Sequence record: PQ821641
Origin: Escherichia phage SD6
Direction: 5' to 3' (one strand)
DNA: 40,091 bases
Shown here: in pieces, positions 1 through 40,091 of the stretch
Position numbering within the stretch: position 1 is the first letter of the stretch
How the letters are laid out: the number at the start of each line of letters is the position of its first letter
Notes under the pieces: generated by a model
Databases searched by the model: none
What the model was told of the DNA's origin: nothing
Seen by the model: only the letters and a program-made list of their open reading frames with translations
Position numbers and translations under genes: made by a program

Positions 1-97
1 ACTGACCTTAGCTACTGTAGTCAAGGACTTTAGGTAACACCTTAATAGAAGCTCACTTAGGGTCATCCTACTTATTGGTCTATCCTAGTGTCGCCTG

Positions 98-496
98 ACC
101 TACGGTCCTTGACCTACAGTGGCTGTGGCCTACAGTAGTGACGATGAGTTTTGGACCAAAAGTTTGAGACCACATCTCACAGTTCAAGAACCTCAAGTCT
201 CCCCATAGGCCCTCTTTAAGTCCAGACCAAAGGCCCTACCCGTTACTGCTCCTTGCAGTCACAGCCAGTCTATCATAAGGTTGGACCGATGGTCAAGACT
301 TCAGGTCAACGATAGGTTGAGGCTATGGCTGTAGGTCGGGACGATAGGTAGGGACTATGGGTCTTCTCTGAGTCTCTATCTGTATAGTGTTATAGTATAA
401 CATTACGTCCTACACCTACAGTCTCACTAACCTACAGTCTCACTAACCTACAGTCTCAACCATAAGACACCAACACCTACAGTCACAGACCTACAG
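98..496 (+). repeat. Left-end array of about 8 short direct repeats (core ACCTACAGT, including tandem CCTACAGTCTCACTAA units)
   Basis: Copies of ACCTAC(A/G)GT read at about 98, 112, 128, 413, 430, 445, 473 and 488; the position corresponds to the CCTAAAG-type repeat array near the T7 left end. Confidence 0.55.
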
Positions 497-608
497 TTAA
501 TAGACACAAAGCTATAGACTTAAGGTCAAAGACATGTTAGTCAAAGACTATATCCTCTTACACCATGGGGCCGACGATAGCTTAATCAATATTATTTAAG
601 ATTACCTA

Positions 609-639
609 TTGACTATATGTCTAGACTATGGCCTAATAG
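609..639 (+). promoter_or_regulatory. Host sigma70 early promoter, T7 A1-like
   Basis: TTGACT -35 followed by a 17-19 nt spacer and a TAATAG-like -10; the surrounding sequence resembles the T7 A1 region; the -10 is not unambiguous. Confidence 0.4.
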
Positions 640-749
640 CTTCCGTCAACACGACACGGCAACAACCGGATAGTGAAGACGCCGGGTCATCCCGGTTAAG
701 TAGACAGCCTGATAAGTCATACGAACAACAGGCAGATGACAGAAAGTAG

Positions 750-779
750 TTGACAAGCAGTAACGATAAGATGTAAGCT
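750..779 (+). promoter_or_regulatory. Host sigma70 early promoter, T7 A2/A3-like
   Basis: TTGACA at 750-755, 18-nt spacer, TAAGCT at 774-779, then gtaccacatcgaaac, which closely matches the sequence downstream of T7 A3; upstream CCGGTTAAGTAGACAGCCTGATAAGTC also matches the T7 early region. Confidence 0.55.
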
Positions 780-948
780 GTACCACATCGAAACAACGGT
801 GACGACCAACACTGAAATGGTCTACCTGAAGTCATCTGACTGAAGGGAATGCTCTTTAACAATCTGGATAAACTCTTAATGTGCGCCGATAGCTAGCTTG
901 CTAGCGATAGCGACTAACCACAGGGTCTTTGAGTCTACATCTGAAGGC

Positions 949-969
949 CCTGACTGATAGTCACTAACT
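949..969 (+). repeat. 21-bp element CCTGACTGATAGTCACTAACT, copy 1, just upstream of the first early ORF
   Basis: Exact 21-bp direct repeat of the element at 1265-1285. Confidence 0.5.
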
Positions 970-975
970 TAACGG

Positions 976-1176
976 ATGGACACTATGAAACACTTAAGCA
1001 CAATCACTAATCACTATGAAATATTCGTGGACACTAAAGGTTATGCGTGGATTCAGCTTAAAGAGATGAGAGGAGCGCGTCACCGTATGGTAGTGCGCAA
1101 GGTCTCAAGCAAGCCGTTTAGCAACTACAGCGTAGATACTGTGCGTATAGACAACGAGATCTACCTGATAGACTAA
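976..1176 (+). CDS. Hypothetical early protein (66 aa)
   Basis: First ORF after the host promoters, + strand; no recognisable family; not acidic like Ocr. Confidence 0.5.
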   Translation: MDTMKHLSTITNHYEIFVDTKGYAWIQLKEMRGARHRMVVRKVSSKPFSNYSVDTVRIDNEIYLID

Positions 1177-1264
1177 CAGATAACCGTGAGTCCTACAGCG
1201 AGCGCCTCAGCTCCTTATTTCGCTAACTGAAAGTGATTAACTACAGGTCGTTAACTAATAGCGG

Positions 1265-1285
1265 CCTGACTGATAGTCACTAACT
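1265..1285 (+). repeat. 21-bp element CCTGACTGATAGTCACTAACT, copy 2, followed by TATAGG
   Basis: Exact repeat of 949-969; here it runs into ACTATAGGA, a partial phage-promoter core. Confidence 0.5.
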
Positions 1286-1299
1286 ATAGGATAAACAAG

Positions 1300-1488
1300 A
1301 TGGCATACCGTAAGATGACCAAAGCAGAAGTGATAGCCGAAGTTCTTGAAACTTTCCGCGAGTTCCCTGAGACTTTCAGAGGCGATGACATAGCAAAACA
1401 GCAGTATTGGAATGACTACACAGACAGTCTCTGCAAGTCTGGCATGATTTCCAAACACCAGTATAACACTTGGTCAAACCCATTCTAA
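1300..1488 (+). CDS. Hypothetical early protein (62 aa)
   Basis: ATG with AGGA about 9 nt upstream; early-region position. Confidence 0.55.
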   Translation: MAYRKMTKAEVIAEVLETFREFPETFRGDDIAKQQYWNDYTDSLCKSGMISKHQYNTWSNPF

Positions 1489-1504
1489 CGTAAGGAATAT
1501 AACC

Positions 1505-2029
1505 ATGAAACTGATAGGCAAAGGCGCGTTCACTAAGTGCTACCTGAAGGATTGCGGGAAGCGTGTTCTTCTGGTCTCTTCTGACCCGATAAAGGAGTGT
1601 ATGGCGTGGGGATGGTTCCCTGAGTCTCCACTGTTCCCTGAAGTCAAAATGATTGAGGTAGGCACGTATGAGATGGACTACATGCCACCAACGCGAGGTC
1701 TCAAGGCGCATTTAGATGATGACCAATGGCAGCTCTATCAGGTGCTGCGTGATTGCTTCTCACGGTCTCCGGTATTCTCTCGACCTGCTGAATTGTATCA
1801 CAAGTGGTACGAGATATTCCAAGATGCACACGACAGGTCTGCGTCTGAGACTGTGCGGGAGGGCCTGATGGATGTGCTGATGGCTCTGGATGCTTGCGCT
1901 AACTTCGGGCCAGACATTCAGTTTGAGATAAGCCCACGAAATGTACGGGCTGTGAATGGTAAGCTGATACTAGTGGATTGTTTTTTCCTTATGTCCAAAC
2001 TGCAAGAGGTGAGGTCATCAAGATGGTAA
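1505..2029 (+). CDS. Putative protein kinase-like early protein (short gp0.7-like)
   Basis: 174 aa; N-terminal IGKGAFTKCY resembles a Gly-rich loop and C-terminal ISPRNV...LILVDCFF resembles catalytic-loop/DFG-like motifs; position matches T7 gene 0.7; function tentative. Confidence 0.55.
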   Translation: MKLIGKGAFTKCYLKDCGKRVLLVSSDPIKECMAWGWFPESPLFPEVKMIEVGTYEMDYMPPTRGLKAHLDDDQWQLYQVLRDCFSRSPVFSRPAELYHKWYEIFQDAHDRSASETVREGLMDVLMALDACANFGPDIQFEISPRNVRAVNGKLILVDCFFLMSKLQEVRSSRW

Positions 2030-2199
2030 CTTATGGTCTCTGCCAGCACCACGTCGCCAACGCCCGGCTTATGGTCAGGACCGGGCAGTTAAACCATGAT
2101 GCGACTATGCGTCTCCTGAAAGCGGTCTACGAGGGCCGCAAGCTCATACACGACGCTTACACGCTGAGGACAGGTAAACATGTACCAGATAACTTATAG
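2023..2199 (+). CDS. Hypothetical small early protein (58 aa)
   Basis: ATG at 2023 overlaps the upstream stop (ATGGTAA), suggesting translational coupling; the ORF track begins this frame at a TTG at 1978. Confidence 0.4.
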   Translation: MVTYGLCQHHVANARLMVRTGQLNHDATMRLLKAVYEGRKLIHDAYTLRTGKHVPDNL

Positions 2200-2305
2200 C
2201 AGTGAACAGGCGTTCTACGAGGGATGCTACGAGATGATGAAGCGCGGGGCTTGCTATGTGGCTAATCACCATAGCCTGACCATAACGCTGACAGGTGGAT
2301 ACTGA
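2180..2305 (+). CDS. Hypothetical small early protein (41 aa)
   Basis: ATG with GAGGA about 9 nt upstream; below the ORF-track size cut-off; weak call. Confidence 0.25.
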   Translation: MYQITYSSEQAFYEGCYEMMKRGACYVANHHSLTITLTGGY

Positions 2306-2376
2306 GCGATAGACGAGAGGTCATCTAACTGATAGGTGGCCTCAAAGATTATCACTTAAATTGATAGGAGTTAACT

Positions 2377-2481
2377 ATGAGCACTGCAATCATCTGGACT
2401 ATCTCAGGCTTCGTAGCGTGGGGAATGTTTACTCTAGTAGGCAAACTACCAGTACTTACTCAACTGTTATGGGGTTTATGA
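2377..2481 (+). CDS. Hypothetical small hydrophobic peptide (34 aa)
   Basis: AGGAG 6-7 nt upstream of the ATG; hydrophobic sequence MSTAIIWTISGFVAWGMFTLVG...; its stop overlaps the next start. Confidence 0.35.
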   Translation: MSTAIIWTISGFVAWGMFTLVGKLPVLTQLLWGL

Positions 2482-2681
2482 CTATGGATATCGCACTATT
2501 GATAGCCATAGGCTATGGACTTATAGTCTACGTGCTGGTGAGAGACATCAACAAAGCGCGTAAAGTCTACAAATTCAACTATGTACGTCTGGGTCGCTGG
2601 ACTGTGCGCCAACCTAACGGACAATTCGTGCGCAACTTAGCGAACGTCTGGGATATAGCAACACTTGGGAGCAAACTATAA
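2478..2681 (+). CDS. Hypothetical small membrane protein (67 aa)
   Basis: ATGA overlap with the upstream ORF; predicted transmembrane segment IALLIAIGYGLIVYVLV. Confidence 0.45.
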   Translation: MTMDIALLIAIGYGLIVYVLVRDINKARKVYKFNYVRLGRWTVRQPNGQFVRNLANVWDIATLGSKL

Positions 2682-3007
2682 TGAACAAGTCATACGGGAT
2701 CAATCTGGTACACTCTATGGACGCAGACATGCAAATGCTAAGCCTACTGGCTACCGGGTATCGTCACGGAACGTCAAGTCACTCCGCACGTCAACAGCAG
2801 GAGAGGGACCGGGTACTGCAAGCAAGACTCCGGGCTGAGGGACATAAGTCCGAACTGATGTGTCTGGCGTATGGTGGACGACCAATCGCCGACGATGGTA
2901 AACTTCTGGTCTCAGGCTGGAAGGCGATAGACCAACGGTCAACCCTCAAGCACACGACTCACGGTGACTTCAGTCATCTTCACGCTAACCCACTGATATG
3001 CAAGTAA
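2681..3007 (+). CDS. Hypothetical early protein (108 aa)
   Basis: TAATG overlap with the upstream ORF; no recognisable family. Confidence 0.5.
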   Translation: MNKSYGINLVHSMDADMQMLSLLATGYRHGTSSHSARQQQERDRVLQARLRAEGHKSELMCLAYGGRPIADDGKLLVSGWKAIDQRSTLKHTTHGDFSHLHANPLICK

Positions 3008-3014
3008 TTCTGAC

Positions 3015-3034
3015 TTAACTATCACTATAGGACT
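3015..3034 (+). promoter_or_regulatory. Phage-RNAP promoter-like sequence directly upstream of the RNAP gene
   Basis: TTAACTATCACTATAGGACT shares the upstream half with the promoters at 26425 and 39668 and the ACTATAGG core with all others. Confidence 0.5.
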
Positions 3035-3100
3035 CAAGGTCTAAGACTCCAAGTGAAAGACCAAAGAGACTCTAAGTGAAAGACTAATAACAAGGACTTT
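3031..3100 (+). promoter_or_regulatory. Possible RNase III processing site (R1-like) in the RNAP leader
   Basis: Contains the GACTCAAGGT motif shared with the other putative RNase III hairpins, plus internal repeats CTAAGACTCCAAGTGAAAGAC / CTCTAAGTGAAAGAC. Confidence 0.3.
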
Positions 3101-3104
3101 AAGT

Positions 3105-5786
3105 ATGAGCGTCATCTCTATTGACAAACACGACTTCTCTGATGTGTCGAACGCTATTGAGCCGTTCAACCTGCTGGCTGACCATTACGGGCAAGACCTT
3201 GCAGTCAAACAGCTTCAACTTGAGCATGAGGCATATAGTGAAGGCGAGCGACGTTTCATCAAGAACCTTGAGCGCCAGACAGAGCGCGGGGAACTGGCAG
3301 ACAATCAGGTCGCCAAGCCTTTGATGCAGACTCTGGTCCCTAAGATTGCGCAAGCCGTCAAGGAGTGGCATGAAGGTCCAGACGGGAAGCTGTCAACCTC
3401 TCGTCCTAGCGTAGCGTTCACCATGTTGAGCACTGAAGAGAAGGCCGTCAAGGACCGCTCTCTGCGTATCTCTTGCGAGTCTGCTGCAGTTATTATACTG
3501 AAGGTCATCCTCTCCAAGCTGGTCAAGCCTGAAGGGATACCGATTACACCGATGGCCTCAGCGATAGGTCGCACACTTGAGGACGAAATCCGATTCGGTC
3601 GCATCCGTGACAAGGAGAAGGAGCACTTCAAGAAGGCGATAGCTGAGAACCTGAACAAGCGAGCTGGGGCATCCTACAAGAAAGCCTACATGCAAGCGGT
3701 TGAGGCCTCCATGCTGGAGCAGGGCCAACTGGAAGATGCGTGGGGTACTTGGAGTCCGACCGAGGCGGTACACGTTGGAATCAAGATGCTTGAGATTGTC
3801 ATCCAGTCCACACAACTGGTCGAGCTTAAGCGTTATGGTGCTGGCAATGCAGCGGCTGATGTTGAGATGGTCCACCTGTCAGACTTCTGGGTCAAGAAGA
3901 TGGCACAACGAGGATTCAGCCTTGCGGGTATCGCTCCAGTCTACCAACCTTGCGTCGTTCCACCTAAGCCGTGGACTGGTGTCGTAGGCGGGGGGTATTG
4001 GGCCAAAGGACGCAGACCTCTACCACTGATTCGCTTAGGGTCTAAGTCTGCGGTGGCACGTTACGAAGACGTGTACATGCCTGAAGTCTATGACGCTGTG
4101 AATATCATCCAGAATACACCTTGGAAGGTGAACAAGAAGGTTCTGGACGTGGTGAACATGGTTGAGAAGTTGAACAACACGCCTATTGATGACATCCCTC
4201 AGATGGAGCCATTGAAGCCTGAAGACTATGCGGGTGAGACTGAAGAGGAGCTCAAGGCATGGAAGAAATCTGCTGCTGGTATCTACCGCCGAGAGAAGGC
4301 CCGGCAGTCACGCAGATTGTCACTGAGCTTTATCGTTAACCAAGCGAACAAGTTCTCTCAGTTCAAGGCCATCTGGTTCCCATACAACATGGACTGGCGC
4401 GGTCGAGTCTACGCTGTACCGATGTTCAACCCTCAGGGTAACGACATGCAGAAGGGTCTCCTTACTCTGGCAGTCGGTAAGCCTATTGGTGCTGATGGTT
4501 TCAAATGGCTGAAGGTCCACGGTGCAAACTGCGCGGGTGTCGATAAAGTCACCTTCGAGGAGCGAATCAAGTGGGTGGAAGACAACCACGACAATATCAT
4601 GTCTGCTGCTAAGGCACCGATGGATAGTATTGAGTGGTGGGGCAAGCTAGACTCTCCGTTCTGCTTCCTTGCGTTCTGCTTCGAGTATGCTGGCGTAATG
4701 CACCACGGCTTGTCTTACTCCTGCTCGCTGCCGATAGCGTTCGATGGGTCCTGCTCTGGGATTCAGCACTTCAGCGCGATGCTTCGTGACCACATTGGTG
4801 GACATGCAGTGAACCTGACGCCATCCGGTAAGGTCCAAGACATCTACCGCATCGTGTCTGATCGCATTGAGGAGGAGCTTAAAGTCCTGCTGGTTAACGG
4901 TACTGACAACGAGGTGGTTACCCACGAGGACAAGAAAACTGGTGAGATTACCGAGCGTATCAAGCTAGGGACACGAGAGCTGGCCCGTCAGTGGCTGACC
5001 TACGGTATGTCACGCAAGGTGACTAAGCGTTCGGTCATGACTCTGGCCTACGGGTCGAAAGAGTATGGCTTCGCAGACCAAGTTTACGAGGACATCGTGA
5101 TGCCAGCGATTGACTCAGGGTCTGGAGCTATGTTCACTGAACCAAGCCAAGCATCTCGCTTCATGGCTAAGATGATCTGGGAAGCTGTGAGTGTGACCGT
5201 AGTTGCTGCGGTTGACGCGATGAAGTGGCTTCAAGGTGCTGCCAAGCTGCTGGCTGCTGAAGTGAAGGACAAGAAGACTGGAGAAATCCTGAAGCCTTGC
5301 CTTCCGGTACACTGGGTCACACCTGATGGTTTCCCGGTCTGGCAGGAATACCGCAAGAAGGATACCACTCGTCTGAATCTGATGTTCTTAGGTTCATTCA
5401 ACCTTCAACCTACGGTCAACAAAGGCGCGAAGAAAGAGCTGGATAAGCACAAGCAGGAGTCAGGCATTAGCCCGAACTTCGTCCACTCACAAGATGGTAG
5501 CCACCTACGCAAGACTGTAGTCCACACTCATCGCAAGTATGGCGTGATGTCATTCGCAGTGATTCATGATAGCTTTGGGACCATCCCTGCTGACGCTGAG
5601 TATCTATTCCGTGGTGTCCGTGAGACGATGGTCGAGACCTACCGCGACAACGATGTGCTGCTTGACTTCTATGAGCAGTTCGAATACCAGCTTCATGAGA
5701 GTCAGCGCGACAAGTTACCTGAGCTTCCGAAGAAAGGTAAACTGAATATCGAAGACATCTTGTCTTCAGACTTTGCATTCGCTTAA
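3105..5786 (+). CDS. T7-type single-subunit DNA-directed RNA polymerase (gene 1)
   Basis: 893 aa, collinear with T7 RNAP from the N terminus (FSD...FN.LADHYG) to the C-terminal SDFAFA, including the PCVVPPKPWTG and IHDSFGT motifs. Confidence 0.98.
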   Translation: MSVISIDKHDFSDVSNAIEPFNLLADHYGQDLAVKQLQLEHEAYSEGERRFIKNLERQTERGELADNQVAKPLMQTLVPKIAQAVKEWHEGPDGKLSTSRPSVAFTMLSTEEKAVKDRSLRISCESAAVIILKVILSKLVKPEGIPITPMASAIGRTLEDEIRFGRIRDKEKEHFKKAIAENLNKRAGASYKKAYMQAVEASMLEQGQLEDAWGTWSPTEAVHVGIKMLEIVIQSTQLVELKRYGAGNAAADVEMVHLSDFWVKKMAQRGFSLAGIAPVYQPCVVPPKPWTGVVGGGYWAKGRRPLPLIRLGSKSAVARYEDVYMPEVYDAVNIIQNTPWKVNKKVLDVVNMVEKLNNTPIDDIPQMEPLKPEDYAGETEEELKAWKKSAAGIYRREKARQSRRLSLSFIVNQANKFSQFKAIWFPYNMDWRGRVYAVPMFNPQGNDMQKGLLTLAVGKPIGADGFKWLKVHGANCAGVDKVTFEERIKWVEDNHDNIMSAAKAPMDSIEWWGKLDSPFCFLAFCFEYAGVMHHGLSYSCSLPIAFDGSCSGIQHFSAMLRDHIGGHAVNLTPSGKVQDIYRIVSDRIEEELKVLLVNGTDNEVVTHEDKKTGEITERIKLGTRELARQWLTYGMSRKVTKRSVMTLAYGSKEYGFADQVYEDIVMPAIDSGSGAMFTEPSQASRFMAKMIWEAVSVTVVAAVDAMKWLQGAAKLLAAEVKDKKTGEILKPCLPVHWVTPDGFPVWQEYRKKDTTRLNLMFLGSFNLQPTVNKGAKKELDKHKQESGISPNFVHSQDGSHLRKTVVHTHRKYGVMSFAVIHDSFGTIPADAEYLFRGVRETMVETYRDNDVLLDFYEQFEYQLHESQRDKLPELPKKGKLNIEDILSSDFAFA

Positions 5787-5802
5787 CAACAGGAGAGACA
5801 AC

Positions 5803-6003
5803 ATGCAATTCGCACACCGTGTATCAAACGTATCTGGTGGCAACAAGGTAGTGACCGTAACCTCAGTGGCGGGCAAAGGTCTGGTCAAGGTGACTATGGT
5901 CCCGACTGGAACGGCTAAGGACAAAGGTATCAGCCATAAGGAGCTGATTCAGGTGATCCAGTGGGCACACGAGAAGGCCCTACGGGAAGAGGCAACCAAA
6001 TGA
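5803..6003 (+). CDS. Hypothetical protein (66 aa)
   Basis: ATG at 5803 with AGGAGA 6 nt upstream, immediately after the RNAP gene. Confidence 0.55.
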   Translation: MQFAHRVSNVSGGNKVVTVTSVAGKGLVKVTMVPTGTAKDKGISHKELIQVIQWAHEKALREEATK

Positions 6004-6077
6004 CAGACCTACAGTTACTGGCCTTGTGGCTGGGAGCACTAGCAGTATTCACTTTAATCCGACGCAGAAGAGGTTAA
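6000..6077 (+). CDS. Hypothetical small transmembrane peptide (25 aa)
   Basis: ATGA overlap with the upstream stop; hydrophobic core followed by RRRRG; weak call. Confidence 0.25.
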   Translation: MTDLQLLALWLGALAVFTLIRRRRG

Positions 6078-6100
6078 CCTAAACTATCACTATAGGATTA
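6078..6100 (+). promoter_or_regulatory. Phage promoter (phi1.1-like)
   Basis: CCTAAACTATCACTATAGGATTA matches the window-wide promoter consensus. Confidence 0.7.
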
Positions 6101-6145
6101 GACTCAAGGTCATGACTCAAAGTCGTGGCCTTCATGATTAACCCT
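6101..6145 (+). promoter_or_regulatory. Putative RNase III site (R1.1-like hairpin)
   Basis: GACTCAAGGTCAT...GTGGCCTTCATGATTA; AAGGUCA can pair with UGGCCUU; same architecture as the elements at 13588 and 37264; T7 has R1.1 at this position. Confidence 0.5.
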
Positions 6146-6171
6146 ATAACCTAAACAACTGGAGCTACAAC

Positions 6172-6351
6172 ATGTATCAGAACACTATCAACTTCGAGCG
6201 CATCCGTGAACGTCAGAAGACTGAAGGTTACATTCCGAAGGGCCGCAAGCTGAACAAGACCAAGCGTGGCGGCGGTGTCAAGGGTGCCTTCCGTAACGCT
6301 GAGGGTAAAGACTCTCTGGTTAACCAAGCGAAATACTTCGCAGGAGCATAA
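6172..6351 (+). CDS. gp1.1-like small basic protein
   Basis: 59 aa; contains KGRKLNKTKR, as in T7 gp1.1; correct syntenic position. Confidence 0.65.
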   Translation: MYQNTINFERIRERQKTEGYIPKGRKLNKTKRGGGVKGAFRNAEGKDSLVNQAKYFAGA

Positions 6352-6355
6352 TGAT

Positions 6356-6643
6356 ATGGGAATGTTCTCAAGAGCACATAGTGGAAACCTGAACACCCTG
6401 CGTAAAGCCATCCACAACTGGCAGTCCGAGACAGACTATAACGCAGTGGTCAGCACTTGGTTTGACACGGTGATGAACAGGCACTGCGTCCGGGCGGTTA
6501 TAGTCCACATTCATACACGAGAGGTCCTCATCGAGAAGGACTTCACGGACTACCCGAATATCCACGACGAAGATGTGCAGACAGTAGCGGTTGCCACTTG
6601 GTTTAACAAACAGTTCAACGACTACACTGGTCGATTCCTTTAA
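6356..6643 (+). CDS. gp1.2-like protein (putative host dGTPase inhibitor)
   Basis: 95 aa from ATG 6356 with AGGAG about 9 nt upstream; SGNL and HDEDV motifs as in T7 gp1.2; the ORF track extends this frame upstream from a GTG. Confidence 0.7.
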   Translation: MGMFSRAHSGNLNTLRKAIHNWQSETDYNAVVSTWFDTVMNRHCVRAVIVHIHTREVLIEKDFTDYPNIHDEDVQTVAVATWFNKQFNDYTGRFL

Positions 6644-6660
6644 TTCTGGAGACACTAACG

Positions 6661-7701
6661 ATGACAACTATCAAAACTAACCCGCACCGCGCTGTAGATT
6701 ACTCTGAGTCTGGCATTAAGAAGGCACTGGAAGCAGCCGGGTCTCTGGAAGCTGAAGTGAAGTATGATGGTGTCAGGTTGAATATTCCGGTGCTGCGAGA
6801 GGGTGAGACCTATTGGTTAAGCCGTGAGTCTAAACCGCTTCCAGCACTGGAGTGGATGAACTCTGAGTTAGGCAATGCGTGGACTCAAGCTGACTGGCGA
6901 TGGTTCCTGCGTCAAGCTGGGTACGAAGGCGTGGGCCTGATGATTGACGGAGAGGTCATGGTAAAAGGTGTTGACTTTAACACGTCTTCCGGTCTCATCC
7001 GAACGAAGTGGCTGAAGCCTAGCAACGAGGAGTTCGCTGAATGTTATCCGGGCCGTGGCAAGAAGGTCCCATTCTGGGTCGCACGGTCACTACTTCAGGT
7101 TGTGGTATATGGCGTTGTTGATATGACAACCATAGCAGACCCGAAAGCCGAAGGTCCTATCCATAGCGTAACCCGACTGAAGGCCGAAGCCATCGTCCCT
7201 CTCCTCCAGAAATACTTCCCGGAAATCGACTGGGTTCTGTCTGAGTCACACACGGTCTACGACCTTGAGTCGCTCAACTCCCTGTACGAAGAGAAGCGTC
7301 TTGAAGGACATGAGGGTCTGGTAGTCAAGGACCCGCTTGGTAAATACAAGCGTGGCAAGAAGTCAGGCATGTGGAAGATGAAGCCTGAGGAGACCATCGA
7401 CGGGACCGTGTGTGGACTCGTGTGGGGGACTCCGGGAAAGGCTAACGAAGGTAAGGTGATTGGCTTCGAGGTGCTGCTTGAGGATGGCATGATGGTTAAC
7501 GCCTGCGGTCTGACTGAAGAACAGAAGGATGAGTTTACGGAAGCCTGTAACACTGATACATATATTCTCGGTGGAATCAATCCATACGAAGGATGGCAGT
7601 GTGAAGTCCTCTTCATGGAGCGGTTCCCAGATGGTTCCCTTCGTCATCCTAGCTTCAAGTGCTGGCGTGGAACGGAAGACAATCCAACCGTTAAGAGTTA
7701 A
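6661..7701 (+). CDS. ATP-dependent DNA ligase (gene 1.3)
   Basis: 346 aa; T7-ligase-like IKTNP...KYDGVR (adenylation lysine), GEVMVKGVDFNTSSGL, EGHEGLVVKDP and GSLRHPSF motifs. Confidence 0.97.
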   Translation: MTTIKTNPHRAVDYSESGIKKALEAAGSLEAEVKYDGVRLNIPVLREGETYWLSRESKPLPALEWMNSELGNAWTQADWRWFLRQAGYEGVGLMIDGEVMVKGVDFNTSSGLIRTKWLKPSNEEFAECYPGRGKKVPFWVARSLLQVVVYGVVDMTTIADPKAEGPIHSVTRLKAEAIVPLLQKYFPEIDWVLSESHTVYDLESLNSLYEEKRLEGHEGLVVKDPLGKYKRGKKSGMWKMKPEETIDGTVCGLVWGTPGKANEGKVIGFEVLLEDGMMVNACGLTEEQKDEFTEACNTDTYILGGINPYEGWQCEVLFMERFPDGSLRHPSFKCWRGTEDNPTVKS

Positions 7702-7712
7702 CTAAACGTCAA

Positions 7713-7753
7713 CCCAGTGGTCTTCTGACTGCTGGGATTCTTTGCTTTGTGTT
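7713..7753 (+). terminator. Putative early intrinsic terminator (TE-like) after the ligase gene
   Basis: Hairpin CCCAGUGG-loop-CUGCUGGG with G-U pairs, followed by the U-rich AUUCUUUGCUUUGUGUU; T7 TE lies at the equivalent position. Confidence 0.45.
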
Positions 7754-7784
7754 AGCAAGATATTGTCCGGCCGGCGGCCTGAAC

Positions 7785-7803
7785 CTAAACTATCACTGTA
7801 GGA
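7785..7803 (+). promoter_or_regulatory. Phage promoter, ACTGTAGG variant
   Basis: CCTAAACTATCACTGTAGGACAA. Confidence 0.6.
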
Positions 7804-7832
7804 CAACCATAACCGACCAAAGGAGAAACCTT

Positions 7833-8087
7833 ATGTCTAAAAACTTAATGTTCAACCGATTTACTCGAAGCTTCCACCTGTCGCATAGCCCATTCAGCTT
7901 CCATAAAGCTAATCAACCATTACCCCGCTTTGGTAAGACAGTGGCTCTGTCTCCAGCAGTTCATGCGCTAGTCACCCGCAAGTCTATGCTGAAGGCTATG
8001 GATAAAGAACAAGTTGATGTGCCTGTGGTCGTTACAAAATGGCCTCGCATTAAGCTGGCACTTCTGGTAATTAAGGAGGCGCTCTGA
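7833..8087 (+). CDS. Hypothetical protein (84 aa, gene 1.5/1.6 position)
   Basis: ATG at 7833 with AGGAGA upstream; the ORF track starts this frame at an upstream non-ATG codon. Confidence 0.55.
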   Translation: MSKNLMFNRFTRSFHLSHSPFSFHKANQPLPRFGKTVALSPAVHALVTRKSMLKAMDKEQVDVPVVVTKWPRIKLALLVIKEAL

Positions 8088-8422
8088 TGACATACTGTGA
8101 TAGCACCACATACTGTGAAGCGTGTAATGGTGACGACCGCTTCCCTCACGTTGGTAAACTTGTAGGTAACAAACTCCAAGAAATTGATGGTGTACGAAAG
8201 CCATCCCACTATCAGGTCTTTGACGGTGTGGAATCCATTGAGATTATCGCTCGGTCCATGACTGTCAGTGAGTTCCGTGGGTTCTGCATTGGTAACGTCC
8301 TGAAGTATCGACTCCGAGCTGGCAAGAAGTCAGAGCTGGCGACTATGGAGAAGGACCTGAGCAAAGCAGCCTTCTATCAGGAGCTGTTCGACCTGCATAA
8401 AGGTAAGTGTTATGACTCATGA
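8087..8422 (+). CDS. gp1.7-like protein (DUF3310-type; putative nucleotide kinase)
   Basis: 111 aa; KPSHY...IEIIARSMTVSEFRGFCIGNVLKYRLRAGKKSEL...DLSKAAFYQELF resembles the T7 gp1.7 C-terminal region as remembered; N-terminal CxxxxxCxxC cluster. Confidence 0.65.
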   Translation: MTYCDSTTYCEACNGDDRFPHVGKLVGNKLQEIDGVRKPSHYQVFDGVESIEIIARSMTVSEFRGFCIGNVLKYRLRAGKKSELATMEKDLSKAAFYQELFDLHKGKCYDS

Positions 8423-8639
8423 AGAACTTAAAGCTGTAGGGGTGAAGCGTAGAGCGCTCAGTTTTTACCGAGCATACAAGGCGCTACGTAAGGGTATGTT
8501 AGCGTTCTCATTAGGACACAGTGAGTATTGTGACTATGACCTACTACCGTTTGCTTATATGAAGACTCCTAGTATGATTATTAGGGTAGAGGAGTATGAC
8601 CATTCTGACGACTGTGTAATGGTGAACAGATATGCTTAA
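8412..8639 (+). CDS. Hypothetical protein (75 aa)
   Basis: Start overlaps the upstream ORF end. Confidence 0.5.
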   Translation: MTHEELKAVGVKRRALSFYRAYKALRKGMLAFSLGHSEYCDYDLLPFAYMKTPSMIIRVEEYDHSDDCVMVNRYA

Positions 8640-8730
8640 ACCGAGTGAGTGGTGCGAGCGTAAATTTGAGGAGACAGGTAACGTCGATTACCTTCAGCTC
8701 TACAACTTATGGAAGGAGCGAGGTTTATGA
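8632..8730 (+). CDS. Hypothetical small protein (32 aa)
   Basis: ATG overlaps the upstream stop and its TGA overlaps the gp2 ATG (ATGA); weak call. Confidence 0.25.
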
Positions 8731-8885
8731 CTGAGGTTGAGAAGAAATACATCGTGGAGCTTGAGGGTAGCGTTCAGTCCTTCGAGGTCCCGGTGTACGC
8801 AAAGTCTCTTGAAGAGGCTACCCTGAAGTCCCAAGAGTATGAGGACGCTGGGTTTGTGGTCGGACGGATTCGTCCTGAGACCTAA
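8727..8885 (+). CDS. gp2-like inhibitor of host RNA polymerase
   Basis: 52 aa; [14 protein letters not shown]...GFVVGRIRP matches T7 gp2 SFEVPIYAETLDEA...GFEVTRVRP; below the ORF-track size cut-off. Confidence 0.8.
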
Positions 8886-8902
8886 ACTATCACTGTAGGA
8901 CA
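8881..8902 (+). promoter_or_regulatory. Phage promoter, ACTGTAGG variant, upstream of the SSB gene
   Basis: CCTAAACTATCACTGTAGGACA overlapping the gp2 stop. Confidence 0.6.
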
Positions 8903-8943
8903 TACGTCCAGTTCGTAACTTTTAAATTAGGAGATTTACACCG

Positions 8944-9642
8944 ATGGCTAAAGAGCAACTGAAGACTTTCACCACTCCGGTAGCTGGTATCGTTGAGCCT
9001 TACGCATGGCTGAACAAAGCAGACACCAAGTTCAACGAGCGTGGTGAACACAAAGTCAACCTGACGTTCGACCTGAGCAACCCGAAGGTCCGTAAGATGA
9101 TTGATGTCTTACAGAAGATTCACGACGATGCGTATGCGAAAGCACTCGCAGACCACGAGAAGAACCCACCTCAGGTTCAGCGTGGCAAGAAGCCTATTGA
9201 ACCACGAGAAGGCGACATGCCGTGGATTGAGAATGGTGACGGTACTGTTACCCTGAAGTTTAAATGCTTCGCGTCTTACCTGAAGGATGGTAAGTCAGAG
9301 CCTATCGTATTACGGTTCTACGACACCGATGCTAAGTTAATCCGTGACGTCCCGAATATTGGCGCTGGCTCCAAACTGAAGGTCAAGTTTAAAGTCCTGC
9401 CGTTCAAGTGGAACGCTGCGACTGGTGCAAGCGTTAAGCTCCAGCTTGAGTCCTGCCTTCTGGTAGAACTGAAGGAGTGGAAAGGTGATGGTGCTGGTGG
9501 CGATGGTGGCTGGGGTGATGATGAAGACCTAGGCACTGGCTACAAAGCGTCAACCGATGGCGACTTCGGGTCTGATGACTTTGGTGACGATGGTTCAGAA
9601 GGTGGTGACGACTCCAACTCTGGTGGCGATTACGACTTCTAA
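8944..9642 (+). CDS. Single-stranded DNA-binding protein (gene 2.5)
   Basis: 232 aa; homologous to T7 gp2.5 along its length (GKKP...EGDMPW, VKLQLES) with an acidic C-terminal tail ending in F. Confidence 0.95.
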   Translation: MAKEQLKTFTTPVAGIVEPYAWLNKADTKFNERGEHKVNLTFDLSNPKVRKMIDVLQKIHDDAYAKALADHEKNPPQVQRGKKPIEPREGDMPWIENGDGTVTLKFKCFASYLKDGKSEPIVLRFYDTDAKLIRDVPNIGAGSKLKVKFKVLPFKWNAATGASVKLQLESCLLVELKEWKGDGAGGDGGWGDDEDLGTGYKASTDGDFGSDDFGDDGSEGGDDSNSGGDYDF

Positions 9643-10094
9643 TGGCCCAATGGTCTGCAAAACGGGGGCACTCTGTGGGTGCCTACCGCTCTGGACTTGA
9701 AGCCAAGAACCAGCAGTGGCTGGAACAGAACGGCGTCAAAGCGGAGTACGAAAGCCATTATATCAACTATGTGATTCCGGCTTCCGACCACAAGTACACA
9801 CCAGACTTTATCCTTCCTAACGGTATCATCGTGGAGACCAAAGGTATCTTCGATAGTGATGACCGTAAGAAGCACCTTCTGGTACGAGAACAGCACCCAG
9901 AGTTAGACATTCGGTTCGTGTTCTCCAGTTCCCGCTCCAAGTTATACAAAGGGTCTCCGACCACGTATGGAGCATGGTGCGAAAAGAACGGCTATAAGTA
10001 TGCCGATAAGTTCATCCCGGTTGAGTGGCTTCGAGAGGCGACTGTACGTCTGCCTTCAGGTATACTCATCCCCAAGAAGAAAGGAGTTAAGTGA
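9642..10094 (+). CDS. Endonuclease I, Holliday-junction resolvase (gene 3)
   Basis: 150 aa; YTPDF.LPNGI.VETKG...DDRKKHLL.REQHPELDIR.VFSSSR.KLYKGSPT.YG as in T7 gp3. Confidence 0.95.
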   Translation: MAQWSAKRGHSVGAYRSGLEAKNQQWLEQNGVKAEYESHYINYVIPASDHKYTPDFILPNGIIVETKGIFDSDDRKKHLLVREQHPELDIRFVFSSSRSKLYKGSPTTYGAWCEKNGYKYADKFIPVEWLREATVRLPSGILIPKKKGVK

Positions 10095-10549
10095 TGACTA
10101 CCTGTAAAGACCTTGAAGTTGGAACACGTTACAGATTCTCAAAGAACACCCTGCTGAATAACCCCCAATTCACTGATGCTGTTTTCGAAAAGCGAGAAGA
10201 CCATAGCGTAATTGTGGAGAAGGGGTGGCATCCTGAGGATTACATCGGTGAGACTACCGGCTGGAATGGTCACGAGACCTACAGTGTAGAAGTTGTTGAA
10301 CATCCTCAAGTCCTGCCAGCCTCAAGCGTCCCTCCCGTCACCGTTAAACGTGAAGTCCTGACCATCAACAAGATTGGTGTAGGTCAGACGTTCATCGTCC
10401 ACGGTAAGCCTGACGAAGTGTACGTGAAGATTAGCAACTCTCACGTCTTCAACCATAAGTTGCTCCAGATGCACACGACTGACGCACATCGCTTCCAGTC
10501 ACATCTGAATCTGGTGGTAGTAGAGCTCGTTGTTTATAATGGAAAGTGA
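10091..10549 (+). CDS. Hypothetical protein (152 aa) inserted between endonuclease I and lysozyme
   Basis: Overlaps the endonuclease stop; no T7 counterpart at this locus; no recognisable family. Confidence 0.6.
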   Translation: MMTTCKDLEVGTRYRFSKNTLLNNPQFTDAVFEKREDHSVIVEKGWHPEDYIGETTGWNGHETYSVEVVEHPQVLPASSVPPVTVKREVLTINKIGVGQTFIVHGKPDEVYVKISNSHVFNHKLLQMHTTDAHRFQSHLNLVVVELVVYNGK

Positions 10550-10910
10550 CTGCATCGAGTGGGCTAAGAGTCGCAATAAGGATGGCTATGGTAGACGTAA
10601 ATTCCGTGGTCAATCTATGGGTGCTCATAGAGCAGCTTGGATAGAGACCAATGGTGCTATACCGGGAGGTCTTGTCGTAAGACACAAGTGTGATAACCGT
10701 GCATGCGTAAACATTGAGCACCTTGAGTTGGGGACTCAGGCAGAAAACATGATGGACTGCTCAGTACGCAGGACATTTAATTCAAAACTAACTGAAGATG
10801 ACGTTAAGGATATTCGCACCTCAAGCGAGACCCTTAAGTTTATGGCTGAAAAATACTCAGTAAGTGAGACAACCATAAGTCGAATCAGGAACCACAAGAG
10901 GTGGAAATAA
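10539..10910 (+). CDS. HNH homing endonuclease
   Basis: 123 aa from ATG 10539; HNH-type motif RHKCDNRACVNIEHLELGTQAENM; paralogous to the HNH at 29818. Confidence 0.85.
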   Translation: MESDCIEWAKSRNKDGYGRRKFRGQSMGAHRAAWIETNGAIPGGLVVRHKCDNRACVNIEHLELGTQAENMMDCSVRRTFNSKLTEDDVKDIRTSSETLKFMAEKYSVSETTISRIRNHKRWK

Positions 10911-10912
10911 TA

Positions 10913-11371
10913 ATGGGAAGTAAAGTACAATTCATGCCACGCAAGTCAACTGACGCTATCTTCGTTCACTGTTCGGCTACCAAGCCAGATATGGACATCG
11001 GGGTAGAGACCATCCGTATGTGGCACAAGCAGCAAGGCTGGCTGGACGTAGGCTACCACTTTATCATCAAGCGTGATGGCACTGTGGAAGAGGGACGCCC
11101 GGTCAATGTCGTAGGGTCACACGTTAAGGACTGGAACTCCAAGTCCGTAGGCGTCTGCCTTGTAGGTGGAATCAACGCTAAGGGTCAGTTTGAAGCTAAC
11201 TTCACTACAGCCCAGATGAACTCCCTGCGCAAAAAGCTGGCTGACCTGAAGGCATTGTATCCACAGGCAGAAATCAAAGCACACCATGACGTAGCGCCTA
11301 AAGCCTGTCCAAGTTTTGACTTGCAACACTGGCTATCTACCAATGAACTGGTCACTTCCGACCGTGGATAA
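10913..11371 (+). CDS. N-acetylmuramoyl-L-alanine amidase / T7-type lysozyme (gene 3.5)
   Basis: Near-collinear with T7 gp3.5: STDAIFVHCSATKP, WLDVGYHFIIKRDGTVEEGR, HHDVAPKACPSFDL, NELVTSDRG. Confidence 0.95.
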   Translation: MGSKVQFMPRKSTDAIFVHCSATKPDMDIGVETIRMWHKQQGWLDVGYHFIIKRDGTVEEGRPVNVVGSHVKDWNSKSVGVCLVGGINAKGQFEANFTTAQMNSLRKKLADLKALYPQAEIKAHHDVAPKACPSFDLQHWLSTNELVTSDRG

Positions 11372-11394
11372 TAAACTCTAAGGAGAACAGCTAA

Positions 11395-11610
11395 ATGATT
11401 AAACTCATCGAATTTCTTGGTCGTCTGGTGGTGCGTGGCTATCGTCGTGCTGCGGTACTGGAACGAAAGGTAGAAAAGAAGACTGCTGACGGTGCGGCTG
11501 ATGCTGCTGCTCTGGCTGACAAGTTGGCCATCGCGTCACTGGAAGCTGGCATGAAGGCACGTCAAGCTGACACCAAAGCTGACCAGTTGGCTCAGTTCTT
11601 CAAAGACTAA
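11395..11610 (+). CDS. Hypothetical protein (71 aa)
   Basis: AAGGAG upstream of the ATG; Ala-rich, probably helical; lies between the lysozyme and primase genes. Confidence 0.6.
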   Translation: MIKLIEFLGRLVVRGYRRAAVLERKVEKKTADGAADAAALADKLAIASLEAGMKARQADTKADQLAQFFKD

Positions 11611-11626
11611 ACTATCACCTTAGGGA
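11607..11626 (+). promoter_or_regulatory. Phage promoter variant (ACCTTAGGG core) upstream of gene 4
   Basis: CTAAACTATCACCTTAGGGA differs from consensus at two core positions. Confidence 0.45.
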
Positions 11627-11675
11627 TGGGACCACGAGTCCTGTCCCTCTGTTCGCATTATTGATTAAGGAGTGA

Positions 11676-13379
<1,704 letters not shown>

Positions 13380-13420
13380 GCGTGATATAGCTGATTATAA
13401 GAATTTATGGAGGACCGTTA

Positions 13421-13585
13421 GTGCTAAAGAAACTTAAAGCTCGCTACCATCGGTTCATGTACAAATGGTGGAGCGATGAAGCAACCTGCCTGTCGAACAT
13501 TCTGGGAGACCAAAGGTTCGACTCTAAGGCATGGAAGAAAGCTAACCGGAAGTTTATGTATCACTTCTTGCGTACAGACTTCTAG
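13421..13585 (+). CDS. Hypothetical small protein (54 aa, GTG start)
   Basis: GGAGG about 6 nt upstream of a GTG; fills the gap between gene 4 and gene 5; weak call. Confidence 0.3.
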   Translation: MLKKLKARYHRFMYKWWSDEATCLSNILGDQRFDSKAWKKANRKFMYHFLRTDF

Positions 13586-13587
13586 GT

Positions 13588-13632
13588 CTAGACTCAAGGT
13601 CATTCACATCGAGTGGCCTTTATGATTAGACT
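13588..13632 (+). promoter_or_regulatory. Putative RNase III site (R4.7-like hairpin) upstream of the DNA polymerase gene
   Basis: TAGACTCAAGGTCAT-TCACATCGAG-TGGCCTTTATGATTAGACT, imperfect inverted repeat with the shared GACTCAAGGT motif. Confidence 0.5.
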
Positions 13633-13648
13633 AAACGGAGGATTAACC

Positions 13649-15820
13649 ATGTTTGACCTTAAGAGTATCTGGGGTTCTGACATCGAGACCAACGGTCTCC
13701 TTGATACAGTCTCCCAGTTTCACTGTGGGGTCCTGATTAACGCCGAGTCGAATGAGACCCTTAAGTATGGGGTAGCTCCGATGGTCGGTATCGTCGGCGG
13801 CTTCAAAGAGTATGTGCAGAAGGTGGAAGAGATTGCCGCATCACCTGATGGTATGCTGGTATTCCACAACGGTATCAACTATGACGTCCCGGCTATTGAC
13901 AAGCTGAAGCGTCTGTACTTTGGGAAACGATTTAACTTCCCGAAACACAAGATGATTGATACCTTGGTGCTGGGCCGCTTGATGTATCCCAACATTAAGT
14001 TCTCAGACATGGGTGCGGTGAAAGCTGGTCGTCTACCACCTAAGATGATGGGACGCCAGTCTCTTGAGGCTTGGGGCTATCGTCTAGGTGAGATGAAGGG
14101 TGAATACAAACACGATTACGTTGCCAAGTGCAAGGCCGAAGGTATCGAATATAAGTCTGGGGACGAATGGTTGTTCCCCTCTCAAGAGATGCTGGACTAT
14201 AACGTTCAAGACGTTGTGGTCACACTGGCGTTGTTCAAGAAGTTCCTGACTGACAAGTATTACTTCCAGTCTGAACAGTCCGCTTTCGAACAGATTTATG
14301 CGTTGCGCCTGGAACATGATGCTGCGTGGACCTGTGCGAAGATGGAGCGTAACGGCTATCCGATGAACACCGAGATGGTCGAAGGCTTATATCGTGAACT
14401 TACTGTCAAACGTGCGGAGTTGCTGGACAAGCTGCGCTCGACTTTCGGTAGCTGGTATGCACCAAAGGGAGGCAAGGAGTTCTTCAGGCATCCACGGACA
14501 GGTAAGGACCTTCCGAAGTATCCGAGAGTCGTGTATCCCAAGGTCGGTGGCATCTTTAAGAAGCCTAAGAACAAAGCTCAACGCTTAGGTCTTGAACCTT
14601 GTGAACTCGATACGCGAGACACGATGGAGGGAGCACCGTTCACGCCAATCACTTACGTTGAGTTTAATCCGGGAAGCGGAGATCACTTAGCGAAAGTCCT
14701 GATGGAGCGTGGGTGGGAGCCTGTGGACTTCACTGACACCGGGAAACCTGTAGTCGATGACGAGACGCTAGAACACGTTAAGTTACCAGACGCAGAGGCT
14801 CAGGCTTGCGTAGAGCTGGTCCGTGAGTATCTGGTAGTCCAGAAGCGCATCGGTCAGGCGGCTGAAGGTAAGAACGCATGGTTGAAACTTGTAGGTCCAG
14901 ACGGACGTATGCACGGTTCAATCAACCCATGCGGGGCAGTAACCGGACGTGCTACTCACAGTTCACCAAACATGGCTCAGGTCCCGGCTAACGGTGCTCC
15001 ATATGGTGAGACTTGCCGTGGTGCTTTCGGTGCAGCGTGGAACAAGAAGGATGGTAAGCCAGACCCTTGGATTCAAGTAGGTGTGGATGCCTCAGGTCTT
15101 GAGCTTCGTTGTCTGGGGAACCGAGCGGCTCCGTTTGATGGTGGTGCATATGCGAAGACTGTGGTCGAAGGTGACATCCACTGGGCCAACGCAGTCAACG
15201 CTGGGTTAGCACCTAACGTCCCACGCGATAAGTCGAACCACGACCATGAGGCTTTCCGTAACAACGCTAAGACGTTCATCTATGCGTTCCTGTACGGTGC
15301 AGGGGCCGCTAAGATTGGACTGATAGTCGGTGGCGGTAAGAAGGAAGGTTCAGCTCTCATGAAGAAATTCATTGAGGGTACACCAGCCATCAAAGACCTC
15401 AGGGAAGCTGTGAGTAATACGTTAATCTCAGACTCTAAGTGGGTGGACGGTGAGAACATCGTCAAGTGGAAACGCCGTTGGTTGCGTGGACTTGATGGTC
15501 GCCGTATCCACATCCGGTCGCCACACTCAGCACTTAACGCATTACTTCAAGGTGATGGTGCGGTAGTCTGTAAGCACTGGATGGTGCTGACGGAGAAGAA
15601 ACTTGAGGAAGCTGGCTACGGTAACGGCTGGGATGGTGACTTTGCGTTAATGGCTTGGATTCACGACGAATTACAGATTGCGTGTCGTACTCAGAAGATA
15701 GCCGAAGATGTCGTCCGTATTGCACAAGAGGCAATGCGCGAGGTAGGGCGCTTCTATAACTTCAAGTGTGAGCTTGATACGGAGGGTAAGATTGGACCAA
15801 CGTGGAAAGAATGTCACTGA
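13649..15820 (+). CDS. DNA polymerase (gene 5, family A)
   Basis: Collinear with T7 gp5 (SDIETN exonuclease motif, RQSLEAWGYRLGEMKGEYK, NAKTFIYAFLYGAG, WIHDE); ATG 13649 with GGAGG upstream is preferred over the ORF-track start at 13613. Confidence 0.97.
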   Translation: MFDLKSIWGSDIETNGLLDTVSQFHCGVLINAESNETLKYGVAPMVGIVGGFKEYVQKVEEIAASPDGMLVFHNGINYDVPAIDKLKRLYFGKRFNFPKHKMIDTLVLGRLMYPNIKFSDMGAVKAGRLPPKMMGRQSLEAWGYRLGEMKGEYKHDYVAKCKAEGIEYKSGDEWLFPSQEMLDYNVQDVVVTLALFKKFLTDKYYFQSEQSAFEQIYALRLEHDAAWTCAKMERNGYPMNTEMVEGLYRELTVKRAELLDKLRSTFGSWYAPKGGKEFFRHPRTGKDLPKYPRVVYPKVGGIFKKPKNKAQRLGLEPCELDTRDTMEGAPFTPITYVEFNPGSGDHLAKVLMERGWEPVDFTDTGKPVVDDETLEHVKLPDAEAQACVELVREYLVVQKRIGQAAEGKNAWLKLVGPDGRMHGSINPCGAVTGRATHSSPNMAQVPANGAPYGETCRGAFGAAWNKKDGKPDPWIQVGVDASGLELRCLGNRAAPFDGGAYAKTVVEGDIHWANAVNAGLAPNVPRDKSNHDHEAFRNNAKTFIYAFLYGAGAAKIGLIVGGGKKEGSALMKKFIEGTPAIKDLREAVSNTLISDSKWVDGENIVKWKRRWLRGLDGRRIHIRSPHSALNALLQGDGAVVCKHWMVLTEKKLEEAGYGNGWDGDFALMAWIHDELQIACRTQKIAEDVVRIAQEAMREVGRFYNFKCELDTEGKIGPTWKECH

Positions 15821-15851
15821 CCATCGAACCAAGACCTTGCGTTTCCACACA

Positions 15852-16145
15852 ATGCCTACTGGATGTATCGTCTGCGTGTCCCACAAGAGGAACCAAGATG
15901 GATACTTCCGGTATTCTATGGGAAGCTACAGGAAGGGCAACAAGTTCGCCTTCATGTTTCACAGATGGGTGTGGGAACAGAAGCGTGGGCCTACACCAGA
16001 TGGCTATGAGATAGACCATTTGTGTTTGAATCGTGGGTGCTGTAACGTAGAGCACCTACAGTGTATTCCAAAGCGTGAGCACGTCATCAAGACGAACCGT
16101 GAGCGCAAACTTATTAAGAAGGAGAAAGATAATGGCTATTACTAA
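15852..16145 (+). CDS. HNH homing endonuclease
   Basis: 97 aa from ATG 15852; classic motif GYEIDHLCLNRGCCNVEHLQCIPKREH; directly follows the polymerase gene. Confidence 0.8.
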   Translation: MPTGCIVCVSHKRNQDGYFRYSMGSYRKGNKFAFMFHRWVWEQKRGPTPDGYEIDHLCLNRGCCNVEHLQCIPKREHVIKTNRERKLIKKEKDNGYY

Positions 16146-16428
16146 ACGTTTTAAAGTGTCATTCGAAATGACCGTAAAGGTTGACTCTGAGACTGAAGAT
16201 ATGCTTAAGGAACGCATCTTGGATTTGGCTCGCAGCGTTTGTGATGGTGAGTCCATAAATGCACAGGACAAAGAGTTACTCGTACAGGCCCTTACTCATG
16301 GTGCCGATGGTGCTGTTGCCTTTACTGTTAAGCATGGCGTTCGTAATATAATCCGTGAGATAGGCATTGAGCACCACGGAGAGGGAATTAAGTTTGCACC
16401 AGCAACTATTCGTGAGGTCAAGCAATGA
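16132..16428 (+). CDS. gp5.5-like protein
   Basis: 98 aa; ATG 16132 with AAGGAG upstream; N terminus MAITKRFKVSFEM; assigned by synteny and a remembered resemblance to T7 gp5.5. Confidence 0.6.
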   Translation: MAITKRFKVSFEMTVKVDSETEDMLKERILDLARSVCDGESINAQDKELLVQALTHGADGAVAFTVKHGVRNIIREIGIEHHGEGIKFAPATIREVKQ

Positions 16429-16634
16429 GTGAATACTTACGGGTCCTAGCGGCACTTAAGTCCTGCCCGAAGACCTTTCAGTCCAACTATGTGCGCAACA
16501 ACGCAGCACTAGTGGCTGAGGCTGCGAGTCGTGGACATCTAAGCTGCCTGTCTATGGATGGGCGTAACAACGGTGCATGGGAGATTACCGCTGCGGGCAC
16601 CAAGTTCCTGAATCAACATGGAGGCTGCCTATGA
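16425..16634 (+). CDS. gp5.7-like protein
   Basis: 69 aa; LKSCPKTFQSNYVRNNAALVAEAASRGH closely resembles T7 gp5.7 as remembered. Confidence 0.7.
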   Translation: MSEYLRVLAALKSCPKTFQSNYVRNNAALVAEAASRGHLSCLSMDGRNNGAWEITAAGTKFLNQHGGCL

Positions 16635-17080
16635 AGATACCTGAAAGTCTGAAAGAGCTGGTCCTTGACATGGGTGAGTGCGAGACGGAGCACAGAAAGT
16701 ACGATGAGTTCTACGCATCTTGGTCATACACCTTGACCGAGAAGGACGTTGAGGCATACGCCGAGTCTCCCTCTGATGCCTATGAGTGGCGTCCGTTCAT
16801 CGGGCTGACCATCGTAGCCAGTGGTATGTGGAGTGACAGCTGCGGTTCAGAGGTAAATGACTGGGTCGTATATCGCCAGGTTGAGAAGGAGACCGAAATA
16901 TCTTCCAACTTCTGGAGCTTGATGTCACACCTCAACTCAGAGGATAATGACATGGCCCATGAGTTCGCCAACAAATGGCTGAAGCCTGGGGTAACTCTGG
17001 AACGTATTGAGGAGCCGAAAGTTCCCTTGATGCCAGCTACGGTCGCTATGGCTACGGGAGGTCTAGACGATGGGTTCTGA
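16631..17080 (+). CDS. Hypothetical acidic protein (149 aa) at the gene 5.9 position
   Basis: ATG overlaps the gp5.7 stop; about 29 Asp+Glu versus 12 Lys+Arg (hand count); no recognisable family. Confidence 0.6.
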   Translation: MKIPESLKELVLDMGECETEHRKYDEFYASWSYTLTEKDVEAYAESPSDAYEWRPFIGLTIVASGMWSDSCGSEVNDWVVYRQVEKETEISSNFWSLMSHLNSEDNDMAHEFANKWLKPGVTLERIEEPKVPLMPATVAMATGGLDDGF

Positions 17081-17939
17081 GAAGAAGATAGCTCTGGTGC
17101 TGGATGGTGACTATCTGGTCTTCTCCTCTATGGCTGCTGCCGAGGACGAGACAGACTGGGGTGATGACATCTGGACACTTATCTGCGACCACAAGAAGGC
17201 TCGTCGTATCCTTGAGAACACCATCGCTGAAATCGTTAAGAAGCGCAAGGCGTGGAAAGACGCTAAGATTGTGATGTGCTTCACCGACGAGTACAACTGG
17301 CGTAAGGACGTCCTACCTACCTATAAGGCCAACCGTAAAGGTTCTCGCAAGCCTGTAGGTTACAAGAAGTTCGTAGCCGAAGTGATGGCTGACCCACGGT
17401 TCAACAGCTTCCTGCGTCCTACGCTTGAGGGCGATGACTGCATGGGTATCATTGGTACTCGACCTCAGATTGTTGGGTGCGACCATGCGGTGCTGGTGTC
17501 CTGTGATAAGGACTTCAAGACCATCCCGAACTGTGAGTTCTTCTGGTTGACAACTGGTGAAATCCTGAGTCATACGACTGCCGAGGCAGACTACTGGCAC
17601 ATGGAGCAGACCATCAAGGGTGACTCTACAGATGGCTACGGTGGCATTCCTGGGATGGGTGAGGATACCACTCGTGCGTTCCTTGATGAGCCGTACTACT
17701 TCGTGCAGGAGAGCCGTGAGCTTAAGACTGGTAAGAACAAAGGCCAGATTAAGACTGAGTGGAAGAAGTATCCTAAGCGTGAAGACATGACGCTTTGGGA
17801 CTGTATGGTGACTCTGGCTGCTAAAGCTGGGATGACCGAGGAGGAACTTCTGGTCCAAGCTCAGGTAGCTCGTATTTGCCGAGCCTCCGACTACGACCCT
17901 AAGTCCAAGGAGGTCATCCTATGGACACCATCCATGTAA
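17070..17939 (+). CDS. 5'-3' exonuclease (gene 6)
   Basis: 289 aa; LDGDYLVF, PTYKANRK, SCDKDFKTIPNC, TIKGDSTDGY and WDCMVTLAAKAGMTEEE as in T7 gp6. Confidence 0.95.
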   Translation: MGSEKKIALVLDGDYLVFSSMAAAEDETDWGDDIWTLICDHKKARRILENTIAEIVKKRKAWKDAKIVMCFTDEYNWRKDVLPTYKANRKGSRKPVGYKKFVAEVMADPRFNSFLRPTLEGDDCMGIIGTRPQIVGCDHAVLVSCDKDFKTIPNCEFFWLTTGEILSHTTAEADYWHMEQTIKGDSTDGYGGIPGMGEDTTRAFLDEPYYFVQESRELKTGKNKGQIKTEWKKYPKREDMTLWDCMVTLAAKAGMTEEELLVQAQVARICRASDYDPKSKEVILWTPSM

Positions 17940-18013
17940 TTTACTGGGTCGGACTTCTGGCCCTTTACTGCATGTACAAGTGGTTCGGGTCGAACAACCG
18001 CCCTAAACACTGA
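17921..18013 (+). CDS. Hypothetical small membrane peptide (30 aa, gp6.3-like position)
   Basis: AGGAGG 7 nt upstream of the ATG; hydrophobic IYWVGLLALYCMY; overlaps the exonuclease 3' end. Confidence 0.35.
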   Translation: MDTIHVIYWVGLLALYCMYKWFGSNNRPKH

Positions 18014-18066
18014 ATCTAACCGATAGTCATATCCTATCAATCCAACAGTCATCCATAGGTGAAACA

Positions 18067-18088
18067 CTAAACTATCACTATAGGGACT
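18067..18088 (+). promoter_or_regulatory. Phage promoter (phi6.5-like)
   Basis: CTAAACTATCACTATAGGGACT. Confidence 0.7.
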
Positions 18089-18149
18089 TTAGGACCTAAG
18101 ATATGACTATAAGATAGACTTTAGTCTTAACTTAAAGAGGAGATTCAAG

Positions 18150-18422
18150 ATGGCGATTAATGCTATTGAAAACGTTGTTAAGCAGTTACAGGAAGAAAGA
18201 CTCGATGTACCGAACATCTCCCAGTCTGCCATCCAGTTCCTGCACGTATTGTTCAACGCAAGCTACGCTGAGAAGATGGGAGCTATCAGCCTCCTCAAGC
18301 AGCAAGGCTACAGCGATGCGTTCATTGCCGGGTTTATCAAGGGTCTCCAGTATTGCTCTGACACTCTCGACTCTGCGATTGCTATGCGTCGTGAGCTGAA
18401 AGATACCGTTCAGTTCGATTAA
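18150..18422 (+). CDS. Hypothetical protein (90 aa, gp6.5 position)
   Basis: AGAGGAG upstream of the ATG; downstream of a phage promoter. Confidence 0.6.
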   Translation: MAINAIENVVKQLQEERLDVPNISQSAIQFLHVLFNASYAEKMGAISLLKQQGYSDAFIAGFIKGLQYCSDTLDSAIAMRRELKDTVQFD

Positions 18423-18436
18423 CTGTAGGAGGGACT

Positions 18437-18661
18437 ATGTGTTTCAGTCCAAAGATTAGCACTCCGAAGCCTTCGGTCCAAGCACCTGAACCAGCACCTC
18501 TGAGTGAGGAAGTTGCGTCAGTTGACATCGGAGCTGAATCGGATGTGGACACCAACGAGACCAAAGGTATCAAAGACCTGAAGGTCAAGAAGGAGTCTGC
18601 ACCTAAAGATAAATCGTCAGTGAGCCGAGCTATGCGAGCCTCTGGCGTAAACATGGGGTAA
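18437..18661 (+). CDS. gp6.7-like virion protein
   Basis: 74 aa beginning MCFSPKI, as T7 gp6.7 does. Confidence 0.75.
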   Translation: MCFSPKISTPKPSVQAPEPAPLSEEVASVDIGAESDVDTNETKGIKDLKVKKESAPKDKSSVSRAMRASGVNMG

Positions 18662-18665
18662 GACA

Positions 18666-19070
18666 ATGCTACCATATCTCAACTCACGCGAAGGTCGCCA
18701 CATGTGCGCTTGTCGCCTCTGGGAAGACGGGCAGTCTAACTTCAAGTCATTCGAGGACTTCAAGGCTCATACTTACCGTATGGCTGACGAGTTCGACGGT
18801 GAAGAGTACACAATCTACGACGTCTCAGGTCAACCAGTAGCGTATCTCTACATGCTGGCTACCACATCTTGGCACCGACCGACTACCGGTCTTGACCTTT
18901 CAATCATCGCTATTCGGCGTGACTCGCAGTCCTCCCGCAAGGTTCTTGAGACTGTCAGGCACATCATAAACGAAGAGTGCAAGCGTTGGGGTCTTGACTG
19001 GTATTCTCGTGTCAAGCATGTTTCAGGGTCGGTAGACATCGTAACAACCAAGGAGATTAACCGTGGGTAA
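18666..19070 (+). CDS. gp7-like protein (host range / virion assembly)
   Basis: RLWEDGQSNFKSFEDF...WHRPTTGLD...LETVRH...LDWYSRVKH as in T7 gp7; the true start may be the internal ATG at 18702 (MCACRLWEDG). Confidence 0.7.
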   Translation: MLPYLNSREGRHMCACRLWEDGQSNFKSFEDFKAHTYRMADEFDGEEYTIYDVSGQPVAYLYMLATTSWHRPTTGLDLSIIAIRRDSQSSRKVLETVRHIINEECKRWGLDWYSRVKHVSGSVDIVTTKEINRG

Positions 19071-19311
19071 ATCAATCAGTAAGGCTTTCAAGAAAGTAGT
19101 AAAAGGTGCGTTAGGGACAGTTGGTCTCGGAGCTGATGATGCACCTAAAGTTGTTGAGGCTCAGACCCCAGCTGCACCAGTGGAAGTACCAAACGACCAA
19201 GTGAAAGATGTGGATACTGAAGTTACTGCATCCGACGAGAAGAAAGTGAAGCGTTCCGGTAAGCGTGGACTTCAGGTCTCTCGTACCTCTGGTGGCGGTA
19301 TTTCTTTATAA
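19063..19311 (+). CDS. gp7.3-like tail/adsorption protein
   Basis: 82 aa, GTG start with AAGGAG 7 nt upstream; ends SRTSGGGISL as T7 gp7.3 ends SGGGINI. Confidence 0.75.
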   Translation: MGKSISKAFKKVVKGALGTVGLGADDAPKVVEAQTPAAPVEVPNDQVKDVDTEVTASDEKKVKRSGKRGLQVSRTSGGGISL

Positions 19312-19323
19312 GGAGGCACGTAG

Positions 19324-20892
19324 ATGGCTGAACGTGAAGGATTTGCTGCTGAAGGCGCGAAGGCAGTTTATGATAGACTGAAGAACGGTAGACAGCCATA
19401 TGAGACAAGAGCTCAGAACTGCGCTGCCGTGACCATCCCCTCGCTATTTCCTAAGGAGTCCGACAACTCGTCTACGGAATACGTGACGCCGTGGCAATCT
19501 GTGGGTGCTCGCTGCTTGAACAACTTGGCTGCAAAGCTGATGTTGGCATTATTCCCTCAGTCACCGTGGATGCGACTGACAGTCTCCGAATATGAGGCAA
19601 AGACCTTGAGTCAGGACTCAGAGGCTGCTGCTCGTGTTGACGAAGGGCTCGCTATGGTCGAGCGTGTATTGATGGCCTACATGGAGACTAACAGTTTCCG
19701 TGTGCCATTGTTCGAAGCTCTGAAGCAGCTTATCGTCTCCGGTAACTGTCTGCTCTACATTCCAGAGCCTGAACAGGGAACCTACAGTCCTATGCGAATG
19801 TACCGCTTAGTGTCGTACGTTGTTCAACGTGATGCTTTCGGTAATATCTTGCAGATTGTGACTCTCGACAAGGTAGCGTTTAGTGCTCTGCCGGAAGACG
19901 TTAAGTCACAACTCAACTCAGAAGACTATGAGCCTGACACCGAGCTGGAAGTGTATACGCACATCTACCGTCAGGACGACGAGTATCTGCGCTATGAGGA
20001 AGTGGAAGGCATTGAGGTAGCAGGGACCGAGGGTTCCTACCCACTGACTGCATGTCCATACATCCCGGTACGAATGGTTCGACTGGATGGTGAAGACTAT
20101 GGTCGTTCTTACTGCGAGGAGTATCTGGGAGACCTGAACTCTCTGGAGACGATTACAGAAGCTATCACCAAAATGGCTAAGGTAGCCTCCAAGGTGGTGG
20201 GCCTCGTTAACCCGAACGGTATCACGCAACCACGTCGTCTGAACAAGGCGGCTACAGGTGAGTTCGTGGCTGGTCGCGTAGAGGACATCAACTTCCTGCA
20301 ACTGACGAAAGGTCAGGACTTTACGATTGCAAAGTCGGTGGCTGACGCTATCGAGCAACGTTTAGGCTGGGCCTTCCTTCTTAATAGTGCTGTTCAGCGT
20401 AATGCCGAGCGAGTAACTGCTGAAGAGATTCGTTATGTTGCTGGCGAACTGGAGGCGACCTTAGGTGGCGTGTACTCAGTGCAGTCACAAGAGCTTCAGT
20501 TGCCTGTCGTCCGTGTGCTGATTAACCAGCTTCAGTCTGCTGGCACGATTCCTGACCTTCCGAAAGAAGCGGTAGAGCCTACGGTATCCACCGGTCTGGA
20601 AGCATTAGGTCGTGGTCAGGACTTGGAGAAGCTAACTCAGGCAGTCAACATGATGACCGGTCTACAGCCTCTGCAACAGGACCCAGACATTAACTTGCCG
20701 ACCCTGAAGCTGCGACTGCTGAATGCCTTAGGCATTGACACTGCTGGTCTTCTACTGACTCAGGACGAGAAGATGCAACGTATTGCTGAACAATCCGCTC
20801 AAGGAGCTGTGGTCAACGGTGCGTCTGCTGCTGGTGCTAACATGGGTGCTGCTGTAGGTCAGGGAGCTGGTGAGGACATGGCTCAAGCCTAA
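19324..20892 (+). CDS. Portal (head-to-tail connector) protein (gene 8)
   Basis: 522 aa, collinear with T7 gp8 (YETRAQNCA, TPWQSVGAR, YRLVSYVVQRDAFGN, ERVTAEEIRYVAGELE). Confidence 0.97.
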   Translation: MAEREGFAAEGAKAVYDRLKNGRQPYETRAQNCAAVTIPSLFPKESDNSSTEYVTPWQSVGARCLNNLAAKLMLALFPQSPWMRLTVSEYEAKTLSQDSEAAARVDEGLAMVERVLMAYMETNSFRVPLFEALKQLIVSGNCLLYIPEPEQGTYSPMRMYRLVSYVVQRDAFGNILQIVTLDKVAFSALPEDVKSQLNSEDYEPDTELEVYTHIYRQDDEYLRYEEVEGIEVAGTEGSYPLTACPYIPVRMVRLDGEDYGRSYCEEYLGDLNSLETITEAITKMAKVASKVVGLVNPNGITQPRRLNKAATGEFVAGRVEDINFLQLTKGQDFTIAKSVADAIEQRLGWAFLLNSAVQRNAERVTAEEIRYVAGELEATLGGVYSVQSQELQLPVVRVLINQLQSAGTIPDLPKEAVEPTVSTGLEALGRGQDLEKLTQAVNMMTGLQPLQQDPDINLPTLKLRLLNALGIDTAGLLLTQDEKMQRIAEQSAQGAVVNGASAAGANMGAAVGQGAGEDMAQA

Positions 20893-20909
20893 ACTATCAC
20901 TATAGGAAC
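20889..20909 (+). promoter_or_regulatory. Phage promoter (phi9-like)
   Basis: CCTAAACTATCACTATAGGAACT overlapping the portal stop. Confidence 0.7.
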
Positions 20910-20989
20910 TTAGACAAGATTCACAAAAGCATTAGGCCGGGTGAGACTCCCGGTCGGTTCCTATCATCAACTTAAAGGAGAACGACTCA

Positions 20990-21874
20990 ATGTCTCAATC
21001 AGTTTATGCCGAGTTTGGCGTTAGCTCTAATGCAATCACTGGTTCCGTTGAGGACCTGAACGAACACCAGAAGTCTATGCTTGAACAGGACGTAGCTGTT
21101 CGTGATGGCGATGACGCTATTACCTTCAAGCAAATGGAAGCCGAAAACGAAGAGGCTATCGAAGAAGACGAGAACGTCGAAGAGACTGAAGGTGAAGAAG
21201 ACCACGAGTCAGATGACGAAGAGTCTGAGACCGGTGGTGAGCAGCCGGAGTTCATCGAACTGGGTGATGCACCAAAAGAGCTTACCGAAAGTGTCACCGC
21301 TCTGGATGAAAACGAAGCTGCATTCGACGACATGGTGTCTTCTGCTGTAGAAGCTGGCAAGGTCACTGCTGATGAAATTACCGCTATCAAGGCTGAATAC
21401 GCCAAGGATGGTAAGCTGTCTGACGCATCCTACGCTAAGTTGCAGGAAGCAGGTTACACCAAGCGCTTCGTAGATTCGTTTGTCCGTGGTCAGGAAGCTC
21501 TGGCTGAACAGTATGCTGCTGGTGTGGTTCGCTACGCTGGTGGTGCTGAACAGTTTAATCGCATCCTGTCACACCTTGAGTCAACCGACCCGTCAACTCG
21601 TGAAGCACTGGAAGCTGCTATCGTTCGTAAGGACATTGCGACTACCAAGGCTCTGCTGAATCTGGCTGGCAAGACTCTTGGTAAAGCTGTAGGCGTTAAA
21701 CCTCAGCGTACCATCACCACTCAGGCCAAACCTGTGGTAGCACCTAAGGCTCCTCAGACCGAAGCATTCAGCTCTAAAGCTGACATGATTAAGGCTATGA
21801 GTGACCCGAGATACCTGCGTGACGCTAAGTACACGATGGAAGTTCGAGCTAAGGTAGCTGCATCAAGCCTGTAG
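20990..21874 (+). CDS. Capsid assembly scaffolding protein (gene 9)
   Basis: 294 aa, highly acidic and low-complexity, between the portal and capsid genes. Confidence 0.9.
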   Translation: MSQSVYAEFGVSSNAITGSVEDLNEHQKSMLEQDVAVRDGDDAITFKQMEAENEEAIEEDENVEETEGEEDHESDDEESETGGEQPEFIELGDAPKELTESVTALDENEAAFDDMVSSAVEAGKVTADEITAIKAEYAKDGKLSDASYAKLQEAGYTKRFVDSFVRGQEALAEQYAAGVVRYAGGAEQFNRILSHLESTDPSTREALEAAIVRKDIATTKALLNLAGKTLGKAVGVKPQRTITTQAKPVVAPKAPQTEAFSSKADMIKAMSDPRYLRDAKYTMEVRAKVAASSL

Positions 21875-21876
21875 GA

Positions 21877-21898
21877 CTAAACTATCACTATAGGGAGA
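21877..21898 (+). promoter_or_regulatory. Phage promoter (phi10-like), best consensus match
   Basis: CTAAACTATCACTATAGGGAGA, with a GGTTTCCC-containing leader resembling the T7 gene 10 leader. Confidence 0.8.
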
Positions 21899-22001
21899 CC
21901 AAGAGACAGACTCAAGGTTTCCCCTATTACTTCAGTCCATACGGATTGGGCGTACAGTAAGTAATACACTTTATCTTTCAATTGAATAGGAGAATTATCA
22001 T

Positions 22002-23045
22002 ATGGCAAACGTTCCGGGTCAGAAAATTGGTACAGACCAAGGTAAAGGCAAATCCAGTACCGACGCTCTGGCGTTGTTCCTGAAGGTATTTGCTGGTGAA
22101 GTCCTGACCGCATTCACTCGCCGCTCTGTAACGGCTGACAAGCATATTGTCCGTACCATTCAGAACGGTAAGTCTGCTCAGTTCCCGGTCATGGGTCGCA
22201 CCTCTGGTGTGTATCTGGCTCCTGGTGAGCGACTGTCCGATAAGCGTAAAGGTATCAAACATACCGAGAAAGTGATTACCATTGATGGTCTGCTGACTGC
22301 CGATGTGATGATTTTCGACATTGAAGACGCGATGAACCACTACGACGTGGCTGGCGAGTATTCCAACCAGTTGGGTGAAGCTCTGGCTATCGCTGCTGAT
22401 GGTGCTGTTCTGGCTGAAATGGCTACCCTGTGTAACCTCCCAGCTGCATCCAACGAGAACATCGCTGGTCTTGGTACTGCTTCCGTACTGCAAGTTGGTA
22501 AGAAAGCTGACCTCGACACCCCGGCTAAACTGGGCGAAGCAATCATCGGTCAACTGACCATTGCTCGTGCGAAGCTGACCGCCAACTACGTTCCTGCTGG
22601 CGACCGTTACTTCTACACCACGCCGGACAACTACTCTGCAATCCTCGCGGCTCTGATGCCTAACGCTGCTAACTATGCTGCGCTGATTGACCCAGAGACT
22701 GGTAACATCCGTAACGTGATGGGCTTCGTTGTTGTTGAAGTTCCGCATCTGGTACAGGGTGGTGCTGGTGAGACCCGTGGTGCCGACGGTATCACTATCG
22801 CTTCAGGTCAGAAACACGCATTCCCGGCGACTGTTACTGGCGACGTTAAAGTTGCTATTGACAACGTTGTGGGCCTGTTCTCTCACCGTTCTGCTGTGGG
22901 CACTGTTAAGCTGCGCGATTTGGCACTTGAACGTGACCGTGACGTAGATGCTCAGGGCGACCTGATTGTTGGTAAGTACGCTATGGGTCACGGCGGTCTG
23001 CGTCCTGAAGCGGCTGGCGCACTGGTTTTCAGCCCAGCGGCGTAA
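22002..23045 (+). CDS. Major capsid protein (gene 10A)
   Basis: 347 aa, collinear with T7 gp10A (ALFLKVF.GEVLTAF, KHTEKVITIDGLLTADV, GTVKLRDLALER, AMGHGGLRPEAAGA). Confidence 0.97.
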   Translation: MANVPGQKIGTDQGKGKSSTDALALFLKVFAGEVLTAFTRRSVTADKHIVRTIQNGKSAQFPVMGRTSGVYLAPGERLSDKRKGIKHTEKVITIDGLLTADVMIFDIEDAMNHYDVAGEYSNQLGEALAIAADGAVLAEMATLCNLPAASNENIAGLGTASVLQVGKKADLDTPAKLGEAIIGQLTIARAKLTANYVPAGDRYFYTTPDNYSAILAALMPNAANYAALIDPETGNIRNVMGFVVVEVPHLVQGGAGETRGADGITIASGQKHAFPATVTGDVKVAIDNVVGLFSHRSAVGTVKLRDLALERDRDVDAQGDLIVGKYAMGHGGLRPEAAGALVFSPAA

Positions 23046-23176
23046 GCACCTTTAGCCAACCTAACGTCGCTACAGTAGCGGCTGCACCTGAAGAGGAGAC
23101 CCTAACTCCTCAACAGAAAGCTGCGCGTACTCGTGCTGCGAACAGGGTCGCTAAACTGGCTAAGTCCAACAACTAA
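22002..23176 (+). CDS. Minor capsid protein (gene 10B) made by -1 frameshifting at G GTT TTC (23024-23030)
   Basis: The heptamer GGTTTTC lies 5 codons before the 10A stop and the -1 frame stays open for 51 codons to a TAA at 23174-23176, mirroring T7 10A/10B. Confidence 0.6.
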
Positions 23177-23182
23177 TTGAAA

Positions 23183-23218
23183 CCCCTTGGGTGCCTTCGG
23201 GTGCTTGAGGGGTTTTTT
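23183..23218 (+). terminator. Tphi-like intrinsic terminator after the capsid gene
   Basis: CCCCTTGGGTGCC-TTCG-GGTGCTTGAGGGG followed by TTTTTT; G-U-rich stem like T7 Tphi. Confidence 0.75.
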
Positions 23219-23239
23219 GCTTAAAGTGAGAGGAGACTT

Positions 23240-23806
23240 ATGGCTCAATACATTCCACTGAATGCTAACGATGACTTAGACGCCATCAACGATATGTTAG
23301 CTGCTATCGGTGAACCAGCAGTCCTACAGCTTGACGAGGGGAACGCTGACGTATCGAACGCTCAACGTATACTGCATCGTGTCAATCGTCAGGTCCAAGC
23401 CAAAGGCTGGAACTTTAATATCAACGAAGCTGCTGTCCTGACACCTGATGTCCAAGACAATAGGATTCGATTCTTGCCGTCATACCTTCGTGTAATGACC
23501 GCTGGGGCCACCAGCTACTACAGCAACATGGGTGGATACCTGTACGACCTGTCCACTCAGTCAACCACTTTCACCGACCCTATCACGGTAGAGCTTGTGG
23601 AGATGAAGCCATTCTCCGAGATGCCTGTGGTCTTCAGGGACTACATCGTCACTAAAGCTAGCCGAGAGTTCAACGCTAAGTTCTTCGGTAGCCCAGAGTC
23701 TGAACTGTACCTTCGTGAGCAGGAAGCAGAACTCTATCAGCAGGTCATGGAATACGAGATGGATACTGGTCGCTACAACATGATGTCTGACATAGGGAGG
23801 GACTAA
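23240..23806 (+). CDS. Tail tubular protein A (gene 11)
   Basis: 188 aa; IVTKASREFNAKFFG.PE and MEYEMD.G.YNM as in T7 gp11. Confidence 0.95.
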   Translation: MAQYIPLNANDDLDAINDMLAAIGEPAVLQLDEGNADVSNAQRILHRVNRQVQAKGWNFNINEAAVLTPDVQDNRIRFLPSYLRVMTAGATSYYSNMGGYLYDLSTQSTTFTDPITVELVEMKPFSEMPVVFRDYIVTKASREFNAKFFGSPESELYLREQEAELYQQVMEYEMDTGRYNMMSDIGRD

Positions 23807-24033
23807 TGGCTAGTCACAACCTGAAGATTCACCGCCAGCACTTTGGTCCAGTACAACTAGGTCTAAAGACAGCAGAGCTGAGACTTAACGACCGGGACTT
23901 TAAGGTTGGCGATTGGCTTATCCTGAATGAGTGGGACAACGGGTATACTGGACAACAGGTAGCGCGTAAGGTTGTCCACATTGCTGAAGTTGGTGACATC
24001 GCTGAAGGATACGTCCTAATGAGTATGATTTAA
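23806..24033 (+). CDS. DUF3850 / ASCH-like domain protein (75 aa)
   Basis: H.LKIH...F..V..G.KTAELRLNDRDFKVGDWL.L.EW motif typical of DUF3850; TAATG overlap with gene 11; GGGAGGG upstream. Confidence 0.6.
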   Translation: MASHNLKIHRQHFGPVQLGLKTAELRLNDRDFKVGDWLILNEWDNGYTGQQVARKVVHIAEVGDIAEGYVLMSMI

Positions 24034-24042
24034 GGAGGGCCT

Positions 24043-26400
24043 ATGCCGCTTATCACACAAAGCATAAAAAATCTTAAAGGTGGCATTAGCCAGCAGCCTG
24101 ATATACTGAGGTTCTCAGACCAAGGCGAGGCACAGGTTAACTGCTGGTCATCCGAGAGTGATGGCCTCCAGAAGCGCCCACCTACAGTCTTCAAGAGACG
24201 TCTTAACATCGACGTTGGGAGCAACCCTAAGTTCCATCTGATTAACCGTGACGAGCATGAGCAGTATTATATCGTGTTCAATGGGTCCAACATTCAGGTA
24301 GTTGACTTGAGTGGTAATCAATACTCAGTGTCCGGTGCGGTAGATTACGTTAAGTCCTCCAACCCACGAGATGACATCCGTGTCGTTACCGTGGCAGACT
24401 ATACGTTCGTCGTTAACCGTAAGGTTGTCGTCAAAGGTGGAAGCGAGAAGTCACACTCTGGTTATAACAGCAAAGCACGAGCTTTAATTAACCTGCGTGG
24501 TGGACAGTATGGTCGAACCCTTAAGGTAGGAATCAACGGAGGCGTTAAGGTTTCGCATAAGTTGCCAGCAGGTAATGATGCCGAGAATGACCCACCTAAG
24601 GTGGACGCTCAAGCCATTGGAGCAGCTCTGAGAGACCTTCTTGTTGCTGCCTATCCTACCTTCACGTTTGACCTTGGGTCTGGATTCCTGCTAATCACAG
24701 CTCCTTCAGGGACCGATATTAACTCAGTGGAGACGGAGGACGGCTACGCTAACCAGCTAATAAGCCCAGTCCTAGACACTGTGCAGACAATCTCTAAACT
24801 ACCTCTTGCCGCTCCTAATGGGTATATCATTAAGATTCAAGGTGAGACAAACAGTAGCGCCGATGAATACTACGTGATGTATGACTCCAACACTAAGACG
24901 TGGAAGGAGACAGTGGAGCCGGGAGTGGTAACTGGGTTCGATAACACCACAATGCCACATGCTCTGGTGAGACAATCTGACGGCTCCTTTGAGTTCAATA
25001 CTCTGGATTGGTCCAAGCGTGGTGCTGGTAACGATGACACAAACCCTATGCCTAGCTTCGTGGATGCTGCGATTAACGATGTGTTCTTCTACAGGAACAG
25101 ACTTGGGTTCTTGTCGGGTGAGAACGTAATCATGAGCCGTTCAGCCAGCTACTTTGCGTTCTTCCCTAAGAGTGTGGCGACACTGAGCGATGATGACCCT
25201 ATTGATGTAGCTGTAAGTCATCCTCGTATCTCAATCCTTAAGTATGCCGTTCCGTTTAGCGAGCAGCTACTACTTTGGTCGGATGAGGTTCAGTTCGTGA
25301 TGACAAGCTCTGGGGTCCTTACCTCGAAGTCTATCCAGCTTGATGTAGGATCAGAGTTTGCCTTAGGTGATAATGCCAGACCGTTCGCTGTAGGACGCTC
25401 AGTCTTCTTCTCAGCTCCTCGTGGGTCATTCACCAGCATTAAGCGATACTTCGCTGTAGCTGATGTGTCTGATGTGAAGGATGCCGATGATACAACTGGT
25501 CACGTATTGTCCTACATCCCTAACGGGGTGTTTGATATTCAAGGTACAGGGACTGAGAACTACATCTGCGTCAACTCTACAGGTGCATACAACCGTATCT
25601 ACATCTACAAGTTCTTGTTTAAGGACGGCGTACAGCTTCAAGCCTCTTGGTCACACTGGGAGTTCCCTAAAGATGATAAGATTCTGGCGTCTGCTTCTAT
25701 TGGCTCTACCATGTTCATCGTTCGTCAGCACCAAGGAGGGGTAGACATTGAGCACCTTAAGTTCATCAAGGAAGCAACTGACTTCCCGTCAGAGCCATAT
25801 AGACTACACATTGACTCCAAGGTGTTTATGGTAATTCCAATTGGCTCATATAATGCTGACACCTATAAGACTACGGTTGACATTGGTGCTGCTTATGGTG
25901 GCAACGCTCCGTCTCCCGGTCGGTACTATCTGATTGACAGTCAGGGTGCTTATGTGGACCTTGGGGACTTGACCAGTAACTCTACTGTGATTACCCTCAA
26001 CGGCGATTGGTCAGGACGTACAGTGTTCATCGGACGGTCCTATCTGATGTCCTACAAGTTCTCACGGTTCCTGATTAAGATTGAAGATGATAGTGGCACT
26101 CAGTCTGAAGACACTGGTCGTCTACAGCTTCGTCGGGCTTGGGTCAACTACAAGGACACTGGCGCTCTGAGACTCATTGTAAGAAACGGTGAGCGGGAGT
26201 TCGTGAATACCTTCAACGGGTACACCCTTGGTCAGCAAACCATCGGTACTACAAACATTGGTGACGGGCAGTATCGCTTCGCTATGAATGGTAACGCATT
26301 AACCACGAGTCTAACCTTAGAGTCAGACTATCCTACCCCAGTGTCCATCGTTGGGTGTGGCTGGGAGGCGTCATACGCTAAGAAAGCTCGTTCCGTCTAA
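24043..26400 (+). CDS. Tail tubular protein B (gene 12)
   Basis: 785 aa, collinear with T7 gp12 (SQSIKNLKGGISQQPDILR, HLINRDEHEQYY, DDDPIDVAVS, KYAVPFSE, GRLQLRRAWVNY, GCGWE). Confidence 0.97.
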   Translation: MPLITQSIKNLKGGISQQPDILRFSDQGEAQVNCWSSESDGLQKRPPTVFKRRLNIDVGSNPKFHLINRDEHEQYYIVFNGSNIQVVDLSGNQYSVSGAVDYVKSSNPRDDIRVVTVADYTFVVNRKVVVKGGSEKSHSGYNSKARALINLRGGQYGRTLKVGINGGVKVSHKLPAGNDAENDPPKVDAQAIGAALRDLLVAAYPTFTFDLGSGFLLITAPSGTDINSVETEDGYANQLISPVLDTVQTISKLPLAAPNGYIIKIQGETNSSADEYYVMYDSNTKTWKETVEPGVVTGFDNTTMPHALVRQSDGSFEFNTLDWSKRGAGNDDTNPMPSFVDAAINDVFFYRNRLGFLSGENVIMSRSASYFAFFPKSVATLSDDDPIDVAVSHPRISILKYAVPFSEQLLLWSDEVQFVMTSSGVLTSKSIQLDVGSEFALGDNARPFAVGRSVFFSAPRGSFTSIKRYFAVADVSDVKDADDTTGHVLSYIPNGVFDIQGTGTENYICVNSTGAYNRIYIYKFLFKDGVQLQASWSHWEFPKDDKILASASIGSTMFIVRQHQGGVDIEHLKFIKEATDFPSEPYRLHIDSKVFMVIPIGSYNADTYKTTVDIGAAYGGNAPSPGRYYLIDSQGAYVDLGDLTSNSTVITLNGDWSGRTVFIGRSYLMSYKFSRFLIKIEDDSGTQSEDTGRLQLRRAWVNYKDTGALRLIVRNGEREFVNTFNGYTLGQQTIGTTNIGDGQYRFAMNGNALTTSLTLESDYPTPVSIVGCGWEASYAKKARSV

Positions 26401-26424
26401 CTTATTGAATGGCCTATAGATTTA

Positions 26425-26447
26425 CCTTAACTATCACTATAGGGACT
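26425..26447 (+). promoter_or_regulatory. Phage promoter (phi13-like)
   Basis: CCTTAACTATCACTATAGGGACT. Confidence 0.7.
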
Positions 26448-26476
26448 ATAGGCCCTTAAGGTTATAAGGAGCCTTT

Positions 26477-26959
26477 ATGTATATTCGCAAGGCTACGGAA
26501 CCAGATGTCCACTACTTTCTGTGGCATCTTTCGGCAGATGATGTTAATGAGTGCAAAGCAGCCTATGGGTCAACCGTGGGTCTCTCTGAAAGACTGCTTA
26601 AGCATTTATCTCCGTCATCTGTGGTTTTAACAAACAGTGTAGGAGAAGTGTTTGCCTATGGTGGGAACCAAGGGGACAACGTATGGTTCTTGACTTCAGG
26701 TCTGGTACACAAGCTGAGACCTAAAGAGAAGCGAGAGTTCATAAAGCATATCTCTGAGTACAGGGACTTAATGTTAGACCAATACGGGACCATCTGGAAC
26801 TACGTGTGGTCAGGCAATAAGTCTCACATTAAATTCTTGAAGTTGCTTGGTGCTAAGTTCCATGATGATTGGACTATCAGCCAGGTAACTGGTGAGAGTT
26901 TTCAATTATTCACTATCTCTAAGGAGGACGTATGTGTGAACCAGTATCCATCGGTCTAG
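26477..26959 (+). CDS. Internal virion protein gp13-like
   Basis: 160 aa; assigned by synteny between gene 12 and gene 14. Confidence 0.7.
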   Translation: MYIRKATEPDVHYFLWHLSADDVNECKAAYGSTVGLSERLLKHLSPSSVVLTNSVGEVFAYGGNQGDNVWFLTSGLVHKLRPKEKREFIKHISEYRDLMLDQYGTIWNYVWSGNKSHIKFLKLLGAKFHDDWTISQVTGESFQLFTISKEDVCVNQYPSV

Positions 26960-27519
26960 GAGTCATGTCTGTAGCCGGGGCCACTATGTCCGCATCCCAA
27001 CAGGCCAAGGCTGAAGGAGCATCAATTGATGCTCAGAACCGACAGTCTCAGGAAATGGTTAAGCAGATGAACTACTCTGACGCCAACCTGAGGATGCAGG
27101 AGCGAGACCTGAAGGAGCAGCAGATGGCTGAACTGACAGAGACCACGCTCAACGGTATCCGCAATCAGGGTATGGTCCGAGCTGCGGTGGCTGAGTCCGG
27201 TCTGGAAGGTAACTCTATGGACAGGATTGAACGTCAGGTCGCAGGAGATACAGTCAAGGAGCGAGCAGGGATTACCGAAAGTTACAACCGCGACTATGCG
27301 GCTATCTTCGGGAACCGTATCGCCAACATTGAGAACACCAAGTCTGCTATCCGTGGTCAAGGTAAAATCATTAAGACCAGCCCACTGGCTCATGCACTTA
27401 ATGTTGCTACCGCCGGGATGCAAGGCTACGCCGCTGGTAAGGCAATCTCTGGAGCGTCCAGCTCTGGGGGTGCTGCACCAATTAGTGCTGCTAAAGGTAC
27501 ACCTACAGGTCATAGCTAA
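26932..27519 (+). CDS. Internal virion protein B (gene 14)
   Basis: 195 aa; starts MC..., LEG.SMDRI and ENY.RDY.AIF as in T7 gp14; AAGGAGG upstream. Confidence 0.85.
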   Translation: MCEPVSIGLGVMSVAGATMSASQQAKAEGASIDAQNRQSQEMVKQMNYSDANLRMQERDLKEQQMAELTETTLNGIRNQGMVRAAVAESGLEGNSMDRIERQVAGDTVKERAGITESYNRDYAAIFGNRIANIENTKSAIRGQGKIIKTSPLAHALNVATAGMQGYAAGKAISGASSSGGAAPISAAKGTPTGHS

Positions 27520-27530
27520 GAGGAGGACTA

Positions 27531-29813
27531 ATGGCTAGTAATATTGAATCAGCTCTGGCTAATCGGACTATGGGTCGCGGCAGAGCGCCGGGTAAAACTA
27601 TCTCCGTCAACTATCAAGCAGCCAACGTTCAGGCTCCGACTGGGGACTCCGGGCTGGCCCGTGCGTTAACTAACTTCGTTGAGTCTGGGACAGGATTGTA
27701 CAAGCAGTTCAAGGATGATGAGAAGACCAGAGCTGACGAGCGGTCTAACGAGATTATCCGTAAACTGACACCTCAGCAAAGACGTGAGGCTATCCAGAAC
27801 GGCACATTGCTGTATCAGGACGACCCTTACGCTATGGAAGCACTTCGAGTCAAGACTGGTCGTAATGCTGCCTTTGCTGTGGACGACGAGATTAACGTTA
27901 AGATTCAGAACGGTGAGTTCCGCACACGTCAGGAAATGGAAGAATATCGCCACCAGCGACTTCAGGATGCCGCTAAGTCCTATGCTGAAGAGGCGGGTAT
28001 TAACCCTACCGACGAGTTCTTCCAGCGTGGATTCAACGATAACATCACGGACCGAAACATCGCTATCTACGGGTCCTTCAATAAGTATTTCAGCAAGCAG
28101 TCTGAAGAGACAGCAATGTTGAACACTCGTATTGAGCTGAACTCGTTCCTTAACGATGGGGACCTGATGCGTTCGCCTGAGTCTGGAAAGACCTTCATGG
28201 CCTACCTTCGGGATGGACTGACGACTGCTGCTATACCTTCGGACCAGAGAGCACGAGAGGTCATCACCCAGACGGTACGTGACGCAATCCAGAAGTCAGG
28301 AGGCTCAAACTTCCTACAGCAAGTCCGTGGCGAGCGTATCACCCTTAATGGTGTTGACGCTACCATCGAAGAGATTGTAGGACCTGACGTCTTCAATGCT
28401 GCTATGGTTGAGGCCCAAGGTACTGAGTATAAACTGGTGGCTAAGTATCAGGAAGACTTGGCGTTAGGCGTTCAGTCTGCGATTCTTCAGGATGACCCAA
28501 CCATCGGTCTGGCCCAGATTCAGAAACTCAAGGAGCAGAACAACCAGCTTCAACCCGGTGAAGAACTCACTCCTCAGCGCCAGATGCTTATTAACGCCGA
28601 AGCTACACTACTGGAAGCGGTAAAGCGTAAGTCTGCTGAACAGGCGAAGGAGAACACGAAGTTAATCCAGACCCAGAACAAGCAACTGGTCATTGACCAA
28701 GTTTATCAGCGACGTCTGGCTGGGGACAACGTGTCAACCAACTATGAGGACCTTCCGGTATCTGAATCTACAGGAGAGTTTAAGCGTTCAGACATGAACA
28801 ACTATGCGGCTGCCAAGCTACAGCAGATTGACCAGCTGGACATCCCTGAGGCTGCTAAAGACGCGCAGAAGGTGGCATTGTTAAGAGCCGACACTAACAA
28901 CGGTCCGTTCCGTAATTCCTTCCAGACTCTGACTCAGGACGCTGCTGGTGAGTGGCAAGCTGCGGTCATCCGTGGGCAGTACGACCCAGAAAAGATGCAA
29001 CGCTTCGAATCTCTTCGTCGTGCCTACACTCAGGACCCTTCAAGTTTTGCTGCGCTGTATCCTGACCAAGCTCAGTTGTTCTCTACGTTCGACCAGATGG
29101 ACAAGATGGGTCTGGACCCTCAGACTATGATTGAAGCTGATAAGCAAGCTGCAAGTCAAAGTCGTGAGATGCGCATGGAGTCAGACAAGGCGTGGCAGGA
29201 GTTGAAGAACGACTCCAAGAACACCCAGTTGTCTCGCCTCCCAACGTCTCTGGACTCAAGTGCTCGTAAGGTCTGGGACTCATGGTACTATCGTACAGGT
29301 AACGCTGACGCTGCCACACAGCAGACTCAACGCTGGCTGAATGAGAACACCGTAACGTTCCAGTCTGAAGGTTCTGACGGTAAGTCAATCGGCATGGTGT
29401 CCAAGCACCAGCTTATGGTCGGGGATAACCCAGAGTCGTGGCAGGTAGGTCGAGACATTATCGACACCGCTCGTAAGCAGCTCATTAAGGCCAATCCTTG
29501 GGTAGTGAACTCTCAGTTGTCCGTTGTTGAACAGAACGGCTCTATCTTCCTCCAAGACGCTACAGGGACTATTCGTATTCGCTACGATAAAGAACTTGTA
29601 GGTAAACTCTACCGCGAACAACAGCAGAAGGCACAAGATGCCGCATATGCTCAGGCAGAACGTGACGCCAACAAGCGAGCGCGTATCGTCGGGACTAAAG
29701 CTGCTGGTGACAAACGTCGAGCTGACCGAGAGGCCAACATCGAGAAGCGCGGTGGGATGTACAATGACGTCTCACTGGAGGGTATCGCATATACACTAAT
29801 CGGTAAGGAGTAA
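27531..29813 (+). CDS. Internal virion protein C (gene 15)
   Basis: 760 aa; ADERSNEIIRKLTPQQRREA.QNGTLLYQDDPYAMEALRVKTGRNAA and IRIRYDKEL as in T7 gp15. Confidence 0.95.
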   Translation: MASNIESALANRTMGRGRAPGKTISVNYQAANVQAPTGDSGLARALTNFVESGTGLYKQFKDDEKTRADERSNEIIRKLTPQQRREAIQNGTLLYQDDPYAMEALRVKTGRNAAFAVDDEINVKIQNGEFRTRQEMEEYRHQRLQDAAKSYAEEAGINPTDEFFQRGFNDNITDRNIAIYGSFNKYFSKQSEETAMLNTRIELNSFLNDGDLMRSPESGKTFMAYLRDGLTTAAIPSDQRAREVITQTVRDAIQKSGGSNFLQQVRGERITLNGVDATIEEIVGPDVFNAAMVEAQGTEYKLVAKYQEDLALGVQSAILQDDPTIGLAQIQKLKEQNNQLQPGEELTPQRQMLINAEATLLEAVKRKSAEQAKENTKLIQTQNKQLVIDQVYQRRLAGDNVSTNYEDLPVSESTGEFKRSDMNNYAAAKLQQIDQLDIPEAAKDAQKVALLRADTNNGPFRNSFQTLTQDAAGEWQAAVIRGQYDPEKMQRFESLRRAYTQDPSSFAALYPDQAQLFSTFDQMDKMGLDPQTMIEADKQAASQSREMRMESDKAWQELKNDSKNTQLSRLPTSLDSSARKVWDSWYYRTGNADAATQQTQRWLNENTVTFQSEGSDGKSIGMVSKHQLMVGDNPESWQVGRDIIDTARKQLIKANPWVVNSQLSVVEQNGSIFLQDATGTIRIRYDKELVGKLYREQQQKAQDAAYAQAERDANKRARIVGTKAAGDKRRADREANIEKRGGMYNDVSLEGIAYTLIGKE

Positions 29814-29817
29814 CATA

Positions 29818-30267
29818 ATGAAGAACGGGACAGCCAGTGAGAGACTGGCAGAACTGTCAGTAGCCGAAGAGTCTGGCTGTATCCGATTCACAGGCCACTT
29901 AGACGGAGAAGGATACGGAAGGATAATGGTGGCTAGGGTTAAGTATATGGCACATCGTCTCTCCTACTCCCTAAATAATGGGCCAATACCAGATGGCTAT
30001 GTTGTTAGGCATAAATGTGATAATCCATCATGCATAAATCCTGAACACCTTGAAGTAGGAACGCAGGCTGACAACATTGCAGATAAGGTTTCCAGAGGCC
30101 GACAGGCAAGAGGTAGTGGAGCAGGCAGAGCTATACTGACAGAGGAATCTGTTAGGGAAATACGCTCCAGTCCATTAAAAGTATCTGAGCTTTCCACCTT
30201 ATACGGGGTAAGCGTCGTTTCCATACGAAATATATTGAGGAGAAAGACATGGCAACACGTGGTGTAA
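29818..30267 (+). CDS. HNH homing endonuclease
   Basis: 149 aa; VVRHKCDNPSCINPEHLEVGTQADN; paralogous to the HNH at 10539; overlaps the gene 16 start by 19 nt. Confidence 0.85.
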   Translation: MKNGTASERLAELSVAEESGCIRFTGHLDGEGYGRIMVARVKYMAHRLSYSLNNGPIPDGYVVRHKCDNPSCINPEHLEVGTQADNIADKVSRGRQARGSGAGRAILTEESVREIRSSPLKVSELSTLYGVSVVSIRNILRRKTWQHVV

Positions 30268-33200
30268 GGAACGCAAATCCGGGCAATATCCGTAAGTCTA
30301 AGGACCAATGGGAAGGAGCTATTGGCGATGATGGGGAGTTTGTAATATTTGATAGCCCAGAGTCTGGTGTACGGGCCTTGGGTAAGAACTTATTAAGTTA
30401 TGGTCGCCAAGGTTATGACTCCATCGAGAAGATTATCAACCGATGGGCACCTCCCAATGAGAACGACACTCAGGCTTATATTGACTCAGTGGTCGCTGCG
30501 ACTGGTATTCCAGCTACCCAGAGTCTAGACCTCTCGGACCCGGACACCCTGTCTTCTCTGGCACAAGCTATCAGCTTCCACGAGACAGGCTCACGGTACG
30601 ACCCTGAAGTCTATCAGCAGGGAGTCGCAAGAGCACTCAACGGTATCAGCCCAAAGACTCCACCAGTAAGCGCTAACGTATTTGACGCACTCACGGAAGG
30701 ACTCAAGGCTAAACCTAAAGTAGATCTGGGTGAGAACCTTCCGACCGCTGCTGGTCTGAACATTGAGGGTCAAGCACCTGAAGCTCCCAACGAATCGTTC
30801 GGTGAGATGTTCTATAAAGCTACTGGCGAGACAATGCAGGAGCGAGAAGACCGTTCTACGTGGTTCGGTTTCGGCGCGGCTACAGAAGCTGAAGTGAAGA
30901 ACTCTATGGTCGGCGTGGCTATCCGCGCTGGTCAGACCGAGGATTCACTGGATGTCATTGGCGATGTGTTCAACCCGACCCGCTGGAACAACCATAAGTG
31001 GACTCGTGAGGAGCTGGACCAGATTCGTAACGCTGGGGTTCTGCCTCAGTATTACGGAGTCATTACTGGTGGCTCTCCTCAGAACCTGACCGAGCTTATT
31101 AACTTGGCGCTTGAGAACCAGAAGTTGGACCAAGAGAAGGCCAAGGCTGGGACTGGCGCTCAACTGGCGGCTGGTGTGATTGGTGCTGGCGTGGACCCTC
31201 TGACCTACGTTCCTATTGCTGGGCAGGTTGGTAAAGGTGGTAAGCTGGTCAACAAGATGTTCACTGTGGCTGCTCAATCTGGAGCACTGGCTGGTGTGTC
31301 GGAGATGGCCCGTACCTCAGTGTCTGGTGGTGATGCTCATGTGGCTGAGGCTATCCTTGGCGGTGCTCTCTTCGGTGGCGGTATGACTGCTATCGCTGAT
31401 GGTTTAGGCAGAGCCTTAGGTCGCAACACTAATGAGTTCGCTGGCCCAGCTACACGTCTGGAAGCTCGTGAGACCGCTCGTAACGTTGATGGTCAGGACC
31501 TGTCTCGTCTCCCTATTCAGGAAGGTGAGCAGACCTTTAGTCATCAAGGAGTTAAGTTCGCTGACGTTCCGAACGAGCCGGGTAGTGTACGACTGGAAGA
31601 TGGTTCAATCCTGATTGGTGAGAACCCTCTGAACCCTAAGACACGTCAAGTCTTTGACGAAGTGATTGAGCCTGAACGTGCCGCTGCTGGTGTGAACCTT
31701 GGTGGACTTACCGAGATTGGCCTGAAGCTGCTTCGGTCTGAGAACCCTGAGATTCGTGGAGTAGCTGCTGACTTAGTGCGTTCACCAACTGGTATGCAGT
31801 CTGGGGCCTCAGGTAAAATCGGGACAACTGCGTCAGACGTGTTCGAGAGACTTCGTGCTGTTGACCATCGGTTCTACAACGACATCGATGATGCTGTTAC
31901 TGAGGCACTAAAGGACCCGTACTTCCAGACAGCATTCTGGCGAGACTCTGGCGCATTCCGTCAGGACATCTACCAGCGTGTGTCTATGGCTATCGAAGAT
32001 GGTAGCGGAAACCTGAAGGCTGAACTGACTCCGGGAGAACTTAAAGTCTATGACCTACTGAAGAACCAGTTTGACGCCAAGCGTGAGATGATGGAGAACC
32101 CAGCGATGTTCGGTCGTCCAGACGCTCAGTCTATCTTTCCGGGTAGCCGCTTCAAGGGAACCTACGTCCCTCATGTGTATAGCAAACAGATGAAGGAGCT
32201 ATACATCAAGGAGCTTGGGAGTCCAGAGGCGTTGCAGGAGGCCATCAAGAAGTCATGGTTGACCAGCTATGCGTCTCGACCTGAAGTCAAGAAACGCGTG
32301 GACGAGGCACTCTTAGAGGCTGACCCTACGTTGACTCCAGAGGGACTTGCGGCTGCGGTCGATAAGTACGCCAACGATAAGGCTTACGGTATCTCTCACA
32401 CTGAGCAGTTCGAGCGTTCATCCGTAATGGAAGAGAACATCAACGGTCTGGTAGGTCTGGAGAACAACAGCTTCCTTGAGGCGCGCAACCTGTTCGATAG
32501 CGATATGTCAATCGTTCTTCCTAATGGTCAGACCTTCAGTGTCAACAACCTGCGTGAGTGGGACATGGACAAGATTGTCCCGGCCTACAACCGTCGAGTT
32601 AATGGTGACATTGCTATCATGGCTGGTACAGGAAAGACCACAAAGGAAATGAAAGACTTGGTTGAGACCATGATGAACAAGGCTGGTGATGACGGTAAGT
32701 TGAAAGGCGAAGTCTCTACCTTACGTGACACCTTGAAGATTCTCACTGGTCGTGCTCGACGTGATGGTGCTGACGATGCTGCCTTCGCTACCGTGATGCG
32801 CACAATGACAGACCTATCGTTCTTCGCTAAGAATGCCTACATGGGTGTTCAGAACTTAACGGAGATTGGTGGTATGCTGGCCCGTGGTAACGTTCGTGCA
32901 ATGCTGCATGGAGTCCCTATGTTCCGTGACCTAGCCTTCCGTAACAAGAAGGTAGGGGCCTCAGAGATTAAGGACCTGCACAATGTTATCTTCGGTAAGG
33001 AACTGGACGACTCAATCCGTCCGTCCAAACAGGATGTCATTGACCGTCTACGAGCGTACAGTTCCTTGAGTAAACCAACAGCTACAGCTCTAGGGACTGC
33101 CAAGTATTACACTGGTGAACTTGCAGTACGCTCTCCGTTCACTAAAGTCCTCAACGGTACGACAAACTACCTGTTAGATGCTGGACGTCAAGGCTTCCTG

Positions 33201-34136
33201 TCTGACATCGTGGAGCATAGTCTTACTGGTAGTAAGCGTAAGTTCGATGACCGCTGGCTGAAGACCGCTGGTATCTCTGACGAGCAGTGGAAGGGTATTA
33301 AGTCCCTAATCCGTGAGTCAGTGACTCGTGGTCCAGACGGGAAGTACACCATCAAGGATAAGAAGGCGTTCAGTCAGGACCCAAGGGCTATGGACCTGTG
33401 GCGTATGGGTGACACCATCGCTGATGAAACGTTACTCCGCCCTCATAAGCTGTCCAACATGGACGCCAAGGCTTATGGCCCACTCGCTAAGACTGTCCTT
33501 CAGTTTAAGAACTTCGTCATCAAGTCCATCAATGGGCGAACCATGCGAACCTTCTACAACGCAACGAAGAACAACCGAGCGATGGACGCTGCCTTGTCCA
33601 CTGTGATGTCTATGGGTCTCGCTGGTATCTACTACATGGCTCAGGCGCACGTCAAGGCTTATGCTATGCAGGATGGTCGAGACCGTGATTACCTCAAGCA
33701 AGCTCTGGACCCGACGATGATTGGATATGCGGCTCTGTCCCGTAGCTCACATCTAGGTGGCCCACTTGGGGTCGCTAACATTCTGGGCGGCATCGCTGGG
33801 TATGAGGACACTAAGATGCTCCGCTCGTCTATCCTCCCTCGTTCACCTACAGAGAAGCCTGAACGTGCCATCTCGTATGGTGCGGCTACAAGTGACCCTG
33901 TGATGAATGTCGTAGGTAACTTCTTGGAGCAGGTTCCAGCTTTCGGCTATGCTGCTAACGTTGGTGCTTCGGCTTACAACTTGGCTGGCTACCTCAAGGC
34001 TGATACTCGTGTCAACGAGCGAGACTACATGACCGGGATGTATAACACGTTCCGTGAACTGGTCCCGAATGACCCGATTACCCAGAAGTTGCTGCTTGGA
34101 ACGTTTGAGGAGCAAGGTATCCACATCAAGGACTAA
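30249..34136 (+). CDS. Internal virion protein D (gene 16) with a non-canonical N-terminal domain
   Basis: 1295 aa; from about residue 180 collinear with T7 gp16 (GVDPLTYVP, RLEARETARN, SPTGMQSGASGK, ENPAMFG, GTYVPHVY, GLENNSFLEARNLFDSD, RVNGDIAIMAGTGKTT); the first ~130 aa (RNANPGNIR...RWAPPNEN) do not resemble the T7 N terminus as remembered. Confidence 0.95.
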   Translation: MATRGVRNANPGNIRKSKDQWEGAIGDDGEFVIFDSPESGVRALGKNLLSYGRQGYDSIEKIINRWAPPNENDTQAYIDSVVAATGIPATQSLDLSDPDTLSSLAQAISFHETGSRYDPEVYQQGVARALNGISPKTPPVSANVFDALTEGLKAKPKVDLGENLPTAAGLNIEGQAPEAPNESFGEMFYKATGETMQEREDRSTWFGFGAATEAEVKNSMVGVAIRAGQTEDSLDVIGDVFNPTRWNNHKWTREELDQIRNAGVLPQYYGVITGGSPQNLTELINLALENQKLDQEKAKAGTGAQLAAGVIGAGVDPLTYVPIAGQVGKGGKLVNKMFTVAAQSGALAGVSEMARTSVSGGDAHVAEAILGGALFGGGMTAIADGLGRALGRNTNEFAGPATRLEARETARNVDGQDLSRLPIQEGEQTFSHQGVKFADVPNEPGSVRLEDGSILIGENPLNPKTRQVFDEVIEPERAAAGVNLGGLTEIGLKLLRSENPEIRGVAADLVRSPTGMQSGASGKIGTTASDVFERLRAVDHRFYNDIDDAVTEALKDPYFQTAFWRDSGAFRQDIYQRVSMAIEDGSGNLKAELTPGELKVYDLLKNQFDAKREMMENPAMFGRPDAQSIFPGSRFKGTYVPHVYSKQMKELYIKELGSPEALQEAIKKSWLTSYASRPEVKKRVDEALLEADPTLTPEGLAAAVDKYANDKAYGISHTEQFERSSVMEENINGLVGLENNSFLEARNLFDSDMSIVLPNGQTFSVNNLREWDMDKIVPAYNRRVNGDIAIMAGTGKTTKEMKDLVETMMNKAGDDGKLKGEVSTLRDTLKILTGRARRDGADDAAFATVMRTMTDLSFFAKNAYMGVQNLTEIGGMLARGNVRAMLHGVPMFRDLAFRNKKVGASEIKDLHNVIFGKELDDSIRPSKQDVIDRLRAYSSLSKPTATALGTAKYYTGELAVRSPFTKVLNGTTNYLLDAGRQGFLSDIVEHSLTGSKRKFDDRWLKTAGISDEQWKGIKSLIRESVTRGPDGKYTIKDKKAFSQDPRAMDLWRMGDTIADETLLRPHKLSNMDAKAYGPLAKTVLQFKNFVIKSINGRTMRTFYNATKNNRAMDAALSTVMSMGLAGIYYMAQAHVKAYAMQDGRDRDYLKQALDPTMIGYAALSRSSHLGGPLGVANILGGIAGYEDTKMLRSSILPRSPTEKPERAISYGAATSDPVMNVVGNFLEQVPAFGYAANVGASAYNLAGYLKADTRVNERDYMTGMYNTFRELVPNDPITQKLLLGTFEEQGIHIKD

Positions 34137-34155
34137 ACTATCACTATAGGAAACG
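34133..34155 (+). promoter_or_regulatory. Phage promoter (phi17-like)
   Basis: CTAAACTATCACTATAGGAAACG overlapping the gene 16 stop. Confidence 0.7.
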
Positions 34156-34200
34156 GGAGGCGCTACCATATGTCTCCCTTTAAATCACAAAGGAGGCATA

Positions 34201-36681
34201 ATGTCCACGATTACACAATTCCCTTCAGGAAACACTCAGTACAGGATTGAGTTCGACTACCTAGCCAGAACGTTTGTTGTTGTTACGCTGGTGAATAGCT
34301 CTAACCCTACCATGAACCGTGTACTTGAAGTGGGTCGAGATTACCGATTCCTTAATCCAACGATGATTGAGATGTTGGTTGACCAATCGGGTTTCGACAT
34401 CGTTCGTATTCACCGTCAGACTGGAACTGACTTAGTGGTAGACTTCAGGAATGGCTCAGTGTTGACAGCTAGTGACCTGACCAATTCAGAGCTTCAGGCT
34501 ATCCATATTGCAGAAGAAGGTCGAGACCAAACTGTTGACTTAGCGAAGGAATATGCAGATGCTGCTGGTAGCTCTGCTGGCAACGCTAAGGATAGCGCGG
34601 ACGAAGCACGACGAATCGCTGAGAGTATCAGGATCGCCGGTCTAATTGGCTATATTACCCGTCGCTCCTTCGAGAAAGGCTTCAACGTTACAACATGGAG
34701 CGAGGTCCTGCTGTGGGAAGCGGATGGTAGCTATTACCGCTGGGATGGTACACTTCCAAAGAATGTTCCTGCGGGTTCAACTCCAGATAGCACTGGTGGG
34801 GTTAAATTAGGTGCGTGGGTTAATGTTGGAGATGCCGCATTACGATCACAAATATCAAATCCTGACGGGGCTACTTTATATCCAGAATTACAAAGGGCCA
34901 GATGGCGTGATGTAGGTGATATACGAGGTTGGAACCTGAGGGGCGATGGCTCTGATGAAGCCGTTTTACTACAGCAAGTAATCAATACTGGAAATGTATT
35001 CATACCTAAAGGAATGATTATAAGCCACTCAACTGTAACAATTCCAAAGGGTACACAAATAAAACTTGCAGATGGAGCTGCTCTCAGGTCTTTGGTAAAA
35101 GATGCGCTTTCATTTGAAAAAGATGAAATGTTCAAATTGGCTTCCTCGGCGGCATCTGGAACCACAACCTTGACACTGGCATCAGCCCCAACTTACACAA
35201 ATTTTGACAAAGTAATGATTACGAGGTCGGAAGACACCAGTGACAGTTGGTATATCGCGAATGCCCAAAATCCAGACCAGTTAGGATACCAAGGTGAGGT
35301 TTTCCGCGTTCTGAGCATAGATGGAGCAACTATAACGTTGGCATCCCCAGTGCCATGGGAGCTAACAGTGGCGAATGCAGAGGTTCGAATTATTAAAGGA
35401 CCAACAACAAAAATAACCGGAGGAAATCTAATAAACGGGGCGACTGGCTCAAACTATATGTATCAGTCAAAAGGCGCCTCATTGATTGAGTTTGAGGGTA
35501 CTTCCTTCGATTACAACGGCAATGGTGGCAGTCGCCATGACACCTCCTACGGCATCAAATATTCTGGTACTCGACACAAAAATAGGGTCGGTAACGGGAA
35601 CGTATTTCTTGGGTATGGGTCAGTAGAGTGTACTATTGAAGGAACAGAGCAGAATGGTGGTGCAGGTGGAGATGCTCAGATCATTGTTTACGCTGGATGT
35701 AGAAACATAGTTTCTAAAGGTAATAAATGCTTCCCTGTCGCATCAGAAGCCGGAGTTTACATTGGTGCGAAGTGCATAGGCGGGGCTTCCGTTTCAGACC
35801 ATATTAAAGGCGGTAAATACGGGTTTATTTCAGCATTCGGCGTACAAAAATTTTCCGTCGATAAACCGGTGTTACTCGACCAGTTGAAAGCCGCTATATT
35901 CGCTGAGCAATGTCAAAATTTTGAGGTTGAATCGCCTGTAATCCGTTTTATTAAAACAGGACAACAGACTGTAGCGGCTATCCTGCTCAAAGATTCAGAT
36001 TCTTACGTTATTGACTGTAATATTCCTATCGATACCGGGGATGACGGCTACATCGTTAGCTCATATAGTTCGCCAGCGTATAACACTGTAGCAAGGAAAG
36101 GCATAAGCCTGAGAGCTTCAGGGAAAGGAAGTATTAACCTAAGCTCAGCGATGGTTAATTTCTCGTTAGTTGGCTGTGAAGTTACCGGGGATATAACGCT
36201 GTACAACGGGGATATAGGTTCGTCCGACGGCTTTATTAGTAATAATCGATGCCGATATATGGTTCTGCACTCACTTCAGAAGAGTGAGATTACTGATACG
36301 ACAATTACAGGAAACCAAAATGGATATGGAATACGACTGAGCGGGAACTCTAGATGGAACAATATCAGACGCAGCAAAATCAGTGGTGTAACCACAGCGT
36401 TCTTTGTTAACCCAGCACCCGCAAATATATACACGAATGCGCTTCATGAGGATAACATGATAGATTACTCAACAGTAACCACATTCGTATCATCGCCGAC
36501 TGGAACAACCACTCCAGCGACGGGCTTGTTAAACCCTGCACCGGTGAGGAACTTTTTTCTACCATCTACAGGTTGGCAAGATGCACCCACAACCAAGCGA
36601 ACGATTAGCGGCTGGAGGCATAAAGGCACAAATACCGGTGTGGCGACTGATTGGTTTACTATAGCTATCAATGAAGCATGA
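34201..36681 (+). CDS. Tail spike protein with a T7 gp17-type N-terminal anchor and a putative beta-helix depolymerase C-terminal part
   Basis: 826 aa; residues 1 to ~150 match T7 gp17 (FDYLAR.FVVVTL, DYRF, LVDF.NGS.L.A.DL, HIAEE.RD); the remainder is Gly/Asn/Ser/Thr-rich and repetitive, and the encoding DNA looks AT-richer by eye. Confidence 0.9.
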   Translation: MSTITQFPSGNTQYRIEFDYLARTFVVVTLVNSSNPTMNRVLEVGRDYRFLNPTMIEMLVDQSGFDIVRIHRQTGTDLVVDFRNGSVLTASDLTNSELQAIHIAEEGRDQTVDLAKEYADAAGSSAGNAKDSADEARRIAESIRIAGLIGYITRRSFEKGFNVTTWSEVLLWEADGSYYRWDGTLPKNVPAGSTPDSTGGVKLGAWVNVGDAALRSQISNPDGATLYPELQRARWRDVGDIRGWNLRGDGSDEAVLLQQVINTGNVFIPKGMIISHSTVTIPKGTQIKLADGAALRSLVKDALSFEKDEMFKLASSAASGTTTLTLASAPTYTNFDKVMITRSEDTSDSWYIANAQNPDQLGYQGEVFRVLSIDGATITLASPVPWELTVANAEVRIIKGPTTKITGGNLINGATGSNYMYQSKGASLIEFEGTSFDYNGNGGSRHDTSYGIKYSGTRHKNRVGNGNVFLGYGSVECTIEGTEQNGGAGGDAQIIVYAGCRNIVSKGNKCFPVASEAGVYIGAKCIGGASVSDHIKGGKYGFISAFGVQKFSVDKPVLLDQLKAAIFAEQCQNFEVESPVIRFIKTGQQTVAAILLKDSDSYVIDCNIPIDTGDDGYIVSSYSSPAYNTVARKGISLRASGKGSINLSSAMVNFSLVGCEVTGDITLYNGDIGSSDGFISNNRCRYMVLHSLQKSEITDTTITGNQNGYGIRLSGNSRWNNIRRSKISGVTTAFFVNPAPANIYTNALHEDNMIDYSTVTTFVSSPTGTTTPATGLLNPAPVRNFFLPSTGWQDAPTTKRTISGWRHKGTNTGVATDWFTIAINEA

Positions 36682-36806
36682 TTTGATGCATAGTCATAAC
36701 CTTGTTAGTTTCATCAGAAGGGTATTGAATCGTCGAAGTCCATCTGAGGCTAACTGTAGGGTAACAGCTTTGGGTCACGGACGACCCGCTTTAAACTGGA
36801 GGTTTT

Positions 36807-37001
36807 ATGATTGAGTTAGACTTCAAGAATGAGGTCCTTAAAGCCTCTCCTATCGTCGGGACCGCTGCGGCTGATGGTGCCAGTCGGTTCTTCTTCGGAC
36901 TTACACTGAACGAATGGTTCTACGTTGCAGCTATAGCGTACACCGTTGTCCAGATTGGTGTGCTAGTCTACAAAACGATTAAAGGAGGTGGTAAAACATG
37001 A
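36807..37001 (+). CDS. Class II holin (gene 17.5)
   Basis: 64 aa; KA.PIVGT..AD...R.FFGL.LNEWFYVAAIAYTVVQIG nearly identical to T7 gp17.5. Confidence 0.85.
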   Translation: MIELDFKNEVLKASPIVGTAAADGASRFFFGLTLNEWFYVAAIAYTVVQIGVLVYKTIKGGGKT

Positions 37002-37261
37002 CGCAGATGGACTTAGAGAAGTTCCTCTTAATGCTAGATACTGAACGTGCTCGACTCATGCTGCAAGACCTGCGGGATGACTCTAAGCGTTCACCTCAGC
37101 TTTACAACGCCATTGAGAAGCTACTGGCTCGTCACAACTTCGTGCTAAGCAAGGTGTCTGTTGACGAGAAGACGCTCGCTGATATGGAGGCCCTGAACGC
37201 AGAGTACGATAAGGTGCTTTCAGCGACTGAGGATAATGACACCGGGTATGGCGTTCAATAA
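36998..37261 (+). CDS. Terminase small subunit / DNA maturation protein A (gene 18)
   Basis: 87 aa; RSPQLYNAIEKLLARHNF as in T7 gp18; start overlaps the holin stop. Confidence 0.85.
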   Translation: MTQMDLEKFLLMLDTERARLMLQDLRDDSKRSPQLYNAIEKLLARHNFVLSKVSVDEKTLADMEALNAEYDKVLSATEDNDTGYGVQ

Positions 37262-37263
37262 GT

Positions 37264-37312
37264 GTTAGACTCAAGGTCATTACTATGTGTAGTGGCCTTT
37301 ATGGTTAACACT
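37264..37312 (+). promoter_or_regulatory. Putative RNase III site (R18.5-like hairpin)
   Basis: GTGTTAGACTCAAGGTCAT-TACTATGTGT-AGTGGCCTTTATGGTTAACAC; outer GUGUUA/UAACAC and inner AAGGUCA/UGGCCUU can pair. Confidence 0.5.
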
Positions 37313-37362
37313 AACTAGTGGAGGAGACTCTACGTGAGATCTGATAAACCGGGAGGGCAACT

Positions 37363-37812
37363 ATGCTCGAATTTTTAAAGAGAGCGGCTCCGTGGTTACT
37401 TGCAGCAGTGATGTTTGCTGGTGGCTACCACACCGCTAACAATAAGTGGGAGGCTAAGGTCAATGCAGAATACACCTCGAATCTTAAGGCATCGGAAGAT
37501 ACAAGGCTTGCTGTCCAAGCTGAAGTCAGCAAAGTGTCCAAACGGTTTCAGGACGAAATGTCCTCGCTGGAAGGCAGCACTGATAGGATTATTGCTGACC
37601 TCCAGTCTGACAATAAGCGGCTGCGCATCCGAGTCAAACCCACGAGTGGAACCACGCAAAGTGACGGTCGATGCATCGTTGATGGTTACGCCGAACTTGA
37701 CGAACGAGATGCTAAACGTCTTATCGCCATCGGACTGAAAGGAGACAAGTGGATTAAGGCACTTCAGGACACTGTGAGAGCCTTACAGCAAGATAAGGAG
37801 GTGACGCATTGA
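37363..37812 (+). CDS. Rz-like i-spanin (gene 18.5)
   Basis: 149 aa; N-terminal transmembrane segment [12 protein letters not shown] then a charged helical region; GGGAGGG upstream. Confidence 0.85.
37463..37738 (+). CDS. Rz1-like o-spanin lipoprotein (gene 18.7), embedded in the +1 frame of the Rz gene
   Basis: [25 protein letters not shown] lipobox matching T7 gp18.7 [25 protein letters not shown]; the long N-terminal extension from ATG 37463 matches T7. Confidence 0.7.
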   Translation: MQNTPRILRHRKIQGLLSKLKSAKCPNGFRTKCPRWKAALIGLLLTSSLTISGCASESNPRVEPRKVTVDASLMVTPNLTNEMLNVLSPSD

Positions 37813-39572
37813 GTAAAGACTTAGTGGCGCGTCAGGCGCTAATGACAGCACGTATGAAGGCAGACTTCGTGTTCTTCCTGTTCGTCCTGTGGAAAGCCTT
37901 GTCACTCCCAGTCCCGACTCGCTGTCAGATTGACATGGCGAAGAAACTATCGGCTGGGGACAACAGGCGTTTCATCTTACAGGCGTTCCGTGGTATCGGG
38001 AAGTCCTTCATTACGTGTGCATTCGTGGTCTGGAAACTATGGAACAACCCAGACTTGAAGTTCATGATTGTGTCGGCCTCAAAGGAACGAGCCGATGCTA
38101 ACTCCATATTCATCAAGCGAATCATCGACCTCATGCCTCAGCTTCAGGAACTCAAACCTAAGCAGGGACAACGAGATGCGGTTATCAGCTTCGACGTTGG
38201 ACCAGCCAAGCCGGACCACTCACCTTCGGTTAAGTCCGTTGGTATCACTGGTCAGTTGACTGGTAGTCGTGCTGACATCCTGATTGCCGATGACGTAGAG
38301 GTTCCTAACAACTCAGCGACTCAGGCTGCACGAGACCGTCTGTCAGAGCTTGTGAAAGAGTTCGACGCTATCCTGAAGCCGGGAGGTACAATAATCTATC
38401 TGGGTACTCCTCAGAACGAGATGACCCTGTATCGTGAGCTGGAAGGTCGTGGGTACACCACTACTATCTGGCCCGCTCGTTATCCACGCGACAGGAAGGA
38501 CTGGCAGTCTTACGGCGACCGTCTGGCTCCTATGCTTCAGGCAGAGCTGGAAGAGGACCCTGAGTCATTCTACTGGCGTCCGACCGACGAAGTCCGCTTC
38601 GATGATACTGACCTGAAGGAACGTGAGCTGTCCTACGGTAAAGCTGGCTTCGCTCTACAGTTCATGCTTAACCCGAACCTGAGTGATGCCGAGAAGTACC
38701 CTCTGAAGCTCCGTGACCTTATCGTAGCAGACTTGGACCCAGCGTCCAGCCCAATGGTCTACCAATGGTTGCCAAACCCTCAGAACAAGCGTGAGGACGT
38801 TCCTAACGTTGGACTCATGGGTGACTCATACCACACGTATCAGACTGTAGGTTCTGCCTTCAGTTCGTACACCCAGAAGATTCTGGTCATTGACCCTAGT
38901 GGTCGTGGTAAGGATGAAACTGGTTATGCTGTACTGTATCAGCTAAACGGCTACATCTTCGCTATGGAAGTTGGTGGTATGCGTGGGGGTTATGAAGACT
39001 CTACGCTGGAAGCCTTGGCTAAGATCGGTCGTAAGTGGAAGGTCAACGAGTACGTCATTGAAGGTAACTTCGGTGATGGTATGTACCTTGAGTTATTCAA
39101 GCCTGTAGCTGCCCGTATTCATCCTGCTGCTGTAACTGAAGTGAAGAGTAAGGGTCAGAAAGAACTCCGCATCTGTGACGTTCTGGAGCCTATCATGGGG
39201 TCTCACAGACTTATCGTTAACGCTGCTGCTATCGTCCAAGACTACCAGTCAGCCTCTGATAAGGATGGTGTTCGTAACCCTATCTACTCTCTCTTCTACC
39301 AGATGACACGTATATCTCGTGAACGTGGGGCCTTGGCACACGATGACCGACTTGATGCGCTGGCTATCGGTGTACAGTTCTTCGTTGAGTCTATGGCTAA
39401 GGATGCCAACAAAGGCGAACGTGAAGTCACTGAGGAGTGGCTGGAGGAACAGATGGAGAACCCACGGAAAGGATTCGAGTCCATCCACACTGAGTTCTGG
39501 GACAATGGGGTCCGGGTAACTCACGATACGGACGACGAGCTTGGGCTAGGGTCATACGTTACGTTTCACTAG
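37809..39572 (+). CDS. Terminase large subunit (gene 19)
   Basis: 587 aa, collinear with T7 gp19 ([78 protein letters not shown]); TTG start with AAGGAGGTG about 5 nt upstream. Confidence 0.95.
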
Positions 39573-39667
39573 CTGAATGAATAACTATAGGTGAAAGCTG
39601 CATGAATACGCAGTTAGTAACCTATGGTTACTACCAGTCTAACCTACTGTTTTACAAGGAGTTTGGA

Positions 39668-39690
39668 CTTAACTATCACTATAGGGAAGA
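39668..39690 (+). promoter_or_regulatory. Phage promoter near the right end (phiOR-like)
   Basis: CTTAACTATCACTATAGGGAAGA downstream of the terminase gene. Confidence 0.65.
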
Positions 39691-39869
39691 CCCCAGGTTA
39701 CTTATAGTATTACTGTAGTGAATATACATATGCAGACTTTATGCAATACCTTAGGAGGCAGACTCCGAGTTCTTACCTAAGGCTTGCACCGATGGAAGGA
39801 GGGTGATATTAATCATAATCCCTCCAATACAGATAGTCACCGACCATAGATACAGGAGGTATGTAGCAT

Positions 39870-40028
39870 ATGGCAAAGACCAAAGCTGTGCTTAAAGCTC
39901 TGGCGACCAATCGAGCTACATACAGGTTTCTTGCTGCTGTTCTACTTGCTGCTGGCGTTACTGCTGGAAGTCAGTGGGTCGGGTGGGTCGAGACTCTCGT
40001 ATGTTCTCTGGTCTCTCAGTGTAATTAA
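39870..40028 (+). CDS. Hypothetical small membrane protein (52 aa, gene 19.5 position)
   Basis: GGAGG about 10 nt upstream of the ATG; hydrophobic FLAAVLLAAGVTAG; last ORF before the right end. Confidence 0.4.
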   Translation: MAKTKAVLKALATNRATYRFLAAVLLAAGVTAGSQWVGWVETLVCSLVSQCN

Positions 40029-40091
40029 CGCAATCATGGTAACGATTAATGAGCGGAAGACCTAAGGTCAGTTCATAGCTGACGCTACTCT

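Follow-up and report, generated by a model that had tools for sequence, protein, structure and literature searches.

A probable T7-type concatemer junction, with its terminal repeat collapsed to one copy, in the K1F-like genome of Escherichia phage SD6

The sequence record of Escherichia phage SD6 (PQ821641; 40,091 bp, analysed here at full length and called the window) appears to be one genome unit that was assembled as a circle, with its direct terminal repeat (DTR) collapsed, and then opened 174 bp to the left of that repeat. Very probably, bases 40058-40091 and 1-640 together form the concatemer junction of a K1F-like phage of the T7 type, and as such the junction adds one more case to a known architecture. 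By alignment to relatives, the physical left end does not coincide with position 1, and bases 1-174 are right-end sequence; we predict that virion DNA starts on the left at 175 (TCTCACAGTT) and stops on the right at 376 (...GAGTCTC). The coordinates of the features discussed are collected in Table 1. Comparison with known phages places the window as a Kayfunavirus genome (K1F-like, Studiervirinae): 393 phage records match its first 1500 nt, and the best 40 of these by query coverage are Kayfunavirus and other Studiervirinae at no more than 94% identity, and its last 1092 nt (39000-40091, comprising the 3' part of gene 19 and the sequence downstream) share 96-98% nucleotide identity with many Kayfunavirus records.

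The ends were located by joining the window's last 700 and first 1300 bases and comparing the resulting junction with relatives. Position 1 of Escherichia phage K1F (NC_007456), whose record is linear, corresponds to window 175 and its last base, 39704, to window 376; positions 2 and 40673 of KM02 fall on the same two bases, as do the left and right ends of Citrobacter phage SH3 (KU687349), which were fixed by run-off sequencing of virion DNA (PMC4925675). All three genomes have TCTCACAGTT at the left end and ...GAGTCTC at the right, and window 175-183 reads TCTCACAGT, in agreement with the family DTR start TCTCA(C/T)AGT. The 174 bases preceding the right DTR of K1F (which starts at K1F 39527) align to window 1-174, and both K1F and SH3 read ...GACGCTACTCT and then ACTGACCTTAGC... 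unbroken across the point corresponding to 40091/1. The same step is contiguous in the permuted records OZ035794 (3486/3487), MT862763 (7556/7555) and OR594184 (2250/2251), and also in MZ311861 (17856/17855) and OZ035813 (3194/3195). Past window 40091, several GenBank records continue for 174 bp and stop there or after one further DTR, and the LM33_P1 record is opened at window 182/183. The end mapping in relatives and the contiguity of 40091 with 1 thus argue that 175-376 is a single collapsed DTR and that 1-174 is the right end; the initial annotation had taken the window to start at the left end, or inside the terminus, and homology with K1F, SH3, KM02 and T7 moves that end to 175.

No second copy of 175-376 occurs anywhere in the window, and no direct repeat joins its first and last 600 nt, the best direct match being only 10 nt and the best match overall an inverted one of 11 nt. 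The initial annotation was therefore right that the two ends do not resemble each other, and its suggestion that a right-hand repeat had been collapsed or trimmed in assembly agrees with the single copy at 175-376. T7-like concatemers contain one DTR copy per junction, the second being made during maturation, and short-read assemblers routinely delete the DTRs of T7-like phages or place them mid-contig (PMC10438801).

Two other accounts of the ends fare badly. That position 1 is the true left end, with a DTR starting at base 1 and its right copy trimmed, is highly improbable: the window does begin and finish in non-coding DNA, and a few records start within ~20 bp of it (position 19 of PQ390404 is window 1), but K1F and SH3, which have their ends 174 bp rightward, run unbroken through the step from 40091 to 1 in their interior, the T7-family end motif TCTCACAGT stands at 175 and not at 1, and base 1 forms part of a conserved inverted repeat. 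The initial annotation had also raised a different end structure; under headful packaging with circularly permuted DNA, or with cohesive ends, no DTR would be expected, and ends without a visible repeat would fit. This too has very little probability, since the large-terminase region is 96-98% nucleotide-identical to that of relatives whose short DTRs have been mapped, every boundary motif of a T7-type junction is present and conserved, and DTR collapse is a documented assembly artefact in the subfamily (PMC10438801).

Table 1. Features at and around the predicted concatemer junction of the window, with the genes and promoter to its left
Feature	Position	Strand	Basis or detail
Small terminase subunit, gp18 homolog	36998..37261	+	phrog_1351, E = 1e-34
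Large terminase subunit, gp19 homolog	37809..39572	+	phrog_38, E = 8e-132
Phage-RNAP promoter at T7 phiOR position, AACTATCACTATAGGGAAG	39672..39694	+	one of 8 consensus copies
Gene 19.5 homolog, 52 aa, last gene before the junction	39870..40028	+	phrog_2193, E = 6e-25
Start of conserved right-end block (counterpart of T7 SRR region), continuing at window 1	40058..40091	+	alignments
11-bp perfect inverted repeat, CTAAGGTCAGT / ACTGACCTTAG	40062-40072 / 1-11		loop 19 nt
Right-end unique sequence, directly left of the DTR in the concatemer	1..174	+	alignment to K1F and SH3
Long imperfect palindrome	arms 12-35 and 98-138		right arm holds the three motif copies
Right-end short-repeat array (SRR counterpart)	98..136	+	ACCTACGGT (98), ACCTACAGT (112), GCCTACAGT (128)
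Single collapsed DTR copy, predicted 202 bp	175..376	+	end mapping in K1F, SH3, KM02
24-bp insertion within the DTR relative to K1F and SH3	242..265	+	alignment; identical in LM33_P1
TATCTGTA, positional homolog of T7 class II pause/termination signal	377..384	+	6/7 bases of ATCTGTT
Left-end short-repeat array (SRL counterpart)	414..497	+	5 x ACCTACAGT
Conserved element TTAATAGACACAAAGCTATAGACTTAAGG at T7 phiOL position	498..527	+	aligns between SRL array and A1
A1-like host (sigma-70) early promoter	609..637	+	TTGACT, 17 nt, CCTAAT

Exact terminal repeats measure 160 bp in T7, 178 bp in K1F, 184 bp in SH3 and 176 bp in KM02, and the predicted 202 bp of the window exceeds the 178-184 bp of K1F and SH3 because of the insertion listed in Table 1. 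It lies in the DTR centre (~242-300), which is hypervariable among relatives, with indels. Separately, the right half of the DTR holds ACGATAGGTnnGGnCTATGG twice (309-328 and 341-360, 32 bp apart); relatives retain this repeat family, which the IMG/VR relative L026 carries in multiplied form, and L026 also has extra tandem GGGACTATTGGTCAACGATAGGT units in the DTR centre. Another arrangement was seen in the record of Providencia phage EPr2 (OM256482; L007/L008), with four 179-bp 'direct terminal repeat' annotations (at 1, 501, 40583 and 41083) and ~320 bp of right-end sequence repeated at its left end; it looks like an assembly-duplicated junction and not a real structure.

The junctions of T7, T3, K11 and K1F have four features in common: the DTR starts with TCTCA(C/T)AGT, it ends with ...TCTCTG(T/A)GTC(C/T)C, (T)ATCTGT(T/A) follows directly past it, and both of its flanks carry one motif in the same orientation, namely CCTAAAG in T7 and T3, ACCTGAG / CCTGAGG in K11, and CCTACAG in K1F and in the window. 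On these shared features we identify the arrays of the window as the K1F-lineage counterparts of the SRR and SRL arrays of T7, so that the analogy originally drawn with the T7 array beside the terminal repeat was well chosen, the same layout being found in T7, T3, K11 and K1F. The closest likeness is to K1F and SH3, both of the genus Kayfunavirus, which nearly match the window throughout the right-end block and over the first ~67 bp of the DTR, and in which the DTR is bounded in the same way (TCTCACAGTT at its start, GAGTCTC at its end with TATCTGTA immediately after), and ACCTACRGT copies occupy the same places on both sides of it; the window differs from both in having one DTR copy instead of two and in being opened 174 bp to the left, and its left array has five exact copies where K1F has four and SH3 has units and an array length of its own.

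In T7 (NC_001604) the order of elements is said to have been set out by Dunn and Studier in 1983 as SRR, 160-bp terminal repeat, pause site, SRL, phiOL and A1/A2/A3. The window resembles T7 in element order, in the DTR start TCTCACAGT, in the signal abutting the DTR end, in the same-orientation repeats on both flanks and in the A1-type promoter downstream. It differs in its motif (CCTACAG(T) against CCTAAAG), its signal (ATCTGTA against ATCTGTT) and its DTR length (202 against 160 bp), in a DTR free of exact motif copies (the T7 DTR has three), and in the lack of a convincing phiOL. Klebsiella phage K11 (Przondovirus) and phage T3 (Teetrevirus) have boundary motifs and flanking arrays like those of the window, around DTRs of 180 bp and 231 bp respectively; both have an annotated phiOL, and positions 180-188 of the K11 record are annotated as 'concatemeric junction'.

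The repeat motif is strongly concentrated at the junction. ACCTACRGT matches exactly at 15 places in the window; 100 dinucleotide-preserving shuffles give an expectation of 0.73, and no shuffle had more than 3. Seven of them, all on the + strand, lie within bases 1-500 (at 98, 112, 414, 430, 446, 475 and 489), where ~0.01 copies would be expected; the motif density of the remaining genome predicts 0.1 per 500 bp, with a probability of ~2e-11 for seven or more. With the near-exact GCCTACAGT at 128 as an eighth copy, the first count of about eight ACCTAC(A/G)GT copies at the start of the window is borne out. At 414-458 the tandem unit is ACCTACAGTCTCACTA (Tandem Repeats Finder: 2.8 copies, period 16 bp, 100% matches) and not the 15-bp one originally described, which does occur in some relatives; the remaining neighbouring copies are spaced 14 or 16 bp apart.

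These copies, first taken for a single array, appear from the alignments to be two, split by the DTR and belonging to opposite ends of the genome, with three copies to the left of the DTR and five to the right, all in the same (+) orientation. The three right-end copies (98-136) are non-tandem and keep their positions in all aligned relatives, and the left array consists of three tandem 16-bp units (414-458) followed by a pair 14 bp apart (475 and 489). The initial annotation had put a single array ahead of the early promoters. The hexamers TTGACT (609) and TTGACA (750) do lie downstream, and it is only the notion of one array that has to give way to two around the DTR. CCTAAAG, the SRL/SRR heptamer of T7, is absent from the + strand of 1-600; the unit of the window, (A)CCTACAGT(C), is a one-base variant of it, and the two are elements of one kind with motifs that differ by lineage. 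Two other roles for the motif were considered and set aside: as part of a host promoter, TTGACC-16-TACAGT was flagged at 109-136, but the three hits of the promoter scan against 2.3 expected amount to chance, and as part of a phage promoter it finds no match, the consensus TAAACTATCACTATAGG being unrelated. As to a structured RNA, no Rfam family reached threshold anywhere in the window.

The extent of the unit was defined from 83 left-array units of 17 relatives, which are related by descent and slippage, so that their information content overstates the independent evidence; ~10 unrelated contigs that a 16-mer scan of viral contigs brought up as well were left out (L031, L032, L035-L037 and L041-L046). 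Outside the search pattern, A at position -1 is kept in 93% of these 83 units, T at +7 in 99% and C at +8 in 82%, and the spacer positions mostly carry well below 1 bit (at most ~0.8). Constraint at -1, +7 and +8 with mostly free spacers defines the real unit, as judged from these alignments, as ACCTACAGTC, ~10 bp or about one helical turn. The left arrays of relatives hold 2-7 copies over 84-263 bp with a tandem spacing of 14-16 bp, and not one of the 83 units is reversed. Their spacers (CTCACTA, CCTACA, CTAACCA, CTAACTA) differ between phages and are uniform within each, which points to turnover driven by slippage with the motif held constant, and this suggests selection on the motif. A sharply bounded 10-bp motif with mostly free spacers and lineage variants at fixed positions around the terminal repeat has, at the level of sequence, the signature of a recognised site.

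Outside the junction, eight more exact ACCTACRGT matches are scattered through the genome body (4998, 5408, 6007, 10277, 16054, 19780 and 24180 on the + strand, 38844 on the - strand), a number far above the shuffle expectation, and seven of the eight are on the coding strand. These copies are mostly within genes and have no common flanks. K1F has four body copies on the + strand and one on the -, and T7 has none; the T7 heptamer, for its part, is not enriched inside the T7 genome. Four of the six body sites that can be aligned are kept in K1F and two are mutated, which makes a function for the body copies doubtful, and the 8-mer CCTACAGT has no strand bias (5/5). We therefore set aside a genome-wide role for these eight, mostly genic copies, with their unshared flanks and unbiased CCTACAGT, and record them as a weak side observation.

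The block that begins to the left of the DTR is strongly conserved in our alignments: in sets of 11 and of 7 relatives it hardly varies outside a loop patch at 40073-40085, and from 40058 to ~241 the sequence is almost invariant in all relatives fetched, even where the DTR centre cannot be aligned. The 11-bp inverted repeat in this block straddles the cut point of the record, the window having been opened at the 3' edge of the loop. Its stems are invariant in all relatives and its loop occurs as three haplotypes of 19-23 nt, and this suggests a hairpin or cruciform, or else a binding site with dyad symmetry. Folded as single-stranded DNA, 40055..174 gives -32.8 kcal/mol (z = -3.5), a stability reached by none of 200 shuffles. 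When the inverted repeats on the left of the DTR were examined for covariation, no compensatory changes were seen, the stems being invariant in every relative fetched. The left arm of the longer palindrome contains degenerate motif copies in reverse orientation, including ACCTAAAGT, of T7 type, on the minus strand at 27-35.

To the right of the DTR, the element TATCTGTA occupies the place of the T7 pause signal. The DTR end ...CCCT is followed by ATCTGTT in T7 and T3, ...CCC by TATCTGTT in K11, and ...CTC by TATCTGTA in K1F; CTATCTGTA is invariant in 11 of 11 relatives, and ATCTGTA occurs only once on the + strand of the window. ATCTGTT is the class II signal of T7 RNAP at the T7 concatemer junction and is reported to be strictly sequence-specific, and the window's ATCTGTA differs from it in the last base. 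As a positional homolog, TATCTGTA is a putative signal for a K1F-type polymerase.

Between the left array and A1 no good-quality phage promoter was found at the phiOL position. The conserved element there, TTAATAGACACAAAGCTATAGACTTAAGG, shares CTATAG with the phage's own promoter consensus but only 2 of 10 bases upstream, and by its sequence is probably not a functional phage promoter; it may be a phiOL relic or part of a secondary replication origin. It was also noticed that TTAATAGACACAAAGCTATAGACTTAAGG retains TTAATA and CTATAG, but with the wrong spacing. Although present in T7, T3 and K11, phiOL is probably non-essential to the T7-type family. Further right, TTGACT at 609 aligns with the A1 -35 region of T7, T3 and K11 (a generic scan missed this A1-like promoter because its -10 hexamer lacks an A at position 2), and TTGACA at 750 resembles T7 A3.

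The phage promoter consensus, A[AC]TATCACTATAGG, has eight copies in the window, all on the + strand, and is that of K1F and SH3 as well. The copy at 39672, whose position equals that of the annotated phiOR in T7 and K11, reads rightward through the gene 19.5 homolog into the junction; this gene has the same location as T7 gene 19.5 and K11 gp19.5. Elsewhere in the genome, the T7-type RNA polymerase gene (3105-5786) has a full-consensus phage promoter 87 bp upstream (3018-3040), a layout also found in K1F (promoter at 2479, polymerase gene at 2566), and the T7 annotation has no phage promoter ahead of gene 1; a promoter so placed would let the polymerase boost its own synthesis. Two overlapping promoter cores (CTATAGGGACTATAGG), 9 bp apart, were also noted at 26430-26455, upstream of an ORF at 26477-26959.

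All the cis-elements needed for processing of the T7 type have positional homologs in the window, and a course of events can be sketched by extension from T7 biology. Replication would give head-to-tail concatemers with one DTR per junction, and the phage polymerase, starting from the phiOR-like promoter, would pause at the signal just beyond the DTR. The terminase would then recognise right-end sequences (pacB) and cut where the DTR begins and ends (pacC). Repair synthesis would supply the other DTR copy, and the inverted repeats on the left of the DTR may form a hairpin intermediate in this step; a hairpin end is said to have been proposed as a processing intermediate by Chung et al. in 1990. 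Virion DNA would accordingly be expected to run from 175 through 40091 and 1 to 376, ~40,293 bp in all, with 175-376 at both ends. In the concatemer gp18 recognises PacB and gp19 cleaves at PacC (PMC9860248); the gp18 homolog of the window is thus a candidate reader of the junction, and its gp19 homolog would be expected to be the predicted cutter at the terminal repeat boundaries.

What the short repeats do is a separate matter. Our search of the literature on SRL and SRR of T7 yielded nothing useful, and two papers on other T7-like genomes treat DTR length only; to our knowledge the function of these repeats has not been demonstrated in T7, and we know of no protein in the T7 group identified as a reader of the motif. 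The reading we prefer, while giving it somewhat less than an even chance, is that the repeats are ~10-bp protein recognition sites that aid junction processing or packaging. A more specific proposal, that ACCTACAGTC is the K1F-lineage version of a Studiervirinae-wide site read by a phage protein that organises junction processing, is put forward more tentatively still.

Ranking second, and in our judgement unlikely, is that the ACCTACAGT arrays arose by replication slippage and persist beside the DTR without a function. Copy number and array length vary widely among close relatives, the units in one phage are often identical including the spacer, as is typical of recent slippage, and a T7 mutant without gene 19.5 and the adjacent right-end element is reportedly viable, which would also count for it. 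Slippage by itself sits poorly with a motif that stays constant while spacers differ between phages, with an orientation never reversed in 83 units, with three right-end copies that are non-tandem and invariant in position, and with the use of the same two array positions in four genera, each with lineage-specific motif variants.

Third, and less probable again, the repeats would be pacB-type gp18 sites, read by an oligomeric ring and setting packaging specificity. T3 and T7, which share the heptamer CCTAAAG, reportedly differ in packaging specificity (a difference attributed to Tsuchida et al., 1996), and this argues against the repeats as a determinant of terminase specificity; the cut, moreover, separates the left-end array from the genome that enters the capsid. 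In favour of gp18 are the multiplicity of the sites, their size of ~10 bp, their single orientation and their place beside the cut sites, together with the three sites inside the conserved right-end block and the statement that gp18 recognises PacB in the concatemer (PMC9860248).

The main value of these results is practical, and lies in corrected end coordinates and in a clean definition of a lineage-specific 10-bp unit. The source record is one DTR copy short and has an arbitrary start point, and the genome should therefore be annotated and re-opened as 175 to 40091 followed by 1 to 376, ~40,293 bp. If ACCTACAGTC is indeed the K1F-lineage version of a Studiervirinae-wide site, the switching of the motif between genera at fixed array positions would make SRL and SRR function accessible to motif swaps, and the decades-old question of the role of SRL and SRR would become testable.

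Follow-up and report, generated by a model that had tools for sequence, protein, structure and literature searches.

Ahead of each of the first two early open reading frames (ORFs) of Escherichia phage SD6 (record PQ821641), the same 21 base pairs are found, letter for letter, and the question raised by this locus is what such a repeat is. The initial annotation suggested that it could be an operator, represent a variant class of promoter, or serve in RNA processing or translation control. We analysed the repeat within the window, by which we mean the whole stretch of 40,091 nucleotides. The two 21-bp copies are, with high probability, the 3′ strands of paralogous T7-type RNase III processing sites located in the early (class I) unit. 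Such processing hairpins are commonplace and have long been known in T7-group phages; the feature is thus a well-known kind of element and not a new promoter or operator class.

Genome context and early promoter

The genome in the window is that of a Kayfunavirus, a K1F-like member of the T7 family. Its first 3 kb matches hundreds of Autographiviridae genomes, the best of which are Kayfunavirus phages with E. coli, Salmonella, Citrobacter, Enterobacter and Cronobacter as hosts. A single-subunit RNA polymerase gene occupies positions 3105–5786, so that 600–3100 constitutes the early region, which the host polymerase transcribes. An ORF in this region (1505–2029) encodes a kinase-like protein of 174 aa. 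A putative host-type early promoter, including GTACCACA, was located by eye, with T7 A3 as the reference (Table 1); a simple sigma-70 consensus scan of 400–3200 did not call it. From a start near A787, transcripts would run into the first of the hairpins described below. The consensus scan found no promoter inside the hairpins, and 400–3200 contains no terminator-like sites.

An exact repeat precedes two early ORFs

The repeat, CCTGACTGATAGTCACTAACT, is an exact 21-mer present in two copies on the + strand of the 40-kb window. Both the exact match search and 100 dinucleotide shuffles, in which 0.00 matches are expected by chance, bear out the direct repeat reported at 949–969 and 1265–1285; there is no third copy in the window, even when up to three mismatches are allowed, and independent repeat detection in the window returns the identical pair (family D4). 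The ORF starts assigned to the two copies, 976 and 1300, are both listed there, but the likely true start of the first ORF is 985. Its homologue is annotated from the second ATG, corresponding to window position 985, in the records of K1F (AM084414) and KM02, and from the equivalent of 976 in the record of Vec13. If 985 is the start, both start codons are found 14–15 nt 3′ of the repeat.

Both copies are 3′ strands of two-helix hairpins

RNA folding revealed that each repeat copy is the 3′ strand of a two-helix hairpin of ~55 nt, interrupted by an asymmetric internal loop. Contrary to the initial statement, hairpins do account for the repeat, each copy making up the 3′ half of one. In site 1, the lower helix is built by 908–916 paired with 958–966, with one mismatch (C911/A963), followed by an internal loop (917–920 and 953–957) and an upper helix (921–932 with 940–952). 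Site 2 has a lower helix of 1232–1239 paired with 1274–1281, an internal loop formed by 1240–1243 and 1269–1273, and an upper helix (1244–1253 with 1259–1268) closed by an apical loop at 1254–1258. Together with a third early hairpin, which has a different 3′ arm, these folds, computed on 905–970, 1229–1285 and 2303–2362, share with T7 R0.3, R0.5 and R1 the layout of helix, 4/5-nt loop and helix, and the helices of ~9–10 bp on each side of the asymmetric loop are those of T7-group RNase III sites. The resemblance extends to the primary sequence, where T7 R0.3 GCCCTTTATGATATTCACTAA aligns with GCCCTGACTGATAGTCACTAA of the window.

Table 1. Coordinates of the features of the window discussed in the text. 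R1 and R2 scores refer to the two covariance models.
Feature	Position	Strand	Description
Putative host-type early promoter, T7 A3-like	750–787	+	-35 TTGACA 750–755; -10 TAAGCT 774–779; probable start A787
First early RNase III-type hairpin (site 1), R0.3-like	906–970	+	Fold z = -4.0; model R1 61.1 bits; model R2 30.0 bits, E = 4e-4
Repeat copy 1	949–969	+	Last 4 nt of upper-helix 3′ strand, loop 3′ side ACUGA, lower-helix 3′ strand, 3 unpaired nt
Predicted RNase III scissile bond, site 1	955–956	+	Between U955 and G956; predicted from alignment columns
First early ORF, K1F gp0.2 homologue	976–1176	+	Likely true start ATG 985; PHROG 10124 (family without assigned function)
Second early RNase III-type hairpin (site 2)	1229–1286	+	Fold z = -6.0; model R1 77.4 bits; model R2 43.5 bits, E = 5e-7
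Repeat copy 2	1265–1285	+	Structural role identical to copy 1
Predicted RNase III scissile bond, site 2	1271–1272	+	Between U1271 and G1272; predicted from the same alignment column
Shine-Dalgarno AGGA of ORF 1300–1488	1288–1291	+	Supplies the GGA of the promoter-like core ACTATAGGA
Second early ORF, 62 aa	1300–1488	+	PHROG 336 (family without assigned function)
Third early RNase III-type hairpin (site 3)	2302–2361	+	Different 3′ arm CCUCAAAGAUUAUCACUU; predicted cut between A2346 and G2347; model R2 37.8 bits
R1.1-like hairpin	6091–6150	+	Just 3′ of the RNA polymerase gene, overlaps phage promoter 6078–6100; model R2 45.5 bits
R4.7-like hairpin	13581–13637	+	Gap after 566-aa ORF (11679–13379); model R2 47.2 bits
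R18.5-like hairpin	37258–37317	+	Between 87-aa ORF (36998–37261) and 149-aa ORF (37363–37812); model R2 56.2 bits, E = 1e-9

A family of six sites in the window

Two covariance models were used to define the family. Model R1 was seeded with 12 hairpins, three from the window, three from T7 and six from relatives, and model R2, built to remove circularity, with eight T7/T3 sites only. In the 40-kb window, model R1 detects six sites and model R2 the same six, every one of them on the + strand. For model R2, E-values range from 1e-9 to 4e-4, and no further match appears in the window at E ≤ 1. In the T3 record NC_003298, five stem-loops (R0.3, R0.5, R1, R1.1 and R1.3) bear the label ‘RNase III recognition site’. 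All five were recovered by model R1, as were T7 R1.1 and R1.3, although none of these had been part of its seed, and the 7-kb T7 and T3 stretches hold no other + strand match to this model. A point against membership is that site 1 reaches only 30 bits with the T7/T3-only model.

The sites of the window occupy intergenic positions 3′ of promoters, on the strand that is transcribed, and are in synteny with T7; the early ones precede the first, the second and a later early gene. The four that lie beyond the repeat copies sit at the positions of T7 R0.5, R1.1, R4.7 and R18.5. Around the R4.7-like hairpin, which at its 3′ end runs into the GTG listed as the start (13613) of a 735-aa ORF (13613–15820), the 566-aa and 735-aa ORFs would be gene 4- and gene 5-like, judged by size and position only; likewise, the 87-aa and 149-aa ORFs are probably gene 18- and gene 18.5-like, given their position upstream of a 587-aa ORF. 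Unlike T7 and T3, the window contains no R1-type site before the RNA polymerase gene. A scan of positions 1–7000 against Rfam 15 at E ≤ 10 gave two chance-level matches only (E = 6.6 and 9.1), and Rfam is without a family matching these sites.

Covariation and strand bias point to an RNA element

An exact 21-bp repeat placed immediately upstream of two genes could also act at the level of duplex DNA, as an operator for a protein of the host or the phage. Covariation was analysed in a set of 46 distinct hairpins, drawn from 14 other loci in addition to the window and T7. Standard pairs occupy 97.2% of cells, and double changes are seen in 14 of the 18 pairs. When partner columns were slid by 1–3 positions, only 26–47% of cells remained paired and 4–6 pairs were compensated; the observed covariation values were reached in none of 500 shuffles. 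This alignment was fitted to the model; when the hairpins were aligned independently with MAFFT, compensation was seen in 10 of the 18 pairs. A further set was assembled from the hairpins found by the T7/T3-only model that carry the downstream 14-mer TGATAGTCACTAAC, a selection that left the upstream part of the 3′ arm free. That part is nearly invariant, with one substitution among 30 distinct hairpins, and the 5′ arm alternates between C and U where its partner is G or A.

In ~130 kb, 52–55 family members were counted, every one of them on the transcribed strand. One-strand occurrence, combined with the covariation of pairs, is the signature of an RNA element and not of a DNA operator. The operator reading also has to contend with a 21-mer that lacks dyad symmetry of its own, with variation that obeys RNA pairing rules, G-U pairs included, and with the location of the repeat downstream of promoters instead of at them; we regard it as extremely unlikely.

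The partial promoter core at copy 2 is coincidental

Ten phage promoters share the 23-bp consensus (A/C)CT(A/T)AACTATCACTATAGG(A/G) and score 34–38 bits (30.6–36.4 bits in a leave-one-out test), with an eleventh at 24 bits. As the initial annotation stated, ACTATAGGA continues from copy 2, at 1283–1291. The overlapping AACTATAGG (1282–1290) fits eight of the nine promoter-core bases, and the position of copy 2 ranks 32nd out of 80,138 under the promoter matrix, which favours a variant promoter for the phage RNA polymerase, at least at copy 2, where the repeat runs into this core. Scored as a phage promoter, copy 2 (1272–1294) reaches only -1.75 bits against the 34–38 bits of the ten, and the best position near copy 1 gives -17.9 bits. 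The upstream specificity region of copy 2 has no match to the phage promoters. Furthermore, the T of the core varies in relatives, which carry TAAAGGA or CAAAGGA or have the whole core replaced, while the 20-mer of the repeat stays constant. On this evidence, there is hardly any chance that the repeat is a promoter.

The equivalent leader in relatives reads CTAAAGGATAAACAAGATG or CCAAAGGATAAACAAGATG and is wholly replaced in K1F, Vec13 and others. Across TATAGGA, TAAAGGA and CAAAGGA, relatives keep AGGA while the preceding T changes; the core at copy 2 varies because it overlaps the Shine-Dalgarno sequence, and its likeness to a promoter is coincidental. Of the options initially listed for the repeat, then, the promoter fails and the operator is unlikely, whereas RNA processing is strongly supported, with sequence, structure, strand and position all matching the T7/T3 sites.

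Predicted cleavage and recognition features

The scissile bonds of the window are predicted by transfer from T7, in which cuts were reportedly placed by Dunn and Studier in 1983 at positions 890, 1468, 3138 and 5887. These four cuts share one column of the model alignments: the U before GAU or AGG, which is found two nucleotides beyond the last stacked position in the 3′ direction. The feature tables of the T7 records list no RNase III sites; the coincidence of the cuts on a single column supports both the reported coordinates and the transfer to the window. For the three later sites of the window, processed 5′ ends are predicted near 6135, 13623 and 37302.

Site recognition was read against PMC1540722, which describes a proximal box of four pairs near the cut, numbered from 1 (farthest) to 4 (adjacent), and a two-pair distal box higher in the helix. 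In both sites, the proximal box consists of G-C, A-U, C-G and A/A at positions 1 to 4. The inhibitory G-C at position 2 is absent, and A/A replaces the catalysis-blocking G-C at position 4; the C-G at position 3 is also found in T7 R1 and T3 R1, and the minimal substrate prefers A-U there (PMC1540722). The distal box is canonical in site 2 (U-G then U-A) and non-canonical in site 1 (U-A/U-A). The recognition pairs are, overall, those of an RNase III site, by rules that come from a minimal substrate and are indicative only.

A processing pathway can be proposed on this basis. Host RNA polymerase would start at the early promoters (~600–790) and synthesize one long RNA, in which each intergenic hairpin would fold into two helices of ~9–10 bp with the 4/5-nt internal loop between them. 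Host RNase III would cut once, on the 3′ side of the loop, at the bonds predicted in Table 1. The upstream message would retain a protective 3′ hairpin, and the downstream message, judging from the sequence, would open with a common leader, GAUAGUCACUAAC, 28–29 nt before the start codon. Restriction of cutting to one strand by the internal loop, leaving a protective 3′ hairpin, has been described (PMC1540722). Because T7 grows without RNase III (PMC6938266), the benefit of processing is expected to be quantitative and not essential. A literature search pairing K1F or Kayfunavirus with RNase III returned no relevant report, nor any mapped transcript ends or cleavage assays. The strand on which the repeat resides explains why it is exact, since that strand supplies the cut site, the pairs beside the scissile bond and one side of the lower helix all together; exchange between sites has probably homogenised the repeat as well.

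The hairpins may instead be real structured RNAs with a main role other than cleavage, namely a 3′ stabiliser, a binding-only RNase III site or a translation-control leader. Structure and covariation fit any RNA-level role equally well, binding-competent but uncleaved RNase III sites exist (PMC1540722), and a full-length fold of 1175–1300 pairs GUCCUA (1190–1195) with the Shine-Dalgarno region. This reading is improbable, given that the hairpins closely resemble cleaved T7 sites, down to the internal loop and the cut-adjacent pairs. As for translation control, the Shine-Dalgarno sequences are part of the downstream modules, which vary, and not of the repeat, and accessibility calculations show no consistent effect of cleavage. 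In ViennaRNA partition functions, the unpaired probability of the Shine-Dalgarno sequence changes upon cutting from 0.44 to 0.62 in site 1 and from 0.34–0.57 to 0.66 in site 2, and falls from 0.38 to 0.09 in site 3, with the cut placed one nucleotide off. As these changes are inconsistent, we make no claim of translational activation.

Hairpins coincide with joints between gene cassettes

A search in related phages, proposed along with the repeat, found it conserved in relatives and not absent. The 20-mer is invariant across Kayfunavirus genomes, which carry one to three copies each; it is present in K1F, with two copies, and in more than 100 phage records, among which Vec13 has three. The second hairpin occurs in at least 127 phage records, including those of T3-like, Przondovirus, Pantoea, Hafnia and Aeromonas phages. 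In the records of Kayfunavirus relatives that were examined, an RNase III-site annotation is absent.

The BLAST matches of relatives to 860–1320 stop at 968/969 or 1284/1285 with striking regularity, and homology breakpoints were located at 949, 968/969, 1229/1232, 1265, 1284/1285 and 2301/2302. Other breakpoints fall at ordinary gene boundaries, too (e.g., 2022, 2168–2178, 2481 and 2684). Three relatives illustrate the pattern. Citrobacter phage SH5 aligns to 729–969 with 74% identity and to 1265–2380 with 92%, so that identity jumps across the repeat, and it lacks exactly 970–1264, one repeat unit. Vec13 has an extra gene and hairpin between the first site and gp0.2, and its two alignments overlap on 949–968. 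Collinearity with K1F extends as far as 1284, beyond which K1F has ocr in place of the window sequence. Across 32 distinct instances, the 20-mer is positioned upstream of eight different genes: gp0.2, the MAYRK protein, ocr, two MIY-starting genes (one of them a SAM hydrolase), and MKIIAMNEE, MKLIGKGAF and MRLNKATAE. Most combinations of these eight downstream genes with four upper-helix variants are seen.

Breakpoints at the ends of the repeat and the variety of genes downstream of it identify the hairpins as joints between exchangeable cassettes made of leader, gene and hairpin. We propose, tentatively and at somewhat less than an even chance, that the hairpins of Kayfunavirus, and probably of other Studiervirinae, also act as portable homology patches for the gain, loss and exchange of early genes (ocr, SAM hydrolase and others), with the invariance of the 20-nt 3′ arm partly kept by recurrent recombination. 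The hairpins may drive these exchanges or may simply persist through them.

The same data could be taken further, to a repeat that is only a recombination scar or linker, either a duplication that arose upon insertion of the gp0.2 cassette or a homology patch for shuffling, with no role as RNA. SH5 equals the window minus exactly one repeat unit, the third copy of Vec13 accompanies an extra gene, and the homology of relatives ends at the 3′ ends of the two copies. Against this stand the single copies upstream of many genes without any duplication, the constant occurrence on the transcribed strand with RNA base-pair covariation, the homology to known T7/T3 processing sites, and a cassette that encodes no transposase or nuclease. 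A scar alone is therefore highly improbable, and a linker role would more plausibly come on top of RNA processing than take its place. The 316-bp unit was also considered as a mobile element and rejected: its ORFs have no Pfam matches and fall only into PHROG families that lack an assigned function. Used as a query for related loci, gp0.2 found four viral contigs only.

Implications

With processing as the preferred reading, an unexplained repeat becomes six predicted RNA-processing sites, and a working covariance model is now available for a class of element that is absent from Rfam and left unannotated in the records of K1F-like relatives examined. The result also predicts the real 5′ and 3′ ends of early messages. 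In phage engineering and in therapy, where K1F-like phages serve against E. coli K1, the hairpins mark natural insulated gene slots in the early region, with the caveat that two or three identical 20–21-bp repeats can delete the genes between them, in this case a 316-bp unit with gp0.2. From an evolutionary viewpoint, the data suggest how early genes in the ocr and SAM hydrolase slots may be reshuffled in the subfamily. It is the cassette-joint aspect that is the part worth following up.

Comparison with known systems

T7 holds ten RNase III sites (PMC6938266). T7 R0.3, R0.5, R1 and R1.1 resemble the sites of the window in having a two-helix hairpin, a 4/5-nt loop and the core CAGG/AAGG...CCU(N4)GAU(N2)UCACU; the T7 early sites are likewise found on the same strand, between genes and downstream of early promoters, with syntenic late counterparts. 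There are also differences. The 3′ side of the loop is ACUGA in the window and UUAUG in T7, and the C-G pair below the loop is found in T7 only in R1. The window sites serve different genes, mostly without assigned function, and two of them share an identical 21-nt 3′ arm. Finally, the window is devoid of a site before gene 1, and its cleavage is predicted only. T3 R0.3, R0.5, R1, R1.1 and R1.3 share the architecture of the window sites, and the T3-like Yersinia phage phiYe-F10 has a hairpin 86.5% identical to 1232–1283.

A second comparison is with the promoter-early stem-loops (PeSLs) of T4-type phages, through which modular shuffling takes place (PMC2839356, PMC4122927). Like the hairpins described here, PeSLs are short conserved motifs repeated between small, non-essential early genes, and in both cases the motif bounds insertions, deletions and replacements between close relatives. 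In contrast, a PeSL consists of a sigma-70 promoter and a terminator, and the window hairpins contain neither. We know of no mini-circles or other recombination intermediates for RNase III hairpins. If the hairpins do act as homology patches, they would be the T7-group counterpart of the T4-type PeSLs, in which a processing site takes the place of the promoter-terminator pair.

Coding changes around the early hairpins

The first early ORF of the window (976-1176), which codes for the gp0.2 homologue, is closed by a TAA (1174-1176) that is a sense codon, TCA or TCG, in all relatives examined. In these phages, the frame continues for a further 16 codons, staying open to a TAA at window 1222-1224, 8 nt 5' of the second early hairpin, and the window gp0.2 homologue is therefore C-terminally truncated. 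To judge from the relatives' reading frame, window 1177-1224 is one-time coding sequence of this gene. A second coding change was seen in GA2A (L015, 1103-1140) and in an ST31-like contig (L006, 3291-3347), in which the leader is fused straight to the early gene named MKLIGKGAF after its N-terminal residues, as ATAGGATAAACAAG-ATG or AAAGGATAAACAAG-ATG (compare window 1286-1302 with 1489-1507). ORF 1300-1488 is thus missing from start codon to start codon, with the breakpoint at the ATG and not at a hairpin.

Hairpin classes and their spread

The third early hairpin (window 2302-2361), like the first two a predicted T7-type RNase III site, has homologues at seven other loci (L002, L005, L008, L009, L013, L015 and L016). 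In this class, the 5' arm, GAGTGATAGACGAGAGG, is nearly constant and the 3' arm is variable (GATTATCACTTAAAT, GATTACCACTTACAT or ...GCAT), a reversal of the arm conservation pattern of the class whose 3' arm carries the 21-bp repeat. The T3-like Yersinia phage phiYe-F10 (L010), which belongs to a different genus (Teetrevirus), has at 1858-1915 a hairpin that shares 86.5% identity with window 1232-1283, although its early region is otherwise unrelated. This points either to a deeply conserved hairpin or to one that has itself passed from one genus to another. The insertion that abuts the first early hairpin duplicates GATAGC and forms a small separate stem-loop (GCUAGC-UUGC...); K1F and all other relatives examined have GCCGATAGCGACTAAC at this place, without the insertion.

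Features of the window discussed in the text
Feature	Position	Remarks
16-nt tandem repeat	407-454	among left-end direct repeats
18-nt insertion, TAGCTTGCTAGCGATAGC	890-907	directly 5' of first early hairpin
174-aa early ORF	1505-2029	PHROG 11084
Phage promoter	3013-3035	full strength, 34.3 bits; about 70 nt upstream of RNA polymerase gene
Eleventh promoter-like site	11606-11628 (within 11596-11628)	weaker, 24.2 bits; CACCTTAGG core
Tandem promoter core, CACTATAGGGACTATAGG	26435-26452	

At the left end, window 95-497 holds several short direct repeats based on ACCTACAGT(CTCACTA), families D1-D3 and D8, which are probably part of the region that forms the terminal repeat or serves packaging in T7-like genomes.

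Comparison with T7 and T3

The 174-aa ORF gave no match in a Pfam search, and BLASTP detected no similarity between its product and T7 gp0.7. Across 38 homologues, a GKGAFT glycine loop, K30, an E-x-S-P-R-N motif and D158 are all invariant. The AlphaFold model (pLDDT 96.5) matched almost exclusively protein-kinase-like folds in the PDB (APH(2''), Rio2, CDK2, choline kinase), at the weak level of E = 1e-3 and a TM of about 0.4. The product may be a minimal kinase, in the slot held in T7 and T3 by the kinase gp0.7, a stimulator of RNase III (PMC4858673). Ahead of gene 1, the RNA polymerase gene, no RNase III-type hairpin was found in the window (2362-3104 region), and K1F likewise has none; the window carries a phage promoter there, whereas T7 and T3 have R1 and host promoter C.

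Follow-up and report, generated by a model that had tools for sequence, protein, structure and literature searches.

The window analysed here, a stretch of 40,091 nucleotides from Escherichia phage SD6 (PQ821641), belongs to a K1F-like phage of the T7 family (a Kayfunavirus), whose class I early operon lies at positions 976-3007. Past the host promoters and ahead of the RNA polymerase gene (3105-5786), eight small plus-strand ORFs were counted (Table 1), a number within the range of seven to nine given in the original prediction, and four of their junctions overlap (ORF3/4 by ATGgTAA, ORF4/5 by 20 nucleotides, ORF6/7 by ATGA and ORF7/8 by TAATG), in agreement with the translational coupling that it had claimed for several of them. 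These ORFs are more than chance open frames, because seven of the eight match PHROG families, all eight coding sequences are also annotated independently in two relatives, and dN/dS values against relatives lie between 0.02 and 0.3 for ORF2, ORF3, ORF5, ORF6 and ORF8 (0.06-0.13 for ORF3 in comparisons with eight relatives). Scans against Pfam, NCBIfam and PADLOC returned nothing significant for any of the eight proteins, and the early-block genes are not mentioned in papers on the near-identical phages SH4/SH5 or on another Kayfunavirus. The characterization of the block as one of unknown proteins remains apt for ORF1, ORF2, ORF5, ORF6 and ORF8, but not for ORF4, a remote homolog of T7 gp0.4, or for ORF7, which is of the T3 gp0.6 type. 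The presence or absence of ORF1, ORF2, ORF5 and ORF6 varies among close relatives, and the early region is a mosaic of exchangeable cassettes.

Table 1. Features of the early block and its flanks (coordinates are those of the window)
Feature	Position	Strand	Description
Host sigma-70 promoter candidate, T7 A1-like	607..660	+	-35 TTGACT at 609-614; local alignment to T7 A1; similarity is the sole basis, a simple consensus scan did not report it
Host promoter candidate, T7 A3-like	749..802	+	-35 TTGACA at 750-755; start region GTACCACAT conserved; aligns locally with T7 A3
Hairpin	908..969	+	Fold z = -1.86; 3' side formed by copy 1 of the 21-nt element
21-nt element CCTGACTGATAGTCACTAACT, copy 1	949-969	+	Exact repeat; 27 nt upstream of ORF1
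ORF1	976..1176	+	66 aa; phrog_10124; C-terminally truncated relative to family
Strong irregular RNase III-like hairpin	1186..1296	+	Fold z = -4.1
21-nt element, copy 2	1265-1285	+	3' side of the 1186..1296 hairpin; left junction of cassette swap
ORF2	1300..1488	+	62 aa; phrog_336; first half of cassette with ORF3
ORF3	1505..2029	+	174 aa; phrog_11084; predicted minimal protein-kinase-like fold; key residues G5, G7, F9, K30, E141, N146, D158
ORF4	2023..2199	+	58 aa; phrog_5058; distantly homologous to T7 gp0.4 (FtsZ inhibitor); start codon overlaps ORF3 stop; right swap junction
ORF5	2180..2305	+	41 aa; weak phrog_33188 match; Kayfunavirus-restricted; dN/dS 0.02-0.07 (strong constraint)
RNase III-like hairpin, ORF5/ORF6 interval	2303..2358	+	Fold z = -4.1
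ORF6	2377..2481	+	34-aa hydrophobic peptide; no PHROG family; hydropathy 1.66
ORF7	2478/2484..2681	+	65-67 aa; phrog_2385; T3 gp0.6 / K1F '0.6' type; N-terminal transmembrane helix, basic tail
ORF8	2681..3007	+	108 aa; phrog_7066; Kayfunavirus-restricted
Perfect phage-promoter core ACTATCACTATAGG	3018..3031	+	Just 3' of the block, 5' of the RNA polymerase gene

Host RNA polymerase would transcribe the operon from the two upstream promoters resembling T7 A1 and A3. A scan for the phage promoter core found none inside 976-3007, as befits the host-transcribed block of the original prediction, and the perfect core just beyond ORF8 marks the end of the stretch read by the host enzyme only. A candidate phage promoter before ORF2 (TCACTAACTATAGG) was rejected because it is absent from the promoter-core matches. 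Three RNase III-like hairpins lie between segments of the block and probably cut the transcript into pieces carrying ORF1, ORF2-5 and ORF6-8; a search of Rfam found no known RNA family across positions 1-8000. The copy of the 21-nucleotide element in the leader is conserved in all the Kayfunavirus relatives compared, and the element forms the 3' side of the predicted processing hairpin and marks the left edge of the first cassette slot.

Comparison with K1F shows that ORF2 and ORF3 together fill precisely the slot that is occupied by ocr in that phage. Homology to K1F stops at position 1284, and the swap is bounded on the left by the conserved 21-nucleotide element and on the right by the start codon of the gp0.4-like gene. 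The slot carries ocr in K1F and in roughly one half of the relatives sampled, and its occupancy by the ORF2-ORF3 cassette or by ocr is strictly either/or (11 versus 10 loci). The pairing of ORF2 with ORF3 recurs in Klebsiella phage VLCpiA2a and in L008; the ORF2 family is also abundant in cyanophages. The cassette shares its position, first past the leader hairpin and just ahead of a gp0.4-like gene, with Ocr (gp0.3 of T7 and K1F, PHROG 2568) and the T3 SAM hydrolase, but it has no sequence similarity to either, an entirely different fold, and neither acidity nor DNA-mimic character. The original prediction that the block encodes no protein of Ocr-like acidity and no SAM hydrolase was borne out: Asp and Glu make up at most 15% of every early-block ORF, as against 29% of T7 Ocr and 27% of K1F Ocr, no ORF matched PHROG 2568, and tblastn searches with T7 and K1F Ocr, T3 SAM hydrolase and T7 and T3 gp0.7 recovered no homolog anywhere in the genome (the best match to T3 gp0.3, the SAM hydrolase, in the whole window had an E-value of 0.29 and lay outside the early block). 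Furthermore, a gene of the ORF3 family adjoins Ocr in unrelated phages. The exact replacement of ocr and this adjacency strengthen the reading of the block as one of anti-defence or host-takeover genes, and it is such a role that we infer for it.

One might instead regard these as ordinary dispensable accessory genes, with the Ocr slot being uninformative on defence, the 21-mer and RNase III site serving as a recombination hotspot, and ORF3 contributing to general takeover through control of transcription or RNA processing. The patchy distribution of the four ORFs noted above would fit this view, as would the unrelated cassettes that are preceded by the same 21-mer and the non-defence roles that T7 gp0.7 also has according to a note in the T7 sequence record. 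We nevertheless consider it unlikely, given the strict either/or occupancy of the slot, the association of the mini-kinase gene with Ocr elsewhere and the strong purifying selection.

The 174-residue ORF3 protein had been called kinase-like in the original prediction, and both motifs singled out there (IGKGAFTKCY and LILVDCFF) do lie in it, on invariant columns of its family. Its predicted structure is very confident (pLDDT 95.6) and matches the folds of protein kinases and aminoglycoside phosphotransferases, with Rio2 also among the matches. The predicted topology is bilobal, as in protein-kinase-like (PKL) folds, with a five-stranded N-lobe sheet and αC helix, a helical segment, a catalytic loop, β7-β8 and a metal-binding loop. 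The activation segment and the αF-αI substrate-binding lobe are missing, the protein ending about 15 residues past D158. On this structural model ORF3 is a PKL-fold protein of a phage-restricted family, which comprises 761 representatives, is nearly absent from bacterial genomes and occurs almost always as a stand-alone protein of 155-200 residues. No Pfam family covers ORF3; a Pfam scan of 78 diverse relatives with E-values up to 1 showed no convergence, with one member falling near YrbL at noise level, and phmmer and profile searches against PDB sequences yielded sub-threshold matches only. Among PDB structures, Foldseek ranked APH(2'')-IIa/Ib and corramycin phosphotransferase highest, with choline and ethanolamine kinases next. 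These matches, together with the lack of an activation segment and of the helices αF-αI that bind protein substrates, are what would be expected if ORF3 were, like aminoglycoside and choline kinases, an enzyme that phosphorylates a small molecule (a metabolite, a nucleotide signal or a compound resembling an antibiotic) and not proteins, an interpretation that we judge distinctly unlikely.

The active site combines canonical and unusual features. The glycine-rich loop is present (G7 invariant, G5 and F9 nearly so), the catalytic loop has the form Glu-x4-Asn with N146 invariant and Glu (E141) always at the position of the Asp of HRD, and the invariant D158 of the D-C-F-F motif aligns with the DWG motif of CK2 and the DPV motif of the T7 kinase (gp0.7, T7K), as a DFG-type Asp would. 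The β3 lysine of the VAIK motif is not conserved, position 24 being Lys in only 25 of 71 family sequences; K30, just past β3, is invariant or nearly so and may act as its substitute. Loss of the β3 lysine, the change of the catalytic Asp to Glu and the absence of half of the kinase domain could point to a catalytically inactive pseudokinase that binds or sequesters a host protein or nucleotide, and a test for Ser/Thr/Tyr depletion, the mark of a hyper-promiscuous kinase, found none in the early proteins, the samples being tiny. We regard such a pseudokinase as very improbable: G7, E141, N146 and D158 are invariant in a family with a mean column identity of 19%, K30 is invariant or nearly so, and conservation of this kind is a usual mark of active sites that pseudokinases tend to lose. 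We infer kinase activity for ORF3, with as yet hypothetical substrates and anti-defence effect.

Reduced kinase domains of about 200-260 residues without a normal activation segment are found in the bacterial effectors OspG/NleH and HopBF1 and in Bud32 and Rio. ORF3 resembles these in its reduction and in the lack of a normal activation segment, but is smaller still, stops some 15 residues beyond the DFG-like Asp and has Glu for the catalytic Asp; a sequence relationship to them is undetectable.

The original prediction had likened ORF3 to a short gp0.7, and the likeness extends to fold and motif geometry. Like T7K (PHROG 2828) and JSS1_004, it is an almost phage-exclusive protein with a kinase-like fold, encoded by an early gene 5' of the RNA polymerase gene in T7-family phages, and it is collinear with T7K in the glycine loop (G-x-G-x-F-[ST]-x-x-Y), the catalytic loop (F-[DE]-x4-N-[IV]) and the metal-binding segment (N-G-x-[LV]...D). 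It does not, however, belong to the gp0.7 family. Its only PHROG match is phrog_11084, an HMM of the T7K domain had no match in the window, and hhalign of ORF3 against T7K gave a P-value of 0.011 and a probability of 3.8%. It has 174 residues to the 359 of T7K, with no counterpart of the first ~65 residues of that protein or of its DNA-binding shut-off domain at the C-terminus. In ORF3, Glu stands at the position of the catalytic Asp of T7K, and DCF at that of DPV, the motif described for T7K in place of DFG (PMC13645617). Its gene occupies the 0.3 slot and not the 0.7 slot, and some phages, such as Dickeya phages, encode an ORF3-family protein alongside a full gp0.7. We therefore rejected the idea that ORF3 is a truncated gp0.7 on the strength of this co-occurrence, the stand-alone nature of its family and the strong constraint on it. 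T7K and JSS1_004 are reported to counter several defence systems (PMC13645617; Jiang et al. 2024, cited in PMC13522605).

ORF4 belongs, as a remote homolog judged from sequence and position, to the T7 gp0.4 family. It is 73% identical to K1F gp02, and its relationship to T7 gp0.4 is seen in BLASTP (E = 3e-6, 41% identity over 41 residues), in hhalign (P = 1.6e-4) and in reciprocal PHROG cross-matches. Here too the position is shared: a gp0.4-type start directly follows the 0.3 slot and overlaps the stop codon of the gene in that slot in T7 (1278), K1F (1623) and the window (2023). ORF4 differs in that its best PHROG is 5058, as against 7202 for T7 gp0.4, and in its variable C-terminus, which is weakly constrained by dN/dS. 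T7 gp0.4 inhibits FtsZ (Kiro et al. 2013, as cited in PMC9372555), and the ORF4 peptide most likely would block FtsZ ring assembly. FtsZ is mislocalised during K1F infection, and the link of ORF4 and K1F gp02 to gp0.4 suggests a candidate identity for the 'unknown' FtsZ inhibitor of K1F sought in that study (PMC9372555).

The two small membrane peptides of the original prediction can be recognized in ORF6 and in the N-terminus of ORF7 (hydropathy 2.34 over residues 3-21); both ORFs would encode small membrane proteins, of the kinds of T7 gp0.5 and T3 gp0.6, respectively. In position ORF6 corresponds to T7 gp0.5 and K1F gp03, and all three are hydrophobic. ORF7 shares 89% identity with K1F 0.6 and 35% with T3 gp0.6, as well as the N-terminal transmembrane helix and phrog_2385 (E = 2.5e-30 for ORF7 and 9e-30 for T3 gp0.6), but is unrelated to T7 gp0.6A (phrog_8393); this type is widely conserved and lies directly 5' of gp0.7 in T3-like phages. 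ORF1, with 66 codons as against an open frame of 84 codons in relatives, is a patchy accessory gene that also occurs in N4-like and 150-kb coliphages. ORF8 has a conserved core at residues ~25-108, which ends in an invariant His/Cys-rich tail (HTTHGDFSHLHANPLICK); a search of the PDB gave no match and the AF2 model (pLDDT 51) was uninformative. The idea that ORF8 is a detached gp0.7 shut-off domain was rejected at an hhalign probability below 1%.

Based on these observations we propose, with a probability of roughly 55%, that the block is a host-transcribed mosaic early operon in which a minimal kinase-like protein, ORF3, replaces ocr and phosphorylates host targets, and in which ORF4 is gp0.4-like. 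ORF3 retains the N-lobe, the glycine loop, the catalytic loop (Glu141-x4-Asn146) and the metal-binding Asp158, and most likely binds ATP-Mg and passes phosphate to host targets right after infection. Filling the anti-restriction slot in place of ocr, it would target defence or other host proteins, as do T7 gp0.7 and JSS1_004. A bolder and rather doubtful extension is that ORF3 is the founding member of a novel class of ultra-minimal phage kinases (~170 residues, Glu as catalytic base, a lysine from the αC region, no substrate lobe), a functional alternative to the Ocr mimic that in the first minutes of infection would use phosphorylation to disarm restriction, BREX or other defences that sense nucleic acids, with the 21-nucleotide leader element as the point at which 'mimic' and 'kinase' cassettes are exchanged.

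Phage kinases of the T7 gp0.7 type have recently been shown to be broad counter-defence weapons. The ORF3 family is a second kinase-like family, large, almost exclusive to phages and undescribed in Pfam, whose members are roughly half as large as the gp0.7 kinase, have an unusual active site and in one genus lie exactly at the usual locus of Ocr. ORF3 is a candidate enzyme, new in kind, of counter-defence or host takeover; if active, it would rank with the smallest kinase domains known and reveal which parts of the fold can be dispensed with.

The window comprises an entire T7-family genome, of the Kayfunavirus (K1F-like) type, and its region 900-3100 shows 86-94% identity to Kayfunaviruses of Escherichia, Citrobacter, Salmonella, Cronobacter and Enterobacter, in which every matched gene is annotated as 'hypothetical protein'. 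The early block between the host promoters and the RNA polymerase (RNAP) gene had been predicted to consist of small ORFs, several of them coupled, and the block itself is confirmed: it contains eight plus-strand ORFs with four overlapping junctions (ORF3/4 ATGgTAA, ORF4/5 20 nt, ORF6/7 ATGA and ORF7/8 TAATG) and a good Shine-Dalgarno sequence ahead of six of the eight starts. PHROG matches, independent annotation and dN/dS values establish all eight as real genes. Seven match PHROG families, ORF6 being the exception, and the same eight CDSs, including those of 34 and 41 aa, were independently annotated in Cronobacter phage vB_CtuP_B1 and Enterobacter phage HHH; constraint is weak in ORF4, whose C-terminus is variable. 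None of the encoded proteins is acidic (D+E at most 15%, versus 29% in T7 Ocr and 27% in K1F Ocr), and tblastn searches across the entire window recovered no homologs of Ocr, the T3 SAM hydrolase or gp0.7, in agreement with the proposed lack of an Ocr-like DNA mimic and of a T3-type SAMase. The block is a typical mosaic early operon, ordinary in that respect, and the interest centres on ORF3.

Features of the early region; dN/dS values are Nei-Gojobori counts for the window versus eight relatives
Feature	Position	Strand	dN/dS	Remark
Host promoter candidate, T7 A1-like	607-660	+		alignment
Host promoter candidate, T7 A3-like	749-802	+		alignment
ORF1	976-1176	+		
ORF2	1300-1488	+	0.07-0.30	
ORF3	1505-2029	+	0.06-0.13	
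ORF4	2023-2199	+	0.26-1.2	
ORF5	2180-2305	+	0.02-0.07	
ORF6	2377-2481	+	0.05-0.26	
ORF7	2478/2484-2681	+	0.11-0.43	two possible starts
ORF8	2681-3007	+	0.12-0.25	
Perfect phage-promoter core	3018-3031 (context 3007-3040)	+		directly upstream of phage RNAP gene
Single-subunit RNAP gene	3105-5786			

The two host promoter candidates were not picked up by a simple consensus scan. The phage-promoter core ACTATCACTATAGG occurs in eight exact copies in the genome, with three near-matches at promoter-like sites, but none lies within 976-3007, the first copy being found directly past the block, so the block should be transcribed by the host polymerase only. At the position ahead of the RNAP gene, a host promoter (C) and an RNase III site are all that the T7 and T3 records show; a phage promoter there would let the polymerase boost its own gene. 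This core shares its upstream 'acttaACTATCACTATAGG' context with two further copies, and between it and the RNAP start codon lies a tandem 21-nt direct repeat (3044-3087, AGACTCCAAGTGAAAGACCAA / AGACTCTAAGTGAAAGACTAA, spacing 23 nt). Ahead of the host promoters, close to the left end, CCTACAGTCTCACTAA recurs in short tandem repeats (411-460); these may be left-end or concatemer-junction repeats. The intergenic regions 1177-1299 and 2300-2380 form irregular hairpins of much greater stability than shuffled controls (z = -4.1 each), and 860-975 also folds into a hairpin, more weakly than these two by the same controls; no Rfam family matched the early-region hairpins. By analogy with the RNase III sites R0.3, R0.5 and R1 annotated in the T3 record, the hairpins probably split the early transcript into ORF1, ORF2-5 and ORF6-8.

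Comparison with K1F (NC_007456) revealed a clean cassette exchange. The window at 601-1284 is 93.6% identical to K1F 419-1085, and this identity breaks off directly past a 21-nt element, CCTGACTGATAGTCACTAACT (window 1265-1285, K1F 1066-1086), to restart at window 2022 (K1F 1622), at the start codon of a gp0.4-like gene. Between these junctions K1F carries ocr, coding for an acidic protein of 169 aa, and the window carries ORF2 and ORF3. K1F additionally encodes unannotated homologs of ORF1 (88%, 776-973) and ORF8 (87% over residues 41-108, 2262-2465); therefore its order is ORF1, Ocr, gp0.4-like, TM peptide, 0.6, ORF8, RNAP, versus ORF1, ORF2, ORF3, gp0.4-like, ORF5, TM peptide, 0.6, ORF8, RNAP in the window. 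The 21-mer is the 3' side of a processing hairpin, is present in one or two copies in nearly all Kayfunavirus loci examined, and precedes the first cassette gene by about 27-48 nt. Among the sampled Kayfunavirus-like loci, none of 11 bearing Ocr has ORF2 or an ORF3 homolog ('mini-kinase'), and none of 10 bearing a mini-kinase has Ocr. ORF3 and ocr alternate at one defined locus within Kayfunavirus, though the exchange could reflect only a recombination hotspot. The ORF2-ORF3 pair recurs at 55-67% identity in Klebsiella phage VLCpiA2a and one further locus (L008), and several Kayfunaviruses have ORF3 without ORF2.

The original prediction described ORF3 as a 174-aa kinase-like protein resembling a short gp0.7. 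Its AlphaFold2 model (pLDDT 95.6, pTM 0.90) runs b1, Gly-loop, b2, b3, helix, b4, b5, three helices, b6, loop, b7, b8, Asp, short strand and terminal helix, a predicted topology matching that of a protein-kinase-like core through the DFG motif, beyond which nothing follows. Foldseek searches of the PDB recovered APH(2''), corramycin phosphotransferase, CDK2, Rio2 and choline kinase (best E 9e-4, TM about 0.4); the APH proteins at the top of these matches favor a rival reading of ORF3 as a small-molecule kinase. In BFVD the first match was to the family's own member in Cellulophaga phage phi19:3 (TM 0.87); among those below it were 'protein kinase' entries of Enterobacter phage IME278 and Ralstonia phage RSB1, and A0A7L7SMK1 (E 4.6e-5), which has been handled as a homologue of the T7 gp0.7 kinase, T7K (PMC13645617). 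At the sequence level the best PDB profile match, CK2alpha, is not significant (E 0.17), its alignment setting FEISPRNV...LiLlD over HRDVKPRNV...LRLID. Nor is the match to a T7K kinase-domain profile built from 36 loci (P 0.011), in which ORF3 G7, E141, N146 and D158 correspond to T7K G76, D195, N200 and D213; T7K G76F is a catalytically dead mutant and residues 213-215 form its DPV motif (PMC13645617). Thus the kinase-like fold holds up in the models, but ORF3 did not emerge as a member of the T7K family.

A search of 5.8 billion proteins returned 160 clusters of ORF3 homologs of 160-180 aa, chiefly on 40-45 kb contigs, including one UniRef entry named 'Serine/threonine kinase', and exhaustive HMMER searches extended the family to 761 representatives at the 50%-identity cluster level (205 under 1e-30), nearly all stand-alone and of 155-200 aa among the matches listed. 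Positions G7, K30, E141, P144, R145, N146 and D158 are invariant in an alignment of 71 sequences, and G7, P45, E141, N146 and D158 remain so in a broader one of 78 (mean column identity 19%). Only 25 of the 71 have a lysine at the canonical beta3 position, K30/E31 directly after beta3 are conserved, and Glu always occupies the catalytic Asp position. A rival reading as a pseudokinase would suit the absence of the beta3 Lys and the replacement of Asp by Glu; as modeled, ORF3 is a minimal kinase-like fold retaining nucleotide- and metal-binding residues.

Homologs of ORF3 occur in 83 annotated records, including a subset of Kayfunaviruses, Dickeya Aarhusviruses (two annotated 'serine/threonine kinase'), Klebsiella 45-kb podoviruses, siphovirus Seurat, Cellulophaga phi19:3 and 98-175 kb Pseudomonas phages. 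A survey of 185,579 prokaryotic species genomes yielded only three matches, each on a MAG or SAG contig. Where T7-like contigs carry the gene, it precedes the RNAP gene. Several points count against simple readings of ORF3 as a substitute for Ocr or gp0.7: it is found with each of them in other phages, and no Ser/Thr/Tyr depletion was seen in early proteins. Three contigs of 40.4-40.7 kb (L012-L014) carry a mini-kinase and a full-length T7K homolog about 300-550 nt apart in one early region upstream of the RNAP gene, and in four loci (L025, L027-L029) a mini-kinase and an Ocr homolog are about 1 kb apart, the order in L029 being Ocr (phrog_2568), one unknown gene and mini-kinase. None of 80 loci retrieved by a T7 gp0.7 query (42-100% identical) has a mini-kinase. 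One locus (L041) has the domain at the C-terminal end of a 1078-aa protein (4394-7630), encoded immediately after a 1454-aa protein (30-4394) with a helicase C domain, the only Pfam domain detected in the pair; this resembles a 'polyvalent protein' arrangement. Another mini-kinase (L037) has a Cys-rich tail. In Enterobacter phage vB_Ecl_MII_004 the gene (1356-1879) is split into two annotated CDSs, the frame closing after 48 codons, which means a frameshifted pseudogene or else an error in the sequencing; that record also has its RNAP gene split.

Although all PHROG labels in the block read 'unknown function', in keeping with the description of its products as uncharacterized, ORF4 and ORF7 can be tied to known early proteins. 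ORF4 is 73% identical to K1F gp02 (1623-1772) and 41% identical to T7 gp0.4 over 41 residues (E 3e-6); K1F gp02 alone gave no alignment with gp0.4. The ORF4 and gp0.4 family profiles align (P 1.6e-4), their PHROG cross-matches are reciprocal, and in T7, K1F and the window the gp0.4-like gene begins on the stop codon of the gene that precedes it in the exchangeable slot. K1F gp02 is linked to T7 gp0.4 by ORF4 as a bridging sequence, by profile comparison and by synteny. K1F infection reportedly causes FtsZ mislocalization and filamentation, and K1F was said to lack gene 0.4, its FtsZ-inhibiting peptide being unknown (PMC9372555); K1F gp02/ORF4 is an obvious candidate for that peptide. ORF7 is of the T3 gp0.6/K1F 0.6 type (phrog_2385), rather than the T7 gp0.6A type, and in most loci with T7K its homolog is the gene immediately before the kinase gene. 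ORF6 and ORF7 fit the two expected membrane peptides: ORF6, which two relatives conserve, shares its hydrophobic character with T7 gp0.5 and K1F gp03 at the equivalent position, and ORF7 has a hydrophobic N-terminus. ORF1, with homologs also in N4-like and 150-kb coliphages, is truncated (66 codons versus 84 open in three close relatives; PHROG match over positions 1-59 of 77), and may represent a decaying copy. Members of the ORF2 family (phrog_336) come mainly from marine cyanophages, T4-like and T7-like (e.g. Syn9 gp68), a wider range of hosts than would be expected of an early protein of 62 aa. ORF5 is highly conserved and found only in Kayfunavirus. ORF8, confined to Kayfunavirus-like phages, has a core at residues ~25-108, with an invariant His/Cys-rich tail at its end; its structure model is unreliable, and it showed no similarity to the PDB or, on comparison, to the T7K shut-off domain. 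That ORF8 does not merely stand in for T7K is seen in a 39.7-kb contig (L152), which encodes Ocr, T7K and ORF6, ORF7 and ORF8 homologs together ahead of the RNAP gene.

The original interpretation of the block as a site of takeover or anti-defence genes is partly supported. A general takeover role is a rival for ORF3; most likely, ORF3 would phosphorylate host targets in an ATP-dependent manner early in infection, and by analogy with T7K and JSS1_004, another phage kinase, these putative targets are possibly defence proteins. Its family (phrog_11084), which matches no Pfam, NCBIfam or PADLOC model, is large and almost exclusive to phages, with an active-site set that is atypical yet strictly conserved.

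Follow-up and report, generated by a model that had tools for sequence, protein, structure and literature searches.

The window analysed here is the whole 40,091-nt sequence of Escherichia phage SD6 (PQ821641), a Kayfunavirus of the K1F-like branch of the T7 group. Between 2400 and 3600 it shares about 95% identity with LM33_P1, HC13 and many others, and 214 phage records match. The window is circularly permuted: the physical left end of K1F (TCTCACAGTTCAAG... / TCTCACAGTTCAAGAACC...) corresponds to position 175, positions 1-174 represent the right end of the genome, and the terminal repeat is contained in a single copy. A perfect 16-nt tandem repeat (ACCTACAGTCTCACTA, 2.8 copies) in the left-end region at 414-458 recalls the left-end repeat arrays of T7, and further CCTACAGT motifs extend up to position 490. 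The locus under study is the 97-nt gap (3008-3104) between a short early ORF and gene 1, which encodes the single-subunit RNA polymerase (RNAP) of the phage. The window RNAP is 93-99% identical to the RNAPs of most sampled Kayfunavirus-type loci, the value for the loci L017 and L037 being 88%. The locus is composed of the following features:

2681-3007, + strand: upstream early ORF of 108 amino acids (phrog_7066, unknown function) at the position of K1F gp0.38
3013-3035, + strand: predicted phage-RNAP promoter from -17 to +6 (GACTTAACTATCACTATAGGACT), a consensus match with the predicted +1 at G3030 (T7 convention)
3022-3079, + strand: irregular 18-bp hairpin (-17.2 kcal/mol, z -2.1), proposed as the equivalent of T7 R1
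3030-3104, + strand: predicted leader of a phage-made gene 1 mRNA (75 nt; 43% A, 39% GC)
3031-3040, + strand: GACTCAAGGT element, which recurs in the 5' half of three other hairpins (6101, 13591 and 37268)
3092-3096, + strand: Shine-Dalgarno sequence AAGGA, 8 nt ahead of the ATG of gene 1
3105-5786, + strand: gene 1, single-subunit RNA polymerase of 893 amino acids (Pfam RNA_pol, E = 1.6e-106, also RPOL_N)
6080-6155, + strand: following phage promoter, +1 at 6095, overlapped by an RNase III-like hairpin (z -5.4), at the position of T7 phi1.1/R1.1

The stop codon of the early ORF lies 5 nt ahead of promoter position -17, and the promoter is located between genes on the same strand as gene 1 downstream. 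It comprises TTAACTATCACTATAGG at 3015-3031, and TTAACTATCACTATAGGACT fills positions 3015-3034 of the + strand, where the original prediction had placed a match to the phage-promoter consensus. This match is confirmed by two approaches. A search for the 17-mer promoter motif with up to three mismatches retrieved 11 copies in the window, all on the + strand, compared with 0.12 expected from 100 shuffles, and the gene-1 site agrees exactly with the consensus from -17 to +2. A log-odds matrix covering -20 to +6, which was trained on the other ten promoters without the gene-1 site, assigned the latter a score of 27.9 bits; the leave-one-out scores of the other ten range from 25.3 to 39.2. Beyond the ten training sites and the gene-1 site, the scan of both strands with this matrix yielded nothing above 12 bits. 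The other ten promoters are found at the places of T7 promoters, namely after gene 1, after the ligase gene, before genes 2.5, 4, 6.5, 9, 10, 13 and 17, and at the right end. The upstream half shared with two of them was also recovered: the TTAAC variant is common to the gene-1 site, 26427 and 39669, and the remaining eight promoters read TAAAC. At promoter 26427, CCTATAG comes before and a second CTATAGG (GACTATAGG, 26444-26452) directly after, the arrangement covering 26427-26452. The concern that non-consensus bases from +2 to +6 could render the gene-1 element inactive did not hold up, since its GGAC start is also present at promoters 7786 and 8883, and a GGA start in five of the ten others. 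The site does precede the polymerase gene as predicted, the distance from the predicted +1 to the start codon at 3105 being 75 nt instead of the proposed 70 nt or so.

The comparison of gene 1 upstream regions among close relatives, which had been suggested as a check, was based on 80 IMG/VR loci encoding RNAP relatives. The site is present in 22 of 22 K1F-type relatives (K1F, LM33_P1 and 20 IMG/VR contigs). K1F (NC_007456) exhibits the identical site at 2476-2492, with gene 1 at 2566. The distance to the start codon of gene 1 amounts to 75-81 nt in the relatives and to 102 nt in CR8. A promoter copy precedes gene 1 in every IMG/VR locus whose RNAP has at least 78% identity and whose sequence extends to the gene 1 start, and the motif together with the first leader bases occurs exactly once per Kayfunavirus contig (20 IMG/VR contigs). 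Among 16 K1F-type sequences, the nucleotide diversity of promoter positions -17 to +3 is 0.000, compared with 0.09-0.11 for the adjacent third codon positions and 0.12 for the 5-nt spacer before the promoter. The diversity of the 75-nt leader (0.016-0.028 in K1F-type relatives) is likewise below that of third codon positions, and the block AAGGACTTTAAGTATG around the Shine-Dalgarno sequence is free of variation in 23 sequences. By this comparative measure, the gene-1 promoter is under purifying selection.

The distribution of the site was also assessed independently of any consensus, by asking for a 17-mer from the 250 nt before gene 1 that recurs with up to two mismatches in the 3.7 kb after gene 1. 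This test gave a positive result in all 21 testable K1F/CR8-type loci and detected no recurring 17-mer at the promoter position in about 55 T7-, T3- and K11-type loci, which harbor an R1-type (RNase III-type) hairpin at the promoter's place. A search for a gene-1 promoter in ICP3, DU_PP_II and PPWS4 found none. Aeromonas phage JELG-KS1 (L089, about 2054-2076) carries an unannotated own-consensus promoter (ATTAAACCCACACAAAAGG) about 90-105 nt before its RNAP gene, which has one off-consensus base compared with the six downstream copies (CACAGAAGG). As far as the sampled genomes indicate, the gene-1 promoter is patchy across Studiervirinae and characteristic of the genus Kayfunavirus.

The strongest evidence for a functional gene-1 site that the sequences provide is its co-variation with the specificity loop of the polymerase, which exists in three variants:

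Window RNAP: RLNLMFLGSFNLQ
RNAPs of L017 and L037: RLDLMFLGTFRLQ, with a T3-like Asp
RNAP of CR8: RIKLMFMG-VQYR

The gene-1 site of the K1F type reads ...AACTATCACTATAGG and matches the consensus of its own genome. L017 and L037, which are closest to Cronobacter phage GW1 and whose RNAP is 88% identical, carry TTAAACCCTCACTATAGG both before gene 1 and in their other promoters. CR8 (genus Caroctavirus, RNAP 78% identical) has AAGGAAGGTACACTATAGG at all its promoter sites, including the gene-1 site. The three specificity-loop variants correspond to three promoter classes, which differ in the -12 to -8 region, and in each class the gene-1 site changes accordingly. An Asp in the specificity loop is tied to T3 promoter specificity, and the T3-like Asp of L017 and L037 fits their T3-like ACCCT promoter bases. 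The gene-1 site tracks the RNAP specificity through two switches, which argues that it is used by that polymerase. The original claim of a cognate promoter directly before gene 1, unlike the situation in T7, is accordingly supported by conservation, purifying selection and co-variation, and by the absence of the site from T7-, T3- and K11-type genomes.

The biochemistry of a close relative points in the same direction. The minimal in vitro promoter of the purified Ro45lw RNAP is ACTTAACTATCACTATAGGGA, with +1 at G (PMC12272871). Ro45lw represents our locus L011; the RNAPs of Ro45lw and the window are 95% identical and have the key specificity-loop residues in common. The gene-1 site of the window is identical to this minimal promoter from -17 to +2, with A and C at +3/+4 in the window versus G and A in Ro45lw. 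The Ro45lw subgroup (L011 2399-2485; also L012, L013, L019 and L021) shows a peculiarity of its own: the gene-1 copy alone reads CACTAAAGG owing to a T to A exchange at -2, the other promoters keep TATA, and the gene-1 leader is 6 nt longer. The gene-1 promoter of this subgroup, a copy that is not annotated in the GenBank record of Ro45lw, may be weaker or differently tuned. Our literature search retrieved neither transcript mapping nor an in vitro test for the window copy or any other Kayfunavirus gene-1 copy, and no start-site or transcriptome data for Kayfunavirus. The gene-1 site is very probably a working promoter for the phage's own single-subunit RNAP, of the early/middle (class II-like) type.

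The GACTCAAGGT element that was expected downstream of the promoter is indeed present there, at 3031-3040. Allowing for one mismatch, the window contains 29 matches on both strands compared with 3.2 expected. On the + strand, the element occurs in exact form at 6101, 13591 and 37268, where it supplies the 5' half of three irregular and strong hairpins (6095-6150, 13585-13640 and 37262-37315; z -3 to -5) with UAGACUCAAGGUCAU...GUGGCCUUUAUGAUUA in common. These hairpins are located at the positions of T7 R1.1, R4.7 and R18.5 and probably represent RNase III processing sites. The exact element also occurs three times on the - strand (7262, 19603 and 21573), inside coding regions.

In the hairpin at 3022-3079, UCACU (3022-3026) pairs with AGUGA (3075-3079), UAGG with C.CUA, CUC with GAG, and GGUCU (3038-3042) with AGACC (3058-3062). 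The complete structure is only formed by read-through RNA, because the promoter bases 3022-3029 are required, and the idea of processing therefore applies to host read-through and not to phage-initiated RNA. A processing hairpin in the latter was rejected, since RNA starting at G3030 is unstructured (fold z +0.57). The proposed processing of the transcript is thus retained only in part: RNase III-like hairpins at other places of the genome have GACTCAAGGT as their 5' half, but RNA from the promoter itself lacks the fold. Promoter bases (-4 to about +10) also pair downstream at 6080-6150, 20890-20965 and 21878-21925, and at 6080, 20890 and 21878 the hairpin is therefore likewise complete only in read-through RNA. 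The window hairpin at promoter 21893 resembles the 5' stem-loop of T7 phi10. Every Kayfunavirus-type relative shows the stems of the gene-1 hairpin in its minimum-energy fold, and they are also present in the RNAalifold consensus, in which 14 of 14 pairs are kept and 0 of 14 are compensatory, with nearly all paired columns invariant; the structure is conserved but not proven. One compensatory-like case is suggestive, namely the A at -2 in the Ro45lw subgroup together with a downstream UUU, as a result of which CACTAAAGG forms a perfect 11-bp stem with the downstream CUUUAGUGAUA. An intrinsic terminator before gene 1, as in phiPSA2, was considered and rejected, given that there is no U-run, that AAGACUAAUAAC follows the hairpin and that a scan of 2900-3104 was empty. 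A comparison with Rfam gave no match at gathering scores in the whole window and only one chance-level match in 2900-3200.

The hairpin leads to the alternative that 3015-3090 acts chiefly at the RNA level, as an R1-equivalent hairpin by which early transcripts of the host polymerase are processed by RNase III or stabilised; the promoter-like bases would then be conserved mainly as its 5' arm, with little initiation. The fold of the read-through RNA of this segment (z -2.1) is comparable to that of the T7-type R1 site folded likewise (z -2.3), and the recurrence of its stems in all relatives and the perfect stem of the Ro45lw subgroup favor such a role. The same applies to the 5' half GACUCAAGGUC, which is common to three strong RNase III-like hairpins of the window, and to the entire leader, which is more conserved than third codon positions. 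However, an exact promoter consensus of 17-20 nt is not needed by a hairpin arm. Moreover, the bases -17 to -9 have switched to the respective promoter consensus in L017, L037 and CR8, a change that hairpin pairing cannot explain because these bases are unpaired in the model, and compensatory pairs amount to 0 of 14. Promoter and hairpin functions are also compatible with each other: they overlap at 6080, and in T7 phi3.8/R3.8 and phi6.5/R6.5 are adjacent (PMC6938266). We therefore consider a chiefly RNA-level role unlikely, but the conservation of the promoter bases could partly be owed to the overlapping RNA hairpin.

The coexistence of both elements allows for a further, tentative interpretation, which we regard as possible though doubtful. 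The promoter and an R1-like RNase III hairpin might be deliberately superimposed, resulting in two functionally different gene 1 mRNAs, one per polymerase, and Studiervirinae might have evolved this layout more than once: CR8, phiPSA2 and JELG-KS1 likewise have a promoter inside a hairpin. If so, host-made RNA would include the entire hairpin and be cut or stabilised at 3022-3079, and phage-made RNA would begin within it, at G3030, and possess an open, A-rich leader. The overlap would then be a built-in switch of the fate of gene 1 mRNA during the handover from the host to the phage polymerase.

A vestigial origin of the gene-1 site, as a neutral promoter copy at a recombination junction or a leftover of module exchange, with weak or no binding and no regulatory effect, is very improbable. 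Promoters are conserved blocks where mosaic recombination could happen, T7, T3 and K11 types manage without a gene-1 promoter, and one subgroup has an off-consensus TAAA version, all of which would be in line with such a remnant. Yet 20 positions show zero diversity across 16 genomes in which about 10% of the third codon positions nearby differ, the site was kept through at least two switches of polymerase specificity, its distance to the start codon is fixed, and similar sites exist in the more distant phiPSA2 and Aeromonas JELG-KS1. The least credible explanation is a promoter that chiefly serves DNA functions, either replication priming (like the T7 phi1.1A/B origin) or RNAP-driven genome entry: primary origins of the T7 type consist of a phage promoter followed by an AT-rich stretch, and the leader is somewhat A-rich (39% GC versus 50% in the genome), but with 61% A+T it provides no strongly AT-rich stretch downstream, a composition on which the replication-origin reading was rejected, the lowest 60-nt windows (28-30% GC) are found elsewhere in the genome, the position equivalent to the T7 origin is after gene 1, at the 6080 promoter, and a promoter at 3030 cannot speed entry because RNAP exists only once gene 1 (to 5786) is inside the cell.

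The working-promoter reading has consequences for the regulation of gene 1, which involve three further features of the window:

7713-7745, + strand: candidate early terminator TE, a terminator-like hairpin with a T-run after the 346-aa ORF 6661-7701
8709-8885, + strand: homologue of gp2, the inhibitor of host RNA polymerase (phrog_1307, E = 7.9e-24)
10913-11371, + strand: Amidase_2 protein, homologue of the T7 lysozyme gp3.5 (PF01510, E = 4.1e-16)

The ORF 6661-7701, a putative ligase gene, aligns with the annotated ligase gene 1.3 of K1F, and the terminator scan of the + strand ahead of 7713-7745 revealed no stronger terminator-like site. By analogy with T7, the Amidase_2 protein would negatively regulate the phage RNAP. 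Between the endonuclease I gene (9642-10094) and the amidase/lysozyme gene, an HNH endonuclease ORF (PF13392) is located at 10539-10910, which probably encodes a homing endonuclease; ORF 10094-10549 has no match in Pfam.

The early ORFs are co-oriented with gene 1, and the terminator scan found no terminator-like site in 3030-5786 and none between the early region and gene 1, so that host read-through could supply the first polymerase. By eye, TTGACT (609) and TTGACA (750) look similar to the T7 promoters A1 and A2; their assignment as host promoters is drawn from this resemblance, as the sigma-70 scan flagged neither. The best sigma-70-like early match is TTGATA-17-TATAGT (10/12) at 2499-2527, about 580 nt before gene 1; it is situated within a TTG-initiated ORF (2361-2681), listed upstream of the first ATG of that frame (2469), and could represent a minor internal host promoter.

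In the proposed sequence of events, host RNA polymerase from the left-end early promoters would cross the 97-nt gap and produce the first gene 1 mRNA. The newly made phage RNAP would then bind at 3013-3035 (-17 to +6) and start at G3030, giving rise to another gene 1 mRNA, whose A-rich leader of 75 nt would be unstructured and whose ribosome-binding site would be unchanged. A cognate promoter ahead of gene 1 would thereby establish positive autoregulation, and this feedback would keep gene 1 and the downstream genes transcribed once the gp2 homologue stops the host enzyme. Later in infection the lysozyme homologue may damp the loop, as suggested by T7. We infer all four of these elements, i.e., initiation at G3030 in vivo, the feedback loop, the damping by lysozyme and the cleavage by RNase III.

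In the textbook picture of T7, the polymerase originates from host transcripts only, and a self-promoter in Kayfunavirus would imply positive feedback on the regulator that is central to the infection programme. Kayfunavirus is a large genus of coliphages in therapeutic use, and the self-promoter bears on kinetic models of T7-like infection, on the engineering of K1F-type phages and on orthogonal RNAP/promoter parts for synthetic biology.

T7 is the reference for a comparison with known systems. Its gene 1 is transcribed by host RNAP only, with the RNase III site R1 upstream. T7 and the window agree in gene order and in having a hairpin in the intergenic region, 25-90 nt ahead of gene 1, and in both the 5' half of this hairpin resembles the other RNase III-type sites of the respective genome. 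The difference is that T7 lacks a phage promoter before gene 1, whereas the promoter of the window represents the 5' arm of the hairpin. A promoter adjacent to an RNase III site is known from T7 phi3.8/R3.8 and phi6.5/R6.5 (PMC6938266). In these pairs and at window position 6080, like at the gene-1 site, the promoter is upstream of or overlaps the hairpin and the start lies upstream of the cut site, which is putative in the window. They are located in the region of the middle genes, whereas the gene-1 hairpin precedes the polymerase gene and is weaker (-17 versus -22 to -25 kcal/mol).

Promoters ahead of RNAP genes have been predicted in several other phages. Citrobacter phage CR44b (Kayfunavirus, HG818823; gene 1 at 1906) carries the annotation "predicted promoter" at 1814-1836, and CR8 (Caroctavirus, HG818824) has one before gene 1 at 3356-3378. 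CR44b, CR8 and K1F agree with the window in the strand, in the position within the gap between a gp0.38-like ORF and gene 1, and in the 23-bp element; CR44b and K1F share every base from -17 to +12 with the window, the K1F site being unannotated. The annotations of CR44b and CR8 are predictions, and the window, a further isolate with about 95% nucleotide identity to its nearest database relatives, differs from them in nothing material. For the Kayfunavirus Sparklingdew, CTWAACTATCACTATAGG repeats were described in 2026, one of which ends the gene that comes before the RNAP gene (PMC13298934). Pseudomonas phage phiPSA2 has a "putative phage promoter 1" (KJ507099, 4158-4180) of its own consensus before the RNAP gene, which overlaps a predicted intrinsic terminator. 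The predicted promoter phi-A8 of Vibrio phage phiA318 precedes kinase and RNAP genes, and autoregulation has been proposed (PMC4099482). phiPSA2, phiA318 and JELG-KS1 belong to other genera with consensus sequences different from that of the window, and all three cases are predictions.

The closest counterpart with mapped transcripts is Pseudomonas phage LUZ100, whose phi1 upstream of the RNAP gene was mapped by ONT-cappable-seq (PMC10134795). In the positive-feedback model proposed for this phage, host read-through makes the first RNAP, which is followed by self-amplification (PMC10134795). LUZ100 is a distant T7-like phage with temperate features, and its phi1 was proposed to be gated by a MarR-like repressor in the lysis/lysogeny decision; the window phage, in contrast, is of the virulent type, with no integrase or repressor seen. 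The gene-1 promoter is hence already known at the level of annotation, and the idea of feedback has already been proposed for other phages. The modest novelty of the present study is the co-variation of the gene-1 promoter with the specificity of the polymerase and its overlap with an R1-type hairpin.

Follow-up and report, generated by a model that had tools for sequence, protein, structure and literature searches.

Phage T7 has 17 annotated promoters, belonging to classes II and III, and the average for T7-like phages is approximately 13 promoters per genome (PMC11880802). Promoters of the T7 group (Studiervirinae) are elements of about 23 base pairs that extend from −17 to +6, contain a CACTATAG-type core, and start transcription at a G. 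In the genus Kayfunavirus, phage EcoDS1 (NC_011042) has eleven annotated 'phi' promoters, and CTWAACTATCACTATAGG was reported in 2026 as the promoter repeat of another member (PMC13298934). The promoter and RNA polymerase of phage K1F are used as an orthogonal expression system. The K1F specificity loop grafted into T7 RNA polymerase drives a T7 promoter with the K1F bases −12 to −7 and is orthogonal to T7 and T3 (PMC3458549), and full-length K1F RNA polymerase, when paired with P_K1F, shows specificity in vivo (PMC12218169). The window analyzed here, the whole 40,091-nucleotide sequence of Escherichia phage SD6 (PQ821641), is a complete, circularly permuted genome of a K1F-like Kayfunavirus. 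It represents an isolate distinct from K1F, with a different tail fibre and about 93% nucleotide identity to the nearest records, and it encodes two HNH endonucleases. Eleven repeats in the window correspond to exactly the eleven promoters annotated in EcoDS1, at orthologous positions. The probability that they constitute the complete promoter set of the phage's own T7-like RNA polymerase, with the specificity of the K1F class, is estimated from the sequence at roughly 93%. The set is real but ordinary, because it was already known and annotated in EcoDS1. The original prediction that the sites are promoters of the phage RNA polymerase, and that they are fewer than the 17 annotated in the T7 record, is borne out.

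The eleven sites are all on the plus strand (Table 1) and are located in intergenic gaps or in the last codons of the preceding gene. They share the core AACTATCACT(A/G)TAGG. The exact sequence AACTATCACTATAGG is present in eight of them, the variant CACTGTAGG in two, and CACCTTAGGG in one. Over −17 to +3, the sites have the consensus (A/C)CT(A/T)AACTATCACTATAGG(G/A), with the start at the G of TATAG. Sixteen of the 23 positions are invariant, and every site has ACTATC from −12 to −7 and GG at +1 and +2. Three sites, those starting at 3030, 26442, and 39684, have CTTAACT upstream and the remaining eight have CTAAACT; relatives show the same split, site by site. The original prediction had given the same eleven places, with starts 0–4 nucleotides upstream of the shared core, as well as the two upstream classes and the two-site and one-site variants, all of which stand. 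Its consensus, AACTATCAC(T/G)TAGG, has no match in the window as written, since one base had been dropped.

With up to three mismatches allowed, 11 matches are observed against 1.12 expected, and the maximum in 100 shuffles is four. A weight matrix covering −17 to +6 was built from the eleven sites and run over both strands; such a matrix would miss a promoter that bears next to no resemblance to the consensus. The eleven sites score 30.3–37.2 bits, the next best site has 12.0 bits, and shuffled sequence reaches 13.1 bits. The scan of the whole window found no additional consensus sites, and no promoter site spans the artificial junction of the window. The identical procedure applied to T7 recovered exactly its 17 annotated promoters, at 26.5–40.4 bits, and nothing else of at least 10 bits. 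The repeats are thus present in multiple copies, oriented with the genes, and far above chance.

Table 1 Promoters, RNA polymerase gene, terminators, and related positions in the window
Feature	Position	Strand	+1	Score (bits)	EcoDS1 annotation	Remarks
φ1	3013..3035	+	3030	34.2	'phi', 2244-2266	−17 to +6: ACTTAACTATCACTATAGGACTC
Gene 1	3105..5786	+				Single-subunit RNA polymerase, 893 aa; phrog_414, E=0
φ1.1 equivalent	6078..6100	+	6095	34.3	6034-6056	
TE-like early terminator	7713..7736	+			TE	z −3.9; 0/200 shuffles fold as well
φ1.6 equivalent	7784..7806	+	7801	34.0	phi1.6, 7725-7747	CACTGTAGG, G at −3
φ2.5	8881..8903	+	8898	34.6		CACTGTAGG; upstream of gene 2.5, ssDNA-binding protein (phrog_112)
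φ4 (T7 φ3.8 position)	11606..11628	+	11623	30.3		CACCTTAGGG
φ4.7-like position	13575..13588	+				Twelfth promoter position of some genus members, from alignment
φ6.5	18066..18088	+	18083	37.0	phi6.5, 16991-17013	First of the late (class III-like) promoters
φ9	20888..20910	+	20905	37.2	phi9	Upstream of gene 9, scaffolding protein (phrog_1052)
φ10	21876..21898	+	21893	34.9		Precedes gene 10, major capsid protein (phrog_267)
Tφ-like terminator	23179..23215	+			Tφ	After gene 10; 17-pair hairpin and six U
φ13	26425..26447	+	26442	35.8	phi13	CTTAACT class; gene 13 is phrog_308
φ17	34132..34154	+	34149	36.6	phi17	Upstream of gene 17, tail fibre
φOR	39667..39689	+	39684	35.0	phiOR, 38500-38522	CTTAACT class; downstream of gene 19

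The arrangement resembles that of T7 in the 23-base-pair architecture, in the CACTATAGG core with G at +1, and, apparently, in the placement of off-consensus promoters before DNA-metabolism genes and of consensus promoters before virion genes. Among the eleven sites, only φ10 has GGGAGA, the initial sequence of T7 class III promoters, which is also found at φ10 of T7. Ten of the eleven sites have T7 counterparts (φ1.1, φ1.5/1.6, φ2.5, φ3.8, φ6.5, φ9, φ10, φ13, φ17, and φOR), and all eleven match curated promoters of EcoDS1; the promoter upstream of gene 1 is additional to the T7 set. However, the bases from −12 to −8 are ACTAT in the window and CGACT in T7, and a T7 matrix has no match of at least 8 bits in the window.

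The difference in promoter sequence is accompanied by a difference in the polymerase. The T7-like RNA polymerase encoded by gene 1 is 99% identical to that of K1F and 64% identical to that of T7, and its specificity loop, DTTRLNLMFLGSFNLQPTV, is identical to that of K1F. The positions equivalent to T7 residues 748, 756, and 758, which have been named specificity determinants (PMC11880802), are N, N, and Q, with R at position 756 in T7. The enzyme, with its K1F-type loop, is expected from its sequence to read the eleven promoters, all of which have ACTATC at −12 to −7. Promoter bases and loop residues covary across relatives. Phage SFP21B, also a Kayfunavirus, has the same layout as the window, with T3-like promoters at all eleven orthologous positions, where the sites read AAACCCTCAC. 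Relative to the window, all eleven have T instead of C at −16 and C instead of A at −9, and ten have C instead of T at −10, with A in φ4; the T3-like bases at −10 and −9 are CC in place of TA. The SFP21B polymerase has D748, R756, and Q758, as opposed to N/N/Q together with AAACTATCAC in the window. This joint switch of eleven promoters and two polymerase residues represents polymerase–promoter co-evolution within one genus, although the principle of such co-evolution has already been published.

Dispersed repeats could instead be targets for recombination, packaging, or homing endonucleases, and the two HNH endonuclease genes would be compatible with such a role. However, the core is common to the annotated promoters of the T7 record at consensus sites, every copy points in the direction of the genes and lies just upstream of a gene start, and their positions match the annotated promoters of T7 and EcoDS1. 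Together with the covariation with the specificity loop and the experimental activity of K1F-class promoters (PMC3458549, PMC12218169), these properties effectively refute a non-promoter element.

Phages K1F, KM02, Vec13, EPr2, and EcoDS1 each contain the same eleven orthologous sites. The cores (−17 to +3) are 98–99% identical to those of relatives, as compared with 88–93% for the 100-nucleotide flanks, which indicates selection on the promoter sites. Nine K1F sites are identical to those of the window from −17 to +3, and the other two, φ1.6 and φOR, show one or two base changes. In EcoDS1, with flanks approximately 91% identical, one base differs at −17 of φ1.1 and of φ4, and φ1.6 has G at −12 and A at −3 in place of the A and G found in the window. 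This combination of G at −12 and A at −3 occurs at φ1.6 in six K1F-type relatives. The G at −3 of φ2.5 is kept in seven of seven relatives, SFP21B included; six K1F-type relatives share the φ4 variant, φ10 is identical in six of six, and the φ1.1 equivalent is orthologous in all relatives compared. The eleven sites are regarded as promoters on the grounds of their sequence and its statistics with the T7 control, of orthology, of conservation and selection, and of the way in which they covary with the polymerase, as well as of the cognate enzyme, the literature, and the gene map. We infer that transcription is initiated at all of them, with indirect support from the published activity of the K1F loop or polymerase on K1F-class promoters.

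Counterparts are lacking for T7 φOL, φ1.3, φ4c, φ4.3, and φ4.7, and for the second members of the pairs φ1.1A/B and φ1.5/1.6. The original prediction left it undecided whether the missing promoters were too divergent to spot or genuinely absent. More than eleven promoters, with the extra ones at T7-like positions (φOL, φ1.3, φ4c, φ4.3, and φ4.7) and degenerate beyond recognition, would be conceivable, because weak T7 promoters do stray from the consensus (φ4.7 has 26.5 bits in comparison with 40.4). A conserved near-match, CCTAAGATATGACTATAAGATAG, is also positioned 29 nucleotides 3' of φ6.5, with 12.0 bits. However, an 18-bit gap separates the eleventh site from this next candidate, the scan being empty between 30.3 and 12.0 bits, and shuffled sequence yields scores as high as that of the candidate. 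It departs from the consensus at −12, −11, −7, and +1, which include positions contacted by the loop. The curated annotation of EcoDS1 also contains eleven promoters. The best scores in the intervals matching φOL, φ1.3, φ4c, φ4.3, and φ4.7 are −10.1 to 6.7 bits, and the eleven sites recur in five relatives. Hidden promoters are therefore highly improbable, and the missing ones appear from the sequence to be genuinely absent. The eleven-promoter arrangement is the norm of the genus Kayfunavirus and not a detection failure or a peculiarity of this genome.

Where relatives have an additional promoter, the window exhibits a gap rather than divergence. In an alignment with promoter-bearing members of the genus, the window has a gap of 12 nucleotides before gene 5 that takes out the promoter core; CHRF_20041 and SFP21B have ...CTATCACTGTAGGA... 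at this position. The RNase III-like hairpin downstream of the gap (13589-13635) is retained in the window, and the best weight-matrix score within 13379-13660 is −7.5 bits. Among IMG/VR contigs, nine have the promoter form and eleven the gapped form, so that roughly half of the genomes sampled carry this promoter.

The smaller set was also proposed to change how genes 1.3 to 4 are expressed. This is not the main difference, because φ1.1, φ1.6, φ2.5, and φ4 are kept in that region. Among the absent promoters, φ4c, φ4.3, and φ4.7 matter most: without them, 6.5 kb containing genes 4 to 6 are positioned behind a single off-consensus promoter. This promoter, φ4, is the only one ahead of genes 4 to 6, of which gene 4 encodes the primase/helicase (phrog_239). 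It is the lowest-scoring site, with 24.1 bits in a leave-one-out calculation, and, being altered in the −4/−3 melting region, it could be very weak.

The original prediction did not remark that the site at 3030, which immediately precedes the RNA polymerase gene, lacks a T7 counterpart. No promoter is annotated directly upstream of gene 1 in the records of T7, T3, K11, or Kvp1; T3 does have φOL. The φ1 sequence is identical in K1F, KM02, Vec13, EPr2, and EcoDS1, and SFP21B has at this position its own T3-like form, matching its polymerase. The site thus appears to be kept under selection. The evidence tips slightly in favour of Kayfunaviruses using a consensus φ1 before the polymerase gene, without φOL, so that the polymerase would amplify its own synthesis after host shut-off, while the promoter content of the replication block is still changing. 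In the literature searched, no functional study of the φ1 feedback loop was found, although the loop is visible in the annotation.

The T7 promoters φOL and φOR are linked to secondary origins of replication. The site at 3030 might chiefly stand in for φOL, priming replication or acting in genome entry, without significant autoregulation of the polymerase. The left end lacks φOL (best score 6.7 bits), and the site shares with φOR an extended upstream similarity of 47 nucleotides at 83% identity. However, transcripts starting at 3030 necessarily include the ribosome-binding site of gene 1 and its ATG, 75 nucleotides downstream, and no terminator was detected between the start and the ATG. The two roles are not mutually exclusive, and a φOL substitute without autoregulation is unlikely.

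The proposed transcription programme follows that of T7. By this analogy, host RNA polymerase would transcribe the early region up to TE, which is directly 3' of the ligase gene and just 5' of φ1.6, in the same place as in the T7, T3, and EcoDS1 annotations. The phage polymerase would then initiate at the eleven sites and transcribe every middle and late gene in the rightward direction. From φ1, the polymerase would transcribe the gene that encodes it, resulting in positive feedback. The DNA-metabolism genes would be served by φ1.1, φ1.6, φ2.5, and φ4, and the virion genes by φ6.5, φ9, φ10, φ13, and φ17, with φOR near the right end. The open reading frames 3' of the sites encode the RNA polymerase, ligase, gp2.5, primase/helicase, gp6.5, scaffold, capsid, gp13, and tail fibre; downstream of the φ1.1 equivalent come an RNase III-like hairpin and genes 1.1, 1.2, and 1.3 (ligase). 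The Tφ-like hairpin (−29.4 kcal/mol, z −2.7), whose EcoDS1 ortholog is annotated as a terminator, would partly stop the phage polymerase. Each of the core variants (7801, 8898, and 11623) stands before DNA-metabolism genes, and relatives share its variant state; the cores of φ1 and φ1.1 are consensus. We infer relative promoter strengths from these cores: the three promoters with −4/−3 substitutions are presumably weaker, like those of T7 class II.

With eleven promoters, TE, and Tφ in place, the transcription map of the genome is fixed, which has little importance beyond correct annotation; the count below the 17 of T7 is a trait of the genus. The placement of gene 1 behind its own promoter constitutes a natural autogene arrangement, which T7 and T3 are without, and could be of modest interest to phage biologists. 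Close relatives that differ by one promoter before the DNA polymerase gene provide a natural test of the share of internal promoters in class II expression.

The genome of SD6 contains eleven sites with the core AACTATCACTATAGG, all of which are on the plus strand. The pattern given in the original prediction has no match, because one base had been dropped from it; however, with the core corrected, the eleven sites exist as described. Allowing up to three mismatches, AACTATCACTATAGG has exactly 11 matches, against a chance expectation of 1.12, and none of 100 shuffles had more than 4. The original observation holds, at a level far above chance. Between −17 and +6, 16 of 23 positions do not vary among the sites. 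The proposed division into two upstream classes holds, with CTTAACT in three sites (φ1, φ13, and φOR) and CTAAACT in eight; the choice of A or T at position −14 is site-specific and mostly conserved in relatives. The core variants were also read accurately, with CACTGTAGG in φ1.6 and φ2.5 and CACCTTAGGG in φ4. The T7 class III start GGGAGA is found only in φ10.

The eleven sites are the standard promoter set of the genus and are already annotated. The window, 40,091 base pairs long, is the whole genome of a K1F-like phage in the T7 group (genus Kayfunavirus). Over 85–90% of its length, it shares approximately 93% identity with the Escherichia phages KM02, vB_EcoP_F, Vec13, and others; all its long open reading frames are on the plus strand. 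In the whole GenBank genomes of K1F, KM02, Vec13, EPr2, and EcoDS1, all eleven sites recur at orthologous positions; exact core matches in viral contigs fell on fragmentary loci and were left out of the counts per genome. In the curated record of EcoDS1 (NC_011042), the annotated phage promoters are these eleven and no others, and the early terminator TE and the terminator Tφ are annotated as well. The promoter cores of SD6 and six K1F-type relatives are 98–99% identical, and the 100-nucleotide flanks are 88–93% identical. A 2026 paper on another Kayfunavirus describes the promoter repeat CTWAACTATCACTATAGG (PMC13298934). For T7-like phages, an average of about 13 promoters per genome has been reported (PMC11880802), a figure not far from eleven.

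Promoters and other features of the SD6 genome and its relatives. Genes were assigned by profile identifications and the annotations of K1F and EcoDS1; promoter positions are those of the +1 G.
Feature	Position	Strand	T7 equivalent	Context
φ1	3030	+		97-nt gap from early ORF stop (3007) to gene 1 ATG (3105)
φ1.1	6095	+	φ1.1	downstream 1.1, 1.2, ligase
φ1.6	7801	+	φ1.5/1.6	just after TE hairpin (7713–7736)
φ2.5	8898	+	φ2.5	downstream ssDNA-binding protein
φ4	11623	+	φ3.8 position	downstream primase/helicase
φ6.5	18083	+	φ6.5	downstream gene 6.5
φ9	20905	+	φ9	downstream scaffold
φ10	21893	+	φ10	downstream capsid
φ13	26442	+	φ13	downstream gene 13
φ17	34149	+	φ17	downstream tail fiber
φOR	39684	+	φOR	downstream gene 19.5
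Compared segments of φ1.6; φ2.5	7784–7806; 8881–8903
Compared segments of φ1; φ13; φOR	2985–3031; 26397–26443; 39639–39685
Promoter-like CCTAAGATATGACTATAAGATAG	18095–18117			+1 would be 18112
Gene 1 (RNA polymerase)	3105–5786
Tφ-like hairpin	23179–23215			after gene 10; six-U run
Hairpins with shared stem	2309–2357; 6098–6146; 13589–13635; 37265–37313
Equivalent of twelfth promoter	13575–13635
Terminal repeat	175 to about 360
Tandem repeat	414–458			just inside left end
HNH endonuclease ORF	10530–10910			gene 3 region/amidase gene
HNH endonuclease ORF	29818–30267			genes 15/16
Tail fiber	34201–36681
Twelfth promoter, SFP21B (L124)	31399
Twelfth promoter, another relative (L127)	32709	−
Eleven sites, SFP21B (L124)	4360, 11645, 17121, 20833, 24345, 26195, 27052, 29041, 35451, 38270, 39246
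RNA polymerase, SFP21B (L124)	20909–23575

The T7 promoters that could not be seen by eye in SD6 had been proposed to be either too divergent to recognize or genuinely absent. A weight matrix was built from the eleven sites (−17 to +6), and both strands of the window were scanned. The eleven sites score 30.3–37.2 bits, or 24.1–35.9 bits when each is left out of the matrix, whereas the next best position scores 12.0 bits and shuffles reach 13.1 bits; only 12 positions on both strands exceed 8 bits. The best scores in the T7-equivalent intervals are 6.7 bits for φOL at the left end, −10.1 bits for φ1.3, −3.1 bits for φ4c inside gene 4, and −7.5 bits for φ4.3/φ4.7 in the gap between genes 4 and 5. 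The same procedure applied to T7 as a control recovered its 17 annotated promoters at 26.5–40.4 bits, with nothing else at 10 bits or more. Therefore, the missing promoters are absent rather than hidden, and the second of the two proposals was right. SD6 has no counterpart of φOL, φ1.3, φ4c, φ4.3, φ4.7, or the second promoter in each of the φ1.1A/B and φ1.5/1.6 pairs. The T7 promoter matrix has no match of at least 8 bits in the window, and the K1F-type matrix has a single chance match of 9.6 bits in T7.

A promoter-like sequence, CCTAAGATATGACTATAAGATAG, is positioned 29 nucleotides downstream of φ6.5, with mismatches at −12, −11, −7, and +1, and is shared without change by the six K1F-type relatives. 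Its score of approximately 24 bits in iterative scans is inflated, because the sequence itself went into the building of the matrix. The unbiased score is 12.0 bits, and the sequence was therefore left out of the promoter set; it may have arisen as a tandem promoter that has since decayed, or it may belong to the gene 6.5 leader.

The reduced promoter set had been expected to alter the expression of genes 1.3 to 4. However, four promoters are kept there, and what sets SD6 apart from T7 in practice is therefore the 6.5-kb stretch spanning genes 4 to 6. It lies behind a single promoter, the lowest-scoring of the eleven, and would also receive read-through from further upstream. The gene 5 promoter is polymorphic within the genus. 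CHRF_20041 (Kayfunavirus SH4) and Shigella phage SFP21B have an extra, twelfth promoter between genes 4 and 5, the core of which falls in a 12-nucleotide alignment gap in SD6, K1F, and EcoDS1; the difference may be a gain or a loss. Both flanks of the gap are kept, including an RNase III-like hairpin at 13589–13635. The promoter form is present in nine IMG/VR contigs and the gapped form in 11.

The three core variants, φ1.6, φ2.5, and φ4, are each ahead of DNA-metabolism genes. Seven of seven relatives, SFP21B included, share the G at −3 of φ2.5, and all six of the K1F type share the φ4 variant. Class II promoters of T7 are likewise off consensus, an analogy which suggests that the three variants are maintained weak promoters. 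In φ1.6, bases −12 and −3 are A and G in SD6 but G and A in the six K1F-type relatives, with one off-consensus base in each form. The φ1.6 and φ2.5 sites of SD6 are identical from −17 to +5 and differ only at +6. This match makes an exchange between both sites possible, and the φ1.6 form could reflect gene conversion between promoters.

The records of T7, T3, K11, and Kvp1 have no phage promoter annotated at the position of φ1; those of T7, T3, and K11 have φOL annotated at the left end instead. By contrast, φ1 is present in all Kayfunavirus genomes examined, with SFP21B having its own promoter dialect there, and its equivalent is annotated in EcoDS1. Since transcripts from φ1 must include gene 1, polymerase autoregulation is the simplest reading of its role. 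A role like that of the end-proximal promoters of T7 is conceivable in view of the 83% similarity of φ1 and φOR over 47 nucleotides upstream. Within the CTTAACT class, similarity reaches 30 nucleotides further upstream than the promoters themselves, with 70% between φ1 and φ13, which suggests duplication of, or exchange between, φ1, φOR, and φ13.

Four similar hairpins with the stem GACTCAAGGTC...GGCCTT have fold z-scores of −2.3 to −3.7 and no match in Rfam. Their places, before genes 1.1, 5, and 18.5 and in the early region, presumably correspond to those of the T7 RNase III processing sites; the T3 record has R1.1 annotated just after phi1.1. Neither the Rfam scan nor the tRNA scan gave a match anywhere in the window. 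With the physical ends of Vec13 as reference, the window shows a circular permutation of 174 nucleotides and contains the terminal repeat only once; its positions 1–174 correspond to the sequence just before the right repeat of Vec13. No promoter-like site was found across the artificial junction. A perfect 16-nucleotide tandem repeat, ACCTACAGTCTCACTA, is present in 2.8 copies. A σ70 consensus scan of the window was not above shuffles, so the left-end host promoters are not callable by that scan; the EcoDS1 record annotates three host promoters.

Two open reading frames with the Pfam domain HNH_3 look like homing endonucleases, and EPr2 has one HNH endonuclease at the same gene 15/16 position. 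In the tail fiber, a Tail_spike_N domain follows the T7 N-terminal adaptor domain, and there is no Pfam match past residue 211. The tail fiber had no endosialidase match, and relatives match its region poorly at the nucleotide level. Therefore, the receptor specificity of SD6 probably differs from that of K1F.

The eleven sites are predicted to be promoters read by the single-subunit RNA polymerase that the phage itself encodes. The product of gene 1 is a T7-type polymerase, 99% identical to that of K1F and 64% to that of T7; in the specificity loop it does not differ from the K1F enzyme. Positions 748, 756, and 758 of T7 have been reported to dominate specificity in T7-like polymerases (PMC11880802); the residues are N, N, and Q in SD6 and N, R, and Q in T7. 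The main difference between the promoters is at −12 to −9, which is ACTA in SD6 and CGAC in T7. T7 polymerase with a grafted K1F loop activates a promoter with the K1F −12 to −7 consensus, orthogonally to T7 and T3 (PMC3458549), and the pair of full-length K1F polymerase and P_K1F shows specificity in vivo (PMC12218169).

The polymerase of SFP21B is 89% identical in protein, and this phage has the T3-like form AAACCCTCAC at all eleven orthologous sites (AAACCCTCACTATAGG). The base changes are C to T at −16 (11 of 11 sites), T to C at −10 (10 of 11, with A in φ4), and A to C at −9 (11 of 11). At T7 positions 748 and 756, the residues of its polymerase are D and R, as against N and N in SD6. Because the sites of SFP21B change together with the polymerase, such sites would be read by it, and this covariation is the strongest comparative argument for the eleven sites as polymerase-read promoters. 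The comparison shows a concerted switch of polymerase and promoter specificity inside one genus.

Follow-up and report, generated by a model that had tools for sequence, protein, structure and literature searches.

What the hairpins that share a conserved motif do in the transcripts of Escherichia phage SD6, and why they recur before gene 1.1, gene 5, and gene 18.5, is the question raised by positions 6,101 to 6,145 of its genome. That T7-group transcripts are processed by RNase III is textbook knowledge dating from the 1970s-80s, and a preliminary description of the sequence proposed that these hairpins are probably host RNase III processing sites. The window referred to throughout is the whole stretch of DNA analysed (record PQ821641; 40,091 nucleotides), a complete K1F-like (Kayfunavirus) genome of the T7 group that is, between 5 and 15 kb, ~94% identical to Kayfunavirus phages such as Escherichia phage Vec13, and whose gene order matches that of T7, T3, and K1F. 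Its + strand carries 11 phage-polymerase promoters with the core AACTATCACTATAGG and, 3' of the ligase gene, a TE-like terminator found by a terminator scan at 7713-7736. Near the left end, at 98-136 and 400-497, are short direct repeats based on ACCTACAGTC, including exact copies at four positions (414, 430, 446, and 475; a 16-nt period in some), which resemble the short repeat arrays adjoining the terminal repeat in T7-group genomes.

The repeated 10-mer and the hairpins of the window

Promoter words aside, GACTCAAGGT is the top repeated 10-mer of the window, with exact + strand copies at 3031, 6101, 13591, 21909, and 37268, five occurrences against 0.08-0.42 expected under Markov models of orders 1-5. 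The positions given in the preliminary description are exact for four of these copies, and the fifth, placed there at 21905, lies 4 nt further on. Three of the copies stand within a common architecture, just as had been described, in which AGACTCAAGGTCAT is followed after 9-11 nt by GTGGCCTT(T/C)ATG(A/G)TTA (6100-6140, 13590-13628, and 37267-37307).

Membership of a wider family was assessed with a covariance model built from T7 alone, for which the seven T7 sites were aligned and their consensus structure taken, and with which the window was searched with filters off. The three hairpins score between 45.4 and 54.7 bits (E 2e-10 to 3.5e-8). Across the whole window, six + strand elements reach 26-55 bits and everything else remains below 14 bits, so the family in the window has six members, including three in the early region that had previously been overlooked. 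These are listed below with their fold energies and z-scores.

6088-6151, + strand: R1.1-type hairpin before gene 1.1 (ATG 6172); 45.4 bits, E 3.5e-8; -22.8 kcal/mol, z = -6.0
13578-13639, + strand: R4.7-type hairpin between a gp4.3-like ORF (13421-13585) and gene 5 (ATG 13649); 49.9 bits, E 2.9e-9; -19.4 kcal/mol, z = -2.8
37255-37318, + strand: R18.5-type hairpin between gene 18 (ends 37261) and gene 18.5 (ATG 37363); 54.7 bits, E 2e-10; -23.4 kcal/mol, z = -3.3
903-971, + strand: early RNase III-type hairpin at the R0.3 position, before the first early ORF (976); 26.0 bits, E 0.0017; -22.7 kcal/mol, z = -3.2
1226-1287, + strand: early RNase III-type hairpin before the ORF at 1300; 51.1 bits, E 1.5e-9; -22.0 kcal/mol, z = -5.6
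2299-2362, + strand: early RNase III-type hairpin between the ORF at 2180-2305 and the ORF at 2377; 36.4 bits, E 5.2e-6; -22.1 kcal/mol, z = -5.0

RNA folding, which had been suggested as a check on the three hairpins first described, yields stable stems for all of them (-19.4 to -23.4 kcal/mol), each consisting of a lower stem, an asymmetric internal loop, an upper stem, and a small loop. In centroid fold, all six window elements agree with T7 R1.1, R4.7, and R18.5, having two coaxial helices (lower ~8-10 bp, upper 10-12 bp) and an internal loop of 4 nt on the 5' side and 5 nt on the 3' side. The element at 1226-1287 carries a T7 R1-like variant of the core, ACAGGUC...GGCCUGA, and the weakest member, at 903-971, has orthologous matches in K1F, Vec13, and EcoDS1.

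The placement before genes 1.1, 5, and 18.5 is borne out by protein matches: the ORF at 6172 has a Pfam Phage_1_1 match, 13649 is the start of DNA polymerase A, and the hairpin at 37255-37318 is flanked by the small terminase subunit and an Rz-like spanin. A 49-aa ORF (13476-13625) overlaps the RNA element before gene 5 and is probably spurious; the hairpin upstream of gene 5 is likewise covered by an annotated 'hypothetical protein' in some Kayfunavirus GenBank records. At 6088-6151, a phage promoter (6082-6096, transcription start G6095) overlaps the lower stem on its 5' side, and therefore read-through transcripts and those initiated at the promoter both carry the site. In its apical stem (6114-6124) the gene-1.1 hairpin nearly copies the motif, with GACTCAAAGTC after GACTCAAGGTCAT, which suggests a small internal duplication.

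Since they are G+C-containing hairpins situated between genes, these elements might instead be read as sites at which host or phage RNA polymerase terminates or pauses. They have no U-tract, their 3' flanks reading GAUUA..., and none of them is reported by the terminator scan, which does detect the TE-type terminator at 7713-7736; the genes 3' of each hairpin, moreover, need read-through. The missing U-tracts and the negative scan exclude terminators, and the probability left to this reading is practically nil.

Two of the five + strand copies of the 10-mer fall outside the hairpin family:

3031-3040, + strand: copy in a promoter leader, +2 to +11, without a 3' arm
21909-21918, + strand: copy forming the loop and 3' arm of a phi10-type 5' leader stem-loop

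The first lies in the leader of the promoter at 3017-3031, upstream of gene 1, which is also annotated in EcoDS1; a phage-polymerase promoter thus stands directly before the phage RNA polymerase gene in the window and in EcoDS1, whereas T7 has none there. The 3031 stretch folds no better than shuffled sequences (z = +0.41) and, when searched alone, reaches 3.7 bits with the T7-site model, and on these values its interpretation as a decayed R1 site was rejected. In the unstructured leader of the gene 1 promoter, within 3017-3104, the 5' half of the RNase III motif comes first, and a direct repeat, AAGTGAAAGAC, lies at 3051 and 3074. In the second, GGGAGACC (21893-21900) pairs with GGUUUCCC (21916-21923) to form the leader stem-loop (21893-21923), and the 21909 region has no match to the T7-site covariance model. 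Hence the motif family of five in the preliminary description stands for its three hairpins, but its remaining two members are promoter-leader sequences.

Relationship to the RNase III sites of T7 and other phages

R1.1 RNA is the standard substrate of Escherichia coli RNase III, and the sequence of the window hairpins is that of R1.1 and its companion sites. With an arrow marking the cleavage position, known or predicted, T7 R0.5 reads AGACTCAAGGTCGCTCCTAGCGAGTGGCCTTTAT↓GATTA and R1.1 reads AAACTCAAGGTCATTCGCAAGAGTGGCCTTTAT↓GATTG, with R4.7 and R18.5 being close variants. As RNA, all four share with the window hairpins the core ACUCAAGGUC...GUGGCCUUUAU↓GAUU, or in more general form ACUCAAGGUC(A/G)...GUGGCCUU(U/C)AU↓GAUU; the DNA pattern ACTCAAGGTC...GTGGCCTT(T/C)ATGATT is common to the window sites and to T7 R0.5, R1.1, and R4.7, and occurs as a variant in R18.5. 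When the 62-nt element before gene 5 was used as a blastn query, 452 phage records were matched, including T7 and T3/T7M, and the matches in T3/T7M fall on features annotated 'RNase III recognition site R0.5'. The earlier view of the primary sequence as peculiar to this phage lineage must therefore be abandoned, because the same core in T7's own sites makes the motif the core of the T7 RNase III site.

The likeness extends to the two-helix fold with its internal loop, to the proximal, middle, and distal boxes (pb, mb, and db), and to the intergenic position on the sense strand. Fold energies are similar, at -19 to -23 kcal/mol in the window and -22 to -24 kcal/mol for the T7 sites, and all 11 upper-stem pairs of 13578-13639 are identical to those of T7 R1.1. 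The window elements differ from the T7 sites in the sequences of their lower stems and apical loops, with compensatory changes, and the gene-1.1 site differs from T7 R1.1 in the apical near-duplicate of the motif (GACUCAAAGUC).

Distribution was examined in the reference genomes of T7, T3, phiYeO3-12, K1F, EcoDS1, Vec13, K11, and gh-1. The T7-only model recovers eight of the ten stem-loops annotated as 'RNase III recognition site' in T3, together with the corresponding putative sites of phiYeO3-12. Orthologous sites detected by it number six in K1F, six in Vec13, and five in EcoDS1, and K11 has several sites. None of the 13 'putative RNase III recognition sites' annotated in Pseudomonas phage gh-1 matches the T7-trained model, and for this reason the sequence family seems to be confined to phages of enterobacteria. 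In 709 kb of unrelated IMG/VR viral contigs, pre-selected for AAGGTC N6-22 GTGGCCTT, the same model gave a single marginal match of 31 bits; the IMG/VR scan with that pattern itself returned mostly chance matches in unrelated contigs. A search for related loci with gp18.5 retrieved near-identical relatives only. An Rfam scan of the whole window gave no matches at the gathering score, and Rfam 15 appears to be without a family for T7-group RNase III sites.

The sites are syntenic with those of T7 and T3. The preliminary description placed them exactly where T7 has R1.1, R4.7, and R18.5, which is correct except that the gene-5 site follows the T3 arrangement: R4.7 lies directly before gene 5 in T3 and in the window, but before gene 4.7 in T7, a gene that is absent here. 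T3 and phiYeO3-12, whose annotated recognition stem-loops include R0.3, R0.5/R0.45, R1, R1.1, R1.3, R4.7, and R18.5, otherwise share the layout of the window, with phi1.1 overlapping the 5' side of R1.1 and with R18.5 between genes 18 and 18.5. T7 has R1 and R1.3, equivalents of which were not found in the window with the T7-only model or by folding; a phage promoter stands before gene 1 instead. The records of T3 and phiYeO3-12 annotate ten sites, compared with six of the internal-loop class and one probable R3.8-type site in the window. The latter and a weaker candidate are as follows:

11622-11650, + strand: probable R3.8-type site, an 11-bp hairpin at 11622-11648 followed by the conserved CCCUCU↓GUUCGC
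26411-26453, + strand: weak R13-type hairpin, GGCCUAUAG/CUAUAGGCC, 9 bp, enclosing the promoter at 26429-26443

The hairpin at 11622-11650 (-17.6 kcal/mol, z = -2.5) opens the transcript that starts from the promoter at 11610-11624 and aligns with T7 R3.8 and with the annotated R3.8 stem-loops of T3 and phiYeO3-12; on this alignment it is probably the R3.8 equivalent, a separate sub-class without an internal loop. The element at 26411-26453 is possibly an R13-type hairpin, as it encloses the gene-13 promoter in the way that the annotated T3 R13 encloses phi13, but its fold is no better than that of shuffled sequences (z = -1.2) and it scores 11 bits. An R6.5 equivalent around the promoter at 18070 was rejected (z = -0.15, no model match). 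R3.8, R6.5, and R13 have neither the GACUCAAGGU core nor the internal loop, and so stand outside the motif family originally described.

Other E. coli RNase III substrates are served by the same enzyme and have the same need for about two helical turns. In the rRNA precursor stems and the lambda sib and N leader substrates, cleavage mostly affects both strands of a regular helix, and to our knowledge these substrates have no primary sequence in common with the T7-type hairpins.

Covariation, strand, and copies within coding regions

Pairing in the family is supported by covariation in two alignments. The first, made with MAFFT from 27 sites and independent of the model, has 96.6% of its cells paired and shows compensatory changes at 10 of 16 pairs; its covariation score of 0.47 compares with 0.18 for shuffles and no more than 0.10 for slid partners. 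The second, which comprises 66 sites and was fitted to the model, has 93.5% paired, with compensatory changes at 16 of 19 pairs. None of the shuffle and slid controls attains the observed values. The lower stems within the window differ from one another and yet are complementary (GUGUUA/UAACAC, GGUCUA/UAGACU, and GGAUUA/UAACCC), and variation of this kind, in which complementarity is kept, indicates selection on RNA pairing and not on DNA identity.

These observations bear on whether the elements might act as DNA, for example, in linking gene modules for recombination or in forming replication-origin structures, with the RNA fold being incidental. Such a role would agree with a core of ~40 nt that is near-identical in several genera and located at gene-module boundaries, and with the position of the gene-1.1 copy at the place of the T7/T3 primary origin. 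It is at odds with the divergent but complementary lower stems just described and with the strand specificity of the signal, since the conserved G.U pairs would be A.C mismatches on the other strand and the element at 37255-37318 scores 54.7 bits on the + strand but only 13.5 bits on the - strand. The conserved U.G pairs and the difference in score thus identify a sense-strand RNA element, and a role exerted through DNA is extremely improbable.

The 10-mer GACTCAAGGT also occurs on the - strand in three exact copies (7262, 19603, and 21573), which were overlooked in the preliminary description. On the + strand they read ACCTTGAGTC (7262-7271, 19603-19612, and 21573-21582) and fall within the coding sequences of ligase, gene 8, and gene 9, three being observed where 0.05-0.32 are expected. 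All three are kept in Vec13, K1F, and EcoDS1, among which local divergence is too low for a test of selection, and they are absent from T7 and T3. Word bias in a genome rich in GACT and AGGT, or chance, is a possible explanation. The near letter-for-letter conservation of the core across genera, together with the kept ACCUUGAGUC copies, makes a second function of the core conceivable, in which the reverse-complement ACCUUGAGUC copies would pair over long range with the 5' arm of the hairpins, or the sequences would serve as recombination linkers at the DNA level; we give this little credence and consider it highly unlikely. Were long-range pairing of the coding-region copies with the hairpins to occur, it could modulate processing or translation.

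RNase III recognition, predicted cleavage, and significance

The features by which E. coli RNase III recognizes R1.1 have been defined by Pertzev and Nicholson as an 11-bp helix with three boxes (PMC1540722). In R1.1 numbering, the distal box is UA, UG and the middle box U12:G27, C13:G26, while the proximal box consists of G-C, A-U, A-U, and then A-U or U-A adjoining the cut (PMC1540722). Natural R1.1 has a U.C pair at this last position, where G-C blocks catalysis (PMC1540722). Internal loops limit the enzyme to a single phosphodiester, and the 3' hairpin that remains protects against 3'-5' exonucleases (PMC1540722). Early and late T7 precursors are processed by RNase III in this manner, R1.1 RNA being cut once (PMC4858673).

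In the three hairpins before genes 1.1, 5, and 18.5, the boxes are identical to those of R1.1 (pb G-C, A-U, A-U; mb U-G, C-G; db A-U, U-G), a set that E. coli RNase III recognizes optimally (PMC1540722), and the pair adjoining the predicted cut is C.U in the 13591 and 37268 hairpins and C.C, like that of T7 R4.7, in the 6101 hairpin. This bears directly on the possibility that the hairpins are structural elements of the mRNA that RNase III does not cleave, acting as exonuclease barriers or as sites that are bound but not cut. Their stable folds would suit such elements, and variants that bind RNase III yet resist cleavage are known, for example, those with G-C at position 4 of the proximal box (PMC1540722). 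The recognition boxes here are all the same as in R1.1, and the cut adjoins a C.U or C.C pair, of the kind present in T7 R1.1 and R4.7, which are cleaved efficiently, and not G-C; because this catalytic antideterminant is absent, binding without cleavage is disfavoured, and we regard structural elements of this kind as very unlikely.

Predicted cleavage positions were obtained by projection from T7. The T7 positions 5887, 13892, and 36856 share one alignment column. They are among the ten positions, at each of which the T7 sequence was read, that we take to be the RNase III cuts of T7 (Dunn and Studier, 1983) and that the T7 record does not annotate; that assignment has indirect corroboration from the shared column, the T3 annotations, and the base numbers used in PMC1540722. 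Projection of the column predicts cleavage after 6135, 13623, and 37302 and, in the early region, after 955, 1271, and 2346. At 6088-6151, the predicted cut is after U6135, within GGCCUUCAU↓GAUUA, and in the hairpins before genes 5 and 18.5 it is after U13623 and U37302. The predicted cuts fall 20-60 nt upstream of the next start codon, as they do in T7.

The proposal that these are host RNase III processing sites is strongly supported by the shared core, the T7-only model, the covariation, the boxes, and the synteny, with cleavage itself being predicted. We consider it highly probable that the hairpins are T7-group signals for processing by host RNase III, with T7 R0.3/R0.5/R1/R1.1/R4.7/R18.5 as their homologues, and we infer cleavage, its exact position, and its effect on message stability from that homology. 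Polycistronic + strand transcripts would be made by host RNA polymerase as far as the terminator at ~7713-7736 and then by the phage polymerase from the 11 promoters, and each element would fold during transcription into a coaxially stacked helix of ~20 bp broken by the asymmetric internal loop. E. coli RNase III would read the proximal, middle, and distal boxes of the upper stem and, because of the internal loop, would cut a single phosphodiester on the 3' side at the six predicted positions. The upstream message would be left with a stable 3' hairpin able to resist 3'-5' exonucleases, and the downstream message would begin 20-60 nt before the next start codon. The T7 gp0.7 kinase stimulates RNase III. 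A gp0.7-type kinase was not found by Pfam in the early ORFs tested (976-3007), so processing efficiency may differ from that in T7, and phage SD6 may rely on unstimulated host RNase III.

The hairpins are ordinary members, plain orthologues, of the already known T7-group family of RNase III sites. Among the papers covered by a literature search, none dealt with RNase III in Kayfunavirus, and a search under the site names gave nothing relevant; the records of K1F, EcoDS1, and Vec13 annotate no RNase III sites. As these records lack such annotation and Rfam appears to lack a family, the new content is annotation only; its scientific value is small and its practical value is that of annotation. 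A covariance model built from T7 alone would annotate such sites across the enterobacterial Studiervirinae, and the predicted cut sites would be useful in engineering K1F-type therapeutic phages and in reading their transcriptomes.

Follow-up and report, generated by a model that had tools for sequence, protein, structure and literature searches.

The genome of Escherichia phage SD6 (PQ821641), a T7-like Kayfunavirus whose complete 40,091-nucleotide sequence is the window analysed here, carries three small HNH genes, which raises the question of where these genes came from and what they have done to their neighbours. The original prediction held that the first and third (HNH1 and HNH3) look like duplicates or a recently mobile family, and that homing-mediated exchange at HNH3 may have shaped an atypical N-terminal domain of gene 16. 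All three reading frames lie where they had been placed (Table 1) and are free of internal stop codons. Against Pfam HNH_3 (PF13392; gathering score 24.8 bits) HNH1 scores 60.2, HNH2 65.0 and HNH3 55.0 bits (E 1e-15 to 5e-18), and PHROG 'HNH endonuclease' families are hit as well. A tblastn search of the window with the three proteins as queries returned no fourth copy. HNH1 is situated between gp3.2 and the gp3.5 amidase, HNH2 between genes 5 and 5.5, and HNH3 between genes 15 and 16. An intron or intein location is excluded for all three, which are intergenic between conserved genes, and nothing interrupts the reading frames of DNA polymerase, gene 15 and gene 16. No phage promoter was found inside or adjoining any of the three cassettes. 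The GC content of the HNH genes is 44.6-46.9%, against 49.8% genome-wide, which we read as foreign composition. We consider it very probable that HNH1, HNH2 and HNH3 are ordinary free-standing HNH homing endonuclease genes, their cleavage and mobility being predicted from sequence.

Table 1. Features at the three HNH junctions of the window
Feature	Position	Strand	Remarks
gp3.2-like gene, upstream of HNH1	10091..10549	+	last 11 nt overlap HNH1 start
HNH1	10539..10910	+	123 aa; HNH_3 endonuclease with C-terminal HTH-like region; gp7.7-like family
HNH1 3' end (AAGAGGTGGAAATAATAATG)	10896..10915	+	K-R-W codons form a Shine-Dalgarno-like sequence
gp3.5 N-acetylmuramoyl-L-alanine amidase (PF01510)	10913..11371	+	
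Gene 5, DNA polymerase	13649..15820	+	start predicted from EcoDS1 gene length
HNH2	15852..16145	+	97 aa; HNH_3 endonuclease, H-N-H catalytic pattern, no HTH tail
Gene 5.5 (PF11247)	16132..16428	+	start overlaps HNH2 stop by 14 nt
Gene 15, internal virion protein C	27531..29813	+	
Ancestral gene 16 translation start region (AAGGAGTAACATAATG)	29805..29820	+	identical in empty EcoDS1; now serves HNH3
HNH3	29818..30267	+	149 aa; HNH_3 endonuclease with C-terminal three-helix HTH
Replacement gene 16 start region within HNH3 CDS (GAGGAGAAAGACATG)	30237..30251	+	encoded by R-R-K-T-W
Dual-coding overlap, 19 nt	30249..30267	+	gp16 residues 1-7 (MATRGVR) and HNH3 145-149 (WQHVV) plus stop
Gene 16, internal virion protein D	30249..34136	+	N-terminal muralytic (endolysin-like) domain

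The extended motif reported for HNH1 and HNH3 is exact (VVRHKCDNRACVNIEHLELGTQAEN and VVRHKCDNPSCINPEHLEVGTQADN, respectively), and their pairwise similarity reaches beyond the generic HNH motif. BLASTP aligned the two proteins over their full length, including the C-terminal helix-turn-helix, with 40% identity across 130 positions (E 1e-30); outside the motif the N-terminal and C-terminal parts gave z values of 11.8 and 10.7, and 0 of 2000 shuffles reached the observed score. The common domain architecture, the long shared motif and the full-length identity are what one would expect had one copy been duplicated in this genome and transposed to a second site, but we judge such recent paralogy extremely unlikely. 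At the DNA level similarity is confined to about 70% over 101 nt, and closer kin reside in other phages: HNH1 is 49% identical to gp7.7 of phage 13a, the gene 7.7 product of the T7 group, and HNH genes that Dickeya and Pseudomonas phages carry at different sites show 48-50% identity to HNH3. Present identity rankings likewise point against HNH1 and HNH3 being sister lineages. The shared motif is approximately the consensus of the whole subfamily, and about 18 genomes have HNH3 but lack HNH1, while HNH1 is found in just three records, the window and two others. HNH1 and HNH3 are best read as two independent acquisitions from the large T7 'gp7.7-like' family, in which an HNH_3 domain is combined with a C-terminal HTH. 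The mobile distribution stands, since most Kayfunavirus genomes that are otherwise collinear lack any given one of the three HNH genes, and the duplication does not. The T7-group gp7.7 gene sits at the 7.3/8 junction and HNH1 instead at the gp3.2/gp3.5 junction, whereas HNH3 has a counterpart at the same 15/16 junction in Citrobacter phage CR44b ('7.7C predicted homing endonuclease', 85% identical, with an annotated HTH).

Comparison of the flanking junctions with those of HNH-free relatives, a check proposed along with the original prediction, defined the insert boundaries to the nucleotide. Measured against empty collinear genomes such as EcoDS1, the HNH1 cassette spans 374 nt (ATG 10539 to ATG 10913), the HNH2 cassette 312 nt (relative to an empty TAATG junction) and the HNH3 cassette 431 nt (ATG 29818 to ATG 30249). 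The HNH1 cassette is missing from EcoDS1, Vec13 and 22 of the 22 IMG/VR Kayfunavirus loci compared; decayed forms also occur, with a frameshift in ZH4 and a 105-nt remnant alone left in ZG49. The HNH1 stop is followed by a new amidase ATG; the amidase starts at 10913 and not at the GTG (10901) of the ORF list. HNH1-bearing genomes have in common a distinct allele of amidase codons 2-12 (MGSKVQFMPRKS, versus MVSKVQFNPRSR in empty genomes), and four synonymous changes in the last five codons of the gp3.2-like gene are also linked with HNH1 presence.

HNH2 lies directly 3' of gene 5, after a spacer of 31 nt, and shows the catalytic-region residues DH..N..EH...REH. It is 82% identical in amino acid sequence both to T3 gp5.3 and to 5.3 of phiYeO3-12, and by this identity and the same gene 5/5.5 position we assign it as the orthologue of T3 gene 5.3. 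The gene 5 entry in the ORF list begins at GTG 13613, and the Shine-Dalgarno sequence of gene 5.5 (AAGGAG, 16119-16124) is embedded in HNH2. The last 80 or so nucleotides of gene 5 belong to an allele common to genomes with a nuclease gene at the 5/5.5 site, and empty genomes differ. Linkage to HNH2 is weaker here because genomes in which a different nuclease, of the PD-(D/E)XK type, occupies the junction also have this allele, and it is weakened further by two loci that combine HNH2 with a third gene 5 allele. Among 20 IMG/VR loci, the site was empty in eight, occupied by HNH2 in four, by the unrelated PD-(D/E)XK endonuclease in three and by an insert of about 160 nt in four, with one locus unresolved.

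At gene 16 the predicted 19-nt overlap was found as described, gene 16 beginning at 30249 and HNH3 stopping at 30267. Gene 16 codons 3, 6 and 7 differ from all 14 of the 14 empty alleles, and these changes keep His147 of HNH3 and create its TAA stop. The first 90-280 nt or so of gene 16 form a tract that covaries perfectly with the presence of HNH3 and alters 6-12 residues: a single version is present in 14/14 empty alleles, and 9/9 HNH3-bearing alleles deviate from it. By simple combinatorics such a perfect association (9 versus 14) has a chance of 1 in 817,190, a figure that overstates independence because the sampled genomes are phylogenetically related. Near-isogenic pairs delimit the tract to about 280 nt, one-sided and beginning exactly at the cassette boundary, and it is the sole divergent segment in pairs that are otherwise 98-100% identical. 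For example, between ST20, which has HNH3, and ST21, which lacks it, there are 63 nucleotide differences in gene 16 codons 1-93, none in the 100 codons that follow and 10 in the final 300 codons of gene 15. Similarly, gene 15 up to the insertion point is 99.6-100% identical between CHRF_10022 (with HNH3) and CHRF_20041 (without), and therefore there is no HNH-linked tract on the gene 15 side. In the window itself, gene 16 carries the HNH3-linked allele in codons 1-30, unique synonymous variants in codons 31-50 and empty-type sequence from about codon 51.

The gene 16 tract has the appearance of a co-conversion or immunity tract produced by homing, although the flanking tracts could instead stem from ordinary recombination hot spots or hitch-hiking. 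Another proposal is that the HNH genes are inactive relics within a recombination mosaic that owes nothing to nuclease activity. T7-like genomes are indeed highly mosaic, as illustrated by the foreign, FE44-like allele of the gene 5.5 body (16152-16413) beside HNH2 and by the unique patch at gene 16 codons 31-50. We nevertheless regard this as very unlikely, given that HNH1, HNH2 and HNH3 of the window retain every catalytic and zinc-ligand residue and that the gene 16 divergence starts precisely where the cassette ends, on one side only, in pairs that match elsewhere.

The suggestion that homing shaped the gp16 N-terminal domain holds for the altered residues of the 5' tract and fails for the domain as a whole, which is genus-wide and, over its first 100 residues, has about 93% identity to that of phages lacking the HNH gene. 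The domain, which matches endolysin PDB 7q47 and a 1295-aa gp16 homologue (9vvp_L), is atypical only against the SLT domain of T7 and is the normal muralytic domain for this genus. Homing thus appears to have altered only the first codons of the domain, and not to have created it.

HNH3 has the modular plan of the I-HmuI-like HNH homing endonucleases. In a 50-sequence family alignment H65, C67, D68, C72, H77 and N86 are invariant and N74 is near-invariant (at least 90%), and HNH1 aligns residue for residue with HNH3 at the catalytic and zinc positions. An AlphaFold model (mean pLDDT 88) predicts a beta-rich HNH core (14-92), a low-pLDDT linker (98-103) and three helices (109-140). While phmmer returned no PDB hit for HNH3, the best PDB match of the model by Foldseek is I-HmuI (1u3e; probability 1.00), the nicking endonuclease of Bacillus phage SPO1, which has the same plan of N-terminal nuclease and C-terminal helix-turn-helix; the TM-score is only 0.36 (identity 15%) because the two domains are placed differently. 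HNH2, without an HTH, departs from this modular plan, and I-HmuI is encoded in a group I intron whereas HNH1-3 all lie between genes.

A close parallel is provided by the free-standing endonucleases of T4, for which intronless homing, co-conversion, promoter-less cassettes and neighbour-gene signals inside the endonuclease gene have been described (PMC2988022). Like HNH1-3, the T4 HNH endonucleases MobA and MobE and the Seg enzymes are encoded by intergenic promoter-less cassettes between conserved genes (PMC2988022, PMC2790892). They target a neighbouring essential gene with co-conversion of its flank, to which we liken HNH1-3, with activity demonstrated for the T4 enzymes and cleavage predicted here. 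Their proteins have no close homology to HNH1-3 and the phage family differs. Moreover, the embedded downstream-gene signal is a promoter in T4 but a ribosome-binding site and start codon here, and T4 cleavage sites may lie hundreds of bp away whereas the linked tract here abuts the cassette. Nearer at hand, a single stock of Hafnia phage Ca, also a Kayfunavirus, is polymorphic for a 397-bp HNH gene, which overlaps the end of the gene before it and the start of the gene after it (PMC8861465). This HNH gene of Ca / yong1 resembles those of the window in genus, in cassette size (about 400 bp) and in presence/absence polymorphism (PMC8861465), but it occupies the lysis gene/large terminase junction, where the window has no HNH_3-type gene. 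A terminase-associated HNH of the HK97 gp74 type was also considered and rejected: no HNH_3-type homologue lies near the terminase (about 36.7-39.7 kb), and HNH1-3 are dispensable in relatives.

We propose that the promoter-less cassettes are transcribed within the existing operon. HNH1 and HNH3 begin precisely at what was the downstream gene's start codon, capturing its ribosome-binding site and ATG, and all three cassettes carry a replacement ribosome-binding site within their own 3' ends, to which HNH3 adds a replacement ATG in its last codons; expression of the amidase, gp5.5 and gp16 would therefore be preserved. Upon co-infection with an HNH-free relative, the enzyme would nick or cut the empty allele near the junction, and recombinational repair off the HNH-bearing genome would copy in the cassette with adjacent sequence. 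The likely target of HNH3 is the conserved first 50-100 nt or so of gene 16, that of HNH1 probably the gp3.2/amidase junction and that of HNH2 probably the 3' end of gene 5; the numerous substitutions in adjacent sequence, most of them synonymous, presumably shield the carrier. Current mobility is likewise a prediction. The distribution is sporadic: an HNH is present at the 15/16 site in about 20 of some 220 related records and falls into three sequence clades, and only five GenBank phages share the clade of the window allele at 98% identity or more.

The same distribution bears on whether these genes have been domesticated, as weapons against competitors (interference competition) or as accessory replication or packaging nucleases. 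Intact ORFs, and HNH3 conserved at 98-100% on dozens of contigs, would fit a benefit to the phage, as would the dominance of HNH-bearing genomes in large plaques of Hafnia phage Ca (PMC8861465) and the demonstration that an intron-encoded endonuclease can mediate competition among phages in co-infection (PMC11620839). We find this improbable, since each HNH gene is missing from most close relatives, all viable, and since frameshifted and truncated copies occur, including many contigs with a C-terminally frameshifted or truncated HNH3. A packaging role is further disfavoured in that no HNH gene adjoins the terminase genes, unlike the HK97-type packaging HNH proteins, and a phage that competes by cutting the allele of a rival uses the mechanism of homing, so that this is an added benefit more than a true alternative.

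HNH genes are common in T7-like phages and already annotated in related phages, and finding them here matters little in itself. What the natural near-isogenic pairs with and without each gene offer is insertion points known to the nucleotide and a delimited co-conversion tract of about 280 nt in gene 16, and the linked tracts provide concrete candidate target sites for cleavage assays. Kayfunavirus pairs also provide a clean natural setting in which to study homing, marker exclusion and the limits of mosaic segments, in a genus of which some phages are in therapeutic use. Annotation also requires caution: the amidase, gp5.5, gp16 and endonuclease I genes open with different codons according to whether or not an HNH cassette precedes them, and the 3' ends of such cassettes are dual-coding.

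A broader possibility, which we put forward tentatively and hold somewhat short of even, is that the gp7.7-like C-terminus [R/K][R/K]xTWxH[V/I], which in HNH3 corresponds to the family-conserved residues R-R-K-T-W, is a portable translation start module and that divergent tracts mark target sites. Its codons (AGG AGA AAG ACA TGG ...) would form the Shine-Dalgarno sequence, and often the ATG too, of the downstream gene. If so, the module would let gp7.7-like elements insert exactly at the start codons of essential genes throughout Autographiviridae, specificities would be predictable from comparative genomics alone, and a side effect would be rewriting of the first 7-30 or so codons of the downstream protein. 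Altered N-termini of this kind are seen in gp16 (MATRGVRNA versus MATRGIRNN) and in endonuclease I (MATRSIS or MARTIS versus MAQWSAK).

The genome, complete at 40,091 bp, is that of a Kayfunavirus, a K1F-like relative of T7. Many phages of Escherichia, Salmonella and Citrobacter match it at 93-95% identity over the greater part of its length, and it is collinear in gene order with EcoDS1 and PH1061; genes are named here by the T7/EcoDS1 scheme. Three HNH genes had been proposed from the sequence alone, and indeed all three are open and match Pfam HNH_3 at 55-65 bits each (gathering score 24.8) as well as PHROG HNH families. At 44.6-46.9%, they are poorer in GC than the genome (49.8%) and the genes beside them (51-52%). 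No fourth HNH copy was found in the window by tblastn with all three proteins, and a Pfam scan of nine further window ORFs from regions unlike EcoDS1 revealed no other nuclease domains. The three fall within families annotated before (T3 5.3, the T7-group 7.7 genes and CR44b 7.7C), and the reading that they are ordinary free-standing HNH homing endonuclease genes is well supported and, in our judgement, likely correct.

HNH genes of Escherichia phage SD6 (PQ821641)
Gene	Coordinates	Product	Type
HNH1	10539-10910	123 aa	open reading frame
HNH2	15852-16145	97 aa	open reading frame
HNH3	29818-30267	149 aa	open reading frame

HNH1 and HNH3 had been proposed as paralogues from a shared extended motif, which is found in both and lies near the family consensus, VVxHKCDNPxCxNPxHLxxGTQADN. 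Their similarity does extend past the generic HNH motif: the proteins align as homologues from end to end (40% identity, E 1e-30), and when the 25-residue motif was left out the N- and C-terminal parts still scored z = 11.8 and 10.7 with a local aligner, with none of 2000 shuffles reaching the observed values. They are very unlikely to be recent duplicates: at the DNA level they share about 70% similarity across 101 nt, and closer relatives occur in other phages, for HNH1 in phage 13a gp7.7 (49%) and Xanthomonas phage genes (48%), and for HNH3 at other sites in Dickeya and Pseudomonas phages (48-50%). This family has a member in about 1000 GenBank phage records at E below 1e-10. HNH2 resembles the other two in the HNH core alone (32-34%), has the catalytic pattern H-N-H as opposed to their H-N-N, and is the orthologue of T3 gene 5.3 (82% at the amino acid level) and likewise of phiYeO3-12 5.3.

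Comparison with genomes lacking a cassette at the same junction ("empty", as opposed to "occupied") defines the insertion and co-conversion boundaries to the nucleotide, which is one part of the modest value added here. In EcoDS1, gene 15 is followed by a 3-nt gap and then gene 16. In the alignment the two sequences are identical up to and including AAGGAGTAACATAATG, whose ATG starts gene 16 in EcoDS1 and HNH3 in the window. The gene 16 ATG of the window lies at 30249, exactly 431 nt past the HNH3 ATG; about 25 of the empty genomes listed show the same difference in length. A GAGGAG at 30237, within the HNH3 reading frame, precedes the gene 16 ATG, and with HNH3 ending at 30267 the predicted 19-nt overlap of the two genes is exact. 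HNH1 is arranged in the same way: the gp3.2 stop overlaps the amidase (gp3.5) start in empty genomes (…TACAATGGTAAGTAA…), the corresponding ATG starts HNH1 in the window (ATGGAAAGTGA), and the amidase restarts at ATG 10913, 374 nt downstream of the HNH1 start and behind AAGAGGTGG. Relatives identify this ATG as the true amidase start; in the segment 10901-10915 the mechanical ORF list has the amidase begin at GTG 10901, which falls inside HNH1. At the 5/5.5 junction, where the stop of gene 5 and the start of gene 5.5 share bases in empty genomes (TAATG), the window carries a 312-nt insert, HNH2, whose final codons contain AAGGAG and reach 14 nt into gene 5.5. The phage promoter consensus has no match in or beside any of the three cassettes, which are therefore read from existing operon transcripts. 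Near the HNH genes, two more variable modules differ from, or exceed in length, what EcoDS1 has at these places: the 5′ half of gp3.2 (10091-10305) and an ORF of about 150 aa between genes 5.7 and 6 (16634-17076, no Pfam hit).

The key evidence for the proposed homing is the linkage of flanking tracts to the cassettes. Near-isogenic occupied and empty pairs come from the same phage collections. For example, CHRF_10022, with HNH3, and CHRF_20041, without it, are 99.6-100% identical along gene 15 to the junction; in gene 16 identity falls to 66% in the first 98 nt, is 84% in the 150 nt that follow and reaches 97% beyond them. Similarly, ST20 (with HNH3) and ST21 (without) have 63 nucleotide differences within codons 1-93 of gene 16, none in the 100 codons that follow and 9 in the subsequent 300; the final 300 codons of gene 15 hold 10. 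The 5′ sequence of gene 16 is almost invariant in 14 of 14 empty alleles, from which 9 of 9 occupied alleles differ, mostly synonymously (32-35 synonymous vs 12-13 non-synonymous codons within the tract). Taken together, the pairs and alleles indicate that the replaced unit comprises the cassette and, on its downstream side alone, about 280 nt. An HNH-linked allele at the 3′ end of gene 15 was considered and rejected on the identity up to the junction. In the window itself the HNH-type tract of gene 16 is limited to codons 1-30, codons 31-50 (30339-30398) hold synonymous variants absent from the 22 other alleles compared, and the empty type begins at about codon 51; this patchwork makes the window a further recombinant.

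Linked tracts are also present at the other two junctions. With HNH1 go codons 2-12 of the amidase (MGSKVQFMPRKS vs MVSKVQFNPRSR) and four synonymous sites within the last five gp3.2 codons. Among the 5/5.5 loci compared, the last ~80 nt of gene 5 occur as two main alleles, one common to two HNH2-bearing genomes and to genomes bearing a PD-(D/E)XK endonuclease, the other to empty genomes and those with a ~160-nt insert; the linkage is weaker for HNH2, because two further HNH2 loci carry a third allele. Immediately downstream, the body of gp5.5 (16152-16413) is unalignable with other Kayfunavirus and 80-89% identical in nucleotides to FE44-like phages of another genus (L138-L143), so HNH2 sits at a mosaic boundary. 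This position fits a report that nuclease genes tend to mark the borders at which genetic exchange occurs (PMC10448857). The boundary is sharp and begins about 20 nt into gene 5.5. As a query for collecting Kayfunavirus loci, gp5.5 retrieved FE44-like phages only, since the window's gp5.5 is a foreign allele, and the DNA polymerase C-terminus was used.

The original prediction had also called the N-terminal domain of gp16 atypical and suggested that homing-mediated exchange may have shaped it. A search of gp16 for an SLT domain gave no Pfam hit. Its residues 1-200 are almost the same as those in chain L of PDB 9vvp, a 1295-aa 'Gp29', with further matches to endolysin 7q47 (E 4.5e-13) and to endolysin families in PHROG. 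HNH-free relatives carry the same domain at about 93% identity over the first 100 residues. The domain is a feature of the genus, atypical in being non-T7-like and not unusual among its own relatives, and the suggestion holds only at a small scale, in that the HNH cassette altered no more than the first codons of the domain. Farther into the gene, PH1061 gp16 is 1462 aa long vs 1295 aa in the window, with about 500 extra nt mid-gene (L001, the PH1061 locus, 29365-29917 vs window 32306-32357) and reduced similarity (78%) in the flanking segment.

The 3′ ends of the cassettes are dual-coding. Across diverse metagenomic homologues the family C-terminus is a conserved [R/K][R/K]xTWxH[V/I] followed by 0-3 residues, and W145 of HNH3 is conserved in at least 90% of sequences. 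HNH3 ends AGG AGA AAG ACA TGG CAA CAC GTG GTG TAA, encoding RRKTWQHVV and a stop, and the same bases hold the gene 16 Shine-Dalgarno sequence, ATG and codons 2-7. Indeed, gene 16 codon 3 is ACA or GCA in occupied alleles vs ACT in every empty one, which keeps His147 of the nuclease, and codons 6-7 are GTA AGG or ATA AGA vs ATT CGC, which creates the HNH TAA stop and accounts for the I6V change in gp16. Family members elsewhere follow a similar pattern. At the gene 2.5/gene 3 junction of other Kayfunavirus (L105, L110, L120, L121) one lies upstream of endonuclease I, which begins MATRSIS or MARTIS with the upstream HNH gene and MAQWSAK or (V)AAWTPK without it; in the window this junction (9642) is empty and endonuclease I begins MAQWSAK. 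The same 3′-end logic applies at gene 3 in FE44-like phages, the junction with DNA ligase downstream reads AGGAGAacttggaaATGA in Przondovirus IME205, and in 13a, with gene 8 downstream, the W-R codons supply GGAGG. We hypothesize, generalizing from about nine junction types, that the C-terminal motif may double as a start module for the downstream gene; this testable idea is the second part of the added value.

HNH3 was modelled with AlphaFold from an alignment of 50 sequences (mean pLDDT 88), and the model predicts a nuclease core rich in beta structure, a flexible linker and a three-helix C-terminal domain; an HTH had already been predicted in the CR44b counterpart by its annotators. The best PDB match of the HNH3 model was the HNH homing endonuclease I-HmuI, with I-PpoI next. 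With two domains on a flexible linker, the low TM-score to I-HmuI (0.36) is to be expected; the match comes from fold comparison only, a phmmer search of PDB sequences with HNH3 having returned nothing at E up to 1.

Among known systems, HNH1-3 behave by sequence comparison like the free-standing T4 endonucleases, for which intronless homing and co-conversion are described, along with cassettes that lack promoters and have signals for adjacent genes embedded in them (PMC2988022). A sister Kayfunavirus has a 397-bp HNH cassette that overlaps both neighbours and is polymorphic within one stock (PMC8861465). In contrast to HNH1-3, I-HmuI is intron-encoded and HK97 gp74 is terminase-associated. 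From the comparative evidence, cleavage activity, target sites and present-day mobility are predicted for HNH1-3.

At the 15/16 junction an HNH gene is present in about 20 distinct phages of some 220 in GenBank with the region. By identity to the window HNH3 they form three clades, one at 98% or more (ST20, CHRF_10022, PDP21P1, T147P5, 22664UKE3-2), one at 77-85% (CR44b, PH1061, ZH4 and others) and one at 56-60% (GA2A, TM1, Pipis, Ro45lw). In IMG/VR, 3 of 23 Kayfunavirus 15/16 loci are occupied. A protein identical to HNH3 is encoded on 18 metagenomic contigs; its only records are in Logan and ENA assemblies. HNH1 is rare, being found elsewhere in PH1061 and ZH4 only (96-99% protein identity) and intact in none of the 22 IMG/VR Kayfunavirus gp3.2/amidase loci compared. 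The 5/5.5 junction is a hot spot: 20 IMG/VR loci comprise 8 empty, 4 HNH2-type, 3 with a PD-(D/E)XK endonuclease unrelated to HNH2 (PF11645, E 7e-11), 4 with the ~160-nt insert and 1 unassigned. In YZ1 (L010, 1320-1707), and likewise at L146, L148 and L149, a 375-nt PD-(D/E)XK insert takes the place of HNH2, ending ...NGYY* in frame across the gp5.5 start, as does the window HNH2.

Intact, decaying and absent copies are the expected stages of the homing cycle of homing endonuclease genes, and we infer that the copies seen here represent such stages. For example, HNH1 of ZH4 (L008, 1825-2197) has a one-base frameshift, one extra G (GAGTTGGGGG), and is either a pseudogene or a sequencing error; the extra G splits it into two annotated 'hypothetical proteins'. 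In ZG49 all that is left of HNH1 is its final 105 nt, present twice in tandem and accompanied by the HNH1-type amidase allele, which reflects either decay of HNH1 along with a duplication or an artefact of assembly. The repeat, at a locus probably of ZG49 (L101, 1400-2000), is about 386 nt long, each 105-nt HNH1 end being fused to 5′ amidase sequence. Several metagenomic HNH3 variants (among P0048, P0038, P0041, P0042, P0046 and P0056) have lost the HTH through frameshifts or truncations at the C-terminus, and in one chimeric variant the first 65 aa are unrelated and meet the rest of the protein at the VVRHKCDN motif. One truncated form is present on 17 contigs.

Follow-up and report, generated by a model that had tools for sequence, protein, structure and literature searches.

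A predicted T7-type −1 ribosomal frameshift close to the 3′ end of the major capsid gene in Escherichia phage SD6

The DNA examined here is a window of 40,091 nucleotides (the whole stretch analysed, to which coordinates refer unless another locus is named) from Escherichia phage SD6 (PQ821641), whose sequence places it among the T7-like phages, in the genus Kayfunavirus and its K1F/EcoDS1 group. The first 25 kb show ∼93% identity to known genomes over 86–90% of the length, and the capsid region is 95–97% identical to that of many Kayfunavirus members, the best match being Hafnia phage yong1 (97.1%). Gene 10A encodes the major capsid protein, residues 60–342 of which match the Pfam family Gp10A-like (PF21703) with an E value of 7.8e-105, and the end of this domain coincides with the candidate shift site described below. 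Solved capsid chains in the Protein Data Bank that match 10A include 9vvq, 7y23 and 2xvr; all matches found there were chains of 10A length, and no solved structure of the tail was among them. The features of the locus, all on the plus strand, are as follows.

21876–21898, plus strand: phage-RNA-polymerase promoter upstream of gene 10, the equivalent of phi10, ACTAAACTATCACTATAGGGAGA, a member of a 10-copy family.
22002–23045, plus strand: gene 10A, open reading frame of the major capsid protein; 347 aa, 36.2 kDa, stop codon TAA at 23043–23045.
23009–23176, plus strand: entire region over which the −1 frame stays open; 55 sense codons and TAA at 23174–23176, with TGA at 23006–23008 upstream.
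23024–23030, plus strand: slippery heptamer G_GTT_TTC; Val342-Phe343 in the zero frame (GTT is codon 342, TTC codon 343).
23027–23176, plus strand: predicted 10B-specific segment; the T at 23027 would be read twice, followed by 49 codons and the stop; tail FQPSGVSTFSQPNVATVAAAPEEETLTPQQKAARTRAANRVAKLAKSNN.
23179–23218, plus strand: Tphi-like intrinsic terminator; 17-bp hairpin at 23179–23216 with a UUCG loop, CCCC at 23183–23186 and U6 at 23213–23218.

The promoter of gene 10 begins 2 bases after the stop codon of gene 9, as does the annotated 'phi' promoter of EcoDS1. The family to which it belongs has the core CTAAACTATCACTATAGG and ten sites spread between 3006 and 39685 (e.g. 6071–6096, 21869–21894 and 34125–34150), and it departs from the T7 consensus upstream of CACTATAGG. 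On the other side of the capsid gene, the −1 extension and the terminator together fill the 195 nt that separate 10A from gene 11. Some relatives carry an extra small gene between the terminator and gene 11 (L084, 582–686, PV714130; also L023 and L032), and an extra small gene in phage Pipis is annotated as a single-pass membrane protein; SD6 has no such gene. Further downstream, between tail genes 11 and 12, we noted a 75-aa ORF with a DUF3850/ASCH domain (23806–24033, plus strand; Pfam E = 1.5e-19), the ATG of which overlaps the stop codon of gene 11. This ORF is found in 146 phage records at 90–99% identity under labels that vary between hypothetical, DUF3850 and RNA-binding protein.

An earlier note, made from the letters of this DNA, had placed a slippery heptamer G GTT TTC close to the 10A stop, followed by 51 open codons in the −1 frame, and had judged it very likely that a longer capsid protein of about 390 aa is made. 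Its coordinates were borne out, and its reading is supported. The heptamer at 23024–23030 is in register with 10A; counting back from the stop, its TTC is the fifth codon, and four sense codons lie in between. Counted from 23024, the −1 frame comprises 50 sense codons and then the TAA at 23174–23176, which together make the 51 codons of the note, and 44 of its codons lie beyond the 10A stop. The longer product computes to 391 aa. Since the −1 frame is closed upstream by the TGA at 23006–23008, a shift into the extension is possible only within 12 codons, and GGTTTTC is the sole slippery motif inside this zone; the A_AAG motif is absent from the SD6 overlap zone. The −1 ORF at 23009–23176 contains no ATG, GTG or TTG, so that independent initiation at a canonical start codon is impossible. 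The heptamer departs from the strict form X_XXY_YYZ in that X_XX is G_GU, with full re-pairing available to the A-site tRNA only; G_GU... is a recognised intermediate form of the heptamer (PMC5009743).

We modelled the 10B join on the RefSeq record of T7, where the gene 10 product is a two-piece join. The predicted SD6 protein, join(22002..23027, 23027..23176), has 391 aa and a mass of 40.9 kDa, and its tail has a pI of 10.3. Predicted peptides of the tail comprise the chymotryptic QPSGVSTF and SQPNVATVAAAPEEETL and a tryptic junction peptide of 48 residues (4912 Da), past which the remainder of the tail would give very short tryptic peptides. A Pfam search of the −1 tail returned no domain. 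Because residue 342 is exactly where the Pfam capsid domain stops, the tail would be an appendix to the folded subunit, and it is probably located on the outside of the capsid.

The terminator begins three bases after the −1 stop at 23174–23176. Its hairpin has a predicted free energy of −25.2 kcal/mol (z = −4.5), and it was also picked up by a pattern scan. It aligns with Tphi of T7, the CCCC run included, and the homologous site in EcoDS1 is annotated as the terminator 'phiTE'. That the −1 frame ends just before a Tphi-like terminator, given in the earlier note as 23183–23218, is thus correct, the hairpin occupying 23179–23216 and the U6 run extending to 23218. For T7, a passage of a recoding review describes the CCCC of the terminator, located over 200 nt 3′ of the shift site, as involved in frameshifting (PMC5009743).

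Within the window itself, the individual signals for a frameshift are weak. The motif GGTTTTC occurs twice, against 4.1 occurrences expected from shuffles, and 16% of composition-matched shuffles stay open for 44 codons. As GTT, TTC and G-ending Leu codons are preferred in 10A, the heptamer would arise from Leu-Val-Phe with a probability of ∼0.38 given the codon usage of this gene. The lengths of −1 runs after other SD6 genes are uninformative, because the genome is packed and these −1 frames continue into the next gene. The second in-register G_GTT_TTC (35298–35304, plus strand) lies within the tail-fibre ORF 34201–36681; we rejected it as a further shift site since the −1 frame there is shut after 32 codons and its occurrence is within chance expectation. 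Given the weakness of the statistics internal to the window, we built the case on comparison with relatives. The same codon usage figure, by which GTT TTC follows a G-ending Leu codon with this probability, speaks for a different reading of the locus, namely that it is a silent relic. The heptamer would then merely reflect preferred Leu-Val-Phe codons, the downstream sequence would be kept because it forms the 3′ end of the mRNA and the surroundings of the terminator, or owing to recent common ancestry, and little or no 10B would be made. We consider this very unlikely, and the comparisons below bear on it from both sides.

Comparison of the extension with T7 10B, which the earlier note had proposed as a check, established homology. 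The SD6 tail is identical to the T7 10B tail at 30 of 52 positions (58%; BLASTP, E = 5e-11 for the pair). Across 45 aligned codons, the differences number 11, 10 and 28 at positions 1, 2 and 3 of the −1 frame, corresponding to a pS of 0.78, a pN of 0.22 and a pN/pS of 0.28. Synonymous sites are therefore near saturation between SD6 and T7 and still 32 of the 45 tail residues are identical, which argues against a relic. Against two other lineages, L007 and L037, the pN/pS of the tail is 0.49 and 0.61, respectively. In a comparison that covered the window, K1F, T7 and two other lineages, the block ACN CCN .. CAG.A. GCN GCN CGN ACN CGN GCN GCN AAC varied at every third base alone, and this period-3 pattern of variation (ACNCCN...GCNGCNCGNACNCGNGCNGCNAAC) is characteristic of translated frames. 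In 64 phage records, the −1 peptide is present over its full 50 aa at 92–96% identity.

Among close relatives the amino-acid constraint on the tail is weak. When the window and nine further loci were compared, variable sites in the tail numbered 5, 4 and 8 by codon position, of 42, 43 and 43 sites, which are small numbers, and the first and second codon positions of the tail were less constrained than those of 10A. In the same ten sequences, third-position diversity was 0.052 in the tail compared with 0.105 in 10A overall and 0.142 in its last 100 codons. Both features speak for a relic. The pattern could also be explained by recent module exchange.

We then considered the association between slippery motif and extension in 68 distinct related capsid-gene ends taken from IMG/VR and GenBank, scoring G_GTT_TTY, N_GTT_TTY and A_AAG as motifs. 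A −1 extension of at least 40 codons was present in 42 of the 44 ends with an in-register slippery motif and in 3 of the 24 ends without one (Fisher p = 2e-12, a value that is not corrected for phylogeny). In the three motif-less ends with a long −1 run, the run crosses the terminator and encodes no recognisable domain. The heptamer is invariant in the aligned close relatives, T7, L007, L037 and K1F. Relatives lacking the −1 extension have lost it by synonymous changes (GTC TTC, GTA TTC and GTG TTC), whereas those bearing the extension retain it, a pattern that also argues against a relic. Several −1 extensions among the relatives are Big_2 Ig-like domains according to Pfam. On the opposite side of the argument, phage vB_EcoP_F and its sister record FFK3 have both lost one nucleotide of the 10A stop (TAAG to TAG; L009, 2042–2044, and L088, about 225–227; KY295894 and ON548433). 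Their tail ORF is intact and out of the −1 frame, a −1 shift giving only 17 residues from the first codon of the heptamer. These phages are viable, so the tail is dispensable for viability. Set against this, K1F, which is 96% identical to SD6 in the −1 ORF, shows −1 frame fusions on its virions, and on balance we prefer the reading in which 10B is made.

A number of side observations concern the diversity of such extensions. Closely related capsid genes carry interchangeable −1 tails, with the switch point directly 3′ of the slippery site. The short tail of the T7/K1F type is one kind of tail, and an 88-aa module without a Pfam match is a second (type B: L010, L012–L022, L073 and L074). A third kind, in more distant relatives, is a Big_2 Ig-like tail reached via A_AAG and not G_GTT_TTC (L031, L040, L046–L052, L058, L060 and L065). 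A large −1 continuation where the capsid gene ends was seen in L086 (7959–10399, minus strand) and also in L038, L054 and L085. In two IMG/VR contigs with the capsid end ...CTG GTT TTT ACT..., the −1 frame runs for ∼470 aa and includes a Big_2 domain (Pfam); by eye, this stretch also contains SGNH/GDSL-hydrolase motifs (GDSL, CGTNN and DGTHSN), followed by another C-terminal region. Two readings are open to it: a very large frameshifted capsid decoration with an esterase-like domain, or a separate gene that begins just past the capsid stop.

The RNA downstream of the SD6 heptamer is less like a typical frameshift cassette. In pseudoknot-free folding, the 80 nt that follow the heptamer are no more stable than their shuffles (z = 0.01), and the stable structure 5–9 nt after the heptamer that is canonical for such cassettes is not predicted for SD6. 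An extended hairpin is predicted 4–5 nt after the heptamer in T7 (z = −1.6), L007 (z = −3.2) and L037 (z = −1.9), in a comparison of 23031–23110 of the window with L004 1194–1273, L007 2030–2109 and L037 2030–2109; neither SD6 nor the K1F group has such a prediction. The lack of a predicted hairpin right after the heptamer is a further point in favour of a relic. If the shift does take place, its efficiency could for this reason be lower, and what drives it would have to be either the heptamer by itself or more distal 3′ sequence with the terminator, as reported for T7. A fold of 202 nt is dominated by the terminator, and a 7-nt perfect complement, TTAGCCA at 23052–23058 with TGGCTAA at 23159–23165, spans the tail in the minimum-energy fold and in the centroid fold alike; no covariation support for this pairing was found. 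The missing T7-type hairpin, the unusually uniform synonymous sites of the tail and the 7-nt complement raise the idea that sites of the K1F group, SD6 included, use a stimulator different from that of T7. We hold this to be unlikely; if true, the 10A:10B ratio in Kayfunavirus would be governed jointly by the terminator and a long-range RNA element. A five-sequence consensus fold that pairs the slippery site with GAAAGCUG (23116–23123) was discounted, as were apparent compensatory changes in a hairpin ∼35 nt downstream in the same fold, because the sequences number only five and two of them are near-identical, the paired blocks are conserved as coding sequence and the first half of the tail is a non-homologous alignment.

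Taking the comparative evidence together, we think it very probable that a T7-type −1 programmed ribosomal frameshift operates at the end of 10A and gives a minor 391-aa 10B. Most ribosomes would read 22002–23045 and release the 347-aa 10A. A minority would slip back one base on G_GUU_UUC with tRNA-Val on GUU in the P site and tRNA-Phe on UUC in the A site. The tRNA-Phe would move from UUC to UUU with full re-pairing, and the tRNA-Val from GUU to GGU with re-pairing at two of three positions. Slipped ribosomes would read 49 more codons in the −1 frame and stop at 23174–23176, before the terminator, so that 10B would consist of 10A through Val342 and a basic C-terminal tail of 49 residues (pI 10.3). 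The tandem slippage steps on G_GUU_UUC are drawn from what is established about frameshifting in general; for SD6, we infer the occurrence of the shift, its efficiency and the exact tRNA events.

Even less likely than a relic is transcriptional slippage, in which the phage RNA polymerase would drop one U on the T run in part of the mRNAs. The site does contain a homopolymeric TTTT, and since both routes yield a tail in the same frame they are inseparable by sequence alone. However, the run is of 4 T only, and efficient polymerase slippage needs runs much longer than this. Moreover, the base before the T run is conserved, which is relevant to tRNA re-pairing and not to polymerase slippage, and the recoding review, in its entry for T7 gene 10, treats this case as ribosomal frameshifting (PMC5009743).

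Other routes to the tail are the least probable of the explanations considered. A shift at C_CCA (23033–23036), two codons after the heptamer and inside the overlap zone, would alter one residue only (Ser for Gln), the predicted junction being ...ALVFSPSG... as compared with ...ALVFQPSG... for a shift at the heptamer, but C_CCA is absent in relatives that keep both the heptamer and the extension, e.g. ...GGTTTTCACAGCAGCG... Stop-codon readthrough was rejected because the zero frame past the TAA ends after 10 codons and is a different frame, a +1 shift because the +1 frame closes at 23053, and independent initiation of the tail as a small ORF on account of the missing start codons noted above.

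A −1 frameshift at this position is already known, from T7, from K1F in the same genus with experimental use, and from the EcoDS1 record, and the SD6 site is one more member of a textbook case. Its value is in part one of annotation, as the joined 10B coding sequence is omitted from most Kayfunavirus records: most GenBank entries give the 347-aa 10A alone, and in some of them 10A, given with no join, bears the name 'minor capsid protein'. In the EcoDS1 GenBank record, a note says of gp10A that it 'may be translated via slippery sequence', and a stretch is labelled 'region of similarity to gp10B'.

The T7 gene 10A/10B −1 ribosomal frameshift was described by Condron, Atkins and Gesteland (1991; cited through PMC5009743 and PMC1635266); ∼10% of translations yield 10B according to a statement in the latter, and an entry in the former lists T7 gene 10 as a ribosomal frameshift on the heptanucleotide G_GU... 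The claim in the earlier note that SD6 reproduces the T7 arrangement agrees with our comparison. The two phages share an identical G_GTT_TTC, placed in the same register close to where a homologous capsid gene ends, a homologous tail with the conserved block TLTPxQxAARTRAAN, a −1 stop right before a Tphi-like terminator with CCCC, and a phage promoter upstream. They differ in the number of sense codons between the heptamer and the 10A stop (four in SD6, three in T7), in the length of the tail past this stop (44 aa and 53 aa), in the distance of the terminator from the site (∼150 nt and ∼180 nt) and in the extended hairpin 4 nt after the heptamer, which is predicted for T7 (z = −1.6) and not for SD6 (z = 0.0). 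The two tails also diverge in their N-terminal half and at the extreme C-terminus.

K1F is much closer. Its −1 ORF is identical to that of SD6 at 161 of 168 positions (96%), and the heptamer, the 44 added triplets and the terminator are common to both phages; two tail residues differ (Val for Ala and Lys for Glu), along with a few synonymous changes. The K1F g10b is described as '-1 frameshift, 44 triplets', and phage with a g10b::gfp fusion were stable and fluorescent (PMC6277420). Display of SpyTag and of adhesin domains via −1 frame fusions on viable virions has followed, and the K1F papers conflict on whether 10B is essential (PMC6277420 and later display work). Since the K1F site serves for low-copy capsid display, the same engineering should transfer to SD6.

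For Kluyvera phage Kvp1, analysis of a virion band by mass spectrometry proved that a −1 shift takes place at phenylalanine, on TTTTCA (PMC2579914). The TTTTCA site is common to SD6, but Kvp1 belongs to another genus and the first half of its tail differs. The tails of L007 and L037 are akin to the T7/Kvp1 type and end in ...ARKEAEL... The SD6 site also resembles those of T3/phiYeO3-12 and the Big_2-tailed T7-like capsids in its position in the gene, in the −1 direction of the shift and in placing a C-terminal decoration on a fraction of the subunits. In T3/phiYeO3-12, however, slippage takes place on lysyl codons (A_AAG) and leads into an Ig-like tail, whereas SD6 would shift on G_GTT_TTC into a tail without a Pfam domain.
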